In this document: piece by piece, positions 1 through 64,000 of the stretch
Layout of the letters: each line of letters starts with the position of its first letter
Position numbering within the stretch: the first letter of the stretch is position 1
IMG/VR virus record: IMGVR_UViG_3300049215_000070
DNA: 64,000 nt
DNA from: a virus
Taxonomy: Duplodnaviria; Heunggongvirae; Uroviricota; Caudoviricetes
Reading direction: 5' to 3' (one strand)
The notes under the pieces: model-generated
Databases searched by the model: none
The model's input: the letters and a program-made list of their open reading frames with translations, nothing else
Told to the model about the DNA's origin: nothing
Made by a program: the position numbers and the translations under genes

Positions 1-115
1 GGTTGAGAACGTCTGGCAGGCTATTCCTACGGCGGCGCGTGGCAAGATGGTGCGCGCGGACGTTCACGCGGTGCTAGATGCAATCAACCAGCTGGCAATC
101 AAAGAGATTCAATGA
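1..115 (+). CDS. 3' fragment of hypothetical protein (complete copy at 58740..59108)
   Basis: Reads in frame to TGA at 113-115. Identical to the C-terminus ...AINQLAIKEIQ of ORF 58740..59108. Confidence 0.7.
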   Translation, partial: VENVWQAIPTAARGKMVRADVHAVLDAINQLAIKEIQ

Positions 116-594
116 TACTTCAGGATGTCATAGACTTCGCCGCGGGAAGCTTCGACTGCGTTATGGGTTACCCGGGCCGGTACGCCGACGGCAGCAAGGA
201 AAAGCCGCGCACCGGCAGCCGTGAGTACGTCACCTTGCGTCACAGCGCGCCAACGTATGACGCCGCATTTGGCTGGTACCAGGGCAACAACGGCGAGCAC
301 GAGCTGAGCTGCAAAATGATCGCCACGTTAGAAATGGCACGCCGAAGCGTAGGCAAGATCTCGTACAAGCCTAAGCTGTACTGGCGCCATGTTGACAAGG
401 TCGAGATGTATAAGGACGCGTGGAGGGTCGCGCACATCCGCACCCGGCTGTACATCGATGGCGTACGCAGTTACGGCGTCGCGCAAATCAAGGAAGGCCC
501 GCGCGCATACATGCAGCTGGTTGTCGACAACGCCCCTAATGTGGCACTATTGACGCTTCAGGATTATGAGCAGCACACAGGAGAGACAGCATGA
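112..594 (+). CDS. hypothetical protein (160 aa)
   Basis: ATGA start/stop coupling with upstream ORF. GC-rich ORF. No motif recognised. Confidence 0.6.
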   Translation: MILQDVIDFAAGSFDCVMGYPGRYADGSKEKPRTGSREYVTLRHSAPTYDAAFGWYQGNNGEHELSCKMIATLEMARRSVGKISYKPKLYWRHVDKVEMYKDAWRVAHIRTRLYIDGVRSYGVAQIKEGPRAYMQLVVDNAPNVALLTLQDYEQHTGETA

Positions 595-767
595 TTAGGA
601 TTGTGGATGAGAAGATTTTCAGCTTAACTAAAAATCAGTACCGGGATCTTAGATTCGAGTTTGATCAAGACCCAATTTACTGGTACTCGACCGATAAAGA
701 CTTCGAGTATTGGCTGGAAACCGTGAAAAAGATCCAGCACACCACTTACCGCGAAGAGAACCCATGA
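591..767 (+). CDS. small hypothetical protein (58 aa)
   Basis: AGGAGA RBS 8 nt upstream of ATG. ATGA overlap with neighbours on both sides. Confidence 0.5.
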   Translation: MIRIVDEKIFSLTKNQYRDLRFEFDQDPIYWYSTDKDFEYWLETVKKIQHTTYREENP

Positions 768-874
768 AGTACTCCTGGTACGTGATGATGCTGACCTGCG
801 TTTCGTTCGCGCTGGCGGGTGCAATTATCTACTTTGGCGGGCTATTGATGCTTGCGGCGTTTGGTGAGCTATGA
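764..874 (+). CDS. small hydrophobic membrane peptide (36 aa)
   Basis: MKYSWYVMMLTCVSFALAGAIIYFGGLLMLAAFGEL. ATGA coupling at both ends. Confidence 0.45.
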   Translation: MKYSWYVMMLTCVSFALAGAIIYFGGLLMLAAFGEL

Positions 875-1425
875 CAGACCGAGAGATCCTTTTGGTGGTA
901 ATGAAAAGATTGCGCAAATACGCCGAAAGCAAAACTCCTGCAAGCCCAAGATTTTTGAGCATGGAGGCCGACTGGATCGAGCGCAAGATGGGAGAGCAGG
1001 AAATCGAGCGCAATACCGTTAGCGGCTTGTGCGCGCCATTTGTTCCGGGTGATGTCCCAGGTAACGCCGTAGATTTAAAGCCCGTATACTCCGAGCCAGG
1101 AGCCATCAAGCCCGTAGACCCCAAGTTTGAATGCGATTGCGGCGCCAAGGAGTGGGGCACGGAGCATCGCTATTGGTGCCAAACCAATCCTCGTGCAAAC
1201 CATATGCACGCGTGGGTGCGTTTCAATAAGTTCCCGGGGCTGATGAGGTGCATACATGGCGCGTGCCTGGCTGTGTGGGACGATGGGCAGATTTACCCGA
1301 GCTTTGATGCATACCTCAAGTGTCAGGCTTTTCTGGAATCTTGCGAGAAAGAGTCAAAACCAGATCCCTTGCTAGAGCGTCGAGCCGCCGAAGACAAATA
1401 TCTGAACTGGGACTGGGGCTATTGA
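871..1425 (+). CDS. hypothetical protein, Cys/His-rich C-terminal half (possible Zn-binding)
   Basis: 184-aa ORF translationally coupled. Contains CDCG...C..H.H...C.HGAC pattern. Confidence 0.6.
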   Translation: MTDREILLVVMKRLRKYAESKTPASPRFLSMEADWIERKMGEQEIERNTVSGLCAPFVPGDVPGNAVDLKPVYSEPGAIKPVDPKFECDCGAKEWGTEHRYWCQTNPRANHMHAWVRFNKFPGLMRCIHGACLAVWDDGQIYPSFDAYLKCQAFLESCEKESKPDPLLERRAAEDKYLNWDWGY

Positions 1426-1643
1426 TGGCGGACGAGGTATCCCCGGTAATACGCCTTAGGCAGAGGAACTGCATTGGCAGCCGCGGCGCCGAGGATCACG
1501 GCTGGATCAAGGGCTTGGCCGACAAGACCCATCACTGCGCCTTCTGTGGCGTAAGCAAGCCCGACTGGGAGCAGATGATGAATGAGATGTGGTACAGCCC
1601 GGGGATCAACAGCGCGCAGTCTGGGCCAACGGGATACCCATGA
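1425..1643 (+). CDS. small Cys/His-containing protein (72 aa)
   Basis: ATGA overlap with upstream stop. HHCAFCG motif. Confidence 0.45.
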   Translation: MADEVSPVIRLRQRNCIGSRGAEDHGWIKGLADKTHHCAFCGVSKPDWEQMMNEMWYSPGINSAQSGPTGYP

Positions 1644-1684
1644 GCGAAGATTACAAAAATCTGGGAATTATATACTTAACCCCC

Positions 1685-1713
1685 TTGACATCCTTAAGGG
1701 AGTCATCTACACT
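1685..1713 (+). promoter_or_regulatory. sigma70-like promoter: TTGACA - 17 nt - TACACT
   Basis: Perfect -35 TTGACA (1685-1690), 17-nt spacer, -10 TACACT (1708-1713), in an AT-rich gap upstream of the ATG at 1752. Confidence 0.55.
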
Positions 1714-1741
1714 ATCAGCACTGGTTAGATTATTCTTAAGG
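1692..1741. promoter_or_regulatory. pair of palindromic operator-like sites CCTTAAGG (1692-1699) and CTTAAGG (1735-1741) bracketing the -10
   Basis: ATCCTTAAG at 1690-1698 is the exact reverse complement of CTTAAGGAT at 1733-1741. The first site lies in the promoter spacer, the second at about +20. Confidence 0.45.
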
Positions 1742-1751
1742 ATCAGCGCAG

Positions 1752-2009
1752 ATGGCCGAAGTGACACAGTTTGAGCAGGCAATTGACGAAGCCGGGTATG
1801 GTTTTTCCCAAAAAAATCTGACCGAAACCCACGAGACAATTGAGCATTTTGTTGCGGCGCGAGGCAGGCCACTGGTCGTAGATACCGAAAATGGTACTTT
1901 GCACATTTGGGAGAATGTGCAGCAGGCGAAGGGGCTGGTGCGCGGCAGCTTGATTGTGATGGATGCCGGAGATACCCGGTTTGCACATTTCGATGGTGAG
2001 AAGATTTGA
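1752..2009 (+). CDS. hypothetical protein (85 aa)
   Basis: First ORF downstream of the predicted promoter. No motif recognised. Confidence 0.55.
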   Translation: MAEVTQFEQAIDEAGYGFSQKNLTETHETIEHFVAARGRPLVVDTENGTLHIWENVQQAKGLVRGSLIVMDAGDTRFAHFDGEKI

Positions 2010-2042
2010 AATGAACGTCAAGCACCACAATCAGCCAGCTCA

Positions 2043-2276
2043 ATGAATATGAAGTCAGCAGCGCGGACAGTGGCGCGCCAGGAATATCCGGCCAGCCGAC
2101 AGCATCCCGATTGCCACCGTATGGTGGACTGGGAAAAGCCGGTTCTACCCGTTTTGTCACCGGGGATGGCGGCGAAAAGTGGAGGCGTCGTGTCCTCCAT
2201 GCTGCCCCGACATGGGAAGCCGGTGCAATTCCGGCCTGACTTCACTTCCATAAAAGAGGTGCCCCATGGTGACTGA
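2043..2276 (+). CDS. hypothetical protein (77 aa)
   Basis: ORF fills the gap between neighbouring genes. Weak call. Confidence 0.3.
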   Translation: MNMKSAARTVARQEYPASRQHPDCHRMVDWEKPVLPVLSPGMAAKSGGVVSSMLPRHGKPVQFRPDFTSIKEVPHGD

Positions 2277-2526
2277 CGCCGACCCGCCACCGATGCCGAC
2301 CGCCGAGGAAGCATTGCCGGTAGCAACGGCAAGCATTATGACTAAAAAGAAGTTGCAAGAAATGGGCGTCCCCCTTGAGGTCTCAGCATATATTTTGAAG
2401 CTCGAAACAGCTCTCAGGGAAGTTCTTTGGCAATGCCAGCATGGCCGCGCAGGGTCCGCTCCGAGTGACGGAATTGAGCGGCGCATTGAATCGCCAGAGT
2501 TCACAGCAACACAGGGTGACGGGTAA
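2266..2526 (+). CDS. hypothetical protein (86 aa)
   Basis: ORF in the co-directional gene train. No motif. Confidence 0.45.
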   Translation: MVTDADPPPMPTAEEALPVATASIMTKKKLQEMGVPLEVSAYILKLETALREVLWQCQHGRAGSAPSDGIERRIESPEFTATQGDG

Positions 2527-2529
2527 ATC

Positions 2530-2925
2530 GTGGATAGGTTCGAAGCGTTTACGGCGTATTTGATCTCTCTTGCGAAAGAGCGCCCTTACAAAATAGCTGG
2601 TGACGCTGCATGCGGATATTGGATGGCAATAGAATCAATGGCGCGCGCCGCTGAACTTGCAATGCATCAGCCAGCAACATCGAGTGACGGAGTAGAGCAT
2701 GGGAAACCTAAAGTAAAAGCGACGTTGCAAAGTGATGGGGTGTTATACAACACTAAAACACCCTCAGCCACTCCCACGCACGCGCCCGACCCGGAGCGCA
2801 TCGCCAGCCACGCCTGCGGCTACGGCTGCATCGAGCGTGGGCATCCTGAGCCTGACTGCCCCAAGCACGGCTGGGTGGTATCCGAGTGCCCTAGTAACTA
2901 CCTGACGTCGCGTGATACGTGGTAG
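2530..2925 (+). CDS. hypothetical protein immediately upstream of terminase large subunit (candidate small terminase subunit, speculative)
   Basis: GTG start. 131 aa. Sits where a small terminase subunit gene usually sits. C-terminal Cys/His cluster. Confidence 0.4.
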   Translation: MDRFEAFTAYLISLAKERPYKIAGDAACGYWMAIESMARAAELAMHQPATSSDGVEHGKPKVKATLQSDGVLYNTKTPSATPTHAPDPERIASHACGYGCIERGHPEPDCPKHGWVVSECPSNYLTSRDTW

Positions 2926-2982
2926 ATCAAGAAATGACCTACAACCGCCTGAGGGCCTCTGAGCGCCGCGAGACCGAAATGG

Positions 2983-4587
2983 GTGCCACAACCATCTGAC
3001 ATACTGGAGATCGGCCTTCGGCAGGGCTTTACGAAAGCTCAAACTGCAGCAGCGCTTCGCTCTCTTGACGACTTCGAGGTCGAACGTCTGGCGTGGATGT
3101 GCCGCTGGGTTGACGCGCGTCACGCTTTCCAGGTTGTTCCCGACGGGCAATGGTCCAACTGGGTAATCCTGGCCGGGAGAGGCAGCGGCAAGACCCGCGT
3201 AGGCGCCGAGTGGTCTGGCATGCGCTGCGCCATGGGCGAGAAGGGTCACCGTCACCTGGTAGTCGCGCCAACGAAAGCAGACTTGAGGGCGGTGTGCTTT
3301 GAGGGCGACTCTGGGTTGCTACGCGTGATACCGCCCAGCCTTATCAAGTACTACCACAAAACGCCCGCTCCTGAGATCGTGCTGCATAACGGCGCGCTGA
3401 TTGGCGGGATCGCTGCTGAGGCGTTCGAGCGTACCCGAGGCCCGCAGTGGCATGGCGCCTGGTGTGACGAGGTAGCGGCCTGGGGTGAGGGCGGCAAGGC
3501 TGATCCCGAAGAGGTGTGGGACACGATGGTGATGTCCATCCGGTTAGGTCAAGACACCCGCATCCTGGTGACCACGACGCCCAAGAACCGGCCACTGGTG
3601 AAGCGCCTGGTGGCGGATGAAGACAGCGTTATGACGTCCGCTAGCACGCACGTCAACACCTCGAACCTGTCCCCTGAGTTCGCGCGCCGAATCCTCAAGT
3701 ACGACGGCACCAAGATCGGACGGCAGGAGGTCTACGCGGAGCTGATTGACGCCGAGGAAGGCGGCATCATCAGCCGCAGCTGGCTGCGCCATTGGCCCGC
3801 CAACAAGCCGCTGCCTGAGTTCCATTTTATCGTGATGAGCCTGGATACCGCGTTTAGCGAGTCCGACCACGACAAGAAAAAGCAGACCACCGACCCGAGC
3901 GCGTGCAGCGTCTGGGGGTGCTTTAAGTACGAGCGTACGCTGCCCAGCGGGGAAAAGATCGAGAAGCCGGGGATTATTCTGCTGGATTGCTGGGCCGAGC
4001 ACCTTGGTTTTCCGGACCTGGTGGACAAGGTCAAGAACGAGTCAGACCCGGACAAGATCCGCTACGGCAGGAACCTGAGCGCCAAGCCCGTCATCACCCC
4101 AAGCAACGTGCCCAAGGCGTACAGGCGCATGGCACCGCCCAAGATGGGGGGGAGGGCCATTGACCTGATCGTTATCGAGGGCAAGGCCAGCGGCAAGAGC
4201 CTGCGTCAAACGCTGATGAAGGCCGAGATCAACAGCGTGGAGTTTAACCCGGGGAACGCGGACAAGCTCAGCCGGGGCCATTTCATCAGCCCAATCATCA
4301 AAGATGGTATCCTATGGGTACCCGATTCGCCCACCCCGGACAAGAACGGCAACCCCAAGTTCAGGAGCTGGGCCGAGCCATTGGTGGAGCAGCTGTGCAG
4401 CTACAGCGGCGAAGGTTCAGTGGTTCACGACGACTTGTACGACACCGCGACGCAGGGGTTGCGCGTGATCGACTGGTACTGGCTGCACCACCTAGAGCAA
4501 AAAGCCAAGAAAGCTAAAGGCGGCACCGGCATCCACGAGGACCGGCAGCCCGACAAGCGCATCATCACCAACCCGTACGCCGAGTAA
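2983..4587 (+). CDS. terL: terminase large subunit (ATPase + nuclease)
   Basis: Walker A VILAGRGSGKT. Length 534 aa. Followed by the portal gene. N-terminus uncertain: GTG at 2983, or first in-frame ATG at 3097. Confidence 0.85.
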   Translation: MPQPSDILEIGLRQGFTKAQTAAALRSLDDFEVERLAWMCRWVDARHAFQVVPDGQWSNWVILAGRGSGKTRVGAEWSGMRCAMGEKGHRHLVVAPTKADLRAVCFEGDSGLLRVIPPSLIKYYHKTPAPEIVLHNGALIGGIAAEAFERTRGPQWHGAWCDEVAAWGEGGKADPEEVWDTMVMSIRLGQDTRILVTTTPKNRPLVKRLVADEDSVMTSASTHVNTSNLSPEFARRILKYDGTKIGRQEVYAELIDAEEGGIISRSWLRHWPANKPLPEFHFIVMSLDTAFSESDHDKKKQTTDPSACSVWGCFKYERTLPSGEKIEKPGIILLDCWAEHLGFPDLVDKVKNESDPDKIRYGRNLSAKPVITPSNVPKAYRRMAPPKMGGRAIDLIVIEGKASGKSLRQTLMKAEINSVEFNPGNADKLSRGHFISPIIKDGILWVPDSPTPDKNGNPKFRSWAEPLVEQLCSYSGEGSVVHDDLYDTATQGLRVIDWYWLHHLEQKAKKAKGGTGIHEDRQPDKRIITNPYAE

Positions 4588-4589
4588 CT

Positions 4590-4907
4590 ATGGCAACCGA
4601 ACTAAGCTTTAACGCAGTCACGACCAACGCCGACGGAAGCGCGTTGACCCTGCCGGTGACCTACACCGCCCTGATCGACACCGTCAACCCGCCCGTGAAA
4701 GCGTACCCCATCCAGGCGAACATAGCCCCGGTGGCTGGTTTGATTATCGTGACCTTTGCCGAGCTGGGCTTCGTGCCTGCCGCGAACCAGAAGTACTTCG
4801 TTGAGGTGACCGCTACCGACAGCGCCGGAACTTCTGGACCCTCCAACGAGGCGACGTTCACCAACACGGTCGTGCTCAGCGAGCCGACGGGTTTAAAGGT
4901 TGGCTGA
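4590..4907 (+). CDS. hypothetical protein between terminase and portal (105 aa; carries a polymorphic residue, L vs P, between the two copies)
   Basis: ATG 2 nt after the terminase stop. The two sequence copies differ at 4893. Confidence 0.55.
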   Translation: MATELSFNAVTTNADGSALTLPVTYTALIDTVNPPVKAYPIQANIAPVAGLIIVTFAELGFVPAANQKYFVEVTATDSAGTSGPSNEATFTNTVVLSEPTGLKVG

Positions 4908-4962
4908 TCCGGTTATGGAACTGGATCAAGGAACTATTCAAGCCCTACTGAGCCGCTAAACT

Positions 4963-7635
4963 ATGTCGTCAGAATCCCAAATCCTGCAGAGCTTCGACGT
5001 CGAATCCCCCGAGGACGACCCAAACACCGACATCGCCACGGATGCCGCGGAGCGTAGCCAGGGCAAGGTGCCTGATGACGCCGACACCAAAGAGCTAGAC
5101 GACGGCTCAGCGATTCTGGCGCTGCATGACAACCGTGAGGTGGCTAAGGCCAAAGAGTTCTACGTCAACCTTGCCGAAGATATCCCAGAGGATCAGCTGC
5201 GTGACATCAGCACCAAGCTTCTTGACTTGTTTGATAAGGATGTTCAGGCGCGCGAAGACCGCGACAAGCAGTACGCCGAGGGGCTGCGTCGAACTGGGTT
5301 TTCTCAGGATGCACCTGGCGGCGCTAATTTCGATGGAGCTTCTAAGGTAGTTCACCCGCTGGTAGCGGAGGTAGCCATAGACTTCAGCGCGCGAGCGATC
5401 AAGGAACTGTGGCCCGCTGGTGGACCGTGCAAGGACAAGATCGTCGGCGAGCCTGACAACAAAAAGGAAGAGAAAGCCAAGCGAAAGGTGCGATGGCTCA
5501 ACTGGCAGATGACCGAGGGCATGCCGAGCATGCGCTACGAGATGGAGCAGATCCTGACGCAGGTGCCCATGGGCGGCGTGCAGTACTCCAAGCTCTGGTG
5601 GGACGTTAAGCGCAAGACGCCCGTGCATGAGGCGGTGTGGGTTGACGAGATCGTGCTGCCGTTTGCGGCGACTGATTTTTACTCAAGCCCGCGCAAGGCT
5701 CATATCCAGAAACTGGACGAGTTCACATTCCAAGACCGGGTGCGCAAGGGAATCTACCGTGACGTTGACACCATTGCGCTGGTTACTCAGCCGGATGAGA
5801 CGAAGGCTGAGCAGGCCAACAACCGCATCGAGGGAAAGTCGCAGACCAACTACAACGAGGACGGTCAGCGGGTTGTCATTGAGTTCGACGTGCAGTACGT
5901 GGTGCCTGACAGCGAGCGCGGCGTGGATGACCTCGATGATGCCGACGATATAGGTCCGGCGCCTTACCTGATTACGATTGACAAGGAGACGCGCAGTGTC
6001 CTCAGCATCTACCGAAACTGGGACGAGGACGACGAGAACATGGACGCCCTGGTCCATATCATCGAGTGGCCGTTCTTGCCGTGGCGCGGTGCTATGCCCA
6101 TTGGAGCGCCGCAAGTACTGGGAGGGATTGCGGCTGCTGCCACAGGAGCGCTCCGCGCCCTTCTGGATTCAGCCCTCATCAACAATTTTCCCGGCGGCGT
6201 CAGGCTCAAGTCAGGTCCAGTCGGTGGTCAATCTGTCACCGTAAGCGCCGGTCAGACTGCGGAGATTGACGGCGGGATCATGCAGGATGATATCCGCAAA
6301 ACCTTCATGCCGACGCCCGCGAACCCCACCAGTGCGGTGCTTCTGCAGCTGCTTGAGTTCCTGGTCGACAGCGGGCACGAGGTCGTCAAGACCACGCTGG
6401 ATGAGGCTAACGATAACGCCAATGTTCCCGTCGGGACCATCATGGCGCGCATCGAGCAGCAGATGGTGGTGTTCAGCGCCATCCACAGCCGACTCCACAA
6501 TGCGATGGGCAAGCTGCTGAAGGTGCTGCACCGTCTCAACGCCACCTACCTTGAGGACGATGACGTCGTATCCAAGACCGGCGAAAAGATGGTATTCAAG
6601 GCCGACTTTGACGCCCCGGATGATGTGATACCGGTATCAGACCCGGAGATATTCAGCGAGCTTCAGCGCATCGCCCAGGTGCAGACGGTAGCGCAGCGTG
6701 CGCAGCTGTTCCCGCAGCTGTACGACCAGCGCAAGGTTGAGCAGTCGATTCTCAAGATGATGAAGCTAACCGACCCGGAGCAGTACCTGCTGCCCAAGCC
6801 AGAACCGAAGCCGCTCAACGCGGTCAACGAAAACATCGCCGCCAGCCTTGGGCAGCCCATTACCGCGTTCCCAGACCAGGATCACCTTGCGCACATTCAA
6901 TCGCATATGTCGTTCATTGAAGACCCGCTATTCGGGGCAAACCCCCTCATGGCAGCTCAGGCGATTGGTGGCATACTCCAGAACGTCAAGGAGCACATGC
7001 TATTTTGGTACGGCACTGAGATACACCGCATCGCCTCTGAGGCCGCGGGTACTGACATATCTGAGTTCATGACCATAAAGGATGCCGAGGTGCAGACCAA
7101 GTTCGACGGCATGCTGGCCGCGGCAACGAACAATGTCCATGCGCAGAGCATGGCGGTGTTTGGCAAGCTCCCACCGGCTATCGCGAAAGCGCAGGCCATG
7201 CTGAAGCAGTTCAGCCAGCCGCCGCCGATGGACCCGAGCCAGGTCGCACTCCAGAAGGTTCAGGCAGACACCCAGCTTAAGCAGCAGCAGCTGCAGCAGC
7301 AGGCTCAGACTGATGCCCAGAACGCCGCGCTCAAGAACGCCGAAATCGCGCTTGAAGGTAAGACCCAAGAGGCGCAAATGACTGCCGACCAGCAAAGCGA
7401 CCAACTGGATGCCCAGAACAATCAGCTGAACAACCAAACCAAACAGCAAATTGCGGCGCACTCTGACCAGACCAAGCAGTCTGTTGCTCAATCTGAAAAC
7501 GCGACGAAGCTTACCGTTACCGCTCAGGACAACGAGGTGGCGCTGGAGATCGCGGGCGCGGAGCTGGCCGCTGGCAAGCACACCAACATCAAGAACGGAC
7601 AAGCAGTCGGCAAAGAAGACGGCGCCGCCAAGTAA
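4963..7635 (+). CDS. portal protein (890 aa) with Gln-rich coiled-coil C-terminal extension
   Basis: Large ORF directly after the terminase large subunit and before the scaffold and capsid genes. C-terminal QLKQQQLQQQAQ... low-complexity tail. Assignment by position and size. Confidence 0.65.
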   Translation: MSSESQILQSFDVESPEDDPNTDIATDAAERSQGKVPDDADTKELDDGSAILALHDNREVAKAKEFYVNLAEDIPEDQLRDISTKLLDLFDKDVQAREDRDKQYAEGLRRTGFSQDAPGGANFDGASKVVHPLVAEVAIDFSARAIKELWPAGGPCKDKIVGEPDNKKEEKAKRKVRWLNWQMTEGMPSMRYEMEQILTQVPMGGVQYSKLWWDVKRKTPVHEAVWVDEIVLPFAATDFYSSPRKAHIQKLDEFTFQDRVRKGIYRDVDTIALVTQPDETKAEQANNRIEGKSQTNYNEDGQRVVIEFDVQYVVPDSERGVDDLDDADDIGPAPYLITIDKETRSVLSIYRNWDEDDENMDALVHIIEWPFLPWRGAMPIGAPQVLGGIAAAATGALRALLDSALINNFPGGVRLKSGPVGGQSVTVSAGQTAEIDGGIMQDDIRKTFMPTPANPTSAVLLQLLEFLVDSGHEVVKTTLDEANDNANVPVGTIMARIEQQMVVFSAIHSRLHNAMGKLLKVLHRLNATYLEDDDVVSKTGEKMVFKADFDAPDDVIPVSDPEIFSELQRIAQVQTVAQRAQLFPQLYDQRKVEQSILKMMKLTDPEQYLLPKPEPKPLNAVNENIAASLGQPITAFPDQDHLAHIQSHMSFIEDPLFGANPLMAAQAIGGILQNVKEHMLFWYGTEIHRIASEAAGTDISEFMTIKDAEVQTKFDGMLAAATNNVHAQSMAVFGKLPPAIAKAQAMLKQFSQPPPMDPSQVALQKVQADTQLKQQQLQQQAQTDAQNAALKNAEIALEGKTQEAQMTADQQSDQLDAQNNQLNNQTKQQIAAHSDQTKQSVAQSENATKLTVTAQDNEVALEIAGAELAAGKHTNIKNGQAVGKEDGAAK

Positions 7636-7669
7636 CGTATAATGGGATCACAGCATCCAAGGAATCATC

Positions 7670-7843
7670 ATGAGCAACAAATCCGACCGCGAGAACAACA
7701 CCGGGCCAAAGAGCGAGGGAACCGATAGCAAGCAGATCGGCCCGCGCCAGGAGTACCGTCGCACCGGCACCGCGCCGAACGACGCCGACGCTAAATCCAA
7801 GGACAAAGGATTCGGCAAGCCGTCGACCCCGCAGCCTTGGTAG
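7670..7843 (+). CDS. small basic hypothetical protein (57 aa)
   Basis: ATG ORF MSNKSDRENNTGPK... in the gap after the portal. Below the ORF-track size threshold. Confidence 0.35.
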   Translation: MSNKSDRENNTGPKSEGTDSKQIGPRQEYRRTGTAPNDADAKSKDKGFGKPSTPQPW

Positions 7844-7884
7844 TGTGAGCATAGTGAATCTTTTGCGCCGATACAATCGTCAGC

Positions 7885-8094
7885 ATGAAAGCTAGCGGCA
7901 TTGAGCAGAAGCTGATACAGCACATGGAGCGGCTCGCTCACAGCACCAAGCTGAACGGCTGGACACCAATGAACGTGCCGGACATTGCTTATGAGGCTGG
8001 CAGGCGAATTGGGGTGAATCAGGGCATGGACATGATGCTGAAAGCCGCCATAGAATTTTTCACTGATGCAGAAGCAAAGGACACCGAACTGTGA
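7885..8094 (+). CDS. hypothetical protein (69 aa)
   Basis: ORF in the head-module gene train. Confidence 0.45.
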   Translation: MKASGIEQKLIQHMERLAHSTKLNGWTPMNVPDIAYEAGRRIGVNQGMDMMLKAAIEFFTDAEAKDTEL

Positions 8095-8549
8095 CCAGTA
8101 TCTCGAATATCAAAAGACCATCGATCCTCGCGCAAACACTGGACGAGGCGTTCCCAGCTGTCGACCCGGGCGTCACGCCGTTTGGCAGCCTGGTGCTGAT
8201 CCAAGTCAAAGCCGCGGCAACGCGCACCAAGTCAGGCCTGATCCTTACCAAGGACACCGTCGAGACCGAAAGCGACAACACCCGCATCGCCAAAGTGATT
8301 GCTCTGGGGCCGCTGGCGTTCCATACCCGCGACACTCAGCAGCCATGGCCTGAGGGCGCATGGGCAAACCCAGGCGACTACGTACGCATCCCGATTTACG
8401 GTGGCGACCGCTGGCGCGTGCTGCTGAGCAGCGGCAAGGATGCGCGCGGCGTCGAGCAGAAAGTGTTCGCCGAGTTCGCGCTCATAGAAGACCTGACGCT
8501 CAAGGGAAAAGTTACGGGCGACCCGCTTGCTCAATTGGCGTTCCTGTGA
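8091..8549 (+). CDS. GroES-like co-chaperonin (Cpn10 fold) with N-terminal extension
   Basis: LVLIQVKAAATRTKSGLILTKDT...IAKVIALGP...PGDYVRIPIYGGD parallels GroES [22 protein letters not shown]...VLAVGNG...VGDIVIF..YG. Confidence 0.5.
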   Translation: MTSISNIKRPSILAQTLDEAFPAVDPGVTPFGSLVLIQVKAAATRTKSGLILTKDTVETESDNTRIAKVIALGPLAFHTRDTQQPWPEGAWANPGDYVRIPIYGGDRWRVLLSSGKDARGVEQKVFAEFALIEDLTLKGKVTGDPLAQLAFL

Positions 8550-8682
8550 AGCGCCTGCACTACGTGTTGATTCATTTGTACGCCATCGCCGCGCTTGGCC
8601 TTGGGTTCCTTGGGGTTGGCTCGTTGCTGGCTCAGGCTCAGTGGCTGCGCGAGATAGCAATCATCTTGCACGGAACCCAGGT

Positions 8683-8868
8683 ATGAGCGACGCCTTAGCC
8701 AAGTACATCGGCGCTGACATGCACACCGCGCACGCCATAGCTTTCAGGGACGGCGAGCAGCTGCGGGTGCTGTCTCAGGACGGGCGCCAGTACAGGTACG
8801 CTGAGGAGCCTGCTCAGGAGCATATCCAGGTAGAGATCAGCAAGGGCATTATTACGAGGGTTGTATGA
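8683..8868 (+). CDS. small hypothetical protein (61 aa)
   Basis: ATGA-coupled internal start of ORF 8527..8868. Confidence 0.4.
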   Translation: MSDALAKYIGADMHTAHAIAFRDGEQLRVLSQDGRQYRYAEEPAQEHIQVEISKGIITRVV

Positions 8869-9032
8869 GCGAAGACAATAGACGCACAGCGAGCCGCTGG
8901 GGCGACGAAGCCAAGCAGGTGAAGCGCCGAGACCTTACCGAGGAAGCCGCCAAGAGGGCTGGCTATCCTGGGGCGTTGCGTGAGGAGCACGGCTGGCGCA
9001 ACGGCGCGCGTGTCACCAAACGCCCGCAATAG
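8865..9032 (+). CDS. small basic hypothetical protein (55 aa)
   Basis: ATGA coupling with upstream ORF. MSEDNRRTASRWGDEAKQ... Confidence 0.35.
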   Translation: MSEDNRRTASRWGDEAKQVKRRDLTEEAAKRAGYPGALREEHGWRNGARVTKRPQ

Positions 9033-9238
9033 CGTGCTAGAATACTTGCGAAGGGGTTGGATGTTCTATATCAGGAGTTGGCCGCTAAACCAGGCGTCAT
9101 CACTCCAATGGTGCAATACGCGGTGATGAACCGCCGACGCTGGGAAGAGCAGCGCTCTATGGTGACGTTCGACTAAGTAAGTCACGGGGGTTATTCCCTG
9201 GCGATGCCGGAATACCCGGCACGTCACCGTACCTTTTC

Positions 9239-9314
9239 TGCGGGATAGTTCAGTTAGCAGAACAGGCGGCTCATACCCGCTACGTCGCAGGTGCAACTCC
9301 TGTTCCCGCATCCA
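9239..9314 (+). tRNA. tRNA-Met (or Ile2) anticodon CAT, 76 nt with encoded CCA
   Basis: Hand-folded cloverleaf. Acceptor TGCGGGA/TCCCGCA 7 bp. U8, A14. D-stem GTTC/GAAC. Anticodon stem GGCGG/CCGCT. Loop CTCATAC (U33, CAU, A37). T-stem GCAGG/CCTGT. T-loop TGCAACT (G55 atypical). Discriminator U, then CCA. Confidence 0.7.
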
Positions 9315-9590
9315 TTTTGTCGTGCAGCGGACTGCAGGCAAGAGCGCTGAATGCCAACGTAAGGGTTTCGAGTGCCGAGTCCAAAGGGCTGTGTCACGGC
9401 CAGCCACGGCAGATAGAAAACCCAGTCAACACCGTCGCTTTGTAACGGGGATCAAATCAGATTCGGTCTTAAGTGACACGACGCAATGCGCGGAGCATCG
9501 AGCGGGTGAGAGGCCCTGCATTCCATTCATGCCGCCCACACCGGGCGCCCTGCTGACCATTCGGCCAGCTGAAGCAACCAGGAAACCACG

Positions 9591-10583
9591 ATGAGTAAAT
9601 TAGGACACGAGGACGACAACGAGGAGATCACCTCACAGGTGGTTGATAACCCGAGCGATGACACGGATGACAGCCCGCAGGCTGAATCAGACGATCCCAA
9701 GGTTCCACAAGTAGTCGAGGCATCAGATGAGCGACTTACCACCTCTGACGAGGGAGAGAGCGATGATGCTGAGGAAGACACTGGGCGATCCCGTAAGCGA
9801 GAGTCTGCAAAGGAGCGCCGCGAGCGCGCCCGCAAAGCCAAAGAAGCAGACAAGCAAGAAATTGAAATCCTCCGTCGCACCGTCGCCAAGCAAGACCAGC
9901 GTTTCAAAGAGATCGAGCAGCGACTGACCGTTAACCGCGTCACAGAAATTGATGAACGCCTGGCGACGGTTACAGCTGAGGCTGAAAACTTCGACCGCAT
10001 TTTTGGGATGGCGATCAGCAAGAACAACGGCGAGGACGCGCGCAAGGCGGCGCAGCTTCGTGACGAGGCAAAGCAGAAAGCCTGGGCACTTTACAACGAG
10101 AAGCAGCAGATCATCACTCAGTCTCAGCAGCCGCGCGCCGCCGAGACGCCAGCGTACGCCGACAAGGCGGTCAGGTTCCTTGCTGACAAACCGTGGTACA
10201 ATCCAGCAAGCGGCGACGAAGACAGTCTCGTGGTTGAGGCGCTAGACAAGGCGCTCACCAAAACGATGAACCCCAACGACCCGCTCTACTGGGAAACTCT
10301 GGACCGTAAAGTGAAAGAGAAACTCCCGCACAGATTTAGCGACGCACAAGACGACGACGACAGCGACGGCACGCCGCCGCCTCGTGATACGCAGCGACGC
10401 AAAGGACCGCCTACCGGCGGAACCAACCGGTCATCCAGCAACGGCAACCGCAACCCGGGCCAGATCGTTCTTCCCAAGGAGATGGTCGAGGCCATGAAGG
10501 AAGCAGGTAAGTGGGATGACCCCGTAGTCCGAGCACGAGTAGCCAAGCGCTACCATGACGGACTCAAGAATCGCAACGGCTAA
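9591..10583 (+). CDS. scaffolding protein (acidic N-terminus, coiled-coil core)
   Basis: 330 aa, very acidic N-terminus (DDNEE...DDTDDSPQAESDD). KERRERARKAKEADKQEIEILRR coiled coil. Located between the portal and the major capsid gene. Confidence 0.6.
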   Translation: MSKLGHEDDNEEITSQVVDNPSDDTDDSPQAESDDPKVPQVVEASDERLTTSDEGESDDAEEDTGRSRKRESAKERRERARKAKEADKQEIEILRRTVAKQDQRFKEIEQRLTVNRVTEIDERLATVTAEAENFDRIFGMAISKNNGEDARKAAQLRDEAKQKAWALYNEKQQIITQSQQPRAAETPAYADKAVRFLADKPWYNPASGDEDSLVVEALDKALTKTMNPNDPLYWETLDRKVKEKLPHRFSDAQDDDDSDGTPPPRDTQRRKGPPTGGTNRSSSNGNRNPGQIVLPKEMVEAMKEAGKWDDPVVRARVAKRYHDGLKNRNG

Positions 10584-10599
10584 CCTTTAGGAGTCAGCC

Positions 10600-11148
10600 A
10601 TGGCAGACGCACGTTTAAGTAAGCAGACCGTCAACCGACGCCCTCAGCGAGCCGCCCAGAACCGGGCAGTAACCGAGAATCGTCAATCTACGGACGCAGA
10701 TAGATTGGCATTGTTCCGAATGGCGCACGCGCAAGCGGCGTTGCCGGACTTGCCGCCCATCCCTGGGTACCATGTTTGTTGGTTGACCTCGACCAACTCA
10801 AAGGACTCACTGGCCTTTCGCCGACGACTTGGGTACGAACCCATCAAACCGGAAGAGCTGGTAGGTTTTGGAGAGTTCGCTGTAGGTCAAGGTGGCACGG
10901 TAGATGGATTGGTTCACGTCAACGAGATGGTCGCTTTTAAGCTACCGCTCGATGTCTACAACCAGTACATGCAAGAGAACCACCACTACGCACCCGCCCG
11001 AGAAGACGAAAAGCTGACCGACACGGCACAGCAAACCGCGCAGACTCTGGCACGCAAAACCGGCAAAGAGGTTGAGCTTGGGGACGGAATCGAAGGTCTC
11101 GAACACATGGCCTCCATTCCGGTACCGGACTTCATCGATAACGCATAA
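10600..11148 (+). CDS. hypothetical head-module protein (182 aa)
   Basis: GGAG RBS. ORF between the scaffold and the capsid genes. Confidence 0.5.
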   Translation: MADARLSKQTVNRRPQRAAQNRAVTENRQSTDADRLALFRMAHAQAALPDLPPIPGYHVCWLTSTNSKDSLAFRRRLGYEPIKPEELVGFGEFAVGQGGTVDGLVHVNEMVAFKLPLDVYNQYMQENHHYAPAREDEKLTDTAQQTAQTLARKTGKEVELGDGIEGLEHMASIPVPDFIDNA

Positions 11149-11208
11149 CCGCGACCGATTCCTTCCGTGACCGAATGGAGCAGTTAATAAGCTCCATAGG
11201 ACACATAC

Positions 11209-11865
11209 ATGTCTCTTACTGCACTTCCTTCTGGTCTGGTACCCGCGTACCACCCGACGGGTGAGATCCGCAGCATAGCGCACACCGGCATCCTTTTGCC
11301 GGGAACCAACGTCAACATCTTCAAGGGCCAACCGGTCAAGGTGTTGATTGGTACGGGCGCCGCTGTCAACGGTGTCACAATTCCCGCCGGTCAATCTTAC
11401 CTCGCGCCCTGCACCGCCACCACGGACAAGATCTACGGTGTTTTCGCTGGCTGCGAGTACTTCGACGCAACCAACACGCCGCAAGAATCCAACTTCTGGC
11501 CCGCGTCTCAGGTTTGCTTCGCCGGTACGGCTGTCACCGCCTTCATCTGGCACGACCCGCTCATCGAGTACACGATCCAAACCGACGGCACCGCGTCAGG
11601 CGTCACCACGACCCTGGCTGACGGATTCGTTCGCTTTGACGGTCGCGAGCTGAACATCACCAACTTCGCCGCAGGTTCCGCCACGGTTGGTTTGTCTCAG
11701 TGTACCGCCGGGTTGTCGACTCTCGTTGCCACCGCCACCCAGGGTCAGCTGTTTATCACCAAGACAGACCCGACCATCCTCAATCAAACCGCGGGCGACA
11801 CGTACCTGCAGCTACAGGTTCGCATTGCGAACACGCAGACTGCGGCTCCGTTCGTTTCCGTCTAA
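11209..11865 (+). CDS. hypothetical structural protein (218 aa), possibly capsid decoration or accessory
   Basis: Gly/Thr/Ala-rich ORF immediately upstream of the major capsid gene. Confidence 0.5.
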   Translation: MSLTALPSGLVPAYHPTGEIRSIAHTGILLPGTNVNIFKGQPVKVLIGTGAAVNGVTIPAGQSYLAPCTATTDKIYGVFAGCEYFDATNTPQESNFWPASQVCFAGTAVTAFIWHDPLIEYTIQTDGTASGVTTTLADGFVRFDGRELNITNFAAGSATVGLSQCTAGLSTLVATATQGQLFITKTDPTILNQTAGDTYLQLQVRIANTQTAAPFVSV

Positions 11866-11877
11866 GGAGTCATGTAA

Positions 11878-12795
11878 ATGGCAGTCCCAATGCGCAGTAC
11901 AGACTTCCGCAACATCGTTGAGCCGATTCTCAACGAAGAGTTCGACGGAGTCTACGAGCAACGCGCCGACGAGTGGAACCAGGTATTCAAGCAGATTACC
12001 GGTATCCCCCGCTCATACCATGAAGAGCCTGTGCTGTTCGGCTTTAGCGCCGCGCCCTTGCTCCCCGACGGTCAGCCCGTCACCTACCAGGCTGGCGGAC
12101 AATTGTTCGTCTACCGGTACTTCTATCAGGTCTACGGCTTGGCGTTCGCGCTGACCAAGGTCCTCGTGGAAGACGGCGACCACATCCGCATCGGCCAGAC
12201 GTACTCGCGCCATCTCGCGCAGTCGCTGATCGAAACCAAAGAGACGCTCTGCGCCAACGTGATCAACCGCGCTTTCAACAGCTCGTTTGTCGGCGGCGAT
12301 GGTGTCTCGCTCATTAACGCGGCTCACCCGATTCAGAACGCGGGAAGCTTCAGCAACATCCTGGGCACGGCGGCTGCGCTGTCTCAGACGTCGCTTGAGC
12401 AGATCCTGATTCAGATTCGCGGCGCGGTTGACAATAACGGTAAGAAAATCCGCCTGGAGCCGAAGAAGCTCGTGGTGGCCCCGTCGAACGTGTTCCAAGC
12501 GGAAGTGCTCCTAAAGAGCGTGCTCCGTACCGGCACCACGAACAATGACATTAACCCGATCAAGTCCATGGGCTTGCTCAGCGGTGGTCAAGCGAACCTG
12601 TCGCGTCTGACCAGCAACACGGCCTGGTTCGTCCAGACCGACGCCCCCGAGGGCTTGAAGCTGGTGAATCGTCGGTCCTTGCAAAAAAGCATGGAGGGGG
12701 ATTTTGAAACGGATTCAATACGTTACAAAGCAACGGAGCGCTATGCCGTCGGCTTCACGGACCCTCGATGTCTTTTCGGTACGCCTGGGTTATGA
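11878..12795 (+). CDS. major capsid protein (HK97 fold)
   Basis: AAGGAG RBS. 305 aa. Sequence character typical of HK97-fold major capsid proteins. Position after the scaffold. Followed by a strong terminator. Confidence 0.75.
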   Translation: MAVPMRSTDFRNIVEPILNEEFDGVYEQRADEWNQVFKQITGIPRSYHEEPVLFGFSAAPLLPDGQPVTYQAGGQLFVYRYFYQVYGLAFALTKVLVEDGDHIRIGQTYSRHLAQSLIETKETLCANVINRAFNSSFVGGDGVSLINAAHPIQNAGSFSNILGTAAALSQTSLEQILIQIRGAVDNNGKKIRLEPKKLVVAPSNVFQAEVLLKSVLRTGTTNNDINPIKSMGLLSGGQANLSRLTSNTAWFVQTDAPEGLKLVNRRSLQKSMEGDFETDSIRYKATERYAVGFTDPRCLFGTPGL

Positions 12796-12801
12796 GTAAC
12801 G

Positions 12802-12833
12802 CGGGTCAGTAAAATGACCCGTATCCTTTAAAA
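12802..12833 (+). terminator. rho-independent terminator after the major capsid gene
   Basis: CGGGTCA gtaaaa TGACCCG (7-bp perfect stem) followed by TATCCTTTAAAA. Confidence 0.6.
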
Positions 12834-12840
12834 CCATGTT

Positions 12841-12876
12841 AGACTCTCTTCTGGAGTAATAACCAGGAGAGAGTCT
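12841..12876 (+). promoter_or_regulatory. RBS-sequestering hairpin in front of the endonuclease VII gene
   Basis: AGACTCTCTTCTGG agtaataa CCAGGAGAGAGTCT: 14-bp stem with one mismatch. The 3' arm contains the AGGAGA RBS and abuts the TTG start at 12876. Confidence 0.5.
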
Positions 12877-13364
12877 TGAAACTCTGTACAATCGATGGGT
12901 GCGGCAACAAGCACCAAGCCAAAGGCATGTGTAACAAGCACTACATGCGCCAATGGTATCTCGATCACCCTGAAGGCAAGATTGCCGCCAAGGTGAGAAT
13001 GAGTCAGGTTCCGCGTGCGATAATGCGGGACAGGGCGCTGCGATACGCTTACGGGGTTGACTCGAAGTGGTACGCAGAGCAACTGGCAAAACAGAACGGC
13101 GTGTGCGCCATCTGTCACAAGCCAGAAACGAAGTTCATGAAGGGCACGCTAATGCGGCTCGCAGTGGACCACTGCCACGACACCGGCAAGGTGCGCGGCC
13201 TCTTATGCCAGGCGTGCAATCGCGGCATAGGCTGTTTCAATCATGACCCGATGTTGCTACGCAGCGCCATCGAGTATCTTTCACCTACGGTCAGCCCAAC
13301 ACCGACCCCTGAAGGCTGGCCTCTGATCCGCTGCCGGGGTAGCGCCTCTACGACACACGCCTGA
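12876..13364 (+). CDS. endonuclease VII-type HNH (homing) endonuclease
   Basis: AVDHCHDTGKVRGLLCQACNRGIG motif. N-terminal CxxC...C..H Zn motif. TTG start with AGGAGA RBS. Confidence 0.8.
   Translation: MKLCTIDGCGNKHQAKGMCNKHYMRQWYLDHPEGKIAAKVRMSQVPRAIMRDRALRYAYGVDSKWYAEQLAKQNGVCAICHKPETKFMKGTLMRLAVDHCHDTGKVRGLLCQACNRGIGCFNHDPMLLRSAIEYLSPTVSPTPTPEGWPLIRCRGSASTTHA
13289..13315 (+). repeat. 27-bp direct repeat, copy A (GTCAGCCCAACACCGACCCCTGAAGGC)
   Basis: Matches 13440..13466 with one mismatch. Lies inside the 3' end of the endonuclease VII ORF. Confidence 0.8.
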
Positions 13365-13439
13365 AAAACGTTCTTGTCGCAAGCGCCCCCGGCATTTTGA
13401 TTTCTTCTCTCAAACCGTAGCCACGCTACGATAACCAGC

Positions 13440-13466
13440 GTCAGCCCAAAACCGACCCCTGAAGGC
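13440..13466 (+). repeat. 27-bp direct repeat, copy B (GTCAGCCCAAAACCGACCCCTGAAGGC)
   Basis: Lies in the intergenic region 33 nt upstream of the next gene start (13499). Confidence 0.8.
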
Positions 13467-13498
13467 GGCGAGAAAGCACGAGGCGCAAAGGTGCAATA

Positions 13499-14743
13499 AT
13501 GCGTACATCCCTATCCGGTCCTGTAATCCTTTACGGGAACGACAATCCCCAGCAGATCAGCGAAACTGACTCTGGTCCGAACATCGACTACCAGGCCAAT
13601 GCCGTACTCGACTCTCGCTACGTTTCGCAGGTAACTGCGGCTGGCGAAGGAGCACAAGCAGGCATCCTTTGCTGGTCAAACCCTGTTGAGATGGAGCTTC
13701 TGAGCTACGTCCCGGCAGCGGCCAACGCCGCCAACATCGCCGCCGCTCAGTCGCCGACAGTGGGCGGATTCTTCACGCTCGCGACAAGCAGCACCAACGC
13801 AGTCTGCGCGAACATCCCGCTGGTCCCTCAAGGTACCGCGATTCAGCCGACGGCGACCACAATCCCTGTCCTGGCTTTGGACTTTGGCTTTGCTCAGGTC
13901 ACCACGACCACGGCGGCGGGCACGGCGAACATTCTCACGATTACTGGTCCTTCTCCGACCGGTTACACCTCGACCGCCACCTACGGTTCGCGTTTTTTCT
14001 ACCCGGGTCAGCGCATCCTGGTAGGCGGCGCGGGCAACGCCGCGGGCACGGTTCCGCTGTCCACCATCGTTCTAGCGACCGACCGTTACGCAGCCCCGGG
14101 CTACGCGGTGCAGGCCGCTGGCACGGTACTGATTGCAAACAACGCGCTCTTCGCGGGCACCAACCTTCCGGTCGGCACCAGCGATCAAGAGTACGGCGTC
14201 GCCGTCAAGCCGGTCGTCAAAGCTGGCGCGGCTCGCGTCTATGATCCGGCGCAGATGGGCACACGTCAGGTTATCGTCACCGCATCCGGCGCCTCCACGG
14301 GCACTGTTACCATTCGCGGTTACGACATATACGAGCAGCCGATGTCTGAAACACAGACCATTGTCGGCTCGGGTGTGACGGTTCCGAAAAAGGCTTTCGG
14401 CTACGTCTCCAGCGTCCAGCTGAACGTTGGCTCGACGCTGACGGGCACGCTTTCGGTGGGAACAAACAGCACCATCGGTCTACCGATCCGTGTTGACGAG
14501 TTTGAGTACGCCGGGATATTCGTCAGCGGCGCTCAGATTTTTTCAGCAACCGGACTCACGTTTGCCGACCAAACCCCGACGGCCACCTCTACCACGGGCG
14601 ACGTGCGTGGAACCTACACGATGCAGACGGCGCCGAACGGCACCACGAACCGTGTGGTGCTCTTCTACCAGAAGCCCATCGCGACAGCCAAGGTATCCAG
14701 CAACATCGACTTCCGTGGCTTCACGGGCGTCACCAACGCTTAA
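13499..14743 (+). CDS. virion structural protein (414 aa, Thr/Ala/Gly-rich)
   Basis: Large ORF in the structural block. No specific motif. Confidence 0.55.
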   Translation: MRTSLSGPVILYGNDNPQQISETDSGPNIDYQANAVLDSRYVSQVTAAGEGAQAGILCWSNPVEMELLSYVPAAANAANIAAAQSPTVGGFFTLATSSTNAVCANIPLVPQGTAIQPTATTIPVLALDFGFAQVTTTTAAGTANILTITGPSPTGYTSTATYGSRFFYPGQRILVGGAGNAAGTVPLSTIVLATDRYAAPGYAVQAAGTVLIANNALFAGTNLPVGTSDQEYGVAVKPVVKAGAARVYDPAQMGTRQVIVTASGASTGTVTIRGYDIYEQPMSETQTIVGSGVTVPKKAFGYVSSVQLNVGSTLTGTLSVGTNSTIGLPIRVDEFEYAGIFVSGAQIFSATGLTFADQTPTATSTTGDVRGTYTMQTAPNGTTNRVVLFYQKPIATAKVSSNIDFRGFTGVTNA

Positions 14744-14756
14744 TACGGAGAACATC

Positions 14757-14912
14757 ATGTCCTTAGTATTTAATTTCCCTGTCGGTTTGGTTTTCGGCGC
14801 GGTCGCCGCGGTTGTCTCTTCCAAGGTCTACTCCTGGGTAAAATCCAAGGTAGTCGCCCCGGTGGAGACGAAAGTCGCCTCAGTGGAGAGCGCCGTCGAA
14901 AAGAAGGCGTAA
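14757..14912 (+). CDS. small membrane protein (51 aa)
   Basis: GGAGAACATC ATG. MSLVFNFPVGLVFGAVAAVVSS hydrophobic N-terminus. Confidence 0.45.
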   Translation: MSLVFNFPVGLVFGAVAAVVSSKVYSWVKSKVVAPVETKVASVESAVEKKA

Positions 14913-14915
14913 GCC

Positions 14916-15263
14916 GTGAAGCTTACCCAGAACAGCTACGTCATCACTGGGGTAGGCAACTCCCCGCTGATACCTCTCGACACGCACGTCAACCCGGTCG
15001 AGGTGTTTGGCTCGATCATCGACGGTGGCGCTTCTACGTATGCGGTTCATTACACCACCGCTGATGTATTTGCGCCAGGATACAGCGCAGCGGCTGATGC
15101 GATTCTTAACTCAAGCACCATCCCTACCGGGCCGACGACCGGCAGCAAGCCGTTCAATTTCAGCGCCGCTGGCGCCACCGCGATCCAACTCCAGGTCACC
15201 GTAGGTCCCGCAACGGTCACGCTTGGCCCAGTATTCCAGTCTGACAACACTTTGGGCGCATAA
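14916..15263 (+). CDS. small structural protein (115 aa)
   Basis: GTG start 3 nt after the upstream stop. Thr/Gly/Ala-rich. Confidence 0.45.
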   Translation: MKLTQNSYVITGVGNSPLIPLDTHVNPVEVFGSIIDGGASTYAVHYTTADVFAPGYSAAADAILNSSTIPTGPTTGSKPFNFSAAGATAIQLQVTVGPATVTLGPVFQSDNTLGA

Positions 15264-15298
15264 GCGGCAGTTAAAAGGCAGTATGATAAAATTGACGT

Positions 15299-15736
15299 AT
15301 GCCAAAAGCCAAGGATGCGTCAAAGAGATTTTTCACCGGGGTACCATGTAAGCATGGTCACATATCGGAGCGATGGACCAACAATGGACGTTGCATCGAA
15401 TGCCGGATGAATTATCAGGGAACCAGGAAAGACTACTATCGGCGCAAGGGTCGAGAGGCTTACTGGAATGATCCAGACAGAAAACAAAAAACCCTGGACA
15501 ACACCAGGAAGCAGCGCGGACTACCACAGCCGGAAAGACCGCCGCCAGCACACTGCGAATTGTGCGGCAAAAAATCAACCAGGAATTTATGCCTGGATCA
15601 CGACCACCAAAACGGCAGGTTTCGCGGCTGGCTATGCGGCAATTGCAATAGCGGTCTCGGTAAGCTTGGCGACACATCGGAAGCACTAATGAAAGCACTC
15701 GCTTACTTGGACAGGGCGTCACAGTCATGGCGGTGA
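15299..15736 (+). CDS. endonuclease VII-type HNH (homing) endonuclease, second copy
   Basis: LCLDHDHQNGRFRGWLCGNCNSGLGKLGD plus N-terminal C..H...C..C Zn motif. Lower GC than its flanks. Confidence 0.8.
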   Translation: MPKAKDASKRFFTGVPCKHGHISERWTNNGRCIECRMNYQGTRKDYYRRKGREAYWNDPDRKQKTLDNTRKQRGLPQPERPPPAHCELCGKKSTRNLCLDHDHQNGRFRGWLCGNCNSGLGKLGDTSEALMKALAYLDRASQSWR

Positions 15737-16968
15737 CCTATGTGAAAGACTTCTCCTTCCCCTCCGACTTTGGATTTTCCAAGAACGGCAGCGCTAGCGT
15801 CCCAGGAAAAGCCAAAGGGGGCCGCGCAACGACCCCACAAGCTTACCGCGAGGGCGGCAAGGTCCAGCCTGCGCAGTCGAAGTACTCCGGTCACGTCGCC
15901 AAGTCTGACGCCAAGCCGATGTCGGGTGCCGGGGCCAAGAATCTCTCCTACGGCAAAGCTTCGATGCCCGCCAAGACCACGATGGAAAAGAGCAGCGGCA
16001 TGCAGTCCCCGGCATTCAAGTCGGGCGGCAAGGCAGAGCGCAATGCGTCGATGATGAAGTCGCACATGGCGCGCCGCGCGAACGGTGGCGCGGCAACTGC
16101 CGAAGCCCCGGTTCCCATGGGCAAGAAATCCAGCTGGAACAAAGACGACGCCGTCAGCCCGGGAAGCTTCAAACGCACCCCGCCGAAGCAAGGCGCCAAG
16201 AACCCTGAATCCGCACGCGACAAGTTCGCCGCGAAGACCGCAGAGCCTGCCACCAAGCAAGAGGGCGACGTTGAGCGCATGAGCGGCTGGTCCGACTTCA
16301 AGAAGGGCGGCAAGGTAACGAAAAAGAAAATGGGCGGCGGTGTTCAAGACCGTTACGAGTCCAGCGACGGCTCAGGCTCTATGTCCAAGGACAAGACCGG
16401 CACCTCGAAGAAGATCAAAGGCACCCCAGCGTACAATTCGGGTGGTCGCATCAAGAGCATGGGCAAGTACGCGCACGGCGGCAAGGTCTGGAAAGACGGC
16501 AGTACTCAGAAACCCGGCGGCGACGCCAAGTACGAAAAGGCCGCGGGAACTCCGAAGCGGGACCACTTGTCGACCAAGGGCGAAGTCGAATCCGGCAAAG
16601 CAACCGGCAAGAGCACCGCACCCGCGCAGGGCGAGAAGCGCATGGCCCAAGGTGGCCTAAGCCGCGCCACCAGCCCGAAGCGAAACGCCGCGATTCACGC
16701 GAAGTCTCGCAAAGTATCTCCTGGCGCCTCGCTGGGCGCATTGGCGAGCGTTCTGGGCGGCGCGGGCGTACCGCATCAGCCGAGCGCACCGGGCATGGGT
16801 CCGTCGCCTCCTGGGATGGCACCTGGGATGGCACCTGGGATGGGTTCCCCTCCGGGTGGGCAAATGGGTGCAATGCGGCCTCAGGCGCCTGGCCCTGGCG
16901 CTCCTGCGATGGCTGGCGGTGGTTCCGTAAAACATGTAATGGTTCACCATATCTCGTACAAGAAGTAA
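15727..16968 (+). CDS. lysine-rich, highly basic low-complexity virion protein with ~8 GG[KR][VA] motifs and a Pro/Gly/Met-rich C-terminus
   Basis: 413 aa. Contains REGGKVQ, KSGGKAE, KKGGKVT, NSGGRIK, AHGGKVW, PGMAPGMAPGMG. No enzymatic motif. Confidence 0.6.
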   Translation: MAVTYVKDFSFPSDFGFSKNGSASVPGKAKGGRATTPQAYREGGKVQPAQSKYSGHVAKSDAKPMSGAGAKNLSYGKASMPAKTTMEKSSGMQSPAFKSGGKAERNASMMKSHMARRANGGAATAEAPVPMGKKSSWNKDDAVSPGSFKRTPPKQGAKNPESARDKFAAKTAEPATKQEGDVERMSGWSDFKKGGKVTKKKMGGGVQDRYESSDGSGSMSKDKTGTSKKIKGTPAYNSGGRIKSMGKYAHGGKVWKDGSTQKPGGDAKYEKAAGTPKRDHLSTKGEVESGKATGKSTAPAQGEKRMAQGGLSRATSPKRNAAIHAKSRKVSPGASLGALASVLGGAGVPHQPSAPGMGPSPPGMAPGMAPGMGSPPGGQMGAMRPQAPGPGAPAMAGGGSVKHVMVHHISYKK

Positions 16969-17038
16969 TTCCGGGATATTCGATATTCGCGAATCGCGAA
17001 CTCCCTGATTCGCATAAGATTCTAGGAAGTAATCGCTG

Positions 17039-18094
17039 ATGGCGTCTACCAATCAGGGCACGGTCAACCCGCTACTCACGACCGGCACCTACAACAACAT
17101 AGCGATTGACAACCGCACGTTCATTGACCGTGTGTACGGCGCGTTGAAGCTGCGCCCGCAGCAGATCACCGCCGAGATGATTTTGATTGGCCTGGACATG
17201 ATAAACCTCGTGCAGCTCGACATGCTGAACGACGCCGCGCCGCTTTGGACCCTTCGCAAGTACATCCAGCCCCTGTACCAGGGTCAGCAGCAGTACGTGC
17301 TCCCGCCGAGCACAAACGACGTCACGAAGGCGTTTTACCGGACGATGTCGAACCTGACCAGCTCCGCGACAATCACAAACTCGACCGCGTACTACCAGTG
17401 GAGCTTCACGCAGCCTACGCAGGTCACCACAATCAATCTGAACTGGCCGTCCGCGAGCTTCCCGGTGCAGTACCAGTACAGCCTTGACAACGTCAACTGG
17501 AGCACCGCGGCAAACTCAAGCAGCACTCACAACGGCATTGTTGGGTACAGCGCGCAAGACATCGACAACGCCAGCGCGTACCAGTACTGGCGCGTCATCC
17601 CGGCCACCAGCCAAAACGGGGTGCCGATTACGGTGCCCAATACTTTGCCGCTGACGCTGAGCGGGCAGGTGTACAATACCCCTGCGGACATAGAAATGTA
17701 CCGCATGAACCGGGACGATTACTGGAACCTGACCAACAAGACCTTCCAGGGGAGACCGCTGCAGTGGTGGATGGATCGTCAAATATACCCGCAGATGGAT
17801 CTCTGGCCCGCGCCAGACGCCACCGCGGCTCAGAATTTCATGGTGGTCTGGCGGCAGCGCATGATCGCCGACGCAGGCAGCCTGCAGAACACGCTAGAGA
17901 TCCCGCCGCGCTGGTACCTGGCGTTTTTTTATCGTGTCGCCGCCGAGCTGGCTTTTTGCACACCAGAGGTTGACCCCGAGGTCACCGGGCAGATTCAGGC
18001 CAAGTCGGATGCTCACTGGAAACGCGCCTGGGGTGAGGAGCGCGACAAGTCCCCAATCAAGTTCCAGACGCAGATCGGGGTTTATACTCGATGA
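17039..18094 (+). CDS. virion or tail structural protein (351 aa)
   Basis: ORF in the structural block. Asn/Thr/Gln-rich. Confidence 0.5.
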   Translation: MASTNQGTVNPLLTTGTYNNIAIDNRTFIDRVYGALKLRPQQITAEMILIGLDMINLVQLDMLNDAAPLWTLRKYIQPLYQGQQQYVLPPSTNDVTKAFYRTMSNLTSSATITNSTAYYQWSFTQPTQVTTINLNWPSASFPVQYQYSLDNVNWSTAANSSSTHNGIVGYSAQDIDNASAYQYWRVIPATSQNGVPITVPNTLPLTLSGQVYNTPADIEMYRMNRDDYWNLTNKTFQGRPLQWWMDRQIYPQMDLWPAPDATAAQNFMVVWRQRMIADAGSLQNTLEIPPRWYLAFFYRVAAELAFCTPEVDPEVTGQIQAKSDAHWKRAWGEERDKSPIKFQTQIGVYTR

Positions 18095-18468
18095 GCTTGT
18101 ATCTCGACACGCGCGGAAACGCAAACGTCGCCATCGGTATATGCGGCAGATGCTCGCTGAAGTACCCGCTGGTGGACTTGCATCCTGATCCAAACAGCCC
18201 CGGCCTGATGGTGTGCGGCACCCCGGGGGCGATGACCGGCAAAGGGACATGGGTTGGCGGCTGGGGATGCGCGGACATGCTCGACCCGTACCGTTTGCGG
18301 ACTCACGAGACCGAGAACATCACGCTTGAGTACCCACGCCCTGACGTCAAGCTTCCGGTGCCTGGGTACGTCACGGTCGCTCCCGGGGACGCCAACTGGC
18401 CCCCATCACAATTTCCTGACGACGGCCTTCAAGCCGCGCAGCTTCCTTCAACTGGGAATAGTTCGTAA
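18091..18468 (+). CDS. hypothetical structural protein (125 aa)
   Basis: ATGA coupling. Confidence 0.45.
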   Translation: MSLYLDTRGNANVAIGICGRCSLKYPLVDLHPDPNSPGLMVCGTPGAMTGKGTWVGGWGCADMLDPYRLRTHETENITLEYPRPDVKLPVPGYVTVAPGDANWPPSQFPDDGLQAAQLPSTGNSS

Positions 18469-18806
18469 TGCAGACAGCAACGATCATCGGCATAGAAGCG
18501 ACATCCGGCCTCACGACCAGCCTCGCAAACATCGGCAACTACGTGGTACCGGTATCAACCAGCGCCGTCATCAGCCATCTATTCGTCGCCAACAAGTCTG
18601 GCTCTCCAATTACCGCTAGCGTTTACGTCTACAACGGCAGCACGGGATATTACCTAGCGTACCAGGCCCCGATTGCGGTAAATGACACGCTGAATTTGCT
18701 TGGAGAGAACGGCAAGATCACGCTCGCGACTGGATGGAGCATCCAAGCCAGCGCAAGCTCTGCGTCTGTTGCTGACGCATCCATGTCAGTCACTCAGTTC
18801 GTGTAA
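18468..18806 (+). CDS. hypothetical structural protein (112 aa)
   Basis: TAATG coupling. Confidence 0.45.
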   Translation: MQTATIIGIEATSGLTTSLANIGNYVVPVSTSAVISHLFVANKSGSPITASVYVYNGSTGYYLAYQAPIAVNDTLNLLGENGKITLATGWSIQASASSASVADASMSVTQFV

Positions 18807-18809
18807 TCC

Positions 18810-19754
18810 ATGCGCAGTCTCGGAAACGGCATTAGAAACTTTTACGGTCAGCTGACCATAAACGCGGCCTCAGGTGAGGCTTCCGGCGGACTTATTGTCA
18901 ATGCAATCGCAGCCTTGAACGTACCCGCAGTTACGATCAACGGATCAAGTACCGCAGGACAGTCAAATGGTTTATTTGTGCTTGCTGGAGCTAACTCCGC
19001 AGACAGATCTTTAGATGTGCTAAATTCTGCTGGTTCATCGCGATTGTTTGGTATATTTGGCGACGGTCATTTCGCGCTCGGCTACAACGGCACGGCAAAC
19101 GTAATCACCGGAACGGCGGCGGGCAACATCACGATCAACGCACCGAGCAGCGGAACAGCACTTGTGACGACTGCCGGGACCGGCGGGTACGCGATTCAAG
19201 GTACCGGCGCCACCGGGGCAATTACCGCGCTATTTACTGGCGCATCAGGAGACGCGGGCAGACTGGCGGTGCAAGACGGCCAGTCCGGAAACCGCGCCTG
19301 GGAAATGCGTTCGGGCGGTGTCTCGGTGGGTGTTTTCGATATCTACGACCTGACGGCGGCAACCTCGCGGTTGCAGATCGACACATCAGGCAATGTCAGC
19401 GTGCCGAATGGCACCGGGTCGCTTAGCCCGGTCTATGCTGGCATCCCGGTTAACACGCAGGCTGGTAGCTACACGACGGTATTGTCTGATGCCAACAAAT
19501 GCATCAAGTTTACCGGCGCGTCCGCAGGCACGCTCACTATTGCCGCAAACTCCAGCGTCGCTTACCCGGTAGGCACGGCGATCACGTTCGTCAACAGAAC
19601 CACCAATACCTTGACCATATCAATCAACAGCGACTCCCTTGTGTATTCAAACACGGGCGCTGTCGGATCCAGAACGCTGGGCACTAACGCGATGGCAACG
19701 GCAATCAAGACCGACGCGACCATTTGGCTCATATCTGGTGCGGGTATCTCGTAA
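18810..19754 (+). CDS. tail fibre or tail spike-like protein (314 aa, Gly/Thr/Ala/Ser-rich)
   Basis: Composition and repeats of the TGTAAGNITINA type, typical of fibre shafts. Confidence 0.5.
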   Translation: MRSLGNGIRNFYGQLTINAASGEASGGLIVNAIAALNVPAVTINGSSTAGQSNGLFVLAGANSADRSLDVLNSAGSSRLFGIFGDGHFALGYNGTANVITGTAAGNITINAPSSGTALVTTAGTGGYAIQGTGATGAITALFTGASGDAGRLAVQDGQSGNRAWEMRSGGVSVGVFDIYDLTAATSRLQIDTSGNVSVPNGTGSLSPVYAGIPVNTQAGSYTTVLSDANKCIKFTGASAGTLTIAANSSVAYPVGTAITFVNRTTNTLTISINSDSLVYSNTGAVGSRTLGTNAMATAIKTDATIWLISGAGIS

Positions 19755-20329
19755 TGGGCATTCAGCAAATGCTGCTGGCGGCTGGCGGATTCGTCCCGGT
19801 CACGCGCACGTACACCACCGGAAATTCAGCAACTGAAACCCCTCCGGTCGGCGCAACGCATGTGCAAATTTCAGCGTGGGGTGGTGGCGGAAGCGGAGCG
19901 TACAATTCCGGAGCATACACGTATGGCGGCGGCGGCGGCGCTTACGTTCAAACCGCAGTTATATCGCTTTCCGGCATATCCACATTTACATACACAGTCG
20001 GCGTAGGTAGCACTACCCCAGGAACTAGTCCGCAAAACGGTACTGCAGGCACGGCTACCAGTTGCACAGCTACTGGTGTTTCGATTTCCGCAGGCGCTGG
20101 TAGCGGCGGAAATTACGCTGGGCCAGGAGGCTCAGGCGGCACAGGCAGCGGCGGAACAATCAACGCATCAGGAAGCGCAGGATCTAACGGTGGTGTTGGC
20201 GGCAACAACGGACAAGGCGTAAACGGCGGCAACCAGTTACCCGGAACCGCGCCTGGTGGCGGCGGCGGAACAAGTACCAGTCAGGGATATGCGGGCGCTG
20301 CTGGTCAAATTAGTTTTGCTTACACTTAA
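19754..20329 (+). CDS. glycine-rich fibre or collar-like protein
   Basis: TAATG coupling. Poly-Gly tracts GGGGSGAYNSGAYTYGGGGGAY. Confidence 0.45.
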   Translation: MGIQQMLLAAGGFVPVTRTYTTGNSATETPPVGATHVQISAWGGGGSGAYNSGAYTYGGGGGAYVQTAVISLSGISTFTYTVGVGSTTPGTSPQNGTAGTATSCTATGVSISAGAGSGGNYAGPGGSGGTGSGGTINASGSAGSNGGVGGNNGQGVNGGNQLPGTAPGGGGGTSTSQGYAGAAGQISFAYT

Positions 20330-20346
20330 ACTCACAAGGAAATCAC

Positions 20347-20628
20347 ATGTCAGACTCGAAAGAAAACGTCATCACATTGCTCGATTCAGATTTACTTGAA
20401 ATCGAGACCGCGCTCAAAGATCGCCCGCTGCGCATCGCGTTGCCTTTGTTACAAAAAATCGACTCGCAACTAAGGGCTGCGGCGGCTAAAGCTGACTCGG
20501 AAGCGGCGAAAATCAAAGCTGAAGCAGAAAGCGAGCTGGAGACGCTGAGAAAAAAGCTGGAATCTTACGAGGCATCTGCAAAGGCGGGAATAGTTCACGT
20601 ATGGGAAGAAGTCAAGGCAGCGGTATGA
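20347..20628 (+). CDS. coiled-coil hypothetical protein (93 aa)
   Basis: AAGGAA RBS. Heptad-rich Ala/Lys/Glu sequence. Confidence 0.45.
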   Translation: MSDSKENVITLLDSDLLEIETALKDRPLRIALPLLQKIDSQLRAAAAKADSEAAKIKAEAESELETLRKKLESYEASAKAGIVHVWEEVKAAV

Positions 20629-20813
20629 ACGAGCAGCACCCGCACCAGGCCTACCTGGCGCTCACAAGTTTTACGGTATCGGTTGGTGGAGCAACAGTGG
20701 CCTGGTTATCTCAAGTCGAGCAATTTTTGCGTATAGGATCAAGCATGATTGCCATTGTTGCGGGTATCACCTCGATCGTCTACTACGGCAAGCAGAACAA
20801 ATGGTGGAGGTAG
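20625..20813 (+). CDS. holin-like small membrane protein (2 predicted TM, 62 aa)
   Basis: ATGA coupling. Hydrophobic stretches AYLALTSFTVSVGGATVAWL and IGSSMIAIVAGITSIVYYG. Sits directly upstream of the endolysin. Confidence 0.5.
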   Translation: MNEQHPHQAYLALTSFTVSVGGATVAWLSQVEQFLRIGSSMIAIVAGITSIVYYGKQNKWWR

Positions 20814-20814
20814 T

Positions 20815-21357
20815 ATGTCAGCCTTCGACGTTGCATTTGAACAGCTCATCGGCATTGAAGGAAGATACTCCAGCGACGAGTCCGACCCGGGCAACTGGAC
20901 ATCAGGCAAGGTTGGAACCGGAGAGTGTCGTGGCACTATGTACGGGATCTCTGCAGCAGCGTACCCAAACCTGGATATTGCGGGGCTTAGTCTCGCCAAA
21001 GCCAAGTCAATCTATTTCACTGACTACTGGAGCAGGCTCCGGTGCTCAAACTTTCCCGATGCCATAGCGATTGCGCTTTTCAAGGAAGGCGTAAATCTTG
21101 GGGTTGAGGGCGCAGCGAAAGCGCTCCAGCGCAGCTTAAAAGCCACCGTCGACGGCAACATCGGGCAGCTGACAATTGGCCTTGCCACGTCCAAGGCACC
21201 GAAAGACTGCCTCACCGATTTCCTGACGCAGTGCGCTTACGATTACACGCAAATGGAAAATTTCAAGATTGACGGCAAGGGCTGGCTGTCGCGCGTCATC
21301 AAGACCGCGGTTGAGTCTACGCTTACCGGCAACGAGCTTATGGAGCTTAAAGCGTAA
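20815..21357 (+). CDS. endolysin, glycoside hydrolase family 108-like with C-terminal peptidoglycan-binding region
   Basis: AFEQLIGIEGRYSSDESDPGNWTSGKVGTGECRGTMYGIS matches the GH108 N-terminal signature. GGAGG RBS. Confidence 0.7.
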   Translation: MSAFDVAFEQLIGIEGRYSSDESDPGNWTSGKVGTGECRGTMYGISAAAYPNLDIAGLSLAKAKSIYFTDYWSRLRCSNFPDAIAIALFKEGVNLGVEGAAKALQRSLKATVDGNIGQLTIGLATSKAPKDCLTDFLTQCAYDYTQMENFKIDGKGWLSRVIKTAVESTLTGNELMELKA

Positions 21358-21757
21358 ATCTCAGCAAGTACGCCTTCATCGAATCCAGAATCTCTGGTCG
21401 ATCCCTGGTTGCGCCAAGAACCAGGCTGCACTGCGAACAAAGCAGCCCACGGATAACACCGCTGGCGTGGAAATGGTCCACATGGGGCGTATCGTCCTCA
21501 GTGGTAAAATGGTTGGGGCAGATGGCGCATTTCCCCCCTTGGGATTGGAGCATGTCATTGTACTGCTCAGGGGTGATGCCCCACTTCCTGCGCCTGTGAG
21601 CCGCACTGAAGAACTCGGGTCCTTTTCTTGCGCGGTAAGCAAAATCCCAGGCTTTCCTGCACTTTTTACATGCGGTCTGAAGCCCGTCTTTCATTTTTTT
21701 GGCGCGGTTAAATTCAGAATGCGGCAGATCACTCTTACACCCAGAGCAGTATTTCAT
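21347..21757 (-). CDS. endonuclease VII-type HNH (homing) endonuclease, third copy
   Basis: KCAICPNHFTTEDDTPHVDHFHASGVIRGLLCSQCSLVLG. Start taken at MKYCSGCKS. Convergent with the endolysin (11-bp overlap), divergent with the holin. Confidence 0.75.
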   Translation of the reverse strand: MKYCSGCKSDLPHSEFNRAKKMKDGLQTACKKCRKAWDFAYRARKGPEFFSAAHRRRKWGITPEQYNDMLQSQGGKCAICPNHFTTEDDTPHVDHFHASGVIRGLLCSQCSLVLGATRDRPEILDSMKAYLLRFTL

Positions 21758-22205
21758 GGGAATTTTCGACACAGTTATCGCTCCAATTGCCAGTATAATA
21801 AATCGTATTATACCTGACAAAGCAGCCGCAGCCGCTGCAATTGCACAACTCAATCAATTGACCCTGCAAGGCCAACTCCAAGAGGAACTGGTCCAGCTGC
21901 AGTCTGTCACGGTCAATCAAACCGACGTCAACAAAGTAGAGGCTGCTAGTCCTAGCATGTTTGTCGCTGGTCCTCGCCCCGCTATAATGTGGGTGTGCGC
22001 ACTTGCTCTGTTTTACCAGTACCTAGTGAGGCCAATAGCCACTGGATTGGCGTTAATTGCATCGCATCCAATTCCCGCGCCAGGGCTCCCAGGAATAGAC
22101 GACAACCTGTACCAACTTATGTTCGCGTTGCTTGGCATTGGAGCGATGCGTTCTTACGACAAAACAAAAGGAACAGAAACAAAATCAGTTTCTTTTTTTA
22201 AATAG
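21747..22205 (+). CDS. holin (3-TM type; MGIFDTVIAPIA... N-terminus)
   Basis: Three hydrophobic segments. N-terminal motif recalled from 3-TM holins of Gram-negative phages. Adjacent to the endolysin. Confidence 0.5.
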   Translation, partial: QYFMGIFDTVIAPIASIINRIIPDKAAAAAAIAQLNQLTLQGQLQEELVQLQSVTVNQTDVNKVEAASPSMFVAGPRPAIMWVCALALFYQYLVRPIATGLALIASHPIPAPGLPGIDDNLYQLMFALLGIGAMRSYDKTKGTETKSVSFFK

Positions 22206-22220
22206 GCTAGGTTAAATCAA

Positions 22221-22895
22221 ATGCCAACCTCGATGACATTCACCAGCTTGCAGTCAGACGTCCAGACGTACATGGAGCGCGGCACCGTGCTCGATCCAAT
22301 CGTGTACGCGCAGCTGCCGGAACTCATCAATTTCGCTGAGCGTCGAATCTCGCGCGAGCTTAAGGTGCTTGGGTTCGTCGTCGCCGCCACATTTACTCTG
22401 CAGCCCGGTTTGGCGGTTTACGCCAAGCCAGACCGATGGAGAAAGCTCATATCCGTAAACGTGGGACAGTCTGCCACCGGCAACAGCGTACGGTCTCAGG
22501 TGCTTCCGCGCAGCTACGAGTACATTCGCGCTTACTGGCCGGATGACAGCCAAACGCTGACGACCACGTACGGAATTGCCGGACCACCCAAATTCTACGC
22601 GGAGTATAATTACCAGAACATCATCGTCGCGCCGACGCCAGACGCCGCGTACCCTGCGGAGATCGTGTACTACGAGGAGCCTGCGCTGCTCGACGCCACG
22701 AACACCACCAACTGGATCACGCAGTACGCCCCGAACCTGCTGCTGTACTCCACCTTGTTGGAGTGCGCCCCGTTTCTGAAGAACGACTCCCGCATAGCGA
22801 CCTGGCAGGCGCTCTACGACCGCGCCGCGGCAACCCTCGACAGCGAATCCAAGGCCGGTATCTTGGATCGTAATCCAACAAGGCAAGAAACGTGA
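22221..22895 (+). CDS. hypothetical tail or baseplate-associated protein (224 aa)
   Basis: ORF between the lysis genes and the tail fibre. Confidence 0.45.
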   Translation: MPTSMTFTSLQSDVQTYMERGTVLDPIVYAQLPELINFAERRISRELKVLGFVVAATFTLQPGLAVYAKPDRWRKLISVNVGQSATGNSVRSQVLPRSYEYIRAYWPDDSQTLTTTYGIAGPPKFYAEYNYQNIIVAPTPDAAYPAEIVYYEEPALLDATNTTNWITQYAPNLLLYSTLLECAPFLKNDSRIATWQALYDRAAATLDSESKAGILDRNPTRQET

Positions 22896-24133
22896 CCACG
22901 TACACAAATATATTTACAGGCGCTTTGGTTGCGCCCGCTCTTGCTGCGTACAATTCGATTACGCTTACGGCGAACCTGCAGCTGCAATGGCCGCTGGAAA
23001 CCGCGCCCAACTCCAACCTTTGCACGCCGCTAATCGACATCAATAGCTCGACCTCGGGATCGTATGGGCTAATTCTTCCGCCTGCGACTTCCGTAGGAGT
23101 CGGCACGTTCATCATCGTAAACAACCTGAGCGCGTACCCGCAGGCAGTTTACAACAACAGCGGCGCCATTATTGTGGCATCTCAGGCCTCAGGATCTGTT
23201 TTCTTTTACTACCTTCAGAACAACACCACCGCCGCGGGCACATGGTTTGCTTTCCAGTACGGCTCTGCAGTATCGACACCCTCAGTAGCCGCCATCGCTG
23301 GCCCAGGATTGGTTGCCTTAGGGTCGCAGCTGGGGCAGAACATGAGCGTTACGACGCTTTCTTCGCCATACACCATAGGTGTCAACGACCGAGATAAGTT
23401 TTTCAACTGGAACGCAGGCGCTGGAACCGTAACGTTGCCGCAGGCCGCGACCGCTGGTGGCGGGTACTATGTGCAACTGCGCAACTCTGGTAGCTCAATC
23501 CTATCCATCGCGCCCGTAGCGTCTGACACCATTAACGGCGGTTACAACAGCGCGACCCCGCTGCCGCTAAACCCTGGTGACAGTTGTTTCATTGTGACTG
23601 ACGGCACGGTTTGGTACACCATTGGCCTTGGCCCATCCATTCAGGCGGCGTTCAATTTCGTCACCATCAGCGTGACCGGGTTGTCCGGCACGTACACCCT
23701 AAGCGGCACGCAGCTGAACCAGGTCGGGTACCGATTCACAGGCACCAAATCTGGCAACCTTGAGATCATCGTACCCTCGACCAAGCAAGAGTACTGGGTC
23801 AACAACCAGACCGACAACACATACACGCTCACCATAGGAACCGCCAGCCAAACGTCCCCAACGCCGCCGACCATTGCTTACAACGGCAGCTCGATTTTCT
23901 ATTGTGACGGATCTAACGTTTACAACGCCACCCCGTCGAGCGCCATCACCTCGATACCGATTCCGATTGCGCAGGGTGGCACCAACTCGACCACCGCCGC
24001 TGGGGCGCTTACCAACCTTGGCGGAACCTCCATCGGCACCTCGTTGTTTACTGCCGTAAGCAACGCCGCCGCGCAGCAGGCTATCGGCGCACCGTCGACC
24101 GCTGACATGTTCCTCTGGGCTATGGTCCTGTAA
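22892..24133 (+). CDS. tail fibre protein with three internal ~100-aa repeats and a C-terminal PIAQGGTNSTTAAGALTNLG motif
   Basis: Conserved fibre motif (I/L)PIxxGGTGATTAAGARxNLG near the C-terminus. Confidence 0.65.
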   Translation: MTTYTNIFTGALVAPALAAYNSITLTANLQLQWPLETAPNSNLCTPLIDINSSTSGSYGLILPPATSVGVGTFIIVNNLSAYPQAVYNNSGAIIVASQASGSVFFYYLQNNTTAAGTWFAFQYGSAVSTPSVAAIAGPGLVALGSQLGQNMSVTTLSSPYTIGVNDRDKFFNWNAGAGTVTLPQAATAGGGYYVQLRNSGSSILSIAPVASDTINGGYNSATPLPLNPGDSCFIVTDGTVWYTIGLGPSIQAAFNFVTISVTGLSGTYTLSGTQLNQVGYRFTGTKSGNLEIIVPSTKQEYWVNNQTDNTYTLTIGTASQTSPTPPTIAYNGSSIFYCDGSNVYNATPSSAITSIPIPIAQGGTNSTTAAGALTNLGGTSIGTSLFTAVSNAAAQQAIGAPSTADMFLWAMVL

Positions 24134-25998
24134 TGGCGCTGATCCCCCTTGCATCCGCTCCTGGGATACAGCGAGATGGAACATTTTTGGCATCTACCGC
24201 GCACACGGACGGGCAGTGGTGCCGCTGGCAGCGCGGGCTGCCGCGAAAGATCGGCGGGTACAAGGTCATTCAGCCGTACCTGACGGGCATCGAGAGACTG
24301 TTTTTTACCCAGGCGCAAAGCGGTTACCGGTACCTTGCCGCGGGAAATGCGAACGGCATCGATACTTTTACCGTTGACAACTTTGGCGTCTGCTCAAGCG
24401 TTCAGAATCCGAAGTTTCCTGCGACCACCAACCCGACGACCACGGGCCTGCCGACGAACACGGTGAACCTGCAGCCGTACACTCAGATCAACAGCTGGCA
24501 GATGGAGTCGCAGTTCGACAACGCCACCAACCAAACGCTGCTGTTTCTATTCGCCAATCAGAACCTACTGGACCCCGCAAACGGAGAAAACTTTCCGCTG
24601 TACTCGACGCCGATCTACAGCCCAAACGGCAACGGTAACTTTGCAACGTTTACTGGCTCCGTGAGCGGGACCACGCTGACCGTATCTGGCGTTACCGGCA
24701 CAATATCAATAGGACAATACCTGACTGGATTTGGCATTCCTTCCGGCACGCTCATTACTGGCGGCAGCGGCACATCGTGGACGCTGGGTGCCAACTTAGG
24801 GACAATCGGCGCAGAGGCCATGTCGTCCGGTTCGATCTTCCAGGTGCAGGGGTACGGCACCGGCAGCGACGGTCACGGCGGGACTCAGCAGGCATTATTT
24901 CCCAACGGCATCAGCGGGGGCATGGTCAGCCTTGCACCGTACATGATCGTCTACGGGAACAACGGTTTTTTCGCGTGGAGCAGCCCCGGTTACCCTACCG
25001 ACTTTGTGGGCACTTCCTTGGGATCATTGTACGTTGGCGCTACCGAGATTACCAACCAGAAAATAATAAAAGGTTTCCCGCTTAGGGGTGGTGGAGGCTA
25101 TTCGCCCGCCGGTATCTTCTGGAGCGTAGACAGCGTCGTCCGCGCGACCTTTATTGGTGTCACAAATGGCACATGGCAATTCGACCAGCTCACGACGCAG
25201 TCGAGTCTGCTCAGCGACCGGTGCATTGTTGAGCACGACGGCGCGTTCTACTGGGCCGGTGTGGATCGATTTTTGATGTACAACGGCGTGGTTGGAGAAA
25301 TACCAAACTCGATGAACCTTAACTGGTTTTTTGACGGCATCAATACCACGTACGCCAGCAAGTCTTTCGCGATGAAAGTGCCAAGGTACGGCGAGATCTG
25401 GTGGTGCTACCCGCGCGGTAACAACACCGAGTGCAGCCACGCGGTGATATACAACTACCGAGAAAAGTCTTGGTACGACACACCGCTGCCAAACACCGGG
25501 CGCAGCGCGGGATTGCACGCCGACAACCTGGTAGGAAACCTGATGGCAGGTATTTTGCCGTACACGTCGAGCGTCAGCGGCACAACGCAAACGTACTACA
25601 ATATGTGGGATCACGAAATCGGCACCGACGAGATTAACGGCGTATTTCAAAATGCCGTAAACTCGTATTTTACGACCGCGCCCATTACGAATTACAACGC
25701 GCAGCCTCCGAACGCCGCGACCACGAGCGTTGAGCTGCTTGAGCCAGATTTTATCCAATCGCAGAACATGACCGTCAGCGTTTTGAAGCAGAACAACGCG
25801 AACGCCCCGGTAGTTACAGGGTCGGTGGTCACGCTTGAGCCAGATCCCACTAGCACCGGCACATTGAATCAGATAGTGCCGCTCAAAGACACCGCCAAGA
25901 TCATTCGTATTCAGGTACAGAGCAACGTCGTCGGTGGGAACTTTCAGGCCGGTAAGTCGATGCTCACGATCAACGCGGACGGCGAGCGGAGCACGTAA
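24133..25998 (+). CDS. large tail or virion structural protein (621 aa)
   Basis: TAATG coupling to the fibre gene. Asn/Gly/Thr-rich. Confidence 0.5.
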   Translation: MALIPLASAPGIQRDGTFLASTAHTDGQWCRWQRGLPRKIGGYKVIQPYLTGIERLFFTQAQSGYRYLAAGNANGIDTFTVDNFGVCSSVQNPKFPATTNPTTTGLPTNTVNLQPYTQINSWQMESQFDNATNQTLLFLFANQNLLDPANGENFPLYSTPIYSPNGNGNFATFTGSVSGTTLTVSGVTGTISIGQYLTGFGIPSGTLITGGSGTSWTLGANLGTIGAEAMSSGSIFQVQGYGTGSDGHGGTQQALFPNGISGGMVSLAPYMIVYGNNGFFAWSSPGYPTDFVGTSLGSLYVGATEITNQKIIKGFPLRGGGGYSPAGIFWSVDSVVRATFIGVTNGTWQFDQLTTQSSLLSDRCIVEHDGAFYWAGVDRFLMYNGVVGEIPNSMNLNWFFDGINTTYASKSFAMKVPRYGEIWWCYPRGNNTECSHAVIYNYREKSWYDTPLPNTGRSAGLHADNLVGNLMAGILPYTSSVSGTTQTYYNMWDHEIGTDEINGVFQNAVNSYFTTAPITNYNAQPPNAATTSVELLEPDFIQSQNMTVSVLKQNNANAPVVTGSVVTLEPDPTSTGTLNQIVPLKDTAKIIRIQVQSNVVGGNFQAGKSMLTINADGERST

Positions 25999-26265
25999 AT
26001 GCAGATACCAGATCCCAACGGCATGGATCTGGATCAGTGGGTATACGGGACACTGTCCGTGCTGACCAATTACCCGAACCCGCGCACCATGGTCAATGAC
26101 GACTGGCGGCAGTGGGGTATGATGTTTTTTGACACCCCTTCGCTGTCTACGCTAGGTCCGCCAAACCCGTACGATTACGCGGAATGGCGACCATGGGCAG
26201 AGCGACTAGCCGAGAGCCTTGGCAACGCCCCGGGGTCTCCAACGCCTATCACGAAGACAGCATAA
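25999..26265 (+). CDS. hypothetical protein (88 aa, Trp/Pro-rich)
   Basis: TAAATG coupling. Confidence 0.45.
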   Translation: MQIPDPNGMDLDQWVYGTLSVLTNYPNPRTMVNDDWRQWGMMFFDTPSLSTLGPPNPYDYAEWRPWAERLAESLGNAPGSPTPITKTA

Positions 26266-26282
26266 TGCCTATAGGATAAAAA

Positions 26283-27710
26283 ATGAAATTAAACATAGAT
26301 GGAGACCCAACAACAGGAAAATCTGCTGCTGCATTGGAAAATTCCAAAGCCAATCAAGAAGCAGCTGCTCAAGCCAAACTTAACGCAGAGCTTCAGCCAT
26401 ATGCTCAGCAAACTATTGCAGATTTAAATAGCGGAAATTATTCTGGCGCATGGAACGAGGCTTTGCAATCATCGCCGCTGTACAACACGAATTACAGCTC
26501 ACAGACAACAGATCCTTTGCTTGCCGATATGGAGTCTGCACAAGGTCTGCAGGAGCTTGATCCAAGCATTCAGTGGAACGCTACAAATACGGCTGCGTAT
26601 TACAATGCTCTAGGTCAAAATCCTGTTTACAGCGGGCAAACGGTCAAGGGGGCGAATGGCGGCACAGAAAGCTTAGGTCAAAATCCGTACGGGGACTGGG
26701 GAGCTGGGGCTGCCGTTACCAATGGAACAGACGCAAAAGCAAATCTAACGCAGGACCCCAATTCATCCCCCAATGTTTCGCAGTTCGCTGGGGCGAGACC
26801 TCGCGCTTCATTTCTTGATAAATACGGCGCCGATATTGCGGCAATTGTTGCCACGGTGGCAACCGCTGGGGCTGGAGCACCGGCTCTTGGAGCGGCCCTT
26901 GCTGGGTCAGCGGCATCGGACCTAGTCAATGGTGCAGAAGGTAAATTAACCCTGAGCGGCGCCCTTGAGGGAGCCGGGATGGCGGCTCTTGGAGCCGCGG
27001 TTCCAGGCGCAAGTAGCGCTTTAAATTCCGCCACAGGAAACGCGCTAGGCACAGTCGGTTCGAACGCGTTAGTGGGCGCCGGGGTTGGTGCGCTTGGGTC
27101 AAAGCTAACCGGAGGCAATCCATTGGTTGGAGCCATAGGAGGCGGCGCGGGGGGTGCTATACAAGCATCCGGGATAAACAATACAGTCGGGCAGCAAATT
27201 AATAGCGCCACCGGACTCCCTGTATCTGTTGGGGCTGGTTTATCTGGCGGTGCATTAGGCGCAGGGGTTGGCGCTATCACGGGCAGCTTGAGCGGCCAGG
27301 GGGCAGCAAATGGCGCCTTAATGGGTGGAGTTGGGGGCGCTCTAAGGGCTGGCGTTGGATCGGCAACTGGAAACCAGACCATAGGTAACGTTGCTGGTAC
27401 AATAGGCAGTGCCCTAGCGGGCAAATACTTGACGTCTTCCCCGGCGGCTGCTACCGCAGCAGCCGCACCGGCTACTGCTACCGTTGCGGCGGCAAAAACA
27501 CCTACGCCTGCTGCAACAACTGCCGCGCAAACAGCACCTGCGCCGACGCCTCTTTTCCAGCAGCCAACCAATATTGGCACGTACAACTTCAACAGCACCG
27601 GATTGGGTTACCAGCCAATGAGCCAGGTTAATCCAGGAATTACCAATTACGCGACTTACGGGCAAGGACCAGAAGCAAACTTCTTTGCCCCCACGCCAGG
27701 AACAACATGA
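26283..27710 (+). CDS. internal virion (ejection) protein, Gly/Ala-rich with glycine-zipper-like segments
   Basis: Long GxxxG-type runs. C-terminal NYATYGQGPEANFF motif shared with the next gene. Confidence 0.5.
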   Translation: MKLNIDGDPTTGKSAAALENSKANQEAAAQAKLNAELQPYAQQTIADLNSGNYSGAWNEALQSSPLYNTNYSSQTTDPLLADMESAQGLQELDPSIQWNATNTAAYYNALGQNPVYSGQTVKGANGGTESLGQNPYGDWGAGAAVTNGTDAKANLTQDPNSSPNVSQFAGARPRASFLDKYGADIAAIVATVATAGAGAPALGAALAGSAASDLVNGAEGKLTLSGALEGAGMAALGAAVPGASSALNSATGNALGTVGSNALVGAGVGALGSKLTGGNPLVGAIGGGAGGAIQASGINNTVGQQINSATGLPVSVGAGLSGGALGAGVGAITGSLSGQGAANGALMGGVGGALRAGVGSATGNQTIGNVAGTIGSALAGKYLTSSPAAATAAAAPATATVAAAKTPTPAATTAAQTAPAPTPLFQQPTNIGTYNFNSTGLGYQPMSQVNPGITNYATYGQGPEANFFAPTPGTT

Positions 27711-27807
27711 GAGAAACGTCCGGTATAAGGCAACTTGGCGCACTAGGCGACAACATCGAAGGGCTGGAAAAGCTCATTTCTTACCTCCGTCGAGCGGAAT
27801 CACATTA

Positions 27808-29265
27808 ATGTCGAAACTCAGAGAAATCTACAAGGGCTCATTCAAAGGGCGTCGTAACAAGCACGACGTGGTAACGGCGTACGACGGCGGATACATGGAT
27901 TTTTCCACGTCCTCTTTCGATCCGAGCACGGTTGTTCCCACGGCGGTTGACACCGGGTACGGCAGCGGCTACAACCCCAGCACCGACCCCAATGTCGCCG
28001 GTTACACGGGATCACAAGACAGCAGCCTTGCGGCGCCCGCGGCCACGGGGCTGGATCAAAATTACCTGTCGACAATCAACGCCGAGCTTGCCGCCGACCC
28101 TACCGGAGAAAACGCCGCCGCCAGTTTTGATAGCAGCAAATCAAAATCTGGCTCATCTTCTGGCTCATCTGCCGCGTCAAGCGCCGCAGGTGGTGCGCTT
28201 GGTACGCTACTCAAGGCGCTGGGTCTTGGGAGCGGAAACACCAGCGCGCAAGGTATCACCGCGCTGGCCGGGCTGCTCTCTGCCGCTGGGCAGTACAAGC
28301 AAAACTCCGCGTACGCGCCGACGTTTGCGCCGCCCGCGTTATTTGGCGGGACCTCAGGGACCACATCCGGCAACACCGCAGGCATCGCGTCGACCGGGTA
28401 CGGACCCGCTGGCGGCTACAACTACGCCAACTACAAAGGCCTGGTAGCGGGCGCCCCCGGGCTGGGTTACGCGCCGCAGACCGCGACCACGCCCACGATC
28501 CCAAATTACTACACCTACGGTCAGGGTCCGCAGCAGAGCTTTTTCACCACGACGCCGTCGAGCGCCACGCAGCCCACCGCAATGAAAAAAGGCGGCAAGG
28601 TCAGCACGCCGCAGCGTTTTGCCATGGGCGGGTTCAACACCGGCATGATGCCGCCCGTCCACCCCAACATGGGCACGATCACCCCCAGTATGGGGGTGCC
28701 TAGCGCCAATCCAATGGCGGGCGGTATTACGACCAGCGGCCCGTCAAACCCGACCGGCACGCCATCCTTTGGCGCAATGCCCGCGCAACGCGGCGCGCAA
28801 GTGCGCCCGGCGGTCCCGGCCACAATGCCTCCGCAGCAGACCCACACGCAGCCCATGCCGGGTCGAGCCTTTGCGAATGGCGGCAGCGCCGCGCCTCAAG
28901 CGTCGTCCTCGTCGTTTACCAGCCAGGTGCCTCAAAACCTGTCTGGGGTGCTCTCAGGGATGCGCAAAGCCTCTACCCCTAGTCACGCACCCCCGCTGGC
29001 TACGGGCGGCGCCTTGGCCTCCGTAAGCCGTCACGTCAAGGGTCCGGGGGATGGTACTAATGACAAAATTCCGGCACGCCTATCGCCCGGAGAATTCGTA
29101 ATTTCTGCGGATGTTGTAAGCGGCATCGGTAATGGTGACAATGGTGCAGGCGCCAGAAAACTCGATGCGTTTATGAAAAACGTCAGGAAGCACAAAGCAG
29201 AAAATGGATCTAAGGGTAAATTGCCAGCCAATGCTAGGCCAGTGGCAAGTTATCTAGGGAAGTAG
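27808..29265 (+). CDS. internal virion (ejection) protein, paralogous to upstream gene
   Basis: Shares NYYTYGQGPQQSFF. Contains KKGGKVS and FANGGSA motifs. Confidence 0.5.
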   Translation: MSKLREIYKGSFKGRRNKHDVVTAYDGGYMDFSTSSFDPSTVVPTAVDTGYGSGYNPSTDPNVAGYTGSQDSSLAAPAATGLDQNYLSTINAELAADPTGENAAASFDSSKSKSGSSSGSSAASSAAGGALGTLLKALGLGSGNTSAQGITALAGLLSAAGQYKQNSAYAPTFAPPALFGGTSGTTSGNTAGIASTGYGPAGGYNYANYKGLVAGAPGLGYAPQTATTPTIPNYYTYGQGPQQSFFTTTPSSATQPTAMKKGGKVSTPQRFAMGGFNTGMMPPVHPNMGTITPSMGVPSANPMAGGITTSGPSNPTGTPSFGAMPAQRGAQVRPAVPATMPPQQTHTQPMPGRAFANGGSAAPQASSSSFTSQVPQNLSGVLSGMRKASTPSHAPPLATGGALASVSRHVKGPGDGTNDKIPARLSPGEFVISADVVSGIGNGDNGAGARKLDAFMKNVRKHKAENGSKGKLPANARPVASYLGK

Positions 29266-29267
29266 CT

Positions 29268-29375
29268 ATGTATCGCGTTTACCAAATTATCAATGCTGAG
29301 TCTAAAAAAAGATACATCGGAATGACCAGAATGTCAGGACGCGAGCACTTCGGACACGCGTCAGTGGTGGCGTAA
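29268..29375 (+). pseudogene. GIY-YIG homing endonuclease N-terminal remnant (35 codons)
   Basis: MYRVYQIINAESKKRYIGMTRMSGREHFGH aligns with GIYxIxN...YIGS..R..H of I-TevI-like enzymes. AT-richer island. TAATG overlap with the next gene. Confidence 0.55.
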
Positions 29376-30472
29376 TGGGCGCACTCAGCTTTCTCAATCA
29401 GGGCACGGCGCCGAGCGCCAGCTCAAACTACAGCCAAAGCTCGACCCAGCTTCCCAGCTGGTACACGGACTACACGCAGCAAATCCTGAACACCGCGGCG
29501 CAGTTTGCCGCGCAACCGTATCAAACGTATCAGGGTCCGCGCATAGCCGCTCAAGACCAGAACACGGAAAACGCTTATTCCGCGGCCCCCGGCATCGCGA
29601 ACACCGCGAGCGGCACGAACACCACCGCGCAGAATTTGATTCAGCAGGGCGCGAATCAGAACAACCCCTTAGGGGCGGCGCAGCCGTACCTCAATCAGGG
29701 CACAGACCCGACGTACAACACGGTTCAGAATTACATGAACCCGTACAACACGGATGTCACGAATGCCATCGCGACCGCGGGCAACACAAATTTCAATCAG
29801 AACACGCTCCCGGCGCTGCAGTCGTCTATCATTGGTGCGGGCAACATCACCGGCAGCTCGACGGAGGGAACAAACCTCATCGAGAACGCGGAACAACAAA
29901 ACAACCAGAACATCACAAACGCGCAAGCCGCGGCGCTGCAGTCTGGGTACACGGGATCTTTGAACGCCGCGCAACAAGGCAACGCAAACGCGCTCACCGC
30001 CGGTCAAACCGCCGCCAACGCAAACACCGCGCAAGCCAACACCTCAATCAACGCCGGGACCGCGGCGTCGAACGCAGGCACTCAAGCCACCGCGAACGAG
30101 CTTGCCGCGTCGAACAATGAAAACACTCTGGGTCAGCAAAATCAGGGGTATAATCAATCCAATTTGAACCTGGCGTACCAGGACTACCTGAACCAGCTCA
30201 ATTACCCGCTCACTCGGGTCAGCGAGATGCAGGGCGCGCTATCAGGGATTCAGGTGCCGTCCGCCACCGTGAACTACAACTACGGTACCGGCGTCGGCGG
30301 CGGCAACGGCAGCGCGCAGGGCAGCACAACGTCGCCGCTTGCGAGCTTGTTCGGCACCGGAGTTGGCGCCGCGGCAGGCGCGGCTGGCAGCACGACCCCA
30401 ACCACAACCAACACCGCAGCCGGGCCGTCAAATGTCGGCGGGTTTGTCAACGGCGTCTGGCAAGGGAGTTAG
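29375..30472 (+). CDS. internal virion protein, Asn/Gln/Thr-rich (365 aa)
   Basis: Low-complexity ORF in the ejection-protein block. Confidence 0.5.
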   Translation: MGALSFLNQGTAPSASSNYSQSSTQLPSWYTDYTQQILNTAAQFAAQPYQTYQGPRIAAQDQNTENAYSAAPGIANTASGTNTTAQNLIQQGANQNNPLGAAQPYLNQGTDPTYNTVQNYMNPYNTDVTNAIATAGNTNFNQNTLPALQSSIIGAGNITGSSTEGTNLIENAEQQNNQNITNAQAAALQSGYTGSLNAAQQGNANALTAGQTAANANTAQANTSINAGTAASNAGTQATANELAASNNENTLGQQNQGYNQSNLNLAYQDYLNQLNYPLTRVSEMQGALSGIQVPSATVNYNYGTGVGGGNGSAQGSTTSPLASLFGTGVGAAAGAAGSTTPTTTNTAAGPSNVGGFVNGVWQGS

Positions 30473-30473
30473 C

Positions 30474-32291
30474 ATGGCTGAGCAAGTCAACAGCATGGGC
30501 ATTCCACTTGAAGATGCCGAGCTGGACGATCCAAGTAGCAACATAGACGCCCCTGACCCGTTGCTTGACGAGTCCCCTCGAAGCGGCGCGCTTGCGGCTG
30601 TCACTCAAGGTGGCGCACGCCGAGCGGCCAAAGATCGCTACGACGAGAACAACGCCGAGATGGACGATTTGCGTCAGCAGTACGCAAGCACCGCCAAACA
30701 GCAAGCGGACGCGTACGCTCAGCAGAAAGCGCAAATTGACGCAGCGACCGCGCGCCTCCAGGGCATGCAGGTTGGCCCCAGCGACCAGGAGAAGCTGTAC
30801 CGTATCGCGGCGGCTGGCGCCACACCAAACCACAACGGCGTCGACATCGCCGGGATCAACGCCACGCAGGCCGACGTACTCAAAGAACGGCGCGAAGCGG
30901 AGCTGCAAAAGCAAAACCTTCTCGCTCAGTACGGATTTCAGGGTCCGCAGGCCACCATTGGCGCAACCAATGCAAAGTTGAATCAGCTCACGCAGCAGCA
31001 GCGCATCGTCGCCGGTCAGCTCAACAGCGCAGGCAACCAGCAATTCCGTGGGCAAGCCAACATGCCGTTTGGGTTAACCCAGAACGCCGACGGCTCCGTT
31101 TCTGTCGCCCCTGGCATGGAGCAGTACTGGAACGAAAAATCACTGGCTGCCATGTACGGCAAAGGCTACATGAAGCCGAACCCGGACGGATCTAAGTCCT
31201 GGATATCGCTCGCGCCTTTGGCCGCATCTTTGCAGCGCGGGCAGCAACCGCCTCAGCAAGCGCCGCAACAGGCACCGCAACAGGCACCGCAAACGCCGCC
31301 ACAGCAAGGTGGGGGAGCAATAACTCCTCAAGCACCTCGTCCAGTCGCGGCTGCGGCACCTTCTGCGGCACCGGCAGCAACAGCCCCGCAAATCCCATCC
31401 GCACCTACGGCACTCCAAGCGCCAGCAAAGCCTCTGCCCAGCCCGTATGACGATTTGTTCATACCGTCCACGGTGCTAGACCCGAAATACGGCGCGCTTA
31501 CGCCTGCAACCAAGCCCGCGTACGTTGCCACCGCGGCGCAGGCTTTCGATCCCGCGTACTTCAAAGAGTACCAGTTTCAGGCGAACAATTTTGGCGACAT
31601 GGATGTTCGCAAAAAAAACCTGGAGAAAGAAGCCGCCGAGCTTGCGGAAGCGGGCAACAGCGCAAAAAGCGTCATCTACAATTACGGTCAGGCGCTGCAT
31701 CAAATGGACCAATTGAACGACCCGCAGCTTCTCAGCGGACCCGCGGGCGCAAAAATTGGCGCGTTCGAGAACACGCTTCGCGGCGTGCTGCCAGATACCG
31801 TAACGCAGCAGCTTTTTAGCGACCCAAACCTGAAAAAACTCGCCACTCAACAGGACACAGACAAGTACTTTTTGAACGCGGCGACAACCGGCCTAAAAGC
31901 TATTTACGGTGGCCGCATCACGAACATGGAAGTGCAGCAACGACTCAAGAGCCTGCCCAGCAATAACCTGCTCCCGGCGGTGACGCGCATGCTAGCCGCG
32001 GCGCAGGCCGAGGTCGCTCAAGATACGGTCAACAAGGGCAAGCTATTTGGCGCTTACGTGCGCAAAGGTGGAGATCCCGCACCGGGAACTTTCAACACCT
32101 GGTACGAGGCAAACTTTGACCCGTTTGGTGAAAGCCGTCTCAAGCAAAATTTGAATCAGCTGCAAACCGTTGCCCCTGCAAAAACCGCCGCACCCGCTGC
32201 GCAAAACCCGCTGGTTGCTTACTACAGCGGCCCGTACGCCGCCTGGGTTGCTGGCGGTAAAAAAGGCCCGCAACCCCCGAGACCTCGGTAA
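30474..32291 (+). CDS. internal virion protein (605 aa) with QQAPQQAPQQAPQ repeat
   Basis: ATG 2 nt after the upstream stop. Gln-rich. Confidence 0.5.
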   Translation: MAEQVNSMGIPLEDAELDDPSSNIDAPDPLLDESPRSGALAAVTQGGARRAAKDRYDENNAEMDDLRQQYASTAKQQADAYAQQKAQIDAATARLQGMQVGPSDQEKLYRIAAAGATPNHNGVDIAGINATQADVLKERREAELQKQNLLAQYGFQGPQATIGATNAKLNQLTQQQRIVAGQLNSAGNQQFRGQANMPFGLTQNADGSVSVAPGMEQYWNEKSLAAMYGKGYMKPNPDGSKSWISLAPLAASLQRGQQPPQQAPQQAPQQAPQTPPQQGGGAITPQAPRPVAAAAPSAAPAATAPQIPSAPTALQAPAKPLPSPYDDLFIPSTVLDPKYGALTPATKPAYVATAAQAFDPAYFKEYQFQANNFGDMDVRKKNLEKEAAELAEAGNSAKSVIYNYGQALHQMDQLNDPQLLSGPAGAKIGAFENTLRGVLPDTVTQQLFSDPNLKKLATQQDTDKYFLNAATTGLKAIYGGRITNMEVQQRLKSLPSNNLLPAVTRMLAAAQAEVAQDTVNKGKLFGAYVRKGGDPAPGTFNTWYEANFDPFGESRLKQNLNQLQTVAPAKTAAPAAQNPLVAYYSGPYAAWVAGGKKGPQPPRPR

Positions 32292-34255
32292 TGGCAAACG
32301 ATACGGACTTACTTGCGGCCTTAAAGGCCGCGCATGACGCCGGGGATGACGAGGCGGCGGCGGCTATTGCCGCGCAAATGTCGGCGCAACCGGTGACGCA
32401 TGAACCGGTCAAACAACCGGACACGTTGACCATTACTCCATCAGATCCATCAGAGCAACCAGGTGGCGAGCACTGGATGGAAAAATACGGCCCGACGTCA
32501 GGTATGAGCGGGCTGGATAAATTTCGTGCGGGAATTGGTCAATCTTTTGTTGACACCGGGCGAGGAATATCGCAATTATTTGGTGGTCAATCCAAGTCGG
32601 ACACCGACGAGCAGCGCCGATTAGACGCGCCCCTCGACAGGACCGGCGCTGGATTGGCCGGTAACATCCTGGGAGGCGTGGCGCAATCCGCGTTGCCCGG
32701 GTTGGGCGCCGAGGCAGCAGGCGCAAAGATCGCCTCAGGGCTTGCGACAAGTCCCGGCGCGCTGCAGGCCGCGCAGGCCATTTACCGCATCGCGCGTCCC
32801 GCCGCAACCGGCGCCGCGTACGGAGCGTTAGCACCAGTCGGAAGCAATGAGACGCGCGCAGGGAACGCCGGTCTGGGCGCCGCTGCGGGTGAGGTCGGTC
32901 AGGTGCTGGGTAACGCGGGCGCGAATGTGCTGCGCTCCGGTGAGGATGCGCTTACAGCTGGCGCTCGCAAAGGCGCCGACATCGCCCGCAAGTACGGCAT
33001 TCCGTTAAGTATGCCGCAGCTCGCAGGCAAATTTACCGGTTTCGTTGGGGACACGCTTGATAAACTGCCGTTCAGCGGTGCGAGCGACCGACGAGACGCG
33101 CAGCGAAGCGCATTCAATGACGCGCTGGGTCGTACCGCCGGAATACCAAACGCGCAAGGCGCGATCAACACCGACATGGTTGACCACGCGCGAGACACCG
33201 TAGGCAGCGCCATTGGCAACATGGCGAGCAACCGTGTCGCGCTTGTTACCCCGAAACAAGTTCAAGGTGTCACGCAGCTTCTGCAGGACGTGAATGACGT
33301 CTCGACGCCTGAGACGGCGCGCGTAGTCAACAACTACGCCAACAAAATGTTCGGTATGGGCGCGTCCGGTCCTTCCAAAGTCATCCCCATCAACAATGCG
33401 CTTCCCGGCGGACCCATCGCGCAAATACCTGGCGACGCTTGGCGCGAACAGAACACACAAATCGGGAACCACATCCGCAGGCTTGGGCCAAACGACGGCG
33501 ACCTGAAGTACTACCTGGGCGAGCTGCAAGACCATTACATGGATACTATGCAGAACGCGATGTCGCCCGAAGAATTCAATCAATTCCAAAGTTTGCGCGG
33601 GCAATACCGCAACAATCGAACCATCGCCCCGCTTGCTGAAAAAGCAGGCGACGAAGGTATCAACCCGTTGCTGGTGCAAGCGAGAGCTATTTCGGCCAAA
33701 AACAACCGCGGCGACGTTGGAGAGCTTGGGGATTTTGCCAAGTCAATGCTCGCCAAAAAATACCCGGACAGCGGCACCGCGCAACGCGCGCTGATGTACT
33801 CCGCGATTACCGGCGGATTGGGCGCTGGGGCTGGCGCGTTACTAGACGACGAAAATCACGGCACGGGCGCGGCATATGGAGCGCTCCCTGGCGCGGCGAT
33901 GATCGCTGGCGGGTTGGCCGGTCGAGGTCTGAATTCTCAGGCGCTCAGTCGGTTGTATCAGGCGCGCATGCCGGAGCCTGTTGCGGGCACGATTCGAGAC
34001 CTGGCGGCTCGTAGCCCGGTTGCGGCGCAGCGCGCGGAGCAAGTAATCGCGCCACAGGAAGGATACGCAGACGGCGGCGAAGTCAAAAAATCAACCTTCT
34101 GGGATCTTGTGCAGCAAGCTGTCAAAGAGCTAGCTTCACCCAGCACCAATGCACCGCCCACGCCGACACCAGCACCCGGCACAGTAGCATCAGGCAGTGT
34201 AGGCCAAGACTTTGACAATAAGGTGAACCAAGCCGTGCAAGGCGCCGGTGGTTAG
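32291..34255 (+). CDS. internal virion (ejection) protein (654 aa) with C-terminal YADGGEV motif
   Basis: TAATG coupling. Gly/Ala-rich. Confidence 0.5.
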   Translation: MANDTDLLAALKAAHDAGDDEAAAAIAAQMSAQPVTHEPVKQPDTLTITPSDPSEQPGGEHWMEKYGPTSGMSGLDKFRAGIGQSFVDTGRGISQLFGGQSKSDTDEQRRLDAPLDRTGAGLAGNILGGVAQSALPGLGAEAAGAKIASGLATSPGALQAAQAIYRIARPAATGAAYGALAPVGSNETRAGNAGLGAAAGEVGQVLGNAGANVLRSGEDALTAGARKGADIARKYGIPLSMPQLAGKFTGFVGDTLDKLPFSGASDRRDAQRSAFNDALGRTAGIPNAQGAINTDMVDHARDTVGSAIGNMASNRVALVTPKQVQGVTQLLQDVNDVSTPETARVVNNYANKMFGMGASGPSKVIPINNALPGGPIAQIPGDAWREQNTQIGNHIRRLGPNDGDLKYYLGELQDHYMDTMQNAMSPEEFNQFQSLRGQYRNNRTIAPLAEKAGDEGINPLLVQARAISAKNNRGDVGELGDFAKSMLAKKYPDSGTAQRALMYSAITGGLGAGAGALLDDENHGTGAAYGALPGAAMIAGGLAGRGLNSQALSRLYQARMPEPVAGTIRDLAARSPVAAQRAEQVIAPQEGYADGGEVKKSTFWDLVQQAVKELASPSTNAPPTPTPAPGTVASGSVGQDFDNKVNQAVQGAGG

Positions 34256-34371
34256 CGGCGGCTTGATCCCAGGCGTCTGAGAGCGCGTACGCAGCCAGGC
34301 ACCCAAAAAACCCAATCAGCATCAAAATTAGCATGGTCATCTCCTGTTAAGATGACCCAATCTACTGCGTC

Positions 34372-34908
34372 TTGAAGGTAAAGTCAATGTTTGACCGCAT
34401 AATCGACTTCTTCTTCCAGTTCGCAAGTTTGTTTCAATTTTGGGTGATTTTGGAGCCGTATGACGAAGGCGTGCGCCTGAGGCTAGGAAAGCAGCACGGT
34501 GGCCCGCTGAGATGCGGGTTGCACTGGAAAATACCGTTCAAGGTCGACCAAATCCTGACGCTGCAGGTGGTCCCTTCGACGCACAGCCTGGGCGACGAAA
34601 GCGTGATGACAAAAGATGGGAAGTCCATCACGTTTCACGCGATTATAACTTTTCAGATCAGCGACATCGAGAAAGCTCTTCTCAAAGTTCATGACGTAGA
34701 TCACGCTGTGAGAGATAGCTGCTCCGGTGAGGTGGGTCGCGTATTGCGCGAAAGCACATGGGATGAGATATTGAAAGATGACATTCTCGATAAGCTGACC
34801 GCGGCCTGCCGAAAAAAGGGCTGGCGCTGGGGGTTGGAGATCATGTCGGTGCAGCTTGCCGGGTTGTCTATCGCGCGCAATATTCGTCTCATGAACAGTA
34901 GCAGGTAA
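34372..34908 (+). CDS. SPFH/band-7 (stomatin/HflK/C-like) domain protein with N-terminal hydrophobic anchor
   Basis: GLHWKIPF..VDQI..LQVVP...DESVMTKDGKSITFHAIITFQISD...VGRVLRESTWDEIL...WGLEIMSVQLAGLSI follows the SPFH consensus. Alternative ATG start at 34387. Confidence 0.65.
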   Translation: MKVKSMFDRIIDFFFQFASLFQFWVILEPYDEGVRLRLGKQHGGPLRCGLHWKIPFKVDQILTLQVVPSTHSLGDESVMTKDGKSITFHAIITFQISDIEKALLKVHDVDHAVRDSCSGEVGRVLRESTWDEILKDDILDKLTAACRKKGWRWGLEIMSVQLAGLSIARNIRLMNSSR

Positions 34909-34909
34909 A

Positions 34910-36040
34910 ATGTCAAACACACCCGATGAACGTTCAGTCAAGATCGCTAAACTCCACGCCAAGGGCCTTTCCCAAAGGGAAATAGCCAAAAAACTCGGCA
35001 TCGCGCAAAGCACCGTCTCGGAGCGCCTCAAAAAAGTAGGCGGCTCATTCCCCGCACCAGACGGGCATTACGTCAAAGCAACCTCCACCCTTTACAGCCC
35101 AGACGGCGAGATCAAGCTTCAGTGGGTGAAATCTAGCCTAGATGAAGAGGCGCGTCAAGCAGCAGAGAAGGCCGCATTTGCGGCACTGTGCGAGACGCTG
35201 CCACGGTATGTGCCGACCAACGGCCCCGGGCACACCGACGCGGAGCTTGCGAACCTGTACGTGTTTACAGATTGTCACGTAGGCATGCTGGCATGGGGCA
35301 AGGAAACCGGGGACGACTGGGACACGGGAATCGCTGAGCGCACGCTGATTCGAACTTTCGAGGCAATGATCGCGGGCAGCCCCAAGGCGCGGGTTGCTAT
35401 AATTGGGCAGATGGGGGATTTTTTGCATTTTGACGGTTTACTGGCCGTTACCCCCACATCCAAGCACGTACTTGACGCCGACAGCCGATTCTCAAAAATT
35501 GTCAAGATCGCGATACGGGTGCTGCGGTACATCATCGACATGGCGCTTCTCAATCACGAGGAGGTCCACGTCGTCATGGCGGACGCGAATCACGACCCGG
35601 CGAGCCAGGTTTGGCTGCGGCACATGTTCACCGCGCTGTACGAGAACGAGCCGCGCGTCAAGGTCAACGACAGCGAAAAGCCTTTCTATGCGTACCAGCA
35701 CGGCGAAACCATGATCGGGTTTCACCACGGGCACACGCTGAAAAAAGAAAAGCTCCCGCTGCTGCTTGCCACGCTGTACCCCAAGATGTGGGGCAACACG
35801 CTCAAGCGATACTGCCACACCGGTCATCTGCACACGGTGGACGAGGTCGAGGCCAACGGCATGAAGATCGTGCAGCATCCCACTATTGCCGCCAAGGACG
35901 CGTACGCGGTTCGTAACGGCTGGGTAAGTCAGCGACAAGCATCATGCATTACCTATCACCAGTCTTATGGCGAAGTCGGTCGCACCGTCGTCTGCCCCGA
36001 GATGTTCGAGACAATTAATGGACCCACAAACCCTCATTGA
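34910..36040 (+). CDS. HTH (sigma70 region-4/LuxR-like) fused to a calcineurin-like metallophosphoesterase domain
   Basis: GLSQREIAKKLGIAQSTVSERLKK helix-turn-helix. Phosphoesterase motifs DCHVG, GDFLHFDG, ANHD, HHGH, GHLH in canonical order. Confidence 0.6.
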   Translation: MSNTPDERSVKIAKLHAKGLSQREIAKKLGIAQSTVSERLKKVGGSFPAPDGHYVKATSTLYSPDGEIKLQWVKSSLDEEARQAAEKAAFAALCETLPRYVPTNGPGHTDAELANLYVFTDCHVGMLAWGKETGDDWDTGIAERTLIRTFEAMIAGSPKARVAIIGQMGDFLHFDGLLAVTPTSKHVLDADSRFSKIVKIAIRVLRYIIDMALLNHEEVHVVMADANHDPASQVWLRHMFTALYENEPRVKVNDSEKPFYAYQHGETMIGFHHGHTLKKEKLPLLLATLYPKMWGNTLKRYCHTGHLHTVDEVEANGMKIVQHPTIAAKDAYAVRNGWVSQRQASCITYHQSYGEVGRTVVCPEMFETINGPTNPH

Positions 36041-39000
36041 CAAATACCGCGGCGTTCTTGGGCTTACCGGGCACGCCGCTCAGTCCACCGCAGCGAACAT
36101 CGCGGGCGGACTTGTGGGCCTTGGAAACCTTCCCAGAGGCATAGACGCCGCTGAGTCTGCCCGTCAGCTGATTACCGACAAGCTTTCCCCAGGAGAACCC
36201 GACTCGCAAACCATTGGCCTGATACGGGACATCGCCCCGGCCTACCTGGCCGCGGCGCGCAGCCCGGTCGCCAAGGCGGCGCACGCCGTCGGGGACGCGT
36301 ACGACAAAAGCGTCGACACCTACGCCGACTTAGCGTCGCGCTACCTGGGCGCCCCGGCTGGGGGTGAGGTGGCCGCATTGGGCGCCGCGCTGCCAAACGC
36401 CGCCTTTCCTGAATCAAAAGCCGCCAAAGCCACCGAGTACGCCGCCCCCGCCGCCGAATTGCTGAGCAAGTACCCGGCGACCCCGGTGCTGCCAGACGGC
36501 TCGACCCTGCGCACGCTGGCCCGTGAGGGCGCCGCAAACGCCCGCAGAGCCGACGAAGGCTTACCCCCTCCCGATGTGCTCGCAAGCGATTTCGCAGGCA
36601 GGCAGGCCGCGCACGAGGGCGCCGTGGCGCAACGTAACGCGGACCCGGCGTACATCAAGGCCAAGGTACCGGCCACGAGCGTAGACCCGTCATTGTACCC
36701 ATCTAGTTTTAGCCCGCCGGACAACGCGGAGGCGTACGTCGCCATGGATCCGCAAACCGGGCAGCACATCGGGCATGTGACGTTCGTCAAGCGCGGTGAC
36801 GGCGTATCCAGCTTGCGCATGGACGTCGCCCCCACTTATCAGGGGCAGGGCATCGGCAGCGACTTGCTGAATGACGCCATTGCAAACGCGCACGACCAGG
36901 GCCTGCCGTACCGGTCAGACACTCAGGTAAGTGTTCCGGCAGCCAAAACTTACAGCAAGCTTCCCGGGGCGATCCGCAACGAGGACGTGGATCACATGAT
37001 TGACCCGAATGACGGTCACGTCGGGGTATCCAGCAACGGTCGCGCGGTGTTTGAGATTCCGCCGAGTGCGGATGCGGACGACGCGACACCGGACGAGATG
37101 CCGCACTTCAACCCGAACAGCTACATCGGCAGCCAGGCGTACGCCGAGGGCGGTGAGGTTGCGCCTGCATTGGGGGACATTGGCGACCTGATTGCGCGCT
37201 ACGCAACCAAACCGCTGCCCGGGTTACCTGCCAAGGTGCAGGTGCCGGGAGTTGGCGGACTAGAGGTTGGTCCAAACCCCAAAATCCGCCAGGTAGCGCA
37301 AAATTACATGGACGAGGTCGGAATCAAAAACCCGCCTCAGCCCATTTACGCCAAGGCCGACCCGGTGCGCGGTAAAGCGATTGCCGCCGCCTACGACGCC
37401 GCGCAGCACAACCCCAGCGACCCGGACGTCAAGGCCTCGTACGACGCGCTTATCAAGGAAACCTTGGCGCAGTATCAGCACATCAAAAACGCAGGACTTA
37501 AGGTAGATCTTATTCAGCCCGGTCAGGCTGACCCGTACGCCGCCTCGCCGCGACTCGCGGTAGAGGATATCAACCGCAACAACCACATGTGGGTATTCCC
37601 GACGTCAAGCGGATTCGGTACCGAGGGCGCGGCGCCGATGGATCACCCACTGCTGGCGGATAGCGGCGAAACAATTAGCGGGCAACCCGCAACCGCGAAC
37701 GACATTTTTCGGGTAGTTCACGATTATTTTGGGCACGCCAAGGAAGGAGTCGGATTTCGCGCCGATGGCGAAGAGAACGCCTGGAATCAGCACGCGCGCA
37801 TGTACTCGGATCTAGCCAAACCGGCGATGACCGCAGAGACGCGCGGGCAGAACAGCTGGGTGAACTTTGGTCCTCACGCCGACGCGAACAAAGGCGCGAG
37901 CGCCGCCAGCACCGTGTACGCACCGCAGAAGGCTGTCATTTTGCCGGATGTTTACAATGATCCCGACGCCGGACGGACGATGGATTTTTTGCACATGTCC
38001 AACCTGACAGACCCGCAGGTTACGCTTGACCCTGCGGCGTACGGCACAGGCATGAAAGGCGCTGAGGCGCGCAGGGGCGGAACCAAAACCATCAGCCTGT
38101 ACCCTGCGAACATAGACCCCAAGGATATCGAGCTGCCGCTGCAAGGAAAAACACCGTACCGTGTCTCGGTTCCCGCGAGCCAGATGTACGACATGTCGAA
38201 CGATCCGCTAGGATACCGCTCGATAACGCCCAGCTACAGCGACGCCGAGGACGCCATCAGGGGTGCGGGATGGGCCGGGTATTACACACCGGATCACGAA
38301 GACCCAAGACAGCGCGGGCAGGCGCGGCTGTTTGTGCCGACGACCGCGACACGCCTTGACCCCATTGACGCGCCCGGGCCAACGAAAGCCGCCGCAGCGA
38401 AAAGCAGCGGCTTGTACGACGACACACTGGACACCTCAGATTTCTCTACCGGTGGCCTGGTTCAAAAATACGCCGACGGAGGTGAGGCAGCGGTCGCGCT
38501 CGATGATGTCGCAAACCTTATCGCCAAGTACGGCAAAGATGCCGCCCCAGCGCAAGCGGAGCATCTCGCGAATGCGGTCTCCGAGAACGGCTCCGCTACC
38601 TACAACCCAACCACCGGAGACGTCCACAGCAGCGGCTACGCCGTTCCGCACGATATTAGCCGCAGTGTCGCCCTAGACGCGCCGCCTACCGCGGGCGACA
38701 TCCATGACTTCATGCTGCAAAACCAGGACGCATTCGACAACCCGAAGGCGGCAGTTCACGTCGAGAGCGACGGTAACGGCAATCACTTCATCCACGTCGC
38801 TCACGTCGAGCCAGATTTTGATAGCGCAATGGCTGCCGCCAAGGCATTCGACGCGCCGGGAGTACGCGAGCTTCATACTGGCAACAATTTTCCTGCTGAT
38901 GGTCCCGCCGGGATCAGCGATGATGCGGATACGGGGATAGAGGATTACTTGGCGGGATCAAAGATACCAGAGACAAACCTACCGGCGGAACTGGACACAG

Positions 39001-40127
39001 AGCGCAATCAGAGACCAAGGACGGCGTGGAAATATGGGAAGCCAACGGTTGATCCTGCGCAACGGGTGGCTTTTCCGGGGATCTACAATGATCCTCGTCA
39101 GGTGATTCAGGATGCGAATTCAATGGTTGGTCCAGAAGAACCTCTGCTTGAGAGATTATTCGGCGTAAATCGTCAAGATCTATCCGACATCGCATTAGGT
39201 CGGCAAGGAAACGAAATCGGGACTCTTCCTGGGGCAAAGCCTGGATCGACTGGAGCCGCCTCAGCGCGAGCAGTAATGACTCCGCAGAACGAGCAGCGTC
39301 TGATAGACGTTCTGAACGAAGCTCGTGGAACGCCGTTACACACGGGTATGACTGGTTGGTATTCAATGGACCCTCTCTATGAAAGATTTAGGCAAATATT
39401 TGGTGACGAGGACGCGCCAGCTAAGTACCAGCAATTCAATACTCTTTCTGGAATGGCGTCTCCGGGGTCAGACGTGGGAACTGAGATTGCGCGGGGGACA
39501 TCTGCAAATTGGCTGCAAAACCAGGGACGCTTTGCTGATTTCCTAAAGTACTCTGGGGTTGCAAACGATGAGCGGGCAGGGATTCGCGATTACCCTCAGG
39601 ATATTCTCGATGTTCCTGGGCATGCGTACCACAAGACGGCGCATGCTCTGCCAATGAGCCAGTACCTGTCTTCTGGTGAGATCCAGATGAAGTCCCCGAA
39701 GGTTCCAATGTACATTGGGGCATCAGGGGTACCAGAGACTGGATTTCAATCAGATATGCCAGTAGGCGACGCCCACTGGGCGCGCGGAGTAGGTCTAGCC
39801 GATACCCGGAACCCTCGCACTTTGAAAGGAGAAAGCATCGTCCCGGGTTCGTCGGCATCGACTCCAGAAATGCAGACACTTGGTCCTTGGTGGCGAGATC
39901 GGGTGGCAGCTCAAGCCGGATATGGAGCCGTTCCAGCTCAGGCGACCGCTTGGGGGGTTTTCGCGCCGTATACAGGCGTAACATCCAACATAGGGGCGCC
40001 GAAACTAGAGATACTATCGACTCAGATAGGAAAACTAGCCCAACGGCTAGGGGTATCACCAGAAACAGCCAGGGATCTTGTGATCCAGGGTAAAGCAGGG
40101 GCGTACTCATCAGGAGGCTCCGTCTAG
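36018..40127 (+). CDS. giant virion protein (1369 aa) containing a GNAT acetyltransferase motif and an internal duplicated YA(D/E)GGE(V/A)..L.D...LIA(R/K)Y segment
   Basis: VAPTYQGQGIGSDLLNDAI is GNAT motif A (about 36820-36880). Duplicated segments at about 37139 and about 38469. First ATG at 36018. The ORF extends upstream to 35967 with no ATG. Confidence 0.6.
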   Translation: MDPQTLIDKYRGVLGLTGHAAQSTAANIAGGLVGLGNLPRGIDAAESARQLITDKLSPGEPDSQTIGLIRDIAPAYLAAARSPVAKAAHAVGDAYDKSVDTYADLASRYLGAPAGGEVAALGAALPNAAFPESKAAKATEYAAPAAELLSKYPATPVLPDGSTLRTLAREGAANARRADEGLPPPDVLASDFAGRQAAHEGAVAQRNADPAYIKAKVPATSVDPSLYPSSFSPPDNAEAYVAMDPQTGQHIGHVTFVKRGDGVSSLRMDVAPTYQGQGIGSDLLNDAIANAHDQGLPYRSDTQVSVPAAKTYSKLPGAIRNEDVDHMIDPNDGHVGVSSNGRAVFEIPPSADADDATPDEMPHFNPNSYIGSQAYAEGGEVAPALGDIGDLIARYATKPLPGLPAKVQVPGVGGLEVGPNPKIRQVAQNYMDEVGIKNPPQPIYAKADPVRGKAIAAAYDAAQHNPSDPDVKASYDALIKETLAQYQHIKNAGLKVDLIQPGQADPYAASPRLAVEDINRNNHMWVFPTSSGFGTEGAAPMDHPLLADSGETISGQPATANDIFRVVHDYFGHAKEGVGFRADGEENAWNQHARMYSDLAKPAMTAETRGQNSWVNFGPHADANKGASAASTVYAPQKAVILPDVYNDPDAGRTMDFLHMSNLTDPQVTLDPAAYGTGMKGAEARRGGTKTISLYPANIDPKDIELPLQGKTPYRVSVPASQMYDMSNDPLGYRSITPSYSDAEDAIRGAGWAGYYTPDHEDPRQRGQARLFVPTTATRLDPIDAPGPTKAAAAKSSGLYDDTLDTSDFSTGGLVQKYADGGEAAVALDDVANLIAKYGKDAAPAQAEHLANAVSENGSATYNPTTGDVHSSGYAVPHDISRSVALDAPPTAGDIHDFMLQNQDAFDNPKAAVHVESDGNGNHFIHVAHVEPDFDSAMAAAKAFDAPGVRELHTGNNFPADGPAGISDDADTGIEDYLAGSKIPETNLPAELDTERNQRPRTAWKYGKPTVDPAQRVAFPGIYNDPRQVIQDANSMVGPEEPLLERLFGVNRQDLSDIALGRQGNEIGTLPGAKPGSTGAASARAVMTPQNEQRLIDVLNEARGTPLHTGMTGWYSMDPLYERFRQIFGDEDAPAKYQQFNTLSGMASPGSDVGTEIARGTSANWLQNQGRFADFLKYSGVANDERAGIRDYPQDILDVPGHAYHKTAHALPMSQYLSSGEIQMKSPKVPMYIGASGVPETGFQSDMPVGDAHWARGVGLADTRNPRTLKGESIVPGSSASTPEMQTLGPWWRDRVAAQAGYGAVPAQATAWGVFAPYTGVTSNIGAPKLEILSTQIGKLAQRLGVSPETARDLVIQGKAGAYSSGGSV

Positions 40128-40340
40128 CTTATCTGTGGTATCAGACTGTGATCGCAATTTAAGCGAAGCCGATTTGACTTTCTCTTTCGTGACCCCGGCA
40201 CCGTCATGCCAAACATCAATGCAGACCGGCAAGTCAACCCGCTAAACATTAATCGACACCGAGATACCGGACCTGGCGTGTCGCACACGTCACATACTGG
40301 CGACTGATACAAGCCAGCCCATACTGCCTCTCTCATGGCT

Positions 40341-40553
40341 TCACTTCTCCGCTCCGGGGTTGGCCTTAGAGCGCGACTGAACCGCATCTGCAGCCGCGTC
40401 ATTAATCATATCTAGCATCATGTCGTCAGACTGATTTACAAGCTTCGACCAGCGTCGGTATTGACACATACAAAAAAAAGAAAACGCCACAAAATACGCG
40501 GCGTGAAAAGCCACTACGCCGCACCAAAAACCGACCCAAAACAAATCATGCAT
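40341..40553 (-). CDS. small membrane protein (70 aa)
   Basis: AGGAG RBS before ATG (MHDLFWVGFWCGVVAF...). Confidence 0.45.
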   Translation of the reverse strand: MHDLFWVGFWCGVVAFHAAYFVAFSFFCMCQYRRWSKLVNQSDDMMLDMINDAAADAVQSRSKANPGAEK

Positions 40554-40554
40554 A

Positions 40555-40812
40555 TCAATCTCCTGTTGACTCATCCCTCACCGCAATTGGATTTATGTAT
40601 CGAAACTCGTACTCTTGCGTGGCCCGGTTAAAGCTGAAATCTACGCTTGCGCCTCTGATTTGCTCGATAACCGCCACGGGTACGGAGAATAACCGATCCG
40701 GCTGGGTAAAAGCAATAGCGGCCATGATTGACATCATGTCGCGAAGGCGCACCTCCATCTCGACCACGCTCTGCGTCAGCTCGCCCGCGGTCGGGAATTT
40801 TGTTTTTTCCAT
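40555..40812 (-). CDS. hypothetical protein (85 aa)
   Basis: Minus-strand gene train. Confidence 0.45.
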   Translation of the reverse strand: MEKTKFPTAGELTQSVVEMEVRLRDMMSIMAAIAFTQPDRLFSVPVAVIEQIRGASVDFSFNRATQEYEFRYINPIAVRDESTGD

Positions 40813-40981
40813 TACGGGGTACCTACCGCAGGGTCGGTGTCATCTACGGTGGGATCTTCATCAATAAACCACATGTCGCAAAAAAGGCACGGAATCATGC
40901 CGTTTTCATTTGGCTTACCGGCTAAAAATCGAGGGCACGGGCTGGCGCACACGTTATCCGCGAACACGATAAATACCCCAA

Positions 40982-41224
40982 TTATTCATACCTTGCCCCT
41001 TTGAATTTGCATGCTTTGCATTTTACGCGCAGTTTTGTAGGGCTGACGGACTCAACCTGCCCCGTATCATAAAGCATCCCGCCGCACTCTGGGCACAGCA
41101 GCCCGTTTGTGTAGGCCTCTGGTCTTGACACCCTGTCGCGCACATCGTGCCAGTAAGCTTCTCTGCGCGCGTTCCAGTGGTTGAGGTTGGTCTTTGTGTC
41201 TACGACGGCAAATCTCCAGTTCAT
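40982..41224 (-). CDS. zinc-ribbon protein (80 aa)
   Basis: CPECGG...CKACKF motif. ATGA coupling with the upstream gene. Confidence 0.45.
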   Translation of the reverse strand: MNWRFAVVDTKTNLNHWNARREAYWHDVRDRVSRPEAYTNGLLCPECGGMLYDTGQVESVSPTKLRVKCKACKFKGARYE

Positions 41225-41319
41225 TTGGCCGCACCAATCGCCAATCCCATTACCAGACCGCACGCGACCGCGGCAATGTAAAACAGCCACAGCAGCGTCG
41301 TCTTCATGAATGGCGTCAT
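41221..41319 (-). CDS. tiny membrane peptide (32 aa)
   Basis: Perfect GGAGGA RBS 4 nt before ATG. MTPFMKTTLLWLFYIAAVACGLVMGLAIGAAK. Confidence 0.5.
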   Translation of the reverse strand: MTPFMKTTLLWLFYIAAVACGLVMGLAIGAAK

Positions 41320-41327
41320 ATTTCCTC

Positions 41328-41753
41328 CTAAAATTTGAAGCGTAGACCCACCGACAAGTTGTGAGCGACGTATCCGGTCTCGACCCCGATGCTTATTGCC
41401 TCCCATCCGGTAATGACCGCAGAGGGCACGTCGTTTGATACCATTTCATAAGTAATCGCGGCATGAAGCCCCGCCACCGCCAACCCGTAGGCGGCAATCG
41501 TACCGGCGCTGGGGCGCGACCCTAGCAGCGGATTGTACTCGACAAACTGCGTCGCCGGACGGTACCTGATGTCGTTCGTGGTCAACATGTCCGCCAGAAG
41601 CGCGGCGTCGAAAGCGTACTCCAGCTTGGGCTGCGTCTCAAAAAAATTCCCGTAGTGATCGTCGGCCTTAGCCTGACCGCAAAGAAACACAAGCAGCAAA
41701 ATCATCGCACCCATGGCGATCACGTTTTCGATAAAAGTATCACGGCTATTCAT
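41328..41753 (-). CDS. secreted or outer-membrane-like small protein with signal peptide and C-terminal aromatic (…GLRFKF)
   Basis: N-terminal MNSRDTFIENVIAMGAMILLLVFLCGQAKA signal-like sequence. C-terminal Phe is typical of OM beta-barrels. Confidence 0.4.
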   Translation of the reverse strand: MNSRDTFIENVIAMGAMILLLVFLCGQAKADDHYGNFFETQPKLEYAFDAALLADMLTTNDIRYRPATQFVEYNPLLGSRPSAGTIAAYGLAVAGLHAAITYEMVSNDVPSAVITGWEAISIGVETGYVAHNLSVGLRFKF

Positions 41754-41934
41754 GTCATCTCTCCTTGGTTATTACGCACATATATCCTAACACAGTGGCT
41801 GGAGAAGGCCTTAAACGAGCACAAGCTACCCCAGACCCATACCGGCATCGCCTGGGATGCCAGGGCTGAGAAAAGGCCTGCAGCAAGCGGCCTAAGGGTA
41901 CCGGCGGTGAAATGTTATGAGCGCTCAACGCCGA

Positions 41935-42405
41935 CTATCCAATCAAGCCCTTGGGCCGGTCATCACCTTCAGTGTACGTTTTCGAGTATAGCTGCAGCAT
42001 TCGCACGTTACAGGCGACATGCGCCAGGTGAGGCAAACCAGACTCAGGGTCCAGTTCTTCGCCGCGCTGCCACGCCGCCAAATGCCGCTGGATGCACGCA
42101 AAAGGAATCGACCAGGCCATACCTTTTGTCCAGTTCCAGGCGGCGTATTTTTTCTTTCCGTACTCCCACACCCGGGCTTCATCTTCGAGCGTCACCAAAG
42201 GGATCAGGCTAAAATCAGGCTTGCCAGCGTTGTAGCGGGCGCCGCTTCCTTTCTCTTTGCTGTTGACGTCACCGACACCCGCAACCTGCGACTGAGAAAT
42301 CAATGTAGGCGATAGCGCCTCAATCGCAATCACACCGGGAATTACCGTGGTTGATTTCAGCGCCTCTTTGTAGGCGTCGTATCCGGCGTCTCCTGCTATG
42401 CTCAT
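41935..42405 (-). CDS. dATP/dGTP pyrophosphohydrolase-like (DUF5664-type) protein
   Basis: KPDFSLIP...KKKYAAWNWTKG...C..RHL..W..GE motifs recalled from the phage dGTP_diPhyd_N family. Confidence 0.45.
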   Translation of the reverse strand: MSIAGDAGYDAYKEALKSTTVIPGVIAIEALSPTLISQSQVAGVGDVNSKEKGSGARYNAGKPDFSLIPLVTLEDEARVWEYGKKKYAAWNWTKGMAWSIPFACIQRHLAAWQRGEELDPESGLPHLAHVACNVRMLQLYSKTYTEGDDRPKGLIG

Positions 42406-42629
42406 TTTGCCTCGAATATTTTGAGTTTGTTGAAAGCACGCCGGATCACGTACTGCCGCGCCACGCTAACCAGGGTGAATAATACCCCAATCTCGGCATT
42501 TTTTGTGAGCGACAGCGTGTTGAATCCGAACAGCGGGAGGATGCACAGGTTGGCAATGAAGTTCACCGTGTAGCCTATAGCCAGGTTGACTGCCACTTCA
42601 GTAACGCTGCCTCTTTTGGTCTGGCTCAT
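42402..42629 (-). CDS. small membrane protein (75 aa)
   Basis: ATGA coupling. Two hydrophobic segments. Confidence 0.45.
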   Translation of the reverse strand: MSQTKRGSVTEVAVNLAIGYTVNFIANLCILPLFGFNTLSLTKNAEIGVLFTLVSVARQYVIRRAFNKLKIFEAK

Positions 42630-42964
42630 GCGGTTTCCCGTTTGCGGGTGCCGCGGCGCGTCTCGATCTTAGCGATGTTGGCGCGCATAATGTCCCCTAG
42701 TTCAATCTGGTACGTGCGAGCGATGCGGCACAGGTAGTGCAAAACGTCCCCAAGTTCCAGGGTCAGCGCGGCCCGATCAACCGGCCCGTCGCCGCGAATG
42801 TTTTTCTTGATATGCTCGCTCACTTCGCCAGCCTCACCCACAAGCCCCAGCGTCATGATTGCTAGCTCGCGCAGCGAATCTTCAGCGGTCGCGACCTTAC
42901 GAGTCCATCCCGCTTCGACCCAGTCGCAGAAGTTTTCAACAGTTATGTCCTGATAGGGTTGCAT
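42626..42964 (-). CDS. mazG: MazG-like nucleoside triphosphate pyrophosphohydrolase
   Basis: LGLVGEAGEVSEHIKK and ELGDVLHYL, the hallmark MazG EEXX(E/D) motifs. Confidence 0.7.
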   Translation of the reverse strand: MQPYQDITVENFCDWVEAGWTRKVATAEDSLRELAIMTLGLVGEAGEVSEHIKKNIRGDGPVDRAALTLELGDVLHYLCRIARTYQIELGDIMRANIAKIETRRGTRKRETA

Positions 42965-43348
42965 TCAAATCTCCGTATTGAGCAGCTCTCGGTCGAGATC
43001 CACGCCAGCGAACTGCGGCAACAACCGTGGAATTGCGGCAAGCGCCGCATTGTAGAATTCGTTGAATTCGTTCTGGTCCATCTTGGCCCAGCTTATTGAC
43101 ACCGGCTTGAAAGCTACCTTGTCACCTTCAAGCTGTATGCTGTCGACGTACCCGGCCTGCACCATTACCGCAAACCTCAGCGCCTCTTGACTGAGATACT
43201 TGTCCTGGTTGGAAAACACCAACCGAAGGAGACCAAAAAACTTGCGATGATGGCCGGGGTTGCGATCCTTCTTGCACGTGGCACGAACCACCTCCCCGGT
43301 CCCCAGCGCCGCTATGTACTCCTCGCCAACGCCGTCAATCGGCTTCAA
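42965..43348 (-). CDS. phage protein of unknown function (DUF1367-like)
   Basis: NPGHHRKFFGLLRLVFSNQ resembles a family recalled from lambdoid phages. Confidence 0.4.
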   Translation of the reverse strand: MKPIDGVGEEYIAALGTGEVVRATCKKDRNPGHHRKFFGLLRLVFSNQDKYLSQEALRFAVMVQAGYVDSIQLEGDKVAFKPVSISWAKMDQNEFNEFYNAALAAIPRLLPQFAGVDLDRELLNTEI

Positions 43349-43368
43349 TGTGCCGCCGAGCGTTTTTG

Positions 43369-43587
43369 TCAGGTAGATGTCGATGGCGTCACCTCGTACG
43401 TGCCAATTTCAGTGACGCGCACCTCGCGATTTCGGTTGTCGATAAACGCGTCGCATTCTTGCGCGCCATCAAACTCATACGGTGGCTCGTGAAAATAAAT
43501 CTGCAATACTCCTGGTTTCGCGGTATGCCGGTAGCAATCCAGCTTGCGCGGGCACATTCCACCAAAGCACATCGAGATGTCAGGCAT
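43369..43587 (-). CDS. small Cys-containing hypothetical protein (72 aa)
   Basis: ORF in the gene train. Confidence 0.4.
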   Translation of the reverse strand: MPDISMCFGGMCPRKLDCYRHTAKPGVLQIYFHEPPYEFDGAQECDAFIDNRNREVRVTEIGTYEVTPSTST

Positions 43588-43757
43588 TACAGCACCAAAC
43601 CTGAGGCCACGCCTTCCGCTTCTAAGACGCGAAGGTCATTTGCGGCATCAGACACACCGTGCCAGTCGGCCACCTCGGTCTTGTGCTTAAGGTATTCGAT
43701 CAAAGCGTCTCGGGCGGCAAAGTACTTGTCGACGTTGGTAAACACGTTAGATGCCAT
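43587..43757 (-). CDS. small hypothetical protein (56 aa)
   Basis: Internal ATG (MASNVFTNVDKYF...) of ORF 43587..44021. Confidence 0.35.
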   Translation of the reverse strand: MASNVFTNVDKYFAARDALIEYLKHKTEVADWHGVSDAANDLRVLEAEGVASGLVL

Positions 43758-44034
43758 CGGTGGCCTCCGTTTGCTTTTGGAGTGCGGCCCAGGCTGCTGC
43801 CTCTTTTCGCTGCTCTGCGCCACGTTGCTGTCGCTCGCGCAGTCGGATATACCAAAAAGCTCCCCAGGAGTTTCGACCTTTGGCGCGTGCCTTAGGGGTT
43901 GGTCGGCGATAGGTGTGCCCTTCGCGGTCGACCACGTAATCGAACTGGCCCTCGGCAGGAGTTGGTTTGCCGTCGGTCCCGAGAGCCATTCTTGGCACCA
44001 CAACGAGTTCTTTGGAGACATGCAGATAATTCAC
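43747..44034 (-). CDS. basic hypothetical protein (95 aa)
   Basis: First gene after the predicted minus-strand terminator. Confidence 0.4.
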   Translation of the reverse strand: MNYLHVSKELVVVPRMALGTDGKPTPAEGQFDYVVDREGHTYRRPTPKARAKGRNSWGAFWYIRLRERQQRGAEQRKEAAAWAALQKQTEATDGI

Positions 44035-44059
44035 AAACGCGCCTCGATAAATTTAGCAA

Positions 44060-44102
44060 TTTGCGCAAAAGACAAGCCGCTGTCGTTTTTTATTGCCAGC
44101 GG
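44060..44102 (-). terminator. candidate rho-independent terminator (minus strand) after the SSB-like gene
   Basis: Minus-strand read CCGCTG-(15-nt loop)-CAGCGG followed by CTTGTCTTTTGCG. The loop is long. Confidence 0.3.
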
Positions 44103-44116
44103 TACAGGACGCTATA

Positions 44117-44848
44117 TCAAAACGGTATACTGGGATGACCAAACGCCGGGTCATCATCGCCAAAATCGTCATCGCTTCCCGGCTCCCGAGCGCCAGGCTT
44201 TTTCGCGTCGAGCGGCTTGCCGTTTTTCTTTGTCGTGATCCGGTTGTCGATCTTTTCGCGAAGAAACTTGGGCAGCTTCTGGTAGACGCTGTCGTCCGGC
44301 TCGTCCGCGTTGAACGTCAGCAACGGGTTGTGAGGCTCAGCGGATATCGTTCCCGCAACGATTCCATCCTGCTGAATCTTCAGGATCTTGCCAGCGCTGG
44401 AGATGTTGGCGTAGGTTTTGTCGCCCTTCGTCTTGTGGATCACGCCAAGGTTGCACACCTTGCCCAGCAGCGAGGTAACGTCAAACTCCTCGCCCTCTTC
44501 CTTGGTAAATTCCTTGCCGCGCCAATTCGATATAAACGGCCCCAGGTTCGACTTATCGCCAATGTTGAGCGTAAACTCGCGCCCAATAATGGCAGGTCCC
44601 TTGACCTTCTCGCCGTTCTTTTCGTACTCGATCTGAATGTCGGGTATCTCAAAGCGTAAGTAAACCTTTGGCTGCTCCTTGGTCTCGCCGTCGAATGTCA
44701 CGGCCTGAATGCCGAGGTAGTAAACGCCCACGCAGATCGCGAAGTGCGTGCCAGCGGGGACCAGTTCGAAATCTTTCCCGCTGCTTTTTGAAGATGCTTT
44801 GATCGGTGCGTGTGCCACTATGGTTGTTCCTCGTATGTTCGTAGCCAT
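44117..44848 (-). CDS. ssDNA-binding-like protein (DUF669-like) with acidic C-terminal tail ending ...DDDPAFGHPSIPF
   Basis: C-terminal acidic tail ending IPF mimics the bacterial SSB DDDIPF tip. N-terminal region resembles the phage DUF669 family. Confidence 0.5.
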   Translation of the reverse strand: MATNIRGTTIVAHAPIKASSKSSGKDFELVPAGTHFAICVGVYYLGIQAVTFDGETKEQPKVYLRFEIPDIQIEYEKNGEKVKGPAIIGREFTLNIGDKSNLGPFISNWRGKEFTKEEGEEFDVTSLLGKVCNLGVIHKTKGDKTYANISSAGKILKIQQDGIVAGTISAEPHNPLLTFNADEPDDSVYQKLPKFLREKIDNRITTKKNGKPLDAKKPGAREPGSDDDFGDDDPAFGHPSIPF

Positions 44849-44923
44849 GTAAAATATTCGGGATCATCTGCGAGCATGCGCTGCTCGTCTTTTTCTGCCT
44901 GATGCCAGGTCGCGTCGTTGTAA

Positions 44924-45192
44924 TCATCCATCGGGTCCATTGCCTTTCACTCCTGCCCATCGGCGTGTTACGCCATCGTACTTACTAGCAGTCTCAGATA
45001 TAGGACCAAACTGCAACTCCATTTCTGTGATGAGTTTCGCTTTTTTTGCTGACTCCTTTTCTTTGGAGTGAGATTTACGCTGGCTGGTTATGGTCGTCGG
45101 TATCAAGCTGGTGCCGTCCGGTACCCATAGTGACGCAAAATGGCCGCGGCACTGACTGACGGTTTTCTTGTGAAAGTCTGTGCGTGCCATTA
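44924..45192 (-). CDS. hypothetical protein (88 aa)
   Basis: TAATG coupling to the upstream gene. Confidence 0.4.
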
Positions 45193-45720
45193 GATTTCCG
45201 TCATGTGCGCGTAAAGTTTGGCGGCGTGCTGCCGAGGGAATTTCTTGTTGCGGGCCGCAAATATTGTCACACCGGCCTCCTTGCACATGTTGACTTTCGC
45301 GAGCAGACTGAACTGACCCCAAGAGTAATGGATTGACTTCCTGTCCACCTTGACCTCGTTTTCGGGGTCTAGGCTGCCTTTCGCCGCAATTCGCTTGGCA
45401 AACATGTCAGCCATTCGCAGCGACCTATCAGCTTCGCGATGAACCATTACGTAGTACCTAAATCCCATAACCTCATCGCTAAAAGTCGGCGTAATTACCA
45501 CTTTTTCGTTAACGATAACGCTGTCTAGCAGGTGCTCTCGGATGTACTCGTGATTTGATTTTTCGACAGGAGAGCACCTGAAAAATCTCCATGATGCGAC
45601 GTAGTACTCAGAAAAATCTTCCCCGGTGTAATTGATTTGCTCAATCCAGGGTTTGATGTGCGTTGGTGTGTATGCCAATTCGTTTACCTCATGTGGTCCA
45701 TAATCAGCCTCGCACAGCAA
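45190..45720 (-). CDS. hypothetical protein (176 aa), first gene of the leftward operon
   Basis: Starts adjacent to the divergent regulatory region. Confidence 0.5.
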   Translation of the reverse strand: MLCEADYGPHEVNELAYTPTHIKPWIEQINYTGEDFSEYYVASWRFFRCSPVEKSNHEYIREHLLDSVIVNEKVVITPTFSDEVMGFRYYVMVHREADRSLRMADMFAKRIAAKGSLDPENEVKVDRKSIHYSWGQFSLLAKVNMCKEAGVTIFAARNKKFPRQHAAKLYAHMTEI

Positions 45721-45977
45721 CGTGCAAAGTCAAGCCTCGCGCGCACGCGCGTAATACCAATATTTGATATAATTTTGTTATTCAGCTGATTGCAGGGTAC
45801 GCTCACTTCGTTCGCTGCTTTAAGAGGAGATCAAGAATTTGACAAGAGTTCACAAGGCAGTAAGAGATTGAACCGGAATTCAGAATCGCTCCGCTAGGAT
45901 TATAACAATAAATCGAGTCAAAAAGTCAACACTTGCATTTATGAAAGTTTTGGTGTTAGCGTGATTGAGGAGGGCAA
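45721..45977. promoter_or_regulatory. divergent intergenic control region (AT-richer), with extended -10 TGATATAAT near 45765-45775 on the plus strand
   Basis: 257-bp gap between oppositely oriented operons. TTTGATATAATTTTG. Alternating-GC tract CTCGCGCGCACGCGCG. Confidence 0.45.
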
Positions 45978-46268
45978 ATGACACGAAAACCGATTTTAAC
46001 CGTTGAGGCAGCCAATGAAATGGCAAAGAACACGACCGGCCTCGATTTTGAGGCTTTTACCGACTGGGTTGATTACCGAAAGGCAACCGGAAAGCCAATC
46101 AAACCGGCAATGTACCCTTGGCTGATATCGCGCATGGTCAAGATGGGAAATCGTCAAAAAGAAGCAGTAGATCACAGTTCTGGCAACGGGTACCAGGGAT
46201 TGTTTTTGCCATCTGGTCGAGCGCCTAAGCACTCTGGCCTCAAGGCAACACTGGAGGATTTCAAATGA
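45978..46268 (+). CDS. hypothetical protein (96 aa), first gene of the rightward operon
   Basis: GAGGAGGG RBS. Confidence 0.55.
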   Translation: MTRKPILTVEAANEMAKNTTGLDFEAFTDWVDYRKATGKPIKPAMYPWLISRMVKMGNRQKEAVDHSSGNGYQGLFLPSGRAPKHSGLKATLEDFK

Positions 46269-46513
46269 GCAAACCAGAGCTGAAAGAAGCAGACAAGCAG
46301 GCGTTTATTGATGCGCTGAATGATTTTGGTGTAATTTTTGGCCGCGACATCACGCCCGAGCTGCTGAATGTTTACTGGCGACACCTGTCCAAGAAAATGG
46401 ACCGCATGGGATTTGATTTTGCGGTTGGCTGGATACACGACCACGAGAGGTATTTTCCTGCTCCGAGCGCCTTTATTCGTGGTGAGCGGGCGCGCTGGGG
46501 CGTTGCGGGTTGA
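46265..46513 (+). CDS. hypothetical protein (82 aa)
   Basis: ATGA coupling. Confidence 0.45.
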   Translation: MSKPELKEADKQAFIDALNDFGVIFGRDITPELLNVYWRHLSKKMDRMGFDFAVGWIHDHERYFPAPSAFIRGERARWGVAG

Positions 46514-46944
46514 GCGTCGAAAACCTACTCAACAACCTGCAGAAGGTCAAAAAGGTAGGCCCCGACAAGTGGATCGCGCGCTGCCCTGCGCACGACGACA
46601 AGAACCCCAGCCTGTCCATCAAGGACAGCGGCGGCACGGTACTGCTCAAGTGCTGGTCCGCCGGGTGCGGCGCGATGGACATCGTAGGCGCGCTGGGGCT
46701 GGACCCGTCAGAGCTGTTCCCTCCCAATGACGGCAGCTGGCAGCCTGACGAGAAACGTCACGCCGGTTTTGCAAAGTTTACCGCTATGGACGGGCTGAGG
46801 TGCCTGTCCCACGAGGGCGGGTTGATTTCTATCATGGCCGCGGACATGGCCGAGGGCAAAGTATTGAGCATCAAAGAACGCGAGCGGCTAGAGGTGGCGT
46901 GCGGCAGAATCGCCGCCGCGCTGGAGTATCTCGATGGCAATTAA
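46510..46944 (+). CDS. DNA primase zinc-binding (CHC2-type) domain protein lacking a TOPRIM domain
   Basis: WIARCPAHDDKNPSLSI...GGTVLLKCWSAGCG matches the CHC2 zinc-finger consensus. TTG start overlapping the upstream TGA. Confidence 0.6.
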   Translation: MSVENLLNNLQKVKKVGPDKWIARCPAHDDKNPSLSIKDSGGTVLLKCWSAGCGAMDIVGALGLDPSELFPPNDGSWQPDEKRHAGFAKFTAMDGLRCLSHEGGLISIMAADMAEGKVLSIKERERLEVACGRIAAALEYLDGN

Positions 46945-48013
46945 CCTGAAGCGCAACATCGAGGATATTGACGAGAGTCTGCGCCGCGCCGACGCGGTAA
47001 GCGCCGCCCGAAAGATCGGCAAGATGCTGGTCACCGAGGAATCCGAGGGCGCGGACGACCCTCCAGAAAAGATCCTGCTCGACGTGGCCTCCATGTCACC
47101 CCTTGAGATGCTGGCAAAGTACAAGGCGTACATGGCCGACTTTGACACGCTTCCCATAGACCCCGCCGGGGATCATGTCCGCATATTCCGGGGCGAATGG
47201 AGCATATGGTCCGGGTACCCGGGCAACGGCAAGACCACGTTCTTGAGGCAGATGTGCCTGCATTTTCTTAAGTGCATGAAGAATGGCGAGTGCGTTTTTG
47301 TGGCGACCTTGGAACAAGACCCTACCTGGTACATCATCGAGATGGCCGGTACCGCGGCGGGCGTGGAGACGCCTACTGAGGAGCATGTGACCGCGTTCTT
47401 GGATACCTATGGCGACAAGCTCAAGGTTTGGGGTATGATCGGCGTCGCGGAGCATCGCAAGATATTCGCAACGGTACGAGAACTGGCTGAGAAACACGGT
47501 TGCAAGCATGCCATCATTGATTCACTCATGGCCCTGGATATCGACAGCGGCGACTACGAAGCGCAGCGCAAGTTCGCTAACATGGTGTCTGCCACTGCGA
47601 GAGCAAAAGGCGTCCACATCCATCTTGTCGCGCATCCCCGGAAGCCGATTGCTGCGGATCAGGCTCCAAACACCTGGGACGTGGCGGGTTCCTCTGATCT
47701 TGGGCGTCTGGCTTTTAACGTGTTTTTTGTTCGCCGTGGGCCTCAGGTCGCTGGCTTTGAGGATATCAGCGCTATGTTATTTTATACACTTAAGCAACGT
47801 ACGCGCGGCACGGTTGGCGAGCAGACGGCTTACTTTTACCGGAAGCACCGGCAGTTCCACATCGATCAATTTGCGACGGAGCCGACGCATTACCTGCCGG
47901 ATTCGTCGTACCCTCCGACTGGTATGAGCGAAGAGATACCGGCGCACCTGATGAATCCTGGCGCGTTTAAAGTCGAGCCGCAGCCATACGGATCAAACCC
48001 CTGGGATGTCTAG
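46934..48013 (+). CDS. DnaB-like replicative helicase (RecA-fold ATPase domain)
   Basis: Walker A GYPGNGKTTF. Walker B-like IIDSLMALD. DnaB/gp4-type arrangement. Confidence 0.65.
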   Translation: MAINLKRNIEDIDESLRRADAVSAARKIGKMLVTEESEGADDPPEKILLDVASMSPLEMLAKYKAYMADFDTLPIDPAGDHVRIFRGEWSIWSGYPGNGKTTFLRQMCLHFLKCMKNGECVFVATLEQDPTWYIIEMAGTAAGVETPTEEHVTAFLDTYGDKLKVWGMIGVAEHRKIFATVRELAEKHGCKHAIIDSLMALDIDSGDYEAQRKFANMVSATARAKGVHIHLVAHPRKPIAADQAPNTWDVAGSSDLGRLAFNVFFVRRGPQVAGFEDISAMLFYTLKQRTRGTVGEQTAYFYRKHRQFHIDQFATEPTHYLPDSSYPPTGMSEEIPAHLMNPGAFKVEPQPYGSNPWDV

Positions 48014-48291
48014 TGAGACGACGAACACGCACCGAGGGTATACGCAGGCGGCGAACTTTGGCGTATTACGAGCAAAACGGCAAGTGCTATTATTGCGGCT
48101 GCCAGATGACGCTTGAGAGTGTTACGCTCGATCACCGCTACCCGGTAGGAAACGTGCTTAGAACAGCCAACCCTGCTGACATGAAGAGAAACGTTGCCAG
48201 CTGCAGATTGTGCAACCAATGGCTCGGTGTTGCGTGGGCGAAAATCAAACAACTTTGGGGAAATGCTCGTGTCCAAGAAACCGCCAACTAA
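48013..48291 (+). CDS. HNH endonuclease (92 aa)
   Basis: CYYCGCQ...DHRYPV...N....CRLCN HNH core. GTG start overlapping the helicase TAG. Confidence 0.65.
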   Translation: MRRRTRTEGIRRRRTLAYYEQNGKCYYCGCQMTLESVTLDHRYPVGNVLRTANPADMKRNVASCRLCNQWLGVAWAKIKQLWGNARVQETAN

Positions 48292-48643
48292 AGCTGAATC
48301 CGAGCGCATGGAGAAATTGTCTCGCATGGGCTGCATCGTGACCCGCTTGTGCTTTGGTGCGTACAAGGACGCTGACGTGCATCACATCACCAGCGGCGGT
48401 CGACGCCTGGGGCATATGAGCACGATCCCGCTCAGCCCCTGGTATCATAGGGCGGTTCCGGATAGCAACATGACGCCGCAGCTGATGCGCGAGTTTTATG
48501 GTCCGTCGCTGGCGGAAAGTAAGGCAGAGTTTGAGGCGCGGTTTGGCACCGAGGCGTACCTGCTAGAGCAAACCAACAAATGGCTGGGACAAGTTCCCGT
48601 CGAGAACACAAGCAAACATGGCGTGGATATCGAAACAACCTAG
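48263..48643 (+). CDS. HNH-type nuclease related to Ref/DUF968-like proteins
   Basis: C..C...DVHHITSGGRRLGHMSTIPLSPWYHR resembles the recombination-enhancement (Ref) HNH family. Confidence 0.45.
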   Translation: MLVSKKPPTKAESERMEKLSRMGCIVTRLCFGAYKDADVHHITSGGRRLGHMSTIPLSPWYHRAVPDSNMTPQLMREFYGPSLAESKAEFEARFGTEAYLLEQTNKWLGQVPVENTSKHGVDIETT

Positions 48644-48854
48644 GTTGACGCAAACTTATTGCGTCGTCGTTGCGCAACTGAATGACATTGGGATACGCCC
48701 CGGCGGCGCGGAGATTAAACCTTGGATACGACAAGAGATAGCGGACCACGAGATAACGGCAGACCCACAGGAGATCGCGGTGATACTGAGCGGGCTCCTG
48801 TCGGAGAAAGCCATATCGCAGGCGGACATCGGGCGCCTGAAGAAAAATGCCTAA
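48618..48854 (+). CDS. hypothetical protein (78 aa)
   Basis: ORF spanning the hairpin and palindrome region. Weak call. Confidence 0.3.
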   Translation: MAWISKQPRLTQTYCVVVAQLNDIGIRPGGAEIKPWIRQEIADHEITADPQEIAVILSGLLSEKAISQADIGRLKKNA

Positions 48855-49230
48855 GTACGCCGAGCACGACGAGCAAGTTGAATTTTTCCGACGCCTTGCG
48901 CGCTTTCCGTACCGTGACGGAACGCTCACCGACTATTGTTTCGCCGTTCCTAACGGAGGCACAGCTGGAGGGCGCCGCGCAATGCTTGCTGGGGCACGCC
49001 GACAAGCAGAGGGTGTTAAAGCGGGAGTACCTGATGTCGAGTGCGTTCTACCGGCCAAGGGATTCACGGGACTGCATATCGAATTCAAGCGAGCTGATGG
49101 CGTGCCGAGTGACGTATCAGCCAAGCAACGAGAATGGTTGGAGCGACTGCGAAAATGCGGACGCAAGGCCGAGGTCGCATTTGGCGCTGAGCAGGCGTGG
49201 CAGATAATCACCAGCTATCTGGGGATATGA
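48847..49230 (+). CDS. VRR-NUC domain nuclease
   Basis: AVPNGGTAGG...GVKAGVPDVECVL...LHIEFKRADGVPSDVSAKQREWLERL matches the VRR-NUC PD-(D/E)xK pattern. Confidence 0.65.
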   Translation: MPKYAEHDEQVEFFRRLARFPYRDGTLTDYCFAVPNGGTAGGRRAMLAGARRQAEGVKAGVPDVECVLPAKGFTGLHIEFKRADGVPSDVSAKQREWLERLRKCGRKAEVAFGAEQAWQIITSYLGI

Positions 49231-49463
49231 TGCACTCACGGCACCCGGCGCTTGACTGCTACATTGAGGCGATGAGGGTGGTGAACGCGCTGAAGCAGTT
49301 TCGCAAGGAGCAGCGAATACCGCGCAAGATTTGGGACCGAATATTTAGCCGCCAGGTGCAGCACTTGCTATTGGCGCATTTTTATACGAAGGTAGATGGA
49401 GATTACGTTTTTTTGACACATGAAGTTCTAGAGATTCTAGAATTAACACTTGCCGGAGGTTAA
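49227..49463 (+). CDS. hypothetical protein (78 aa)
   Basis: ATGA coupling. Confidence 0.45.
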   Translation: MMHSRHPALDCYIEAMRVVNALKQFRKEQRIPRKIWDRIFSRQVQHLLLAHFYTKVDGDYVFLTHEVLEILELTLAGG

Positions 49464-49464
49464 T

Positions 49465-49722
49465 ATGGCAAAAGCAACAGTTATTGAGATTCCCTATGCG
49501 CCGGTAAAACCGATCAAACAGGTTACGCTGATTCTAACCGATGCCGAGGCGCAGACGCTGGCCGACATTCTGGGAATGATCGGTGGTAATCCGGTAACGA
49601 CGCGCCGCAAGCACGCCGACAGCATTGACAACGCACTAAGCAGTGTTGGCTTCGATAGTCAACCCCCGTCCGATGTGTGCGATGAGCTTCGCCGCATCTA
49701 TTTCACCGAGGCGCAAGAATGA
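49465..49722 (+). CDS. hypothetical protein (85 aa)
   Basis: GGAGG RBS. Confidence 0.5.
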   Translation: MAKATVIEIPYAPVKPIKQVTLILTDAEAQTLADILGMIGGNPVTTRRKHADSIDNALSSVGFDSQPPSDVCDELRRIYFTEAQE

Positions 49723-50363
49723 TCGAGTTCCGCGAGTGGCCGAAGATCCCCCGCTATCGTCGCGAGATCGCGGTGACCGAGAAGCTTGACGGCACCAACG
49801 CCGCCGTCGTGTGGGTGTCAGCTGAGAAGAACGAGGATGTTCCCGGCGTCGAGCCTGTGGTCATTGCGACGCGCAACCTGGTCGACCAGCACGGCAACGA
49901 CAATGGGCCTCATGTGCTGTTGGCTCAGTCGCGTCAGAGATTCATCACGCCCGCCAGCATCAAACCGAAGAACGACAACTACGGTTTCGCGCAGTGGGTA
50001 AGCGATCACGCTGACGAGTTGACGAAGCTTGGGCCTGGGTACCATTACGGTGAGTGGTGGGGCTATGGCATTCAACGCGGCTACGGTGTGCCCGAGAAGC
50101 GCTTCAGTTTGTTCAACGTAAAACGTTGGAGTGAAGGCAACCTTCCGCCAGGATGCTGCCGAGTTGTGCCGCTGCTAGGGTATTTCACCCCCGACAAGAT
50201 AGAGGGTGTGGTCGAAAGCTTGAGAGCGAACGGCAGCGTCGCCGCGCCGGGGTATCAACGCCCCGAGGGTGTGGTGCTTTGGCACTCGCAGAGCAAGAGA
50301 TACTACAAGATCCTGCTCGACGGGGACGACGTGCCGAAAGGCTTACAGAAGGGTGCGGCATGA
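49719..50363 (+). CDS. RNA-ligase-family nucleotidyltransferase (KxDG motif I)
   Basis: VTEKLDGTNA is ligase/RNA-ligase motif I. 214 aa. Confidence 0.5.
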   Translation: MIEFREWPKIPRYRREIAVTEKLDGTNAAVVWVSAEKNEDVPGVEPVVIATRNLVDQHGNDNGPHVLLAQSRQRFITPASIKPKNDNYGFAQWVSDHADELTKLGPGYHYGEWWGYGIQRGYGVPEKRFSLFNVKRWSEGNLPPGCCRVVPLLGYFTPDKIEGVVESLRANGSVAAPGYQRPEGVVLWHSQSKRYYKILLDGDDVPKGLQKGAA

Positions 50364-51166
50364 CAACGATTATTGCGACTAAGAATGACTTTGCTGATTC
50401 TGCTGGACACTGGTATTGCGCCAAGACAGGCGAGCCTCGATACACCGTCGTTGGCGCTAACGGCAAAGTCAGGAACACCACCCTGGCCGACGCCCGCAAA
50501 CTGAATTTTTTTCCCAGCGTGACAACCATCGCCAAGGTTGAGGCCAAGCCAGCCTTGACGAATTGGTTGGTACAACAAGGCATGATGGCGTGCCTGACGC
50601 TGCCGCGCCTCGCGGGCGAGGACGACACGCAGTTCATCAAGCGTGCGCTCGAAGACTCCAAGCAGCAGGTGTACAAGGCCGCAGAGCGCGGCACCTACCT
50701 GCACGGGCTGATGGAGAAGTCCATGGAGATCGGACTGCTGACGTGCGACGCCAGCGCTGAGGGTGCCGAGTACGTGCTGCCGCTGCTGCAGTGGATCTGG
50801 GACAACTTCCCGGGCTACCGGTGGCACACCGAGAAAAGTTTCGCGCATCCTGAGCTAAAGTTTGGCGGCAAGGTCGACTTGCATGGTACGCATGAGACGC
50901 TTCCTCCGGTGGTGCTGGACTACAAGTTCAAAGATTTCAAGGATGCCGACAAGAAACTGGCCTACCCTGAGCATTGCAGCCAGCTGTGCGCCTATGCTGT
51001 GGGGTTGGATTTTCCGGTCGTTCCGTCGCGGCTCATTAACATCTTCGCGTCCTCGACTAAGCCTGGGATGTTCACCATCAAGGAATGGGACCGCGAAGAT
51101 AAAGAGTACGCATGGCGCGCATTCCGTGCGATGCTGGATCTGTGGCAGGCCAGGAGCAAATTTTGA
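50360..51166 (+). CDS. PD-(D/E)xK family nuclease (RecB/Cas4-like fold)
   Basis: GTYLHGLME ... KVDLHG ... VVLDYKFK, the canonical motif order. ATGA coupling. Confidence 0.5.
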   Translation: MTTIIATKNDFADSAGHWYCAKTGEPRYTVVGANGKVRNTTLADARKLNFFPSVTTIAKVEAKPALTNWLVQQGMMACLTLPRLAGEDDTQFIKRALEDSKQQVYKAAERGTYLHGLMEKSMEIGLLTCDASAEGAEYVLPLLQWIWDNFPGYRWHTEKSFAHPELKFGGKVDLHGTHETLPPVVLDYKFKDFKDADKKLAYPEHCSQLCAYAVGLDFPVVPSRLINIFASSTKPGMFTIKEWDREDKEYAWRAFRAMLDLWQARSKF

Positions 51167-51411
51167 CCGACGTCATCTATATCGAGAGAAACGGCGGCTG
51201 GATGTTCAAGGGAATGACCGACAAAGGAAAGCACGAGATGTGCGTCATGCTTGGAGTTCCCGCCGGATTGCAGGCCGAGGTGTTTCTTGAGGCAAAAAAC
51301 CTGGGCGCAACCGTCGAGCGGATGACCGGTATGGGTTTGAAGGTTGAGGTTCACGGCGCGAAGCCAAAAGAGAGGCCAAGGATTGATTTGTCAAAATACA
51401 TGGAGATCTGA
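51163..51411 (+). CDS. hypothetical protein (83 aa)
   Basis: TTGA coupling. Alternative ATG at 51205. Confidence 0.4.
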   Translation: MTDVIYIERNGGWMFKGMTDKGKHEMCVMLGVPAGLQAEVFLEAKNLGATVERMTGMGLKVEVHGAKPKERPRIDLSKYMEI

Positions 51412-51594
51412 ATGCTACAATACGATATGAACGGAGCAATCGACATCCTCAAAGAACAACCCTCGCAAGGTCAGCGGGTGCTCGTGGAGATGCTTGACGG
51501 AAAAGTTAGGATCGCTACCTACGACAAGTATGATTACCAATTGTGGCCGGTGAAAGAGTGGAAGCCAATTCCTAGTGAGCAACGACAACCATAA
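51412..51594 (+). CDS. hypothetical protein (60 aa)
   Basis: TGAATG junction. Confidence 0.4.
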   Translation: MLQYDMNGAIDILKEQPSQGQRVLVEMLDGKVRIATYDKYDYQLWPVKEWKPIPSEQRQP

Positions 51595-51907
51595 GATTTT
51601 CCGAGAGTGCGGAACCGGCTGGGAGAGACTAATAGCGCCGCTCATCAAGAGATGCACGGAGCTTGGCGGCACGGTCGAGCAGGTGAAGGAAAAGTTTGGT
51701 CGCCTGAGGTTCTACTACTACCCTGGTGAACCGGGCACAGACGCGCAATGGGAGGCGTTCGAGGATGCCGTCAACCAGGCATGCACCGACAGCGGTCACA
51801 CCTGTGAGATGTGCGGCAAACGAGGGCTGCTGATGATAAAAGGGCGCTGGTACAAGACACTTTGCGCTGAGCATTCAAAAGATCTGGGCTACAAGGACAA
51901 AGCATAA
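51575..51907 (+). CDS. hypothetical protein with C-terminal Cys cluster (110 aa)
   Basis: CEMCGKRG...LCAEH. Confidence 0.45.
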   Translation: MSNDNHKIFRECGTGWERLIAPLIKRCTELGGTVEQVKEKFGRLRFYYYPGEPGTDAQWEAFEDAVNQACTDSGHTCEMCGKRGLLMIKGRWYKTLCAEHSKDLGYKDKA

Positions 51908-52317
51908 TGATTACGATTGAGCAACATATTCAGACGCTGTATGACGGGAAATTTGCGGGCGACGCCCGGCACCCACTGAAAACCGGTGAAAAGGGTTTTC
52001 TGCTCGAATTGACTCCAGTCTCAAACAATCCGAATTTTGCGCCGCGCCGTCGACTGGAGCTGCGCCCTCATCCGGTGCGCAAAGCCGGTACGCTGGAAGA
52101 GCTTTTGTTCGGCACCGTATTCGGTGATAGAACCGACGTAGAGGCTCTAGGCGTGGCGATTGTGACGGACGCCGCCGCCAATGGCCGGGGAAAAATAAAG
52201 ACGCTCTGGGGCGACGAGGCGCGGCAGGCGCTCGAAGAATTGGGCTACCCCGAGCTGACCATGGACCTGGAAGGCTCCGACGAGGAATACATCAAGCCGG
52301 TATACGAAGGTGCCTGA
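51907..52317 (+). CDS. hypothetical protein (136 aa)
   Basis: TAATG coupling. Confidence 0.45.
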   Translation: MITIEQHIQTLYDGKFAGDARHPLKTGEKGFLLELTPVSNNPNFAPRRRLELRPHPVRKAGTLEELLFGTVFGDRTDVEALGVAIVTDAAANGRGKIKTLWGDEARQALEELGYPELTMDLEGSDEEYIKPVYEGA

Positions 52318-52436
52318 GTGGCCCCAGGACTCCTGGGAGTGGTGGTGCGTTTCACGATTGGCTTGCATTGCAACCCTGGTCGCGTTAGGGTACGTAGTGT
52401 GGTACATCGTGGACGCATTCAACGAGGATTAGATCA

Positions 52437-52613
52437 TGAAAAATGAGGTGATATACAGCACATGGAAGATTAGCCGGTTACCGGGTAACATCAAGATGCA
52501 AACCCGGCAGCGGTTTATTCCGTTGCGCGATCCGTTGCTGATCGAGGAAATTGTGCTCGAATCCATGCCGCTGGAGCTGGAGCAGCCCGAGCGACTGATG
52601 CGGCGGCGCTGAT
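52437..52613 (+). CDS. small hypothetical protein (58 aa)
   Basis: ATG ORF below the ORF-track size threshold. Confidence 0.3.
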
Positions 52614-52814
52614 GCTGCGCGTGATCGCTGTCTGTCTTTGGTTTACGGGCAATCCCCAGGCCGCGCTGTGGTGCTTTTTGTTGCAATGGGTCTGATGGGG
52701 ATAAAAGAAAACCCGGGTCCATGGGGAAATGGCCCGGGTTATTCGTACCGCTCGACTGGCGGCGTCTCAGGTGGGATGCTGCAGCGAGTACCATTGTATC
52801 ACAAGGGGAATTTG

Positions 52815-54467
52815 ATGACGATTACAATTGGCGCCGCCGACCTGGCCGCATTGAACGCCGGGCAGCCCGTTACGCTGCAGGGCGCCACGGTTCCGAAGCC
52901 AAACCCGCTTACTATATCGGGATTTTCACCAAATACGGGCGGCATCGGCACGCAGTTCGTCATTAACGGCACCGGATTTACGGGTGCCACGGGCGTCAAG
53001 ATCGGCGGATTGACTTTCCCGCCTACCAAGATCGTCTCGGATTCGCAACTAGTAGCCACCGTCCCCGCGGGCGCGGTAACCGGCAACATCGCGGTTTTGA
53101 ACGCGACCACCACGGCATTCGATAACAGCCTGTTTGCGGTGACCGCAGTGGCTGCGCCGCCGCCGGTCACGACGCCTCCTGTAACAACGCCGCCGGTCAT
53201 CCCGGGCAGCGGATTGACGCCGAGCACCAGCGTCCCGGCGCGCACGATTACGCCGCTGACGCCGCCCGCTGGCATGAAGTCGATTACTGTCAAGGGCAAG
53301 GATTTTGTCGACGGCAACGGCAACGTCGTGGTGCTGAATGGCGTGAACCTTACGGGCTTAGAGAACACCGCGATCCAGGGCTGGGACGGCTCGAATTATT
53401 GGGGTGATTCAGGATTCCCCGGTCTGCCGCCGGTTGCGCTTTTGAAACTGTGGAACGTCAACTTTGTGCGCGTGCCGTACAACAGCTCAAGCGTGCTTGG
53501 AACGGTGTGCGTCGACGGCACCGGCAAGAAAATCATACCCGCCGACCCTGCAGGCATTTACTTCAGCATCATGGACCAGATGATGATGACGTACACCGCC
53601 GCCGGTCTGTACATCGAGTTGGAGGAGCACTGGAACGCGCCGTTTCTGAAGACCATTCCTGGCTACCCCAATGGGGCGTTTCTTGCTCCCGAGGGGCAGG
53701 GGCAGTTTTCCGACGCGCAAACAAGTGCGCCCGCGGCGGCTCAGCTCGCGCAGCGATACAAGAATTTCAAGAACCTTTTGATGGGCTGCTTCAACGAGCC
53801 TGACCTGGACGGCTTTGGTCCGACGGTTCCGGCGGACGTAGGAGTTTGCCAGCGGGACGGCGGCACCTGCGCGCGGTTCATCAATAACACCGACGCCGGG
53901 GCGGATTACACCATCACCGAGACCTGGGAGGTGTGCGGGTTCCAGACAAAAATCAACGCGATACGGAACGCCGGGTTCACTGGGCCGATATCGGTATCAG
54001 ACCGCAACTGGGCGCAAGACTTGTCCGCGTGGCTTAAGTACAAGCCCACCGACCCATTGAACAACATATTCGCCGACTGGCATTTTTACCCGGACAACGG
54101 GCAGCCGTTCAACTCCGCGGCGTACGCTCTCGGTAACTTTGGCGCGCCAGGGTCACAGAGCGCGACATCCGGCGTCACCGGTACGTGTTACGAGTGGGCG
54201 CAAAACATCCTGGCCGCTGGGTACCCTGTGTTCATCACCGAATACGGTGGTCAGAACAGCGCGGGCAGCCCGCCGGATAACTTCGTGGCCGGGGCGCTGG
54301 CGTTTGCCAAGGCAAACGGCATCAGCACCGCCGCCTGGGCGTTCTGCGTCACCGGCTCGGCGAACAACAACCTGCTGAAGAACACCAACGGCGACCCGTG
54401 CGACGGCTTCCCGCTTCAGGTAAAGGCCTACCTGACCAGTTTGCCGCCCGTAGCATATAGCAGTTGA
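52815..54467 (+). CDS. IPT/TIG domain + Pro/Thr linker + glycoside hydrolase family 5 domain: putative polysaccharide depolymerase
   Basis: N-terminal Ig-like region (ISGFSPNTGGIGTQFVINGTGF). PPPVTTPPVTTPPV linker. GH5 catalytic motifs GCFNEPDLDG (acid/base NEP) and FITEYGG (nucleophile). AAGGGG RBS. No signal peptide. Confidence 0.65.
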   Translation: MTITIGAADLAALNAGQPVTLQGATVPKPNPLTISGFSPNTGGIGTQFVINGTGFTGATGVKIGGLTFPPTKIVSDSQLVATVPAGAVTGNIAVLNATTTAFDNSLFAVTAVAAPPPVTTPPVTTPPVIPGSGLTPSTSVPARTITPLTPPAGMKSITVKGKDFVDGNGNVVVLNGVNLTGLENTAIQGWDGSNYWGDSGFPGLPPVALLKLWNVNFVRVPYNSSSVLGTVCVDGTGKKIIPADPAGIYFSIMDQMMMTYTAAGLYIELEEHWNAPFLKTIPGYPNGAFLAPEGQGQFSDAQTSAPAAAQLAQRYKNFKNLLMGCFNEPDLDGFGPTVPADVGVCQRDGGTCARFINNTDAGADYTITETWEVCGFQTKINAIRNAGFTGPISVSDRNWAQDLSAWLKYKPTDPLNNIFADWHFYPDNGQPFNSAAYALGNFGAPGSQSATSGVTGTCYEWAQNILAAGYPVFITEYGGQNSAGSPPDNFVAGALAFAKANGISTAAWAFCVTGSANNNLLKNTNGDPCDGFPLQVKAYLTSLPPVAYSS

Positions 54468-54520
54468 CCCTGCTACTTGGGCGTGCCATGATCCGTCCCA
54501 GGTAACCACTGGAGACGGAC

Positions 54521-54904
54521 ATGACAAATCAGGATCAGGTTAATTTTTTCAAAGAAATTTTTAATCATGCGTACGCTGCCGGTGTATCAGCCGCTGACGC
54601 CGCCCAAGTCGATACCATGCGCGTTATCGAGACAGACGTTCTGGGAAGGACTCTCCCGGGTGCGGTGCCGTCCGCCCCTTTCGAGCCGTGCGGATTTGCC
54701 TGGGTGAACATCAAAGGCACCACCGCCTTCGCTCGCTGGGTCAAAAAGGAAGGCTACTTCCGCAAGGCGTACGGCCCCGGGCTGCAGTACTGGGTGAGCT
54801 ACGGTGAGCAGTCGATGGGCCGGAAAGAGGCGTTTGCTGAGGCGTTTGCCAAGATTCTGCGCGATAACGGGATCGAGGCCAGCACGGGCAGCAGGATGGA
54901 TTGA
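54521..54904 (+). CDS. hypothetical protein (127 aa)
   Basis: ORF with upstream GGAGACGGAC. Confidence 0.45.
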   Translation: MTNQDQVNFFKEIFNHAYAAGVSAADAAQVDTMRVIETDVLGRTLPGAVPSAPFEPCGFAWVNIKGTTAFARWVKKEGYFRKAYGPGLQYWVSYGEQSMGRKEAFAEAFAKILRDNGIEASTGSRMD

Positions 54905-54973
54905 AAAAAAGCTTGCAAGGATCATGGGGGTGTGCAATGATACACCCACTGATCAAACCAACTGGAGAATGAG

Positions 54974-55216
54974 ATGAGCGACCAGAACCGAATCGAAGAA
55001 CTACAGCAAGCCCTTGAAGCCGAACTTGCCGCCAAAGTTGTGCAGGTGAGCGTCAAGAACGTCTACGGCAACCTGATGGTGTACCCCGCCAACCAGGTCG
55101 CGCATGACTTGGCCGACCTGCTGGGGGTCAAAACCTTCACCAACAAGGCTCGCGACCAGCTGAAGAAACTGGGCTACGAGTTTGTGAGAGTAAACAACGA
55201 CGGGGTGAAATTATGA
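54974..55216 (+). CDS. hypothetical protein (80 aa)
   Basis: GGAG RBS. Confidence 0.45.
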   Translation: MSDQNRIEELQQALEAELAAKVVQVSVKNVYGNLMVYPANQVAHDLADLLGVKTFTNKARDQLKKLGYEFVRVNNDGVKL

Positions 55217-55331
55217 AAAAATACATTTTTTTGCCAACGGTCGCGCCTATAGCCGCGCCGTTTGGATGCCGGGTGTTGAGCGTACTTGCGAGCGCAAACG
55301 ATAATACATCAAAGGAAAATGAGACAAACAC

Positions 55332-55892
55332 ATGAAATACGAATTTACTGGTGAGACGAAAGATTTTAACGGCATCACGCTGAAACGTATTCGCGCGGTA
55401 ACCGCCTTTGGCGCTATCGCGGTGGGTACCGTTGGCGGATGGATTCAAAGCGAAAATAACCTGGAGCAGGTCTGCGGCAATGCGTGGGTCTACGGCGATG
55501 CGTGGGTCTACGGCGATGCGCGGGTCTACGGCGATGCGCAGGTCTGCGGCGATGCGCAGGTCTACGGCGATGCGCAGGTCTGCGGCGATGCGCAGGTCTA
55601 CGGCAATGCGTGCGTCTACGGCAATGCGCGGGTCTACGGCAATGCGGATTTGCTGCTTATTGGACCTATTGGATCGCGCCGCGCGTACCTTACGGTGCAC
55701 GCCGATTCAAAGCTGTCGGTACGCTACTCGACCGGATGCTTTAGCGGCACTAGAGCGCAGCTTGTGGCAGCGGTTAAGAAAACCCACAAGCCGTCGACGC
55801 TGTACGCCAAACAATATGCGGCGGCGCTGGCAGCGGCCAAGATTTGCGTCAATGGATTGAAAATCCCTAAGCAAGTGAAGGATGAAAAATGA
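55332..55892 (+). CDS. protein with ~10 perfect tandem hexapeptide repeats ([WRQC]VYG[DN]A): predicted beta-helix repeat protein
   Basis: NAWVYGDAWVYGDARVYGDAQVCGDAQVYGDAQVCGDAQVYGNACVYGNARVYGNA. The repeats are highly regular. Confidence 0.6.
   Translation: MKYEFTGETKDFNGITLKRIRAVTAFGAIAVGTVGGWIQSENNLEQVCGNAWVYGDAWVYGDARVYGDAQVCGDAQVYGDAQVCGDAQVYGNACVYGNARVYGNADLLLIGPIGSRRAYLTVHADSKLSVRYSTGCFSGTRAQLVAAVKKTHKPSTLYAKQYAAALAAAKICVNGLKIPKQVKDEK
55478..55648 (+). repeat. 18-bp tandem repeat array (~9.5 units, consensus GCGTGGGTCTACGGCGAT) inside the CDS
   Basis: Directly visible periodicity. Minus-strand and alternate-frame ORFs here are artefacts of the repeat. Confidence 0.85.
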
Positions 55893-56002
55893 AAAACAAA
55901 GACATCATCGATTACATGCGCCCTGCAGAATGGGTAGTCGCCTTGTCGGTTTTCGGTATTATTATAATGTGGGTTGTCATAGGGAGCGTGGTGTTGCGAT
56001 GA
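55889..56002 (+). CDS. small membrane peptide (37 aa)
   Basis: ATGA coupling into the next gene. VVALSVFGIIIMWVVIGSVVL. Confidence 0.35.
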   Translation: MKNKDIIDYMRPAEWVVALSVFGIIIMWVVIGSVVLR

Positions 56003-56223
56003 GGTACGCCTACAAGGCCGGACCAGACGTAATTGCCAAGGTGCAGGCCTGGGACGCGGAGCGCCGCAAGCTAGGTAAAGTGGACGACGCCGTCACCCGT
56101 TGGCGAGCCGAGCGCAGGCGCATCGGTATGCCCAAAAAGGTCGCATCTGAACTTGGCGTGTCATTGACCACGTTATACTCGATACTCAAAAACGGAAGCA
56201 CGCTGAAAAAGGACAGAAGGTAA
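56000..56223 (+). CDS. HTH DNA-binding protein (74 aa)
   Basis: MPKKVASELGVSLTTLYSILKNG helix-turn-helix. Confidence 0.5.
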
Positions 56224-56227
56224 TCCA

Positions 56228-56434
56228 ATGGACCCGGTTCCAGAGATCGACCCCAAAAAGCTATTCGAGCAAGCCGACAAGGTTCTTAACCAGCTGGCTA
56301 GGCTTACGGACGCGGTGCTGCAGTCCATGAAATCCTATCACTGCGACCCGGCGGTTAGGATTCAAGCCGGGAACGCGGTGCAGCTGATAGTGAGCCTGAG
56401 AAAAAGTGTTGACACAGCCAATCAGGGCGCGTAA
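56228..56434 (+). CDS. hypothetical protein (68 aa)
   Basis: ORF in the gene train. Confidence 0.4.
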   Translation: MDPVPEIDPKKLFEQADKVLNQLARLTDAVLQSMKSYHCDPAVRIQAGNAVQLIVSLRKSVDTANQGA

Positions 56435-56469
56435 GGTACGCACATCGAAAACTGACTGGAGATGAAATC

Positions 56470-56688
56470 ATGAAGTTCCACGGCGACGTTCGTCCCTTGA
56501 GTCACGACGACCAATACATGGGCGTGGTCTTCGAGGGCGACATTGACGACGCGATACAGCAGGCGAAGCAATCGCCCAACCACGGCACCATGCCGCTGCA
56601 CGGTGAAGCTGCCAAATTTTTTTGGCTCAACCGCATGAGCCGCGACCGCATCGCGCTGCTGCAGCACCTAAACCTGATGCCGTCATGA
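56470..56688 (+). CDS. hypothetical protein (72 aa)
   Basis: GGAG RBS. Confidence 0.4.
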   Translation: MKFHGDVRPLSHDDQYMGVVFEGDIDDAIQQAKQSPNHGTMPLHGEAAKFFWLNRMSRDRIALLQHLNLMPS

Positions 56689-56960
56689 TAAGCGACCCTG
56701 GATTCTGGGGTCTTGAGTACGCCCAACGCCGGGGCTGGGTACCGGCCAAACCAAAGGAAAATGAAGTGAAATATCAGATCAGAAAAGAAAACAACAGCGT
56801 AGACCCATCGATGGTTATGTTTAACATTTACAAACTAAGCCCGAAGCCGCTTTACCTGACCGGCTTTGGTACACTTGAAGCGGCCATGAAAAATCTTGAA
56901 AAAATCATAAAACCCGCCAGCGAGGTAGTGTACGAGATCGAGGTGCCAGATGTTACCTAA
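56685..56960 (+). CDS. hypothetical protein (91 aa)
   Basis: ATGA coupling. Confidence 0.4.
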   Translation: MISDPGFWGLEYAQRRGWVPAKPKENEVKYQIRKENNSVDPSMVMFNIYKLSPKPLYLTGFGTLEAAMKNLEKIIKPASEVVYEIEVPDVT

Positions 56961-57195
56961 GGAGTGCGCGGGCGTTCAGCTTTCGGGAAAGCGCCGCGGG
57001 GCGCCTTGCCAGGCTCGACCGGTGTACCAGGTGAGAAACAAGCATTACTGCGTCCCTCACAGCGCCATAGCCGCCAAGGAGCCGCACAAGTTCCGCGAGG
57101 CTATAGAGACCAGCGTCCGGCGCATCGCCCGCCAGGTAGCCTCTGAGCGCGCCATGGCACGGCAGATCGACGCGTTTGAAGAGGCGTCACCATGA
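56950..57195 (+). CDS. Cys-containing hypothetical protein (81 aa)
   Basis: C..C....C..H pattern. Confidence 0.4.
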   Translation: MLPKECAGVQLSGKRRGAPCQARPVYQVRNKHYCVPHSAIAAKEPHKFREAIETSVRRIARQVASERAMARQIDAFEEASP

Positions 57196-57536
57196 GCGCC
57201 ATCATTTGGCGATATCTGCCCAGGTTTTTCGCTCGAAAGCGTAGCCTGTCGGGACCGGAGACTATTGAGGTTTGCGCGCAGGCAGACCTAAAGCCCCACG
57301 TCGGTATGCCCGCCACGCACCACATCGGCAGCGACAGCTACGGCGGAGAAATCATCGCGGTCAGCACGACCGGGCACCGCGTGACCTGGCAACGGATCGA
57401 CGCCAACGGCAACTCCAATCGCGTTTTTGTCAAGGAGTACTCACGCCGCCGCGACGGCAGTTACGTGGCTATCGGCAGTAAGTACGGCACCCTGGAACTG
57501 GGGATTGCCCGCACCGTGTTGGACGAGGGGTTTTAA
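57192..57536 (+). CDS. hypothetical protein (114 aa)
   Basis: ATGA coupling. Confidence 0.45.
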   Translation: MSAIIWRYLPRFFARKRSLSGPETIEVCAQADLKPHVGMPATHHIGSDSYGGEIIAVSTTGHRVTWQRIDANGNSNRVFVKEYSRRRDGSYVAIGSKYGTLELGIARTVLDEGF

Positions 57537-57613
57537 AATTGTGACAACTATTGTTATGAGGCGACGGCATCGCGTGGATACTACGTGTTCACGCCGCAAT
57601 GAACAGCAAGATA

Positions 57614-57638
57614 TTGAGCTGGATCAACGTGCTATAAT
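57614..57638 (+). promoter_or_regulatory. candidate promoter with extended -10 (TGcTATAAT)
   Basis: Perfect TATAAT at 57633-57638 preceded by TG at 57630-57631. Weak -35 TTGAGC with a short spacer. About 35 nt upstream of the ATG at 57671. Confidence 0.45.
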
Positions 57639-57670
57639 GGCGCTCCCTCATCAGCATAAGGCTAGCCTTC

Positions 57671-58309
57671 ATGGCAAGCGACAACACCCCTGGCAACGAT
57701 TCAACCAGTTCAAGCGCCCCGATCAGTTACGTGGAGGAGCTGAACCAGCGGCATCAGCGGTTCATAGCTCTGGGTGGAAAGCGCGACCTGCAGATGGACA
57801 TGAAGGGCTGGACCCCGCTCAAGGATCTGGTCACGGACCTGCACCGCAAAATCGTATTCGACCTGTCAGCGTCCGGCCTCAGCAACGAGGACGTGGCCGC
57901 GGTCGTCGGGATATCGAAGGAGAGGCTTCAGGAGCTGTTCAAGGTCGAGATCGCGACAGCGTACCAGCTGTGCCACGCGAGCCTGTCACGGAGCCTGTAC
58001 TACCAGGGAATCGCCGGGGACGAGAAGGCCGCGACAAATTGGCTGAAGTATCACAACCGCTCGAAGTGGGCGGCGAAGCAGCAGGTGTCCGGCGACCCAG
58101 ACGGCGCGCCAATAAAGACCGAGGACGCGTCATCCAAGACGCTGCTGAACGCGCTGCTTCAGGGTATGATGACGGACCCCGATCTTAAGGGCGCAAACAA
58201 GGAGGTAAAACGACCAGAATCTCATGAAAAAACCGCTCCTGTCAAGAGCGCGAAAAAAACTGGCAAGACCAAGATCGTGAAAAAGGTAAGGAAGGAAATT
58301 AATGAATAG
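57671..58309 (+). CDS. HTH-containing DNA-binding protein with Lys-rich C-terminal tail (212 aa); small terminase role possible but unsupported
   Basis: LSNEDVAAVVGISKERLQELF helix-turn-helix. Tail KTGKTKIVKKVRKE. Confidence 0.45.
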   Translation: MASDNTPGNDSTSSSAPISYVEELNQRHQRFIALGGKRDLQMDMKGWTPLKDLVTDLHRKIVFDLSASGLSNEDVAAVVGISKERLQELFKVEIATAYQLCHASLSRSLYYQGIAGDEKAATNWLKYHNRSKWAAKQQVSGDPDGAPIKTEDASSKTLLNALLQGMMTDPDLKGANKEVKRPESHEKTAPVKSAKKTGKTKIVKKVRKEINE

Positions 58310-58490
58310 CTTGCATCATCCGTGGCGCAAAAACTCGCCCAACTTTATTGTCCCGTCGAAGAAATCTAAGTCCGACAAAGTCGGCGTTACGATTCCGATA
58401 GAGTCAGTAACCCCTGAGGAATTTACCTGTATAATCCACGGTGTTCCCGCGCTCGCGGATCACAATTTGAGGAGAATGTCAGATGTTTAA
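58302..58490 (+). CDS. hypothetical protein (62 aa)
   Basis: ORF overlapping the upstream stop. Confidence 0.35.
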   Translation: MNSLHHPWRKNSPNFIVPSKKSKSDKVGVTIPIESVTPEEFTCIIHGVPALADHNLRRMSDV

Positions 58491-58743
58491 TTACACTCAA
58501 GATTTTAATTACACGCAAGATGACCCGCGAGACACCAACGGCGACCCAAAATTAAGCGAGAGCAAGCTCGACGTCCGCACCTCACAGCTTATCAACCAGC
58601 TGTATCACGAAATCGCGCGCCTGGAGCGTGCGGTAGACGATAGCTGTGAGCTGCTCGTGGAAGTTTTAGACGCGGAGGGTGAAGATCTCAACACGCTGCT
58701 TGGCAGAGTTCATCAGCACCTGGCTATCCATTTCCTGAAATGA
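58483..58743 (+). CDS. hypothetical protein (86 aa)
   Basis: ATG ORF. Confidence 0.4.
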   Translation: MFNYTQDFNYTQDDPRDTNGDPKLSESKLDVRTSQLINQLYHEIARLERAVDDSCELLVEVLDAEGEDLNTLLGRVHQHLAIHFLK

Positions 58744-59108
58744 CCCAGGTAAAGTGCCATCAGAAGGAGTCCGGCCCATCCTTGCGCATCGAGGAAAGGC
58801 CGGACGGCCCTGTCGTTGAGATCGACCAGAACGGCGGCATCACGCTGCACCGTGCCCCGCCGGATGAGGCCGGACGGTTGTTCTGGGAGGCGGTCAACTT
58901 CAACGGGATAACGTACCGGGAAATCATCGAGAAACTCAACCAAAAAATCGACACGCTGATGCTGGACCCGTTTCGGTCCATAGTTCACGGCCCGGTTGAG
59001 AACGTCTGGCAGGCTATTCCTACGGCGGCGCGTGGCAAGATGGTGCGCGCGGACGTTCACGCGGTGCTAGATGCAATCAACCAGCTGGCAATCAAAGAGA
59101 TTCAATGA
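58740..59108 (+). CDS. hypothetical protein (122 aa)
   Basis: ATGA coupling. Its 3' end equals window positions 1..115. Confidence 0.5.
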   Translation: MTQVKCHQKESGPSLRIEERPDGPVVEIDQNGGITLHRAPPDEAGRLFWEAVNFNGITYREIIEKLNQKIDTLMLDPFRSIVHGPVENVWQAIPTAARGKMVRADVHAVLDAINQLAIKEIQ

Positions 59109-59587
59109 TACTTCAGGATGTCATAGACTTCGCCGCGGGAAGCTTCGACTGCGTTATGGGTTACCCGGGCCGGTACGCCGACGGCAGCAAGGAAAAGCCG
59201 CGCACCGGCAGCCGTGAGTACGTCACCTTGCGTCACAGCGCGCCAACGTATGACGCCGCATTTGGCTGGTACCAGGGCAACAACGGCGAGCACGAGCTGA
59301 GCTGCAAAATGATCGCCACGTTAGAAATGGCACGCCGAAGCGTAGGCAAGATCTCGTACAAGCCTAAGCTGTACTGGCGCCATGTTGACAAGGTCGAGAT
59401 GTATAAGGACGCGTGGAGGGTCGCGCACATCCGCACCCGGCTGTACATCGATGGCGTACGCAGTTACGGCGTCGCGCAAATCAAGGAAGGCCCGCGCGCA
59501 TACATGCAGCTGGTTGTCGACAACGCCCCTAATGTGGCACTATTGACGCTTCAGGATTATGAGCAGCACACAGGAGAGACAGCATGA
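59105..59587 (+). CDS. hypothetical protein (second copy of 112..594)
   Basis: Identical translation. Confidence 0.6.
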   Translation: MILQDVIDFAAGSFDCVMGYPGRYADGSKEKPRTGSREYVTLRHSAPTYDAAFGWYQGNNGEHELSCKMIATLEMARRSVGKISYKPKLYWRHVDKVEMYKDAWRVAHIRTRLYIDGVRSYGVAQIKEGPRAYMQLVVDNAPNVALLTLQDYEQHTGETA

Positions 59588-59863
59588 TTAGGATTGTGGA
59601 TGAGAAGATTTTCAGCTTAACTAAAAATCAGTACCGGGATCTTAGATTCGAGTTTGATCAAGACCCAATTTACTGGTACTCGACCGATAAAGACTTCGAG
59701 TATTGGCTGGAAACCGTGAAAAAGATCCAGCACACCACTTACCGCGAAGAGAACCCATGAAGTACTCCTGGTACGTGATGATGCTGACCTGCGTTTCGTT
59801 CGCGCTGGCGGGTGCAATTATCTACTTTGGCGGGCTATTGATGCTTGCGGCGTTTGGTGAGCT

Positions 59864-60418
59864 ATGACAGACCGAGAGATCCTTTTGGTGGTAATGAAAA
59901 GATTGCGCAAATACGCCGAAAGCAAAACTCCTGCAAGCCCAAGATTTTTGAGCATGGAGGCCGACTGGATCGAGCGCAAGATGGGAGAGCAGGAAATCGA
60001 GCGCAATACCGTTAGCGGCTTGTGCGCGCCATTTGTTCCGGGTGATGTCCCAGGTAACGCCGTAGATTTAAAGCCCGTATACTCCGAGCCAGGAGCCATC
60101 AAGCCCGTAGACCCCAAGTTTGAATGCGATTGCGGCGCCAAGGAGTGGGGCACGGAGCATCGCTATTGGTGCCAAACCAATCCTCGTGCAAACCATATGC
60201 ACGCGTGGGTGCGTTTCAATAAGTTCCCGGGGCTGATGAGGTGCATACATGGCGCGTGCCTGGCTGTGTGGGACGATGGGCAGATTTACCCGAGCTTTGA
60301 TGCATACCTCAAGTGTCAGGCTTTTCTGGAATCTTGCGAGAAAGAGTCAAAACCAGATCCCTTGCTAGAGCGTCGAGCCGCCGAAGACAAATATCTGAAC
60401 TGGGACTGGGGCTATTGA
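59864..60418 (+). CDS. hypothetical Cys/His-rich protein (second copy of 871..1425)
   Basis: Identical translation. Confidence 0.6.
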   Translation: MTDREILLVVMKRLRKYAESKTPASPRFLSMEADWIERKMGEQEIERNTVSGLCAPFVPGDVPGNAVDLKPVYSEPGAIKPVDPKFECDCGAKEWGTEHRYWCQTNPRANHMHAWVRFNKFPGLMRCIHGACLAVWDDGQIYPSFDAYLKCQAFLESCEKESKPDPLLERRAAEDKYLNWDWGY

Positions 60419-60677
60419 TGGCGGACGAGGTATCCCCGGTAATACGCCTTAGGCAGAGGAACTGCATTGGCAGCCGCGGCGCCGAGGATCACGGCTGGAT
60501 CAAGGGCTTGGCCGACAAGACCCATCACTGCGCCTTCTGTGGCGTAAGCAAGCCCGACTGGGAGCAGATGATGAATGAGATGTGGTACAGCCCGGGGATC
60601 AACAGCGCGCAGTCTGGGCCAACGGGATACCCATGAGCGAAGATTACAAAAATCTGGGAATTATATACTTAACCCCC

Positions 60678-60706
60678 TTGACATCCTTAAGGGAGTCATC
60701 TACACT
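60678..60706 (+). promoter_or_regulatory. second copy of the TTGACA-17-TACACT promoter with CCTTAAGG operators
   Basis: Identical to 1685..1713. Confidence 0.55.
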
Positions 60707-61975
60707 ATCAGCACTGGTTAGATTATTCTTAAGGATCAGCGCAGATGGCCGAAGTGACACAGTTTGAGCAGGCAATTGACGAAGCCGGGTATGGTTTTTC
60801 CCAAAAAAATCTGACCGAAACCCACGAGACAATTGAGCATTTTGTTGCGGCGCGAGGCAGGCCACTGGTCGTAGATACCGAAAATGGTACTTTGCACATT
60901 TGGGAGAATGTGCAGCAGGCGAAGGGGCTGGTGCGCGGCAGCTTGATTGTGATGGATGCCGGAGATACCCGGTTTGCACATTTCGATGGTGAGAAGATTT
61001 GAAATGAACGTCAAGCACCACAATCAGCCAGCTCAATGAATATGAAGTCAGCAGCGCGGACAGTGGCGCGCCAGGAATATCCGGCCAGCCGACAGCATCC
61101 CGATTGCCACCGTATGGTGGACTGGGAAAAGCCGGTTCTACCCGTTTTGTCACCGGGGATGGCGGCGAAAAGTGGAGGCGTCGTGTCCTCCATGCTGCCC
61201 CGACATGGGAAGCCGGTGCAATTCCGGCCTGACTTCACTTCCATAAAAGAGGTGCCCCATGGTGACTGACGCCGACCCGCCACCGATGCCGACCGCCGAG
61301 GAAGCATTGCCGGTAGCAACGGCAAGCATTATGACTAAAAAGAAGTTGCAAGAAATGGGCGTCCCCCTTGAGGTCTCAGCATATATTTTGAAGCTCGAAA
61401 CAGCTCTCAGGGAAGTTCTTTGGCAATGCCAGCATGGCCGCGCAGGGTCCGCTCCGAGTGACGGAATTGAGCGGCGCATTGAATCGCCAGAGTTCACAGC
61501 AACACAGGGTGACGGGTAAATCGTGGATAGGTTCGAAGCGTTTACGGCGTATTTGATCTCTCTTGCGAAAGAGCGCCCTTACAAAATAGCTGGTGACGCT
61601 GCATGCGGATATTGGATGGCAATAGAATCAATGGCGCGCGCCGCTGAACTTGCAATGCATCAGCCAGCAACATCGAGTGACGGAGTAGAGCATGGGAAAC
61701 CTAAAGTAAAAGCGACGTTGCAAAGTGATGGGGTGTTATACAACACTAAAACACCCTCAGCCACTCCCACGCACGCGCCCGACCCGGAGCGCATCGCCAG
61801 CCACGCCTGCGGCTACGGCTGCATCGAGCGTGGGCATCCTGAGCCTGACTGCCCCAAGCACGGCTGGGTGGTATCCGAGTGCCCTAGTAACTACCTGACG
61901 TCGCGTGATACGTGGTAGATCAAGAAATGACCTACAACCGCCTGAGGGCCTCTGAGCGCCGCGAGACCGAAATGG

Positions 61976-63580
61976 GTGCCACAACCATCTGACATACTGG
62001 AGATCGGCCTTCGGCAGGGCTTTACGAAAGCTCAAACTGCAGCAGCGCTTCGCTCTCTTGACGACTTCGAGGTCGAACGTCTGGCGTGGATGTGCCGCTG
62101 GGTTGACGCGCGTCACGCTTTCCAGGTTGTTCCCGACGGGCAATGGTCCAACTGGGTAATCCTGGCCGGGAGAGGCAGCGGCAAGACCCGCGTAGGCGCC
62201 GAGTGGTCTGGCATGCGCTGCGCCATGGGCGAGAAGGGTCACCGTCACCTGGTAGTCGCGCCAACGAAAGCAGACTTGAGGGCGGTGTGCTTTGAGGGCG
62301 ACTCTGGGTTGCTACGCGTGATACCGCCCAGCCTTATCAAGTACTACCACAAAACGCCCGCTCCTGAGATCGTGCTGCATAACGGCGCGCTGATTGGCGG
62401 GATCGCTGCTGAGGCGTTCGAGCGTACCCGAGGCCCGCAGTGGCATGGCGCCTGGTGTGACGAGGTAGCGGCCTGGGGTGAGGGCGGCAAGGCTGATCCC
62501 GAAGAGGTGTGGGACACGATGGTGATGTCCATCCGGTTAGGTCAAGACACCCGCATCCTGGTGACCACGACGCCCAAGAACCGGCCACTGGTGAAGCGCC
62601 TGGTGGCGGATGAAGACAGCGTTATGACGTCCGCTAGCACGCACGTCAACACCTCGAACCTGTCCCCTGAGTTCGCGCGCCGAATCCTCAAGTACGACGG
62701 CACCAAGATCGGACGGCAGGAGGTCTACGCGGAGCTGATTGACGCCGAGGAAGGCGGCATCATCAGCCGCAGCTGGCTGCGCCATTGGCCCGCCAACAAG
62801 CCGCTGCCTGAGTTCCATTTTATCGTGATGAGCCTGGATACCGCGTTTAGCGAGTCCGACCACGACAAGAAAAAGCAGACCACCGACCCGAGCGCGTGCA
62901 GCGTCTGGGGGTGCTTTAAGTACGAGCGTACGCTGCCCAGCGGGGAAAAGATCGAGAAGCCGGGGATTATTCTGCTGGATTGCTGGGCCGAGCACCTTGG
63001 TTTTCCGGACCTGGTGGACAAGGTCAAGAACGAGTCAGACCCGGACAAGATCCGCTACGGCAGGAACCTGAGCGCCAAGCCCGTCATCACCCCAAGCAAC
63101 GTGCCCAAGGCGTACAGGCGCATGGCACCGCCCAAGATGGGGGGGAGGGCCATTGACCTGATCGTTATCGAGGGCAAGGCCAGCGGCAAGAGCCTGCGTC
63201 AAACGCTGATGAAGGCCGAGATCAACAGCGTGGAGTTTAACCCGGGGAACGCGGACAAGCTCAGCCGGGGCCATTTCATCAGCCCAATCATCAAAGATGG
63301 TATCCTATGGGTACCCGATTCGCCCACCCCGGACAAGAACGGCAACCCCAAGTTCAGGAGCTGGGCCGAGCCATTGGTGGAGCAGCTGTGCAGCTACAGC
63401 GGCGAAGGTTCAGTGGTTCACGACGACTTGTACGACACCGCGACGCAGGGGTTGCGCGTGATCGACTGGTACTGGCTGCACCACCTAGAGCAAAAAGCCA
63501 AGAAAGCTAAAGGCGGCACCGGCATCCACGAGGACCGGCAGCCCGACAAGCGCATCATCACCAACCCGTACGCCGAGTAA
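61976..63580 (+). CDS. terL: terminase large subunit (second copy)
   Basis: Identical translation to 2983..4587. Confidence 0.85.
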   Translation: MPQPSDILEIGLRQGFTKAQTAAALRSLDDFEVERLAWMCRWVDARHAFQVVPDGQWSNWVILAGRGSGKTRVGAEWSGMRCAMGEKGHRHLVVAPTKADLRAVCFEGDSGLLRVIPPSLIKYYHKTPAPEIVLHNGALIGGIAAEAFERTRGPQWHGAWCDEVAAWGEGGKADPEEVWDTMVMSIRLGQDTRILVTTTPKNRPLVKRLVADEDSVMTSASTHVNTSNLSPEFARRILKYDGTKIGRQEVYAELIDAEEGGIISRSWLRHWPANKPLPEFHFIVMSLDTAFSESDHDKKKQTTDPSACSVWGCFKYERTLPSGEKIEKPGIILLDCWAEHLGFPDLVDKVKNESDPDKIRYGRNLSAKPVITPSNVPKAYRRMAPPKMGGRAIDLIVIEGKASGKSLRQTLMKAEINSVEFNPGNADKLSRGHFISPIIKDGILWVPDSPTPDKNGNPKFRSWAEPLVEQLCSYSGEGSVVHDDLYDTATQGLRVIDWYWLHHLEQKAKKAKGGTGIHEDRQPDKRIITNPYAE

Positions 63581-63582
63581 CT

Positions 63583-63900
63583 ATGGCAACCGAACTAAGC
63601 TTTAACGCAGTCACGACCAACGCCGACGGAAGCGCGTTGACCCTGCCGGTGACCTACACCGCCCTGATCGACACCGTCAACCCGCCCGTGAAAGCGTACC
63701 CCATCCAGGCGAACATAGCCCCGGTGGCTGGTTTGATTATCGTGACCTTTGCCGAGCTGGGCTTCGTGCCTGCCGCGAACCAGAAGTACTTCGTTGAGGT
63801 GACCGCTACCGACAGCGCCGGAACTTCTGGACCCTCCAACGAGGCGACGTTCACCAACACGGTCGTGCCCAGCGAGCCGACTGGTTTAAAGGTTGGCTGA
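63583..63900 (+). CDS. hypothetical protein, variant copy (Pro instead of Leu vs 4590..4907)
   Basis: Translation differs at one residue (…TNTVVPSEPTG vs …TNTVVLSEPTG). Confidence 0.55.
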   Translation: MATELSFNAVTTNADGSALTLPVTYTALIDTVNPPVKAYPIQANIAPVAGLIIVTFAELGFVPAANQKYFVEVTATDSAGTSGPSNEATFTNTVVPSEPTGLKVG

Positions 63901-63955
63901 TCCGGTTATGGAACTGGATCAAGGAACTATTCAAGACCTACTGAGCCGCTAAACT

Positions 63956-64000
63956 ATGTCGTCAGAATCCCAAATCCTGCAGAGCTTCGACGTCGAATCC
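63956..64000 (+). CDS. portal protein, 5' fragment of second copy
   Basis: Same start context as 4963. Confidence 0.6.
   Translation, partial: MSSESQILQSFDVES

Follow-up and report, generated by a model that had tools for sequence, protein, structure and literature searches.

A ~59-kb podophage genome present more than once in a metagenomic assembly, and a candidate -1 frameshift cassette at its variant sites

Terminal repeats, concatenated contigs, and phage recoding signals

Tailed phages replicate through concatemers, and the physical direct terminal repeat of T5, with a length of about 10 kb, is an example of long repeats with fixed genome ends that are also found in phages of the SPO1 and RW type. 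Among cultured phages, those of the Caulobacter phage RW group, whose unit length is 59,422 bp, are the closest relatives of the phage described here. The GenBank record of RW has an exact direct terminal repeat of 2,940 bp (1-2940 = 59423-62362) that begins within a terminase-like ORF, and record lengths match for all four Riverwalk isolates (PMC11053796). It may therefore be that this lineage has long physical repeats, which counts against attributing the redundancy described below to the assembler.

Direct repeats of another kind are known from assembled sequence data. The CheckV paper documents viral genomes repeated 2.0 to 6.8 times head to tail within single contigs of IMG/VR and other public metagenomes and viromes, described them by a "large duplicated region" and a k-mer frequency above 1, and considered them "probably artifacts of metagenomic assembly" (PMC8116208). 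Assemblers also leave terminal repeats of k-mer size (55, 77, 99, or 127 bp), which are by-products of circular or circularly permuted templates and lie at arbitrary positions. A separate body of work concerns programmed -1 ribosomal frameshifting, for which T7/T3 gene 10A/10B, the Ig-like extensions of capsid or tail proteins, and dnaX-type sites of the form X_XXA_AAG are the closest described systems (PMC5009743). Both subjects meet in the phage sequence studied here, and we compare it to these systems below.

One genome unit and a partial second copy

The window (the whole stretch of 64,000 bp that we analyzed) aligns to itself with positions 58994..64000 opposite 1..5007, without gaps and with exactly 3 mismatches, and each neighboring offset of this self-alignment gives around 3,600 to 3,800 mismatches. 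This bears out an earlier note on the same DNA that had described a duplication of this extent and a genome present 1.085 times (64000/58993), and it sets the period of the redundancy to 58,993 bp. A single genome unit (1..58993, + strand) encodes a large terminase, portal, major capsid and ejection proteins, a primase/helicase, and an exonuclease, with nearly all genes on the + strand; the only other true repeat is an array of 9.9 copies of an 18-bp motif at 55469-55646. As the earlier note had also seen, the duplicated stretch includes the complete gene of the large terminase subunit (3097..4587, + strand, or 2983-4587 if translated from an upstream GTG), which is assigned to PF03237 and the terminase families PHROG 38 and PHROG 2 and recurs identically at 62090-63580. 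This terminase is 42-43% identical to that of Caulobacter phage RW and has no sequence match among solved terminase structures at E <= 0.01. The first gene to lie only partly within the duplicated stretch encodes the portal protein of 890 aa (4963..7635, + strand; PHROG 1216), which is 49% identical to an RW protein.

Both limits of the duplication coincide with edges of the window, the left one for copy 1 (1..5007) and the right one for copy 2 (58994..64000), so that its length of 5007 bp reflects the window cut only and is a lower bound, because copy 2 is truncated where the window stops. An intact ORF of 369 nt (58740..59108, + strand) crosses the start of copy 2; its exact 122-aa product is present on 5 contigs, and base 1 of the window falls 254 nt inside this ORF.

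An exact look-up in 15 billion proteins located just one contig with a protein variant specific to copy 1 (Leu96, see below). This contig measures 106,276 bp, which is also the length of the longest contig with the corresponding copy 2 variant (Pro96), the terminase, the portal protein, and 8 more proteins from across the window. It thus seems probable that the 64-kb window is a slice of this metagenomic contig, which would comprise 1.80 genome units (106,276/58,993), a figure that is based on contig size tied to exact protein matches and not on the contig sequence. Were the contig tandem throughout, with its remaining 42 kb belonging to the same genome, copy 2 could extend to 47,283 bp. Searches for the source contig by megablast among 50,697 phage records, by an exact 32-mer in IMG/VR, and by a degenerate 53-mer in JGI metagenomes and GTDB genomes returned no match. 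Related genomes and contigs measure 55-62 kb, as opposed to the 106 kb of this contig, and the same terminase is found in another assembly of 59,237 bp, i.e., near unit length. Contigs from other assemblies also pass through the limits of the duplication: L001, from another sample, covers 55466 to 64000 and continues from 1 to 9278, and L002 covers 57716 to 64000 and continues from 1 to 5428. Both of these independent assemblies cross 58993/58994 as well as 5007/5008 without gaps, which means that the orders 58993|1 and 5007|5008 are ordinary genome order. We also considered a 110,994-bp IMG/VR contig (L084) of about twice the length of its 56,014-bp relative as a parallel concatemer, but this candidate was dropped since a 37-mer of the terminase gene matches it only once.

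Origin of the redundancy and of the two haplotypes

The three mismatches are located at 4876, 4889, and 4943 in copy 1 and at 63869, 63882, and 63936 in copy 2 (T/C, G/T, and C/A, respectively), with no indels. While the earlier note had described the base changes and the Leu/Pro replacement in the gene after the terminase correctly, its coordinates (4893, 4905, and 4938) and its span of 46 bp need to be replaced by these positions and a span of 68 bp. We refer to the cluster in copy 1 (4876..4943, + strand) as haplotype T-G-C and to that in copy 2 (63869..63936, + strand) as haplotype C-T-A. The first change affects codon 96 of a 105-aa gene, where T4876 encodes Leu96 and copy 2 encodes a proline that is invariant in 22 other aligned sequences (the copy 2 allele and 21 homologues). 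G4889 is synonymous, and C4943 lies behind the stop codon of this gene. Haplotype C-T-A is carried by 5/5 independent contigs, whereas T-G-C is private to copy 1 and found on no other contig; together with Leu96 at an invariant proline, this means that at least one of the three differences could be a consensus error, which speaks against an assembler path through two real variants. The outgroup contigs L008/L009 have C-G-C at these sites and share G4889 and C4943 with copy 1. Each haplotype of the window therefore mixes ancestral and derived states, unlike sequencing noise, and three random sites in 5007 bp would span <=67 bp with P = 5.3e-4. The earlier suspicion that the cluster is no random error is supported by both observations. 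Its proposal of collapsed population variants at a hot spot holds in part: the five contigs with C-T-A and the two outgroup states in copy 1 favor variants, but a hot spot is not shown, with 4889 and 4943 weakly constrained and a single haplotype pair available. A donor for template switching or gene conversion within the genome was rejected because 25-mers of the variant sites have no second copy at <=5 mismatches on either strand. Similarly, we rejected a variable region of a diversity-generating retroelement given the lack of a template repeat and a pattern of base changes (T/C, G/T, and C/A) that is not confined to template adenines; the ORFs that we scanned yielded no reverse transcriptase.

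It seems likely that the window represents a ~59-kb podophage genome that assembles circularly and was written out more than once by the assembler, rather than a genome with a physical terminal repeat. The extra copy would then have been produced by an assembler path that circled the ~59-kb genome and continued, about 1.8 times round, with both passes identical wherever the same graph edges were used and different only where the sample contains two variants. The sites are spaced by 13 and 54 bp and thus fall within a single bubble for any k >= 55, and the first pass would have taken the T-G-C branch of this bubble and the second pass the C-T-A branch. Because the overlap contains a variant bubble, the path would truly have re-traversed the cycle. 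The mismatches are probably two real co-existing haplotypes, both of which would be present in the reads of the one source sample, and the cluster would be a record of true micro-diversity in the phage population. Similar to the concatenated contigs described by CheckV, the window belongs to a sequence in which a whole viral genome appears to be repeated head to tail with a period equal to genome size, in copies that are identical save for isolated variant sites, and on a contig that, judged from exact protein matches, outsizes its relatives and lies well above the expected genome size. No junction-specific sequence is apparent, with independent assemblies reading through and an intact ORF across the junction. 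Unlike those contigs, the window itself shows only 1.085 copies. The redundancy shares with k-mer-size terminal repeats an origin from a circular or permuted template and an arbitrary position, but the overlap of at least 5,007 bp is far above any k. One result counts against the assembler as its source, namely that neither at 58,994 nor at 47,283 did we find a repeat or other graph-breaking feature to account for the start and stop of the path.

Among the alternatives, a real molecule with tandem genomes appears unlikely, whether a concatemer from replication or packaging that long reads had captured or two prophages in tandem. Concatemeric replication is common to tailed phages, and a long read of a concatemer, or an assembly of such reads, would be expected to yield a contig of 1.8 units. 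A single template, however, should not give rise to copies distinguished by a linked haplotype of three SNPs, two of whose three states in copy 1 match the outgroup. Indels dominate among long-read sequencing errors, but the 5007 bp contain none. The junction lies within an intact phage gene, and neither an integrase (among the large ORFs scanned) nor host DNA or an att-like junction was found. The earlier note had raised a genuine tandem of two slightly different copies; the genome is indeed present more than once, but we know of no packaging or replication mechanism that predicts a tandem of two differing genome copies, given that those from one template should be identical. A somewhat smaller chance still is left for a single true allele, with one of the copies containing local errors of consensus or assembly, in which case the redundancy itself would remain an artifact of circular assembly. 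The absence of T-G-C from other contigs and the exceptional Leu96 fit this explanation, as do Logan contigs from two runs that cross the region unbroken with C-T-A. It is at odds with the outgroup bases at 4889 and 4943 and with the improbable clustering, all substitutions of an otherwise perfect 5 kb being found within 68 bp. Furthermore, the deviating haplotype is in the internal copy and not in the one near the window end, and every k-mer on the path of a de Bruijn assembler has to occur in the reads.

Least probable of all, in our view, is a physical terminal repeat with fixed ends whose mismatches would reflect population variation between the ends. The RW record makes such a repeat plausible for the lineage, and the redundancy is comparable to the repeats of T5 and RW as a direct repeat in the kilobase range that involves the packaging-gene region. 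Compared to these, however, it has no defined outer boundaries, both being window edges, its copies are non-identical where one template would give identical ones, and the probable source contig is longer than a genome with a single added repeat, since 1.8 units are impossible for a direct terminal repeat. Position 1 of the window lies mid-gene, and no homology was detected between the genes of the RW terminal repeat and the window. We therefore do not uphold the 5007-bp terminal redundancy of the earlier note as a property of the phage. With overassembly of a circularly assembling genome as the favored explanation, the redundancy itself is of an ordinary and already known kind from which no new biology follows, and annotations should not list the 5-kb repeat as a feature of packaging. 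The window is to be treated as one genome of 58,993 bp, not of 64 or 106 kb, and downstream calls of size, completeness, and termini hinge on this unit.

A candidate -1 frameshift cassette after the terminase gene

The duplicated 5 kb exposed a natural haplotype pair, and this led to a candidate frameshift cassette in the small gene directly after the terminase (4590..4907, + strand; second copy at 63583-63900). The predicted structure of its 105-aa product (pLDDT 81) weakly suggests an FN3-like beta-sandwich, with almost all of the Foldseek matches listed, which are themselves weak (TM ~0.5), being FN3 domains. The gene is absent in L007 and L010-L012, which have the closest related terminases, and its homologues occur in other gene neighborhoods elsewhere; it is apparently a member of an undescribed family of mobile accessory genes.

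The mismatch cluster falls on what looks like a conserved -1 ribosomal frameshift signal at the end of this gene. A slippery heptamer T_TTA_AAG with in-frame X_XXY_YYZ spacing (4892..4898, + strand) ends 6 nt before the TGA stop codon and includes TTA, a codon that specifies only 6% of the leucines encoded by this genome. In copy 1, the slippery run is extended to GGGTTTAAAG (4889-4898), and copy 2 has the form TGGTTTAAAG. Canonical heptamers (T_TTA_AAR, C_CCA_AAA, G_GGT_TTT, or G_GGT_TTC) that end 6 or 9 nt before the stop are found at 18/19 distinct homologous loci; the heptamer of locus L100 is imperfect (CCTAAAA). At 6 nt downstream of the heptamer begins a predicted 10-bp hairpin (4905..4928, + strand; 4905-4914 pairs with 4919-4928, loop ATGG) of -13.5 kcal/mol (z = -4.1). 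Across 11 homologues, 92.7% of its cells are paired, compared to 17-57% in slid controls, and 5/10 pairs are changed on both sides. The covariation score of 0.427 (0.262 for shuffles) is reached by 0/500 shuffles; the hairpin columns double as codons of the -1 frame, and covariation and coding signals are therefore confounded in these values.

In the -1 frame, a conserved extension of 17 residues (GWLIRLWNWIKELFKPY-stop; 4898..4951, + strand) would convert the 105-aa product into one of 120 aa. Its motif [WFL]L[IS][RQ][LF]WxW[IL]xx[LI]F-stop is kept among homologues, and so is the ending "L/I-F-stop" despite varying codons and varying stop codons. The extension cannot readily be initiated on its own: no ATG, GTG, or TTG is found in the -1 frame between the upstream stop and the heptamer at 9/11 loci (including the window, L008, L089, L090, and L092), and at L096 and L101 the sole start candidate is located in the last codon before the frame-0 stop. 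The locus therefore combines a positioned heptamer, a downstream structure with covariation, and a conserved -1 ORF that lacks a start, as expected from the sequence of a programmed -1 site.

These features resemble known phage -1 frameshift systems in the in-frame heptamer ending in A_AAG or A_AAA, the stem-loop 6 nt downstream, the short and startless conserved -1 ORF, and the association with a mobile Ig/FN3-type domain (PMC5009743). Unlike in these systems, the FN3-like domain would here be the upstream frame-0 product, and the predicted shift would add a Trp-rich tail of 14-25 residues instead of an Ig-like domain on a capsid or tail protein. The gene also differs in being a free-standing 105-aa accessory cassette.

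We tentatively suggest, as a possibility that we hold with less than even confidence, that the mismatch cluster is a polymorphic recoding site, with the mobile FN3-like gene yielding products of 105 aa and 120 aa, the latter with a Trp-rich amphipathic tail, and with natural variants that might tune the ratio or properties of these isoforms. The two haplotypes would differ at the codon before the shift site, at one base of the slippery run (GGGTTTAAAG vs. TGGTTTAAAG), and by Pro/Thr in the tail, where C4943 encodes the proline in a non-conserved part of the -1 extension. A role of G4889 as modifier of the shift site is not claimed; in homologues that retain T_TTA_AAR, this column is free to be G, C, or A, and the G/T change is therefore probably neutral. 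If confirmed, the cassette would extend the few known recoding signals of bacteria and phages by a compact and easily testable case and would offer a handle on the role of free-standing Ig-like accessory proteins.

Extent of the redundancy

Direct comparison of window positions 58994-64000 (copy 2) with positions 1-5007 (copy 1) gives a gapless match with exactly three mismatches, against around 3,600-3,800 mismatches at each of the neighbouring offsets. The period is 58,993 bp and the 64,000-nt window thus holds 1.085 periods, as the earlier note had stated together with the limit of three differences and the presence of a complete terminase gene in the duplicated stretch (large terminase, 3097-4587, +, matching PF03237 and PHROG terminase families). 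The note is likewise right about the substituted bases and the resulting Leu/Pro exchange, but its coordinates were off by 5-17 bp: The differences, given with the copy-1 base first, lie at 4876 (T/C; Leu/Pro at residue 96 of the small gene directly after the terminase), 4889 (G/T; a synonymous third position), and 4943 (C/A; beyond the frame-0 stop of the small gene), and their span is 68 bp (4876-4943) instead of the claimed 46 bp. Sites placed at random in the 5007 bp would, as a set of three, fall so close together with P = 5.3e-4, showing that the clustering is real.

The reading of this repeat as a "5007-bp terminal redundancy" of the phage is not supported, because the left limit of copy 1 is window base 1 and the right limit of copy 2 is window base 64000, so that neither outer boundary of the repeat is observable and the 5007-bp figure is an effect of the window. 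Window base 1 falls inside an intact ORF of 369 nt (58740-59108), 254 nt from its start; the exact product of this ORF is present on five contigs, and two contigs from other samples run ungapped across both repeat edges (L001 from 55466-64000 on into 1-9278 and L002 from 57716-64000 on into 1-5428). Exact-sequence look-ups found the Leu-allele protein of copy 1 (…FTNTVVLSEPTGLKVG) encoded by one contig only, of 106,276 bp, and the longest contig for the Pro allele, the terminase, the portal, and eight further proteins from across the window also has 106,276 bp. This length equals 1.80 periods, so that the duplication could reach up to 47,283 bp. A separate assembly with the same terminase measures 59,237 bp, near one unit.

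Origin of the repeat and its two haplotypes

The redundancy is likely to reflect a circularly assembling phage genome that was written out more than once in the contig. The genome would close as a cycle in the assembly graph and the contig path would have circled it around 1.8 times, with both passes using the same edges and therefore being identical by construction except at a bubble where two variants exist in the sample. Given their spacings of 13 and 54 bp, the three sites would share a single bubble if k is at least 55, and each branch would hence be taken by one pass. From the observed repeat, period, 106,276-bp contig, seamless junctions, and haplotype distribution we infer both this role of the assembler and the coexistence of the two haplotypes in one sample. 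Artefacts of this class have been described among public metagenome and virome contigs, those of IMG/VR included, with genomes repeated 2.0-6.8 times reported as "probably artifacts of metagenomic assembly" (PMC8116208). The window's redundancy behaves like these concatenated-genome contigs in all respects that can be tested and is as such ordinary and already known.

At the three variable sites, the copy-2 form C-T-A is found in all five independent contigs covering the region (three ENA assemblies and two Logan runs), and the T-G-C form is confined to copy 1. The outgroup phage (L008/L009), with a small gene that is 80% identical, has C-G-C, so that copy 1 differs from it by one derived change and copy 2 by two. 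Pure error at one allele is rather improbable: It is possible for T4876 but less plausible at the remaining two sites, and copy 1 has at two of its three sites the base that its relatives predict, which is evidence against noise. Leu96 of copy 1 stands against Pro in all 22 other aligned sequences (the copy-2 allele and 21 homologues) and is probably a rare, mildly deleterious, or erroneous variant. The column of site 4889 is free to vary among homologues. No donor for the variant tract was found elsewhere in the genome. A contig from another sample (L003; ENA ERZ12293637 scaffold_72726_c1) ends at window position 4941, 2 nt short of the variant site at 4943; this end could be a graph branch and hence a sign that the C/A polymorphism is shared by that sample, or it could be coincidence.

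A real concatemer or tandem prophage is an unlikely source of the two copies, since copies made off one template ought not to differ, zero indels separate the two, an integrase was not found among the large ORFs scanned, and host DNA is absent. A physical long direct terminal repeat deserves mention because the record of Caulobacter phage RW (MK929790.1), the closest cultured relative, contains an exact 2,940-bp repeat (1-2940 equal to 59423-62362) that starts inside a terminase-like ORF. However, the genes of the RW repeat have no homologues in the window, where no repeat boundaries are seen, the copies differ, and the contig is longer than one genome plus one repeat. The window repeat departs from a physical terminal repeat in two testable respects, and we regard this explanation as very improbable.

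Gene content and relatives

One period is a tailed-phage genome with genes almost all on the + strand. Besides the terminase, it encodes a portal (4963-7635, +), a major capsid protein (11878-12795), further virion and ejection proteins, primase/helicase, exonuclease, one tRNA-Met (9239-9314, +), a GroES-like co-chaperonin (8091-8549, +; 52% identical to RW GP090c), and a 376-aa protein with N-terminal HTH and weak resemblance to GcrA-type regulators (34910-36040, +). Directly 3' of the ejection-protein genes lies a 1386-aa protein (35967-40127, +) with a GNAT acetyltransferase domain at residues ~253-332; its exact sequence is absent from the protein collection, perhaps with another start called there. 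A dATP/dGTP diphosphohydrolase N-terminal domain (41935-42405, -; PF18909, E = 2e-29) is encoded near a MazG pyrophosphohydrolase (42626-42964, -), two nucleotide-pool enzymes whose pairing recalls base-modification pathways; a PurZ-like gene was not seen among the ORFs scanned. Amid replication and small genes lies a gene for a 609-aa product (52638-54467, +), possibly a polysaccharide depolymerase, with a domain of glycoside hydrolase family 5 (cellulase; E = 5e-24). Within ORF 55332-55892 (+), a tandem array of 9.9 copies of an 18-bp unit (55469-55646) codes for the hexapeptide repeats of a protein of the YdcK-type beta-solenoid kind, and four positions of the array differ from L001 (55474-55486), so that it is variable between samples.

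A megablast search of the phage collection with 8 kb from the start of the window gave no nucleotide-level match. Judged by protein similarity, the nearest phages in culture are Caulobacter phages RW, RLK, KcrB, and GB2A (terminase 42-43% and portal 49% identical), which form the proposed genus Riverwalkvirus (PMC11053796). The terminases of uncultured IMG/VR relatives are up to 86% identical, and the longer ones among the related contigs have 55-62 kb. The 2,940-bp repeat of RW (L102:1-2940 and L006:14424-17363, both MK929790.1) covers the small-terminase gene and is not discussed in the Riverwalkvirus paper (PMC11053796).

An FN3-like gene with a candidate -1 frameshift signal

The small gene after the terminase (4590-4907, +) encodes a 105-aa product without Pfam or PHROG match that is modelled as a beta-sandwich (pLDDT 81); its structural neighbours are, among the matches listed, almost all FN3 domains, with weak similarity (TM ~0.5). 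Together with a spacer, the gene makes up an insertion/deletion cassette (4590-4959) that is present in the window and the outgroup phage, while the terminase-portal interval of the nearest terminase relatives lacks it (L007, 10106-10306; L010, 11400-11623; L011; L012). Other phages carry the FN3-like gene in unrelated contexts (next to lysozyme, a portal-sized gene, or SLT), and judged by these sequences it behaves as a mobile cassette.

The 3' end of this gene has the hallmarks of a candidate programmed -1 frameshift cassette (4889-4951; 63882-63944 in copy 2), composed of a heptamer, a hairpin, and a conserved Trp-rich -1 extension, with homologous loci in L008, L089-L093, L096, L099-L101, L114-L119, and L121. 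The heptamer T_TTA_AAG lies in frame at 4892-4898 with the stop 6 nt beyond its end, and only 6% of the Leu codons of this genome are TTA. In a small sample of related homologous loci, a canonical X_XXY_YYZ heptamer occurs 6 or 9 nt ahead of the stop in 18 of 19 distinct loci, as T_TTA_AAR, C_CCA_AAA, G_GGT_TTT, or G_GGT_TTC, and is kept even where the encoded residues switch from GL to NP. The predicted hairpin, 6 nt 3' of the heptamer, has a 10-bp stem (4905-4914 with 4919-4928; -13.5 kcal/mol, z = -4.1). Over 11 homologues, pairing holds in 92.7% of cells, both-sided changes affect 5 of 10 pairs, and the observed covariation score was reached by none of 500 shuffles, though these columns are at the same time -1-frame coding sequence and the two signals are thus confounded.

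The -1 frame is open for 14-30 codons across loci (in the window, GWLIRLWNWIKELFKPY), and homologues sharing the extension motif keep an L/I-F-stop ending with differing codons and stop codons. From the upstream stop to the heptamer, it has no ATG, GTG, or TTG in 9 of 11 loci checked; in L096 and L101, the sole -1-frame start codon is the last codon ahead of the frame-0 stop. Two of the three variable sites lie 16 nt and 3 nt 5' of the heptamer and the third in the penultimate codon of the extension, and we found no evidence that they affect frameshifting. U_UUA_AAG and X_XXA_AAG are known shift sites on bacterial ribosomes, and phage Ig-like domains are often linked to their partners through frameshifting (PMC5009743). 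The cassette would add one more case to this known kind, in which programmed -1 frameshifting yields a C-terminal extension.

Follow-up and report, generated by a model that had tools for sequence, protein, structure and literature searches.

The window, by which we mean the whole stretch of DNA that was analysed (64,000 nucleotides of a tailed phage, IMG/VR record IMGVR_UViG_3300049215_000070), carries on its plus strand, at positions 11878-12795, a major capsid gene of 305 aa belonging to the HK97 type (Phage_capsid_4, PF25209, E 6.5e-11), with more than 597 relatives in IMG/VR. This gene is likely the homing target as well as the upstream neighbour of the nuclease gene described below. Its stop codon is followed, on the same strand, by a native hairpin of 8 bp (12801-12822; -14.3 kcal/mol, z -4.25) and then by UAUCCUUUAAAA, the tail being UAUCCUUU and not a U-tract; a comparable hairpin follows the capsid stop in the relatives L090 and L095. 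A strong terminator had been proposed at 12802-12833, where a stem is indeed found, but the U-tract is missing and the terminator scan did not call the structure. A better terminator candidate stands 3' of the nuclease gene, where a stem (13330-13394) leads into a U-rich tract (13395-13411), and the nuclease gene, lying upstream of this terminator-like structure, is therefore probably part of the capsid transcription unit.

The nuclease gene (12876-13364, plus strand, 162 aa) is of the endonuclease VII type (DHHRN, beta-beta-alpha-metal), as the original prediction had read it. The ORF matches Pfam Endonuclease_7 (PF02945) at E 1.4e-21 and 76.6 bits, the curated cut-off being 23.6, and the PHROG 'endonuclease VII' at 2.4e-33, while its translation holds complete the residues C77xxC80, D98-H99-x-H101, R107 and C111xxC114-N115, according to the DHHRN list (CX2-4C … D-H-x-H … R … CX2C-N) taken from PMC6083498. 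The Shine-Dalgarno sequence AGGAGA (12865-12870) and the TTG start (12876-12878) can be read off the plus strand, and TTG as the true start is supported by the ATG found at the homologous codon in L087, L090, L004 and L257. The conserved core stops at ...AIEYL (13280), where homologues finish with IEYLQ or IEYLL followed by the stop codon; residues 136-162 form a read-through tail, coded by the first copy of a 27-nt repeat and by native intergenic DNA, and these last 27 codons would be an accidental extension into non-coding DNA. The product is a putative free-standing homing-type endonuclease, putative in both its activity and its target site.

Between both genes, 46 nt past the capsid stop, lies a hairpin which sequesters the ribosome-binding site (12841-12876, plus strand). 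Its 5' arm AGACTCTCTTCTGG (12841-12854) and 3' arm CCAGGAGAGAGTCT (12863-12876) form 14 pairs, one of them G-U, around an 8-nt loop (12855-12862), and the 3' arm encloses AGGAGA together with the first base of the TTG start. The burial of these two elements, foreseen in the original prediction, was confirmed both by the fold (-23.2 kcal/mol, z = -6.0, with none of 200 shuffles folding equally well) and by conservation across 15 distinct cassettes. In these, 93% of the cells were paired and seven of nine pairs were compensated, none of 500 shuffles being as good, and slid controls of the same test reached just 42-63% paired. The six closest cassettes taken alone gave unconvincing covariation (48 of 500 shuffles as good), so that the wider set was needed. 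Moreover, U-G pairs are frequent in the stems, which points to the sense-strand RNA and not to a DNA cruciform. RBS-occluding hairpins were found at 12 of 118 nuclease ORFs versus 7 of 3217 other ORFs, a count for which L187 and L188 had been moved out of the control class. No known RNA family was detected in 12600-13700 at E <= 1.

At the 5' edge of the hairpin, an extended -10 promoter-like motif, TGTTAGACT (TGn followed by TAGACT; 12837-12845, plus strand), is found, from which transcription is predicted to start at about 12852-12855. Its TG, T and A positions (TG-T-A--A; TGnTAnnnT) are invariant in the 15-cassette alignment, and TGNTANNNT, ending 7-11 nt ahead of the loop, is present in 16 of the 20 hairpin-bearing upstream regions, the background being 5.1e-4 per nt. 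Furthermore, several distant cassettes (L116 and L124, for example) hold complete -35/-10 pairs in the same placement. A simple sigma-70 -35/-10 scan did not call the motif because there is no good -35 in the window, and, since the -10 hexamer lies partly inside the stem, pairing may account for some of its conservation. The conserved extended -10, a motif prediction, is probably the cassette's own promoter; the genome bins consulted for the host consist of contigs that are phage fragments, assigned to inconsistent phyla. By calculation, freeing the ribosome-binding site and the start codon takes 18.6-19.1 kcal/mol in the read-through RNA and 4.5-5.3 kcal/mol in the RNA from the predicted transcription start, a drop of about 14 kcal/mol.

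On the other side of the nuclease core, the 27-bp direct repeat with one mismatch that had been described is real, its copies agreeing at 26 of 27 positions and two matches being found in none of 100 shuffles, but the first copy lies at 13290-13316, one base to the right of the 13289-13315 given originally. This copy belongs to the 3' end of the cassette, as judged by comparison with sister cassettes, while the second (13440-13466) is the native element that opens the leader of the next gene and stands alone at empty sites; both are on the plus strand. Elsewhere in the genome no further copy was found, matches with two mismatches being at chance level, and a pattern search of IMG/VR with the 27-mer matched one contig. 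The core GACCCCGGAAGGCGC occurs once, 30-45 nt before the ATG, in almost all relatives, and the empty sites L085, L086, L093, L094, L180 and L190 hold it in a single copy, as had been expected of insert-free relatives; the element is diverged in L183, L188, L004 and L088. In the sister cassettes L087, L090, L257 and L263 the nuclease ORF enters, or stops just short of, a single native element, and homology with L003 restarts exactly at the second copy of the window.

The spacer between the copies (13317-13439, plus strand) is native capsid-to-next-gene intergenic DNA, colinear with that of relatives. It comprises the stem and the U-rich tract mentioned above and a small hairpin, CGTAGCCACGCTACG (13416-13430), and folds at -38.8 kcal/mol (z -2.7); from 13395-13439 onward it is colinear with the empty-site L180 and L183 and also with L084. 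At its left edge lies CTGGCCTCTGA (13316-13326, plus strand), which matches the capsid gene ends of L183 (CCTGGCCTCTAA) and L085 (GGGACTCTGATC) and probably represents what is left, over only 11 nt, of a former capsid 3' end (…P G L stop). An unambiguous equivalent of this layout is seen in L084, a genome with another nuclease type, where the nuclease is followed by the final 42 nt of the capsid gene, in degenerate form, and by the native intergenic region. The right-hand anchor of the variable site is the downstream gene, geneX (13499-14743, plus strand, 414 aa, with no family match), which in empty-site relatives comes directly after the capsid gene.

The original prediction had taken the repeats as a signature of insertion. 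This does not fit their position, since both copies stand at or beyond the 3' end of the nuclease and bracket 123 nt of native intergenic DNA. Copy 1 may instead be a next-gene leader element fused to the nuclease 3' end, as in the sister cassettes, copy 2 would be the recipient's own element, and the 123 nt in between would represent the recipient's intergenic region behind the short remnant of the old capsid end. Because sister cassettes of the same type have one copy, the repeat would be the scar of one recombination event, and the succession of donor element, recipient intergenic DNA and recipient element suggests that the right-hand junction was illegitimate and not homologous. We infer that the repeat is a recombination-junction scar, a by-product of acquisition. 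A T that is rare among relatives is common to both copies (CCCCTGAAGG), which points to gene conversion at a later time, or to a local event younger than a plain donor/recipient history would have it. Other candidates for the repeat were tried and rejected. An ancient scar of the capsid 3' end was suggested by a resemblance visible to the eye (CACCGACCC…CGGAA.GC), but local alignments in 16 genomes, compared with shuffles, were not significant (p 0.09-0.99). An RNA structure found no support in the fold of positions 13425-13505 (z +0.8); a genome-wide promoter or operator motif does not agree with two copies only; and neither a tandem duplication of 150 nt nor the insertion of a miniature element agrees with a repetition limited to 27 nt and a spacer colinear with native intergenic DNA.

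A role for the 27-mer itself has to be weighed at this point. In its most comprehensive form, which we consider unlikely, a DHHRN clade specialised on the HK97-type capsid 3' flank of uncultivated phages would combine a portable 'transcript-origin sensor' (a host-type extended -10 fused to an RBS hairpin) with the use of the 27-mer as nuclease recognition or operator site, the duplicate serving as a decoy or in autoregulation. More generally, and with a probability that we would put a little lower still, the repeat could be functional in both copies, either as a recognition or operator site of the nuclease or as a regulatory site of the next gene, the duplication being kept by selection. In fact, GACCCCGGAAGGCGC stays invariant ahead of the next gene in most of the relatives, including those with no more than 57% protein identity, while the surrounding intergenic DNA drifts freely (with a diverged element in four relatives); the two window copies, with 26 of 27 positions and the rare T in common, resemble each other more than copy 2 resembles the corresponding element of L180 or L084; the element is heavily mutated in L088, a carrier of the other nuclease type; and there is a precedent in the autorepression by I-TevI, which binds an operator resembling its own homing site (PMC2988022). 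Against this, two true copies exist in the window only, copy 1 lies within the accidental tail of the ORF, there is no RNA structure, and the element does not recur in the genome. Moreover, it is equally conserved with and without the nuclease, which points to a role in the expression of the next gene and not to a cleavage target.

The hairpin might likewise serve the capsid mRNA, as a 3' stabiliser, a processing site or a weak terminator, its overlap with the ribosome-binding site being incidental. Its distance from the capsid stop speaks for such a role, as does the fact that it is the sole post-capsid structure in L087, L257 and L259, a situation which arises because the native terminator has been lost or displaced. 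Nevertheless, this is improbable, for the hairpin moves with the nuclease cassette and is missing at empty sites, where ordinary terminators stand; the Shine-Dalgarno sequence is always part of its 3' arm, the end of which lies 0-5 nt away from the start codon, although the stem sequences differ; no U-tract follows the stem; and the -10 motif, conserved at a constant distance, would be left without a role.

The arrangement is better read as an expression switch, of which the structure and the conservation are observed, while the switching itself and its design after the type of T4 I-TevI, segB and mobE are predicted. The cassette would import two coupled signals, the extended -10 promoter and the 14-bp hairpin, in which the 5' arm covers the stretch between the promoter and the predicted start of transcription, and the 3' arm carries the ribosome-binding site and the TTG. 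Read-through capsid mRNA, which would be abundant, should contain both arms, given that the nuclease gene lies upstream of the native terminator-like structure, within the capsid unit; it would fold and leave the nuclease untranslated. Transcripts from the cassette's own promoter, starting at about 12852-12855, would be without the 5' arm, so that the ribosome-binding site stays accessible, and nuclease synthesis could in this way be decoupled from capsid expression and held low. Translation had originally been thought to be restricted to read-through or late transcripts; the opposite is predicted here, as read-through RNAs fold and should be silenced, and translation is expected from the transcripts of the extended -10.

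As regards mobility, 13 of the 96 loci fetched with the capsid have the nuclease behind the capsid gene, and a capsid homologue, in some cases with 30-36% identity, stands just upstream in 35 of the 59 loci fetched with the nuclease. At least three nuclease subtypes are found at the site, and L085, L086, L093, L094, L180, L183 and L190 have it empty. In a near-isogenic trio made up of L183 (empty), L087 (the window's type) and L088 (another type), the mismatch density of the capsid gene is 1.3-2.3% over its first 780 nt and 18-23% over its final 138 nt, against 2.2-3.8% in the next gene, and the pair L090/L092 likewise shows about tenfold more divergence in this terminal 138-nt part. L095 holds a decaying nuclease copy, truncated after CQAC and with the catalytic N gone. 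Presence/absence polymorphism, co-conversion (in sister cassettes) and a degenerate copy, by which homing genes are recognised, were all found. Within the last 130 nt or so of the capsid gene, a synonymous haplotype is linked to the nuclease; its core, CAAAAAAGCATGGAGGGGGATTTTGAAACGGATTCAATACGTTACAAAGC (12682-12731, plus strand), is near-identical in the same-type cassette genomes compared (the window, L087, L090 and L095, with one difference in L004), except for L187 and L188, from which it is missing, and empty-site genomes differ from it at many third-codon positions. This haplotype is read as a co-conversion tract or a candidate immunity allele. The searches for relatives nearly isogenic with the window itself, either with an empty site or as donors, found none, the exact-protein look-ups returning only the same phage at 99.9-100% identity; for this reason, co-conversion and junction history are inferred from sister lineages. 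The best GenBank comparators, Caulobacter phages RW, KcrB, RLK and GB2A, match at 74.5% over the capsid gene alone, and are hence too distant for intergenic DNA to be compared.

The sequence family would also allow the nuclease to be a working component of the phage, like T4 gp49, a Holliday-junction resolvase, or HK97 gp74, an HNH packaging cofactor. It shares its Pfam family with T4 endonuclease VII and sits among head genes (terminase, portal and capsid), but we hold such a function to be very unlikely. The sequence is nearer to the site-specific Hpy99I (6e-9 among solved structures) than to T4 endonuclease VII (2e-3), and homing and restriction enzymes form a clade separate from the resolvases (PMC6083498). 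Furthermore, only 13 of the 96 relatives have the gene at this site, near-identical backbones occur with no copy, with this type or with another type, the copy of L095 is truncated, and the genome has three paralogues. A target-site duplication left by direct insertion of the nuclease is the least credible possibility, close to negligible in our estimate, for although insert-free relatives have one copy and the repeat is far beyond chance, its copies do not flank the gene, standing at or after its 3' end, the DNA they bracket is native and colinear with empty-site relatives, the four same-type sister cassettes have a single copy, and homing via double-strand-break repair makes no target duplications.

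The preferred account, to which we assign a probability of roughly 0.68 as a whole, joins a mobile cassette, the promoter/hairpin switch and the repeat as a junction scar. The cassette would correspond to positions 12837-13316 and code for a free-standing homing-type endonuclease of the endonuclease VII/DHHRN family, in a clade whose cassettes appear to specialise on the site directly behind HK97-type capsid genes, and it was probably acquired by a recombination that also replaced the capsid gene over its final 130 nt or so, as judged from sister genomes. The view of a homing endonuclease in a former intergenic site, already put forward in the original prediction, agrees with the sporadic presence of the gene, the empty-site relatives and the near-identical backbones with and without the insert.

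The locus would be a new example of a T4-style arrangement, the principle of which was already known. In T4, the answer to a toxic selfish nuclease within an essential, highly expressed operon is hairpin silencing together with a promoter inside the hairpin; the same answer would be given here by an unrelated, uncultivated phage lineage with another nuclease family and another promoter type, and the switch seems to move together with the mobile cassette. In addition, natural 'isogenic' trios (empty, type a and type b) bound the co-conversion tract in the capsid gene, and are useful for locating the cleavage site of a DHHRN homing enzyme and for explaining mosaic boundaries in head genes. For annotation, this means that the last 27 codons of the ORF represent an accidental extension, that the start is TTG, and that the 27-nt repeat should not be taken for a transposon-style duplication.

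Among known systems, the founding DHHRN (Endo VII motif) homing endonuclease is F-CphI of cyanophage S-PM2 (PMC6083498). The nuclease described here shares with it the catalytic motif CxxC … DHxH … R … CxxC-N and the free-standing position beside a conserved phage gene; it differs in its N-terminal DNA-binding region, a single Cx3GCx7GxCxxHY zinc-type module, and in its target gene, the capsid instead of psbA, and homing, demonstrated for F-CphI, is putative for the present enzyme. The closest solved relative of the catalytic half is Hpy99I (PDB 3fc3, E 6e-9), with the same beta-beta-alpha-metal fold; unlike the phage mobile gene, it works in bacteria as a restriction enzyme with a partner methylase. 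Co-conversion of flanking markers and nuclease genes at recombination boundaries have been described for T4 mobE (PMC2790892) and by Barth et al. 2023 (PMC10448857). As in those cases, the gene occurs sporadically beside an essential gene, with a sharp rise of divergence in the adjoining part; in contrast to them, three subtypes compete for one site, and the window keeps a junction scar formed by the duplicated 27-mer and native intergenic DNA.

In this context, control by a buried ribosome-binding site is also found in T4 genes such as soc and e, which, unlike the present one, are resident genes with phage functions and not mobile cassettes. The archetype of the Endonuclease_7 family, T4 gene 49, is under the same control, relieved on transcripts which start inside the structure. 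For soc, e, 39, 25 and 26, sequestration represses translation on long polycistronic transcripts (PMC2988022, a review that refers as well to a 1988 paper on how gene 49, endonuclease VII, is regulated). The nearest parallel is given by T4 I-TevI, I-TevII, I-TevIII and segB and by mobE of Aeromonas phage Aeh1, where an RBS-sequestering hairpin is combined with an internal promoter (PMC2988022), and the analogy drawn in the original prediction with I-TevI and the seg genes proved apt. In both settings the nuclease gene lies inside the polycistronic unit of an essential gene, a stable hairpin hides the Shine-Dalgarno sequence on long transcripts from the upstream gene's promoter, and a promoter just before the nuclease ORF yields, as predicted here, transcripts without the inhibitory 5' sequence. 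The differences concern the nuclease, of the endonuclease VII/DHHRN family and not GIY-YIG or classical HNH; the phage, which is unrelated, of about 59 kb and uncultivated; and the promoter, a host-type extended -10 (TGnTAnnnT) in place of the late promoter TATAAATA of T4, so that the permissive transcript is probably not late-specific, the silenced one being the late capsid mRNA.

Three ORFs (112-594, 871-1425 and 2983-4587) recur at an offset of 58,993 nt, and the window therefore wraps a ~59-kb genome: the phage genome, which is circular or has terminal redundancy and is about 58,993 bp long, is written beyond its own end, the segment 58994-64000 corresponding, from this recurrence, to 1-5007. 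Among its products are a large terminase, a portal and a capsid protein. A tRNA-Met (CAT) gene (9239-9314) has the portal region on one side and the head genes on the other, and a 1386-aa ORF (35967-40127) includes a GNAT acetyltransferase domain (residues 253-332; Pfam E 2e-7), unusual for an apparent tail/structural region. The closest cultured relatives are Caulobacter phages RW, KcrB, RLK and GB2A, with a DNA identity of only 74.5%, over the capsid gene, and the informative comparators were exclusively metagenomic contigs (L-numbers) from IMG/VR, JGI, ENA and Logan. The same phage is contained in ENA and Logan assemblies ERZ12298641/44 and ERR9963780/88 at 99.9-100% identity. The capsid protein (11878-12795) matches its L003 and L090 counterparts at 99.7-100% identity, with DNA identity of only ~81-87%; since the differences are nearly all synonymous, very strong purifying selection on this capsid is indicated.

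The ORF after the capsid gene (12876-13364) is, as originally predicted, an endonuclease VII-type gene (Pfam Endonuclease_7, E 1.4e-21), having all residues of the CxxC…DHxH…R…CxxC-N pattern which defines the DHHRN family (PMC6083498), and its top solved relatives are Hpy99I and T4 endonuclease VII. Of the 96 distinct relatives that were retrieved by their capsid protein, 13 have such a gene directly 3' of the capsid gene. Of the 59 loci retrieved by the nuclease, 35 show a capsid homologue directly 5', some of these capsids sharing only 30-36% identity. At least three nuclease subtypes occupy the post-capsid site: that of the window, a 248-aa form (L088) and a three-zinc-module form (L003/L084). 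The site is empty in L085, L086, L093, L094, L180, L183 and L190, where an intergenic region of 119-183 nt holds an ordinary terminator. The original proposal, that a free-standing endonuclease of homing type sits in what used to be intergenic DNA, holds. The sharpest comparison is that of L183 (empty), L087 (nuclease of the window's type) and L088 (other type), in which the first 780 nt of the capsid gene have a mismatch density of 1.3-2.3% and its last 138 nt one of 18-23%, the value being back to 2.2-3.8% once the ATG of the following gene is reached; L090 and L092 show the same pattern on the capsid side. This jump is the footprint of a localised exchange with co-conversion, as is expected for homing (PMC2790892, PMC10448857). 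In addition, most genomes with the window's nuclease type share a synonymous haplotype at the capsid 3' end (12682-12731), L187 and L188 being the exceptions. The L095 nuclease (3536-3937) is apparently a decaying copy, its ORF being cut off after CQAC, with other sequence in place of the catalytic asparagine and the C-terminus. Behind this truncated ORF lies a terminator; the L095 backbone is 96-100% identical to L090 over the capsid gene, and its downstream gene differs. An essential resolvase or packaging function of the nuclease is argued against by its sporadic distribution, subtype replacement and decay. The comparison shows the gene to be a mobile cassette of homing type.

The 'strong terminator' originally placed behind the capsid gene amounts to an 8-bp hairpin (12801-12822, -14.3 kcal/mol) with no U-tract, and was not called by the scan. 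The hairpin predicted to bury the ribosome-binding site of the nuclease is, in turn, real and stable: the inverted repeat 12841-12854/12863-12876 has a folding energy of -23.2 kcal/mol (z -6.0), equalled by 0 of 200 shuffles, its 3' arm containing AGGAGA (12865-12870) as well as the T of the TTG start (12876). When hairpins were scanned for (stem of at least 9 pairs, -14 kcal/mol or below, Shine-Dalgarno in the 3' arm, start codon within 9 nt), 12 of the 118 distinct endonuclease VII ORFs had one, against 7 of 3217 other ORFs from the same loci; two hits first classed as controls, L187 and L188, are nuclease genes fetched later. All six further cassettes retrieved via the protein database also have it. 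RNAalifold on 15 distinct cassette sequences gave a 9-pair core with 93% of cells paired and compensatory double changes in 7 of 9 pairs, values reached in none of 500 shuffles, slid-register controls giving 42-63%; covariation from the six closest sequences alone was not convincing. Since U-G pairs are numerous, the pattern fits a sense-strand RNA better than a DNA cruciform. A different arrangement was seen in L021, L039, L057, L103, L106, L111 and L120, where a conserved AGTCCAA motif 5' of the nuclease genes is followed by a GC-rich hairpin which stops just short of the Shine-Dalgarno without covering it, resembling seg43(25) of Aeromonas phage 25 (PMC2988022). In L111 (2783-3496), the gene directly 3' of the nuclease gene likewise has a strong hairpin (-24.6 kcal/mol) over its own Shine-Dalgarno.

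The two copies of the 27-nt repeat (13290-13316 and 13440-13466) agree at 26 of 27 positions and recur nowhere else in the genome, the first copy starting one base away from where it had been placed. Copy 2 is the start of the conserved leader of the next gene, and L003 homology restarts exactly there. As had been expected of relatives lacking the insert, the empty sites carry a single repeat core; in fact, GACCCCGGAAGGCGC occurs once in almost all relatives, nuclease present or absent, with diverged versions in L183, L188, L004 and L088. The block GACCCCGGAAGGCGC…GCACGA (13454-13490), which belongs to the leader of the 414-aa gene, hardly varies among most relatives (L003-L190), being kept at protein identities down to 57% while the surrounding intergenic DNA drifts freely, and is heavily mutated in L088; neither RNA structure nor a further genome copy was found for it. 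Copy 1 comes after the nuclease core, which ends in …IEYLQ* or …IEYLL* in L004, L187 and L188. In L087, L090, L257 and L263 the nuclease ORF enters, or ends just before, the sole native copy, that of L087 extending to a TAATG overlapping the start of the next gene; therefore, the fusion of cassette and element would be ancestral to the window's subtype, copy 1 being part of the cassette.

Reading the repeat as an insertion signature, or target-site duplication, was rejected, as the copies bracket native DNA and not the nuclease gene. The 123 nt between them are not foreign: the left part is a terminator-like stem (13330-13394) with a U-tract (13395-13411), the stretch 13395-13439 and what follows it align colinearly with intergenic DNA of the empty sites L180 and L183 and of L084, and the first 11 nt of the spacer region, CTGGCCTCTGA (13316-13326), resemble a capsid gene end. 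L084, with another nuclease type, has the same layout: its nuclease gene is followed by a degenerate copy of the capsid gene's last 42 nt, and this by the complete native intergenic region. The cassette with its fused element would have become attached to the recipient by an illegitimate junction, a few bases ahead of the stop of the old capsid gene, so that the recipient kept its own intergenic region and element; the repeat is thus best read as a junction scar. A T (CCCCTGAAGG) found in both copies is rare elsewhere, which suggests later gene conversion between them or an event too recent for the sampled relatives to resolve.

The genome holds three paralogous nuclease genes, all of the endonuclease VII type. 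The second (15299-15736; Pfam E 2.6e-17) was found in L095 (81%) and L087 (56%) and in none of the other relatives compared. It has neither hairpin nor Shine-Dalgarno; an extended -10 motif, TGATAAAAT (15284-15292), ends 6 nt 5' of its ATG and is kept in the L095 homologue, so that a leaderless transcript could be another way of tying translation to the cassette's own promoter. The third (21347-21853, minus strand) is 40% identical to the L088 nuclease (tblastn, E 5e-12).

A promoter-like motif is found at the 5' edge of the hairpin, where the 15-sequence alignment shows little or no variation in the columns T-G-n-T-A-n-A immediately 5' of the stem. Of 20 upstream regions with a hairpin, 16 have TGNTANNNT ending 7-11 nt ahead of the loop's first base, against a background frequency of 5.1e-4 per nt (examples are TGTTAGACT in the window, TGATATAAT in L004, TGCTATAAT in L260 and TGGTATAAT in L172), and more distant cassettes have complete -35/-10 pairs in the equivalent position (TTGACG-17-TATACT in L116, TTGACT-17-TATGGT in L124). 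Transcription would start 7-8 nt past the hexamer, within the last 5'-arm bases or on the base that opens the loop (~12852-12855 in the window). The computed cost of exposing 12864-12878 is 18.6-19.1 kcal/mol in a read-through RNA and 4.5-5.3 kcal/mol in an RNA starting at ~12852-12855. Since the native terminator-like structure comes only after the cassette, capsid transcripts should run through the latter. The hairpin and its conservation are shown; together with this putative promoter, the hairpin would act as a translational device, with long and short transcripts presumably translated differently. The value of the locus lies in its broad comparative support and natural allelic series, the mechanism itself not being new. 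The T4-like translational control originally proposed holds as regards the hairpin and the likeness, its direction having to be corrected to silencing of the nuclease on the capsid message. The model is that established for T4 I-TevI, I-TevII, I-TevIII and segB and for Aeh1 mobE (PMC2988022), with the difference that the putative promoter of the window's cassette is host-type rather than T4-late, and therefore the silenced message would be the late capsid mRNA.

What the first reader, a model, noticed from the sequence alone, without database searches (positions are those of the whole stretch)
12876..29375. Unusually high load of free-standing endonucleases inside the structural module (3 Endo VII-type HNH + 1 GIY-YIG remnant)
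Three paralogous Endo VII/HNH genes (12876..13364, 15299..15736, and 21347..21757 on the minus strand) and a truncated GIY-YIG gene (29268..29375) interrupt otherwise tightly coupled head, tail and lysis genes. The non-structural operon adds an HNH, a Ref-like HNH and a VRR-NUC nuclease. The third Endo VII sits on the opposite strand, wedged between the endolysin and the holin with 11-bp overlaps on both sides. This suggests ongoing intron-less homing and possible nuclease-mediated exclusion of co-infecting relatives.
Basis: partly seen in the sequence, partly recalled or inferred. Interest (0 to 1): 0.55.

Follow-up and report, generated by a model that had tools for sequence, protein, structure and literature searches.

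The report
Selfish endonuclease genes in phage structural module
This environmental phage genome carries three stand-alone Endo VII-type nuclease genes and the stub of a GIY-YIG nuclease gene wedged between its head, tail and lysis genes; close relatives lack them at those junctions, so they are ordinary mobile "homing endonuclease" genes, a well-known kind of selfish phage DNA.

Summary
The ORFs at 12876-13364 (+), 15299-15736 (+) and 21347-21757/21772 (-) all match Pfam Endonuclease_7 strongly. The 35-codon ORF at 29268-29375 is a real 5' remnant of a GIY-YIG gene: one relative has an intact GIY-YIG gene at the same junction.

The three Endo VII genes are not recent duplicates. They share 35-42% identity in the catalytic core only and have different N-terminal zinc modules. 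Each has an ortholog at the same junction in some related environmental phages and is cleanly absent from others. Two relatives that are 95-98% identical differ almost only by five endonuclease-sized cassettes. The slot after the highly conserved capsid gene is a family-wide hot spot, occupied by an Endo VII or a GIY-YIG gene in 17 of 75 loci.

These are therefore free-standing homing endonuclease genes of the known Endo VII-motif (DHHRN, F-CphI-like) and GIY-YIG kinds. Spread by intronless homing is inferred, not shown.

Corrections:
- The holin starts at 21756, so the overlap on that side is 2 or 17 nt, not 11.
- E3 has Ser at the metal-binding Asn (T4 N62) and may be inactive.
- No separate HNH was found in the non-structural operon.

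This is a new member of a known kind, of modest interest.

The parts
12876..13364 (+). E1: free-standing Endo VII-motif endonuclease gene (162 aa, TTG start). It has an N-terminal C-x2-C...C-x2-H zinc module and a C-terminal core, CAIC...VDHCH...VRGLLCQACN. It lies between the capsid gene and g414.
   Evidence: PF02945 1.4e-21; phrog_2914 2.4e-33. Orthologs occupy the same slot in L088 (72%) and L006/L090 (70%). The slot is empty in L085, L089 and L096. dN/dS against L088 is 0.18.
15299..15736 (+). E2: free-standing Endo VII-motif endonuclease gene (145 aa). It has a different N-terminal module (GVPCKHGH...CIEC) and the core CELC...LDHDH...FRGWLCGNCN. It is inserted between g115 and g413 and overlaps the g413 start by 10 nt.
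   Evidence: PF02945 2.6e-17. The only ortholog is in L088 (56%) at the same junction. In L085, L089 and L091, g115 and g413 are 2-5 nt apart. GC is 52% and GC3 56%, against 58-63% and 67-73% in the neighbouring genes. dN/dS is 0.15.
21347..21772 (-). E3: Endo VII-motif endonuclease gene on the opposite strand, between the endolysin and the holin. The start is GTG 21772 (GGAG 8 nt upstream) or ATG 21757. It has an N-terminal CxxC...CxxC ribbon and the core CAIC...VDHFH...IRGLLCSQCS.
   Evidence: PF02945 5e-20. The ortholog (68%) has the same orientation and junction in L086/L087 only. It is absent in L088, L089, L096, L166, L167, L171 and L173. Start codons were analysed.
21425..21427 (-). Ser codon (AGC) of E3 at the position of T4 Endo VII Asn62, the metal ligand. 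It is one transition away from AAC.
   Evidence: The alignment to PDB 1e7d pairs 'rgllcsqcS' with 'rgllcnlcN'; codon read. The L086 ortholog keeps Asn. N62D in T4 Endo VII and N118A/D in F-CphI are inactive (PMC6083498).
21792..21820 (-). Sigma-70-like promoter match (TTGTCA-17-TATACT), 19 nt upstream of E3's GTG start. It lies antisense within holin codons 13-22.
   Evidence: It ties for the best match (10 of 12) in 12000-30000, but the total number of matches there is not above the shuffled background. In L086 only a TATAAT -10 box is conserved at the equivalent place, and no full match is called. Its function is inferred only.
29268..29375 (+). 35-codon remnant of a GIY-YIG homing endonuclease gene. 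The N-terminal 'YRVYQIINAESKKRYIGMT' motif is retained; the rest of the catalytic domain is deleted. Its stop codon overlaps the g365 start (TAATG).
   Evidence: Family GIY-YIG HMM E 5e-4, the sole significant segment in the window. It is 62% identical over 21 aa to the intact GIY-YIG gene of L092 at the same junction. GC is 45%.
11878..12795 (+). Major capsid gene, the conserved upstream flank of the E1 slot. It is 77-100% identical in protein across the 80 best of 597 tblastn-confirmed related contigs.
   Evidence: PF25209 6.5e-11.
13499..14743 (+). g414, the downstream flank of the E1 slot.
   Evidence: Synteny maps. Homology to the empty alleles resumes at window position 13453.
14916..15263 (+). 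g115, the upstream flank of the E2 slot.
15727..16968 (+). g413, the downstream flank of the E2 slot.
20749..21357 (+). Endolysin (GH108). Its last 11 nt overlap the 3' end of E3.
   Evidence: PF05838 1.5e-15.
21756..22205 (+). Holin (GTA_holin_3TM). Its first ~18 codons are AT-rich and recoded in the genomes that carry E3, compared with L088, which lacks it.
   Evidence: PF11351 1.1e-22. N-termini MGIFDT (window), MAIWDT (L086) and MSIWDT (L088). L086-L088 identity dips on the holin side only.
27685..29265 (+). g526, the upstream flank of the GIY-YIG remnant.
29375..30472 (+). g365, the downstream flank of the GIY-YIG remnant.
48194..48643 (+). Ref-like RecA-dependent nuclease, in the non-structural operon and outside the finding's span.
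   Evidence: PF16786 8.9e-18.
48847..49230 (+). VRR-NUC nuclease, in the non-structural operon and outside the finding's span.
   Evidence: PF08774 2.2e-5, 24.9 bits against a 23.8-bit cut-off.

Best explanation
E1, E2 and E3 are free-standing homing endonuclease genes of the Endo VII-motif (DHHRN, F-CphI-like) class. The ORF at 29268-29375 is the decayed stub of a fourth such gene, of the GIY-YIG class. Each is a selfish cassette of about 0.4-0.6 kb sitting in a junction between conserved late genes.

Inferred mechanism, from established knowledge of T4 seg/mob genes and F-CphI:
1. During mixed infection, the nuclease cuts the cassette-free allele of a related phage near the empty junction.
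2. The break is repaired by recombination with the cassette-bearing genome.
3. The cassette and some flanking sequence are copied in.

The three Endo VII genes were acquired independently, not duplicated in place. E1 and E2 keep all catalytic residues and have evolved under purifying selection, so they are probably active. E3 keeps the fold but has Ser at the metal-binding Asn, so it may be newly inactivated. The GIY-YIG gene is already destroyed. Together these look like successive stages of the gain, decay and loss cycle of homing endonuclease genes.

E3 is transcribed against the late operon, probably from a promoter-like sequence embedded in the recoded first codons of the holin gene.

Shown here: identity of the domains, stand-alone position, sporadic distribution, cassette-sized indels between near-identical genomes, and replacement of one nuclease family by another at one slot. 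Inferred: cleavage, target sites, homing, and any exclusion effect.
For: Domain identity:
- PF02945 matches at 1e-17 to 1e-21.
- E3 aligns with T4 Endo VII structures.
- Each Endo VII motif is C-terminal, behind a different N-terminal zinc module. That is the arrangement of the 'endonuclease clade' rather than the resolvase clade in PMC6083498.

Sporadic distribution at fixed junctions:
- E1 orthologs are in L088 (72%) and L006 (70%). A different Endo VII occupies the same slot in L005/L091 (36-38%) and in L086 (45% by tblastn, 53% by blastp; different N-terminus). The slot is empty in L085, L089, L096, KcrB and MW202545.
- E2 is found only in L088. E3 is found only in L086/L087.
- An intact GIY-YIG gene sits at the remnant's junction in L092. 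That junction is empty in L085, L086, L090 and L091.

Near-isogenic pairs:
- L086 and L088 are 95-98% identical over about 10 kb and differ at five junctions. Four differences are endonuclease ORFs present in one genome only: the E2 ortholog, the E3 ortholog, a 94-aa phrog_3322 endonuclease and a 133-aa HNH (phrog_2255). The fifth is a swap between two different Endo VII genes.
- L023 and L048 are 94% identical, but the capsid-downstream slot holds an Endo VII in one and a GIY-YIG in the other.

Other support:
- Hot spot: 17 of 75 loci carry an Endo VII (11) or a GIY-YIG (6) directly after the capsid gene. Other recurrent slots are g351|g125, g224|g413b and the region upstream of g224.
- Identity between L086 and L088 falls to 40-73% over about 150 nt on the holin side of E3, while the endolysin side stays at 100%. 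This looks like a co-conversion or recoding tract.
- E2, E3 and the remnant have lower GC than their neighbours.
- dN/dS is about 0.15-0.18 for E1 and E2.
- Each of E1-E3 is as close or closer (about 40%, over more of its length) to endonuclease VII/HNH genes of unrelated cultured phages than to the other two.
Against: - No cleavage site, target sequence or homing event can be shown with sequence tools.
- The closest relatives of the window itself are only about 70-85% identical in DNA. Exact insertion boundaries and co-conversion tracts in the window's own lineage could therefore not be defined. The cleanest evidence comes from pairs of relatives (L086/L088, L023/L048).
- E3 lacks the conserved Asn, so at least one of the three may no longer act as a nuclease.
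- Purifying selection on E1 and E2 is equally compatible with a function that benefits the phage.
- The promoter-like match for E3 is not statistically distinguishable from background, and only its -10 box is conserved in L086.
Confidence: 0.8

Rival explanations
1. One or more of the Endo VII genes is a housekeeping enzyme of the phage. It would be a T4 gp49-like Holliday-junction resolvase or debranching nuclease needed before packaging, which would explain its place in the late operon.
For: The catalytic core is homologous to T4 endonuclease VII. E1 and E2 are under purifying selection. They lie among late genes.
Against: None of the three is conserved in relatives; each junction is empty in several close genomes. 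The motif is C-terminal behind DNA-binding zinc modules, unlike the N-terminal motif plus dimerisation domain of the resolvase clade. The genome also has VRR-NUC, Ref-like and PD-(D/E)XK-type nucleases that could process junctions.
Confidence: 0.05
2. The cassettes are mobile but were placed by illegitimate or modular recombination ('morons' at gene boundaries). The nuclease would play no part in its own spread.
For: Only presence/absence and mosaic boundaries are observed. One alternative occupant of the E2 slot, in L086, is an 89-aa ORF with no nuclease signature.
Against: Nearly all variable cassettes at these junctions encode site-specific-type nucleases from at least four families: Endo VII, GIY-YIG, an HNH and phrog_3322. 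Different nuclease families recur at the same slot next to the most conserved gene. That is the pattern expected of nuclease-driven homing rather than random moron gain.
Confidence: 0.08
3. The nucleases have been retained or domesticated for competition or regulation. They might exclude co-infecting relatives, counter host defence, or (for E3) control holin expression through antisense transcription or DNA binding after loss of catalysis.
For: E3 is antisense to the holin start, has a promoter-like match inside the holin codons, and has lost the metal-binding Asn. E1 and E2 are under purifying selection. Marker exclusion by T4 seg and mob genes is established (PMC2988022, listed).
Against: There is no direct evidence. 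The E3 ortholog in L086 keeps the Asn, so the Ser is a single recent transition. The promoter match is weak statistically and is not reproduced in L086. E3 is absent from most relatives, which have the same endolysin-holin arrangement.
Confidence: 0.07

Closest known systems
F-CphI / DHHRN family of homing endonucleases (cyanophage S-PM2 ORF177; Fang et al. 2018, PMC6083498)
   Same: The Endo VII catalytic motif (CX2-4C, DH.H, R, CX2C-N) lies at the C-terminus behind a separate N-terminal region. The genes are free-standing and phage-encoded, next to a conserved gene. E1 and E2 keep every residue shown to be essential in F-CphI.
   Different: [quoted passage not shown] Here no intron is involved, the targets are unknown, the N-terminal modules differ, and E3 has Ser in place of the essential Asn.
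T4 seg (GIY-YIG) and mob (HNH) free-standing homing endonucleases; intronless homing and marker exclusion (PMC2988022)
   Same: Stand-alone nuclease ORFs are inserted between conserved genes. They are sporadically present among relatives, belong to several families within one genome, and include decayed copies.
   Different: The catalytic family for E1-E3 is Endo VII-motif rather than classical HNH. The phage lineage is different: an uncultured relative of the Caulobacter 'Riverwalkvirus' phages. Homing has not been demonstrated here.
'Endonuclease VII' / HNH genes annotated in cultured phages, including mycobacteriophages and Klebsiella phages
   Same: They share the domain and have similar sizes. 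Some records place them beside virion genes such as scaffold or internal virion proteins. Matching phage records number 1771, 351 and 1637 for E1, E2 and E3.
   Different: Identity is only about 30-43%. Most of those genes are annotated by homology, without functional tests.
T4 endonuclease VII (gp49), Holliday-junction resolvase
   Same: The beta-beta-alpha-metal catalytic core and zinc-binding cysteines are homologous.
   Different: In gp49 the motif is N-terminal, followed by a helical dimerisation domain, and the gene is conserved among T4-like phages. Here the motif is C-terminal and the genes are sporadic.

Membership tests
Pfam PF02945 Endonuclease_7 | Profile match above the gathering score (23.6 bits) | tested here: met
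   E1 76.6 bits, E2 62.9 bits, E3 71.6 bits.
DHHRN (Endo VII-motif) homing endonucleases, PMC6083498 | N-terminal CX2-4C and C-terminal CX2C zinc ligands flanking the DH.H motif | tested here: met
   E1 has CAIC...DHCH...CQAC, E2 has CELC...DHDH...CGNC and E3 has CAIC...DHFH...CSQC.
DHHRN (Endo VII-motif) homing endonucleases, PMC6083498 | Conserved Arg (T4 R54) and Asn (T4 N62, metal ligand) after the DH.H motif | tested here: inconclusive
   Arg is present in all three. Asn is present in E1 and E2. In E3 the Asn is replaced by Ser. So the feature is met for E1 and E2 and not met for E3.
DHHRN (Endo VII-motif) homing endonucleases, PMC6083498 | Motif located at the C-terminus (endonuclease clade), not the N-terminus (resolvase clade) | tested here: met
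   The Pfam match covers residues 55-136 of 162 (E1), 84-138 of 145 (E2) and 86-163 of 168 (E3). Clade definition. No joint phylogeny with the published set was built.
Free-standing homing endonuclease gene | Stand-alone ORF between genes, not inside an intron or intein | tested here: met
   All four lie in junctions between intact flanking genes. In relatives that lack them, the flanking genes are 2-150 nt apart.
Free-standing homing endonuclease gene | Sporadic presence or absence among closely related genomes at the same site | tested here: met
   Near-isogenic pairs: L086/L088 and L023/L048.
Free-standing homing endonuclease gene | Site-specific cleavage of the cassette-free allele near the insertion point | not testable with these tools
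   This needs an in vitro cleavage assay or mixed infection.
Free-standing homing endonuclease gene | Co-conversion of flanking markers around the cassette | tested here: inconclusive
   L086-L088 identity drops to 40-73% over about 150 nt on the holin side of E3, and at the 3' end of g413 next to the L088 cassette. Other junctions have sharp edges. This is compatible with co-conversion but not diagnostic.
GIY-YIG nuclease (PF01541) | Complete catalytic domain: the GIY and YIG motifs plus the downstream Arg, Glu and Asn | tested here: not met
   The window ORF has no Pfam hit. Only the first ~21 residues match the family. The intact homolog in L092 scores 2e-13. The window ORF is therefore a remnant, not a functional member.
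T4 gp49-type Holliday-junction resolvase | N-terminal catalytic motif with a C-terminal dimerisation domain, and conservation across relatives | tested here: not met
   The motif is C-terminal, the alignment to 1e7d covers only T4 residues 11-68, and the genes are absent from most relatives.

The most novel reading that the evidence does not exclude
E3 is no longer a selfish nuclease. It would be a domesticated, catalytically dead DNA-binding protein or antisense transcription unit. Its promoter is written into the recoded first codons of the holin gene, so that E3 expression and holin expression interfere with each other and tune lysis timing.
Probability: 0.05. Interest if true: 0.65.

Novelty: new member of a known kind. 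Interest (0 to 1): 0.27.

Why it matters
The finding adds little conceptually. Free-standing Endo VII-motif and GIY-YIG homing endonuclease genes in phage genomes are well documented.

Its practical value is as a natural system. It has a few well-defined junctions where at least four nuclease families compete. The slot after an extremely conserved capsid gene is one such junction. The family also includes near-isogenic genome pairs that differ only by these cassettes. Those pairs provide ready-made cassette-plus and cassette-minus alleles for mapping target sites and for studying turnover of homing endonuclease genes through gain, replacement, point inactivation and deletion.

For annotation, the three genes should be called homing endonucleases rather than recombination endonuclease VII (resolvase).

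Tried and rejected
- Megablast of 12000-32000 against cultured phages found nothing. Distant blastn found only the capsid gene in the Caulobacter phages RW/KcrB/RLK/GB2A and in MW202545. These are too distant (30-55% protein identity outside the capsid) to define insertion edges.
- The metagenome scan found no relative closer than 86% protein identity for g224 and mostly repeated the IMG/VR contigs. The window's own cassette-free alleles were therefore not found.
- Nucleotide alignment of the GIY-YIG remnant to both ends of the L092 gene did not show where the deletion lies.
- I searched for conserved empty-junction sequences (candidate target sites) at the endolysin|holin junction. Only L086, L088 and the window share this holin N-terminus, so no consensus could be derived.
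- The promoter scan of L086 did not reproduce the full -35/-10 match upstream of the E3 ortholog.
- Pfam gave no hit for the 94-aa and 133-aa cassette ORFs of L088 and L086. PHROGs identified both as endonucleases.
- Recent duplication was considered and rejected: core identity is only 35-42%, the N-termini differ, and each gene has its own ortholog elsewhere.
- A packaging-associated HNH was considered and rejected: the genes are not next to the terminase and are not conserved.
- The 'Serglycin' Pfam hits are artefacts of the Gly-Ser linkers I used to join ORFs.

Full report
**What the window is.** The 64-kb window is one 58,993-bp phage genome read past its own start. Positions 1-5007 repeat at 58994-64000 with three clustered mismatches. 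Almost all genes between about 2.5 and 40 kb lie on the + strand. They run in the order terminase, portal, GroES-like, capsid, tail/adaptor, lysis, tail. No close cultured relative exists. The nearest are Caulobacter phages RW/KcrB/RLK/GB2A (the proposed genus Riverwalkvirus, PMC11053796) and the environmental genome MW202545. These share gene order, but protein identity outside the capsid is only 26-55%.

**Checking the observation.**
- All three claimed ORFs match Pfam Endonuclease_7 well above the 23.6-bit threshold: E1 76.6 bits, E2 62.9 bits, E3 71.6 bits. PHROG 'endonuclease VII' families agree.
- A profile built from all family members finds exactly these three Endo VII ORFs in the genome.
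- The 35-codon ORF at 29268-29375 has no Pfam or PHROG hit. However, a profile of 28 GIY-YIG genes from related contigs picks it out as the only significant six-frame segment of the window (E 5e-4; next best 1.2).
- Locus L092 carries an intact 183-aa GIY-YIG gene (PF01541, 2e-13) at exactly the same junction between g526 and g365. Its first 21 residues are 62% identical to the window ORF. The 'remnant' reading is therefore correct.
- The Ref-like nuclease (48194-48643) and the VRR-NUC nuclease (48847-49230) are confirmed.
- A further HNH in the non-structural operon was not found.

**Two details need correction.**
- The holin starts at ATG 21756. Its N-terminus, MGIFDT..., is homologous to MAIWDT... 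in L086 and MSIWDT... in L088; position 21747 is not a start codon.
- E3 probably starts at GTG 21772, which has a GGAG 8 nt upstream and matches the ortholog's start. ATG 21757 is the alternative. The 11-nt overlap therefore holds only at the endolysin end.

**Not duplicates.** E1, E2 and E3 share only 35-42% identity over 43-80 residues of the catalytic core and have three unrelated N-terminal zinc modules. Each is as close or closer (about 40%, over more of its length) to endonuclease VII/HNH genes of unrelated cultured phages such as Klebsiella, Pectobacterium and Synechococcus phages. Each also has its own ortholog at its own junction in another contig of this family:
- E1 in L088 (72%) and L006/L090 (70%);
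- E2 in L088 (56%);
- E3 in L086/L087 (68%, same inverted orientation).

**Mobility.** That test clearly fails.
- The capsid|g414 slot is empty (about 100-150 nt) in L085, L089, L096, KcrB and MW202545.
- g115 and g413 are only 2-5 nt apart in L085, L089 and L091.
- The endolysin is followed directly by the holin in L088, L089, L096, L167, L171 and L173.
- g526 and g365 abut in L085, L086, L090 and L091.

The most telling comparison is L086 against L088. They are 95-98% identical over about 10 kb, yet differ at five junctions:
1. a swap between two different Endo VII genes after the capsid;
2. an E2 ortholog in L088, against an unrelated 89-aa ORF in L086;
3. a 94-aa endonuclease (phrog_3322, 2.7e-25) found only in L088;
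4. a 133-aa HNH endonuclease (phrog_2255, 6.5e-23) found only in L086;
5. the E3 ortholog, found only in L086.

A second pair, L023 and L048, is 94% identical. The capsid-downstream slot holds an Endo VII in one and a GIY-YIG in the other.

Across the family, 17 of 75 loci with enough sequence after the capsid gene carry an Endo VII (11) or a GIY-YIG (6) in that slot. The junctions g351|g125, g224|g413b and the region upstream of g224 are further recurrent sites. The capsid protein is by far the most conserved protein of the family, at 77-100% identity against 26-55% for its neighbours. That is the kind of sequence homing endonucleases typically target.

**Further support.**
- E2, E3 and the remnant are poorer in G+C than their neighbours.
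- dN/dS of E1 and E2 against their orthologs is 0.15-0.18, so these proteins have been maintained by selection.
- Next to E3, identity between L086 and L088 falls to 40-73% for about 150 nt into the holin gene, while the endolysin side stays at 100%.
- The first ~18 holin codons are recoded and AT-rich in the two genomes that carry E3. This looks like a co-converted or immunising flank, but it is not proof of one.

**State of the four elements.** E1 and E2 keep every residue defined for the Endo VII-motif (DHHRN) homing endonuclease family and shown to be essential in F-CphI and T4 Endo VII: the zinc cysteines, D, H, H, R and N. E3 aligns to T4 Endo VII with Ser (AGC, 21425-21427) at Asn62, the metal ligand. 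N62D in T4 Endo VII and N118A/D in F-CphI are inactive, and the L086 ortholog keeps Asn. E3 may therefore have been inactivated by a single recent transition. The GIY-YIG gene is reduced to a stub. The genome thus shows an intact, a possibly dead and a deleted stage side by side.

**Expression of E3.** On the minus strand, 19 nt upstream of GTG 21772, lies TTGTCA-17-TATACT. It ties for the best sigma-70-like match in 18 kb (10 of 12). It sits inside the holin's first codons. The number of such matches is not above background, though, and in L086 only a TATAAT -10 box is conserved. This is a lead, not a result.

**Mechanism.** What is shown is the identity of the domains, their stand-alone position, and their gain, loss and replacement at fixed junctions. 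What is inferred, from T4 seg/mob genes and F-CphI, is a three-step process: the nuclease cleaves the empty allele of a co-infecting relative, the break is repaired by recombination, and the cassette is copied in with its flanks. Localised exclusion of the competitor's markers would be a by-product.

A housekeeping resolvase role is unlikely. The genes are not conserved, and the motif sits C-terminally behind DNA-binding modules, as in the endonuclease clade rather than the resolvase clade of PMC6083498.

**Novelty.** Free-standing homing endonucleases of the Endo VII-motif and GIY-YIG classes are known, and homologs are annotated in well over a thousand cultured phage genomes. The load here is high for this phage family: three Endo VII genes plus a remnant in 16.5 kb, when 120 of 164 related loci have none detectable. 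It is not high by the standards of T4. This is a new member of a known kind. It is useful mainly as a well-populated natural system for studying target sites and turnover of homing endonucleases.

Noticed in passing
window 1-5007 and 58994-64000: The window wraps around a 58,993-bp genome. The two copies differ at only three positions, clustered within 68 nt (4876, 4889, 4943). This could reflect a long terminal repeat, a concatemeric assembly or population variants.
   Followed up: partly
window 52638-54467 (+): A 609-aa ORF in the non-structural operon carries a glycoside hydrolase family 5 (cellulase) domain (PF00150, 1.3e-23). This is an unusual enzyme for this part of a phage genome and may be a polysaccharide depolymerase.
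   Followed up: no
window 41935-42405 (-) and 42626-42964 (-): A dATP/dGTP diphosphohydrolase N-terminal domain (PF18909, 1.9e-28) and a MazG pyrophosphohydrolase (PF03819) lie in the leftward early cluster. Both are nucleotide-pool enzymes, which hints at manipulation of dNTPs.
   Followed up: no
L001 2445-5248 (Caulobacter phage KcrB) and L007 2141-4462: The large terminase gene is split in some relatives. In KcrB a SAM-dependent methyltransferase ORF sits between two terminase fragments. In L007 about 1 kb separates two matching parts. These may be introns, inteins or further mobile insertions. The window's terminase gene (2983-4587) is intact.
   Followed up: no
L023 10512-11448 vs L048 10917-11675: Two contigs that are 94% identical carry different nuclease families in the slot after the capsid gene: a 226-aa Endo VII and a 198-aa GIY-YIG. 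This is a case of allelic replacement between homing endonuclease families.
   Followed up: partly
L173 2312-5824: About 3.5 kb of extra sequence lies between the homologs of g413 and g351. In the window these two genes are 70 nt apart.
   Followed up: no
window 11878-12795: The capsid protein is 100% identical to that of contig L005, although the DNA over 11002-12796 (capsid plus upstream genes) is only about 84% identical and neighbouring proteins are 36-93% identical. Purifying selection on this protein is extreme across the whole family.
   Followed up: partly
window 50153-51166 (+) and 49719-50363 (+): A PD-(D/E)XK-like exonuclease (phrog_298, 1.9e-11) and an RNA ligase (PF09414; phrog_548, 2.9e-23) sit next to the Ref-like and VRR-NUC nucleases. 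Their long ORFs overlap as listed, so the true start of the exonuclease is probably further downstream.
   Followed up: no
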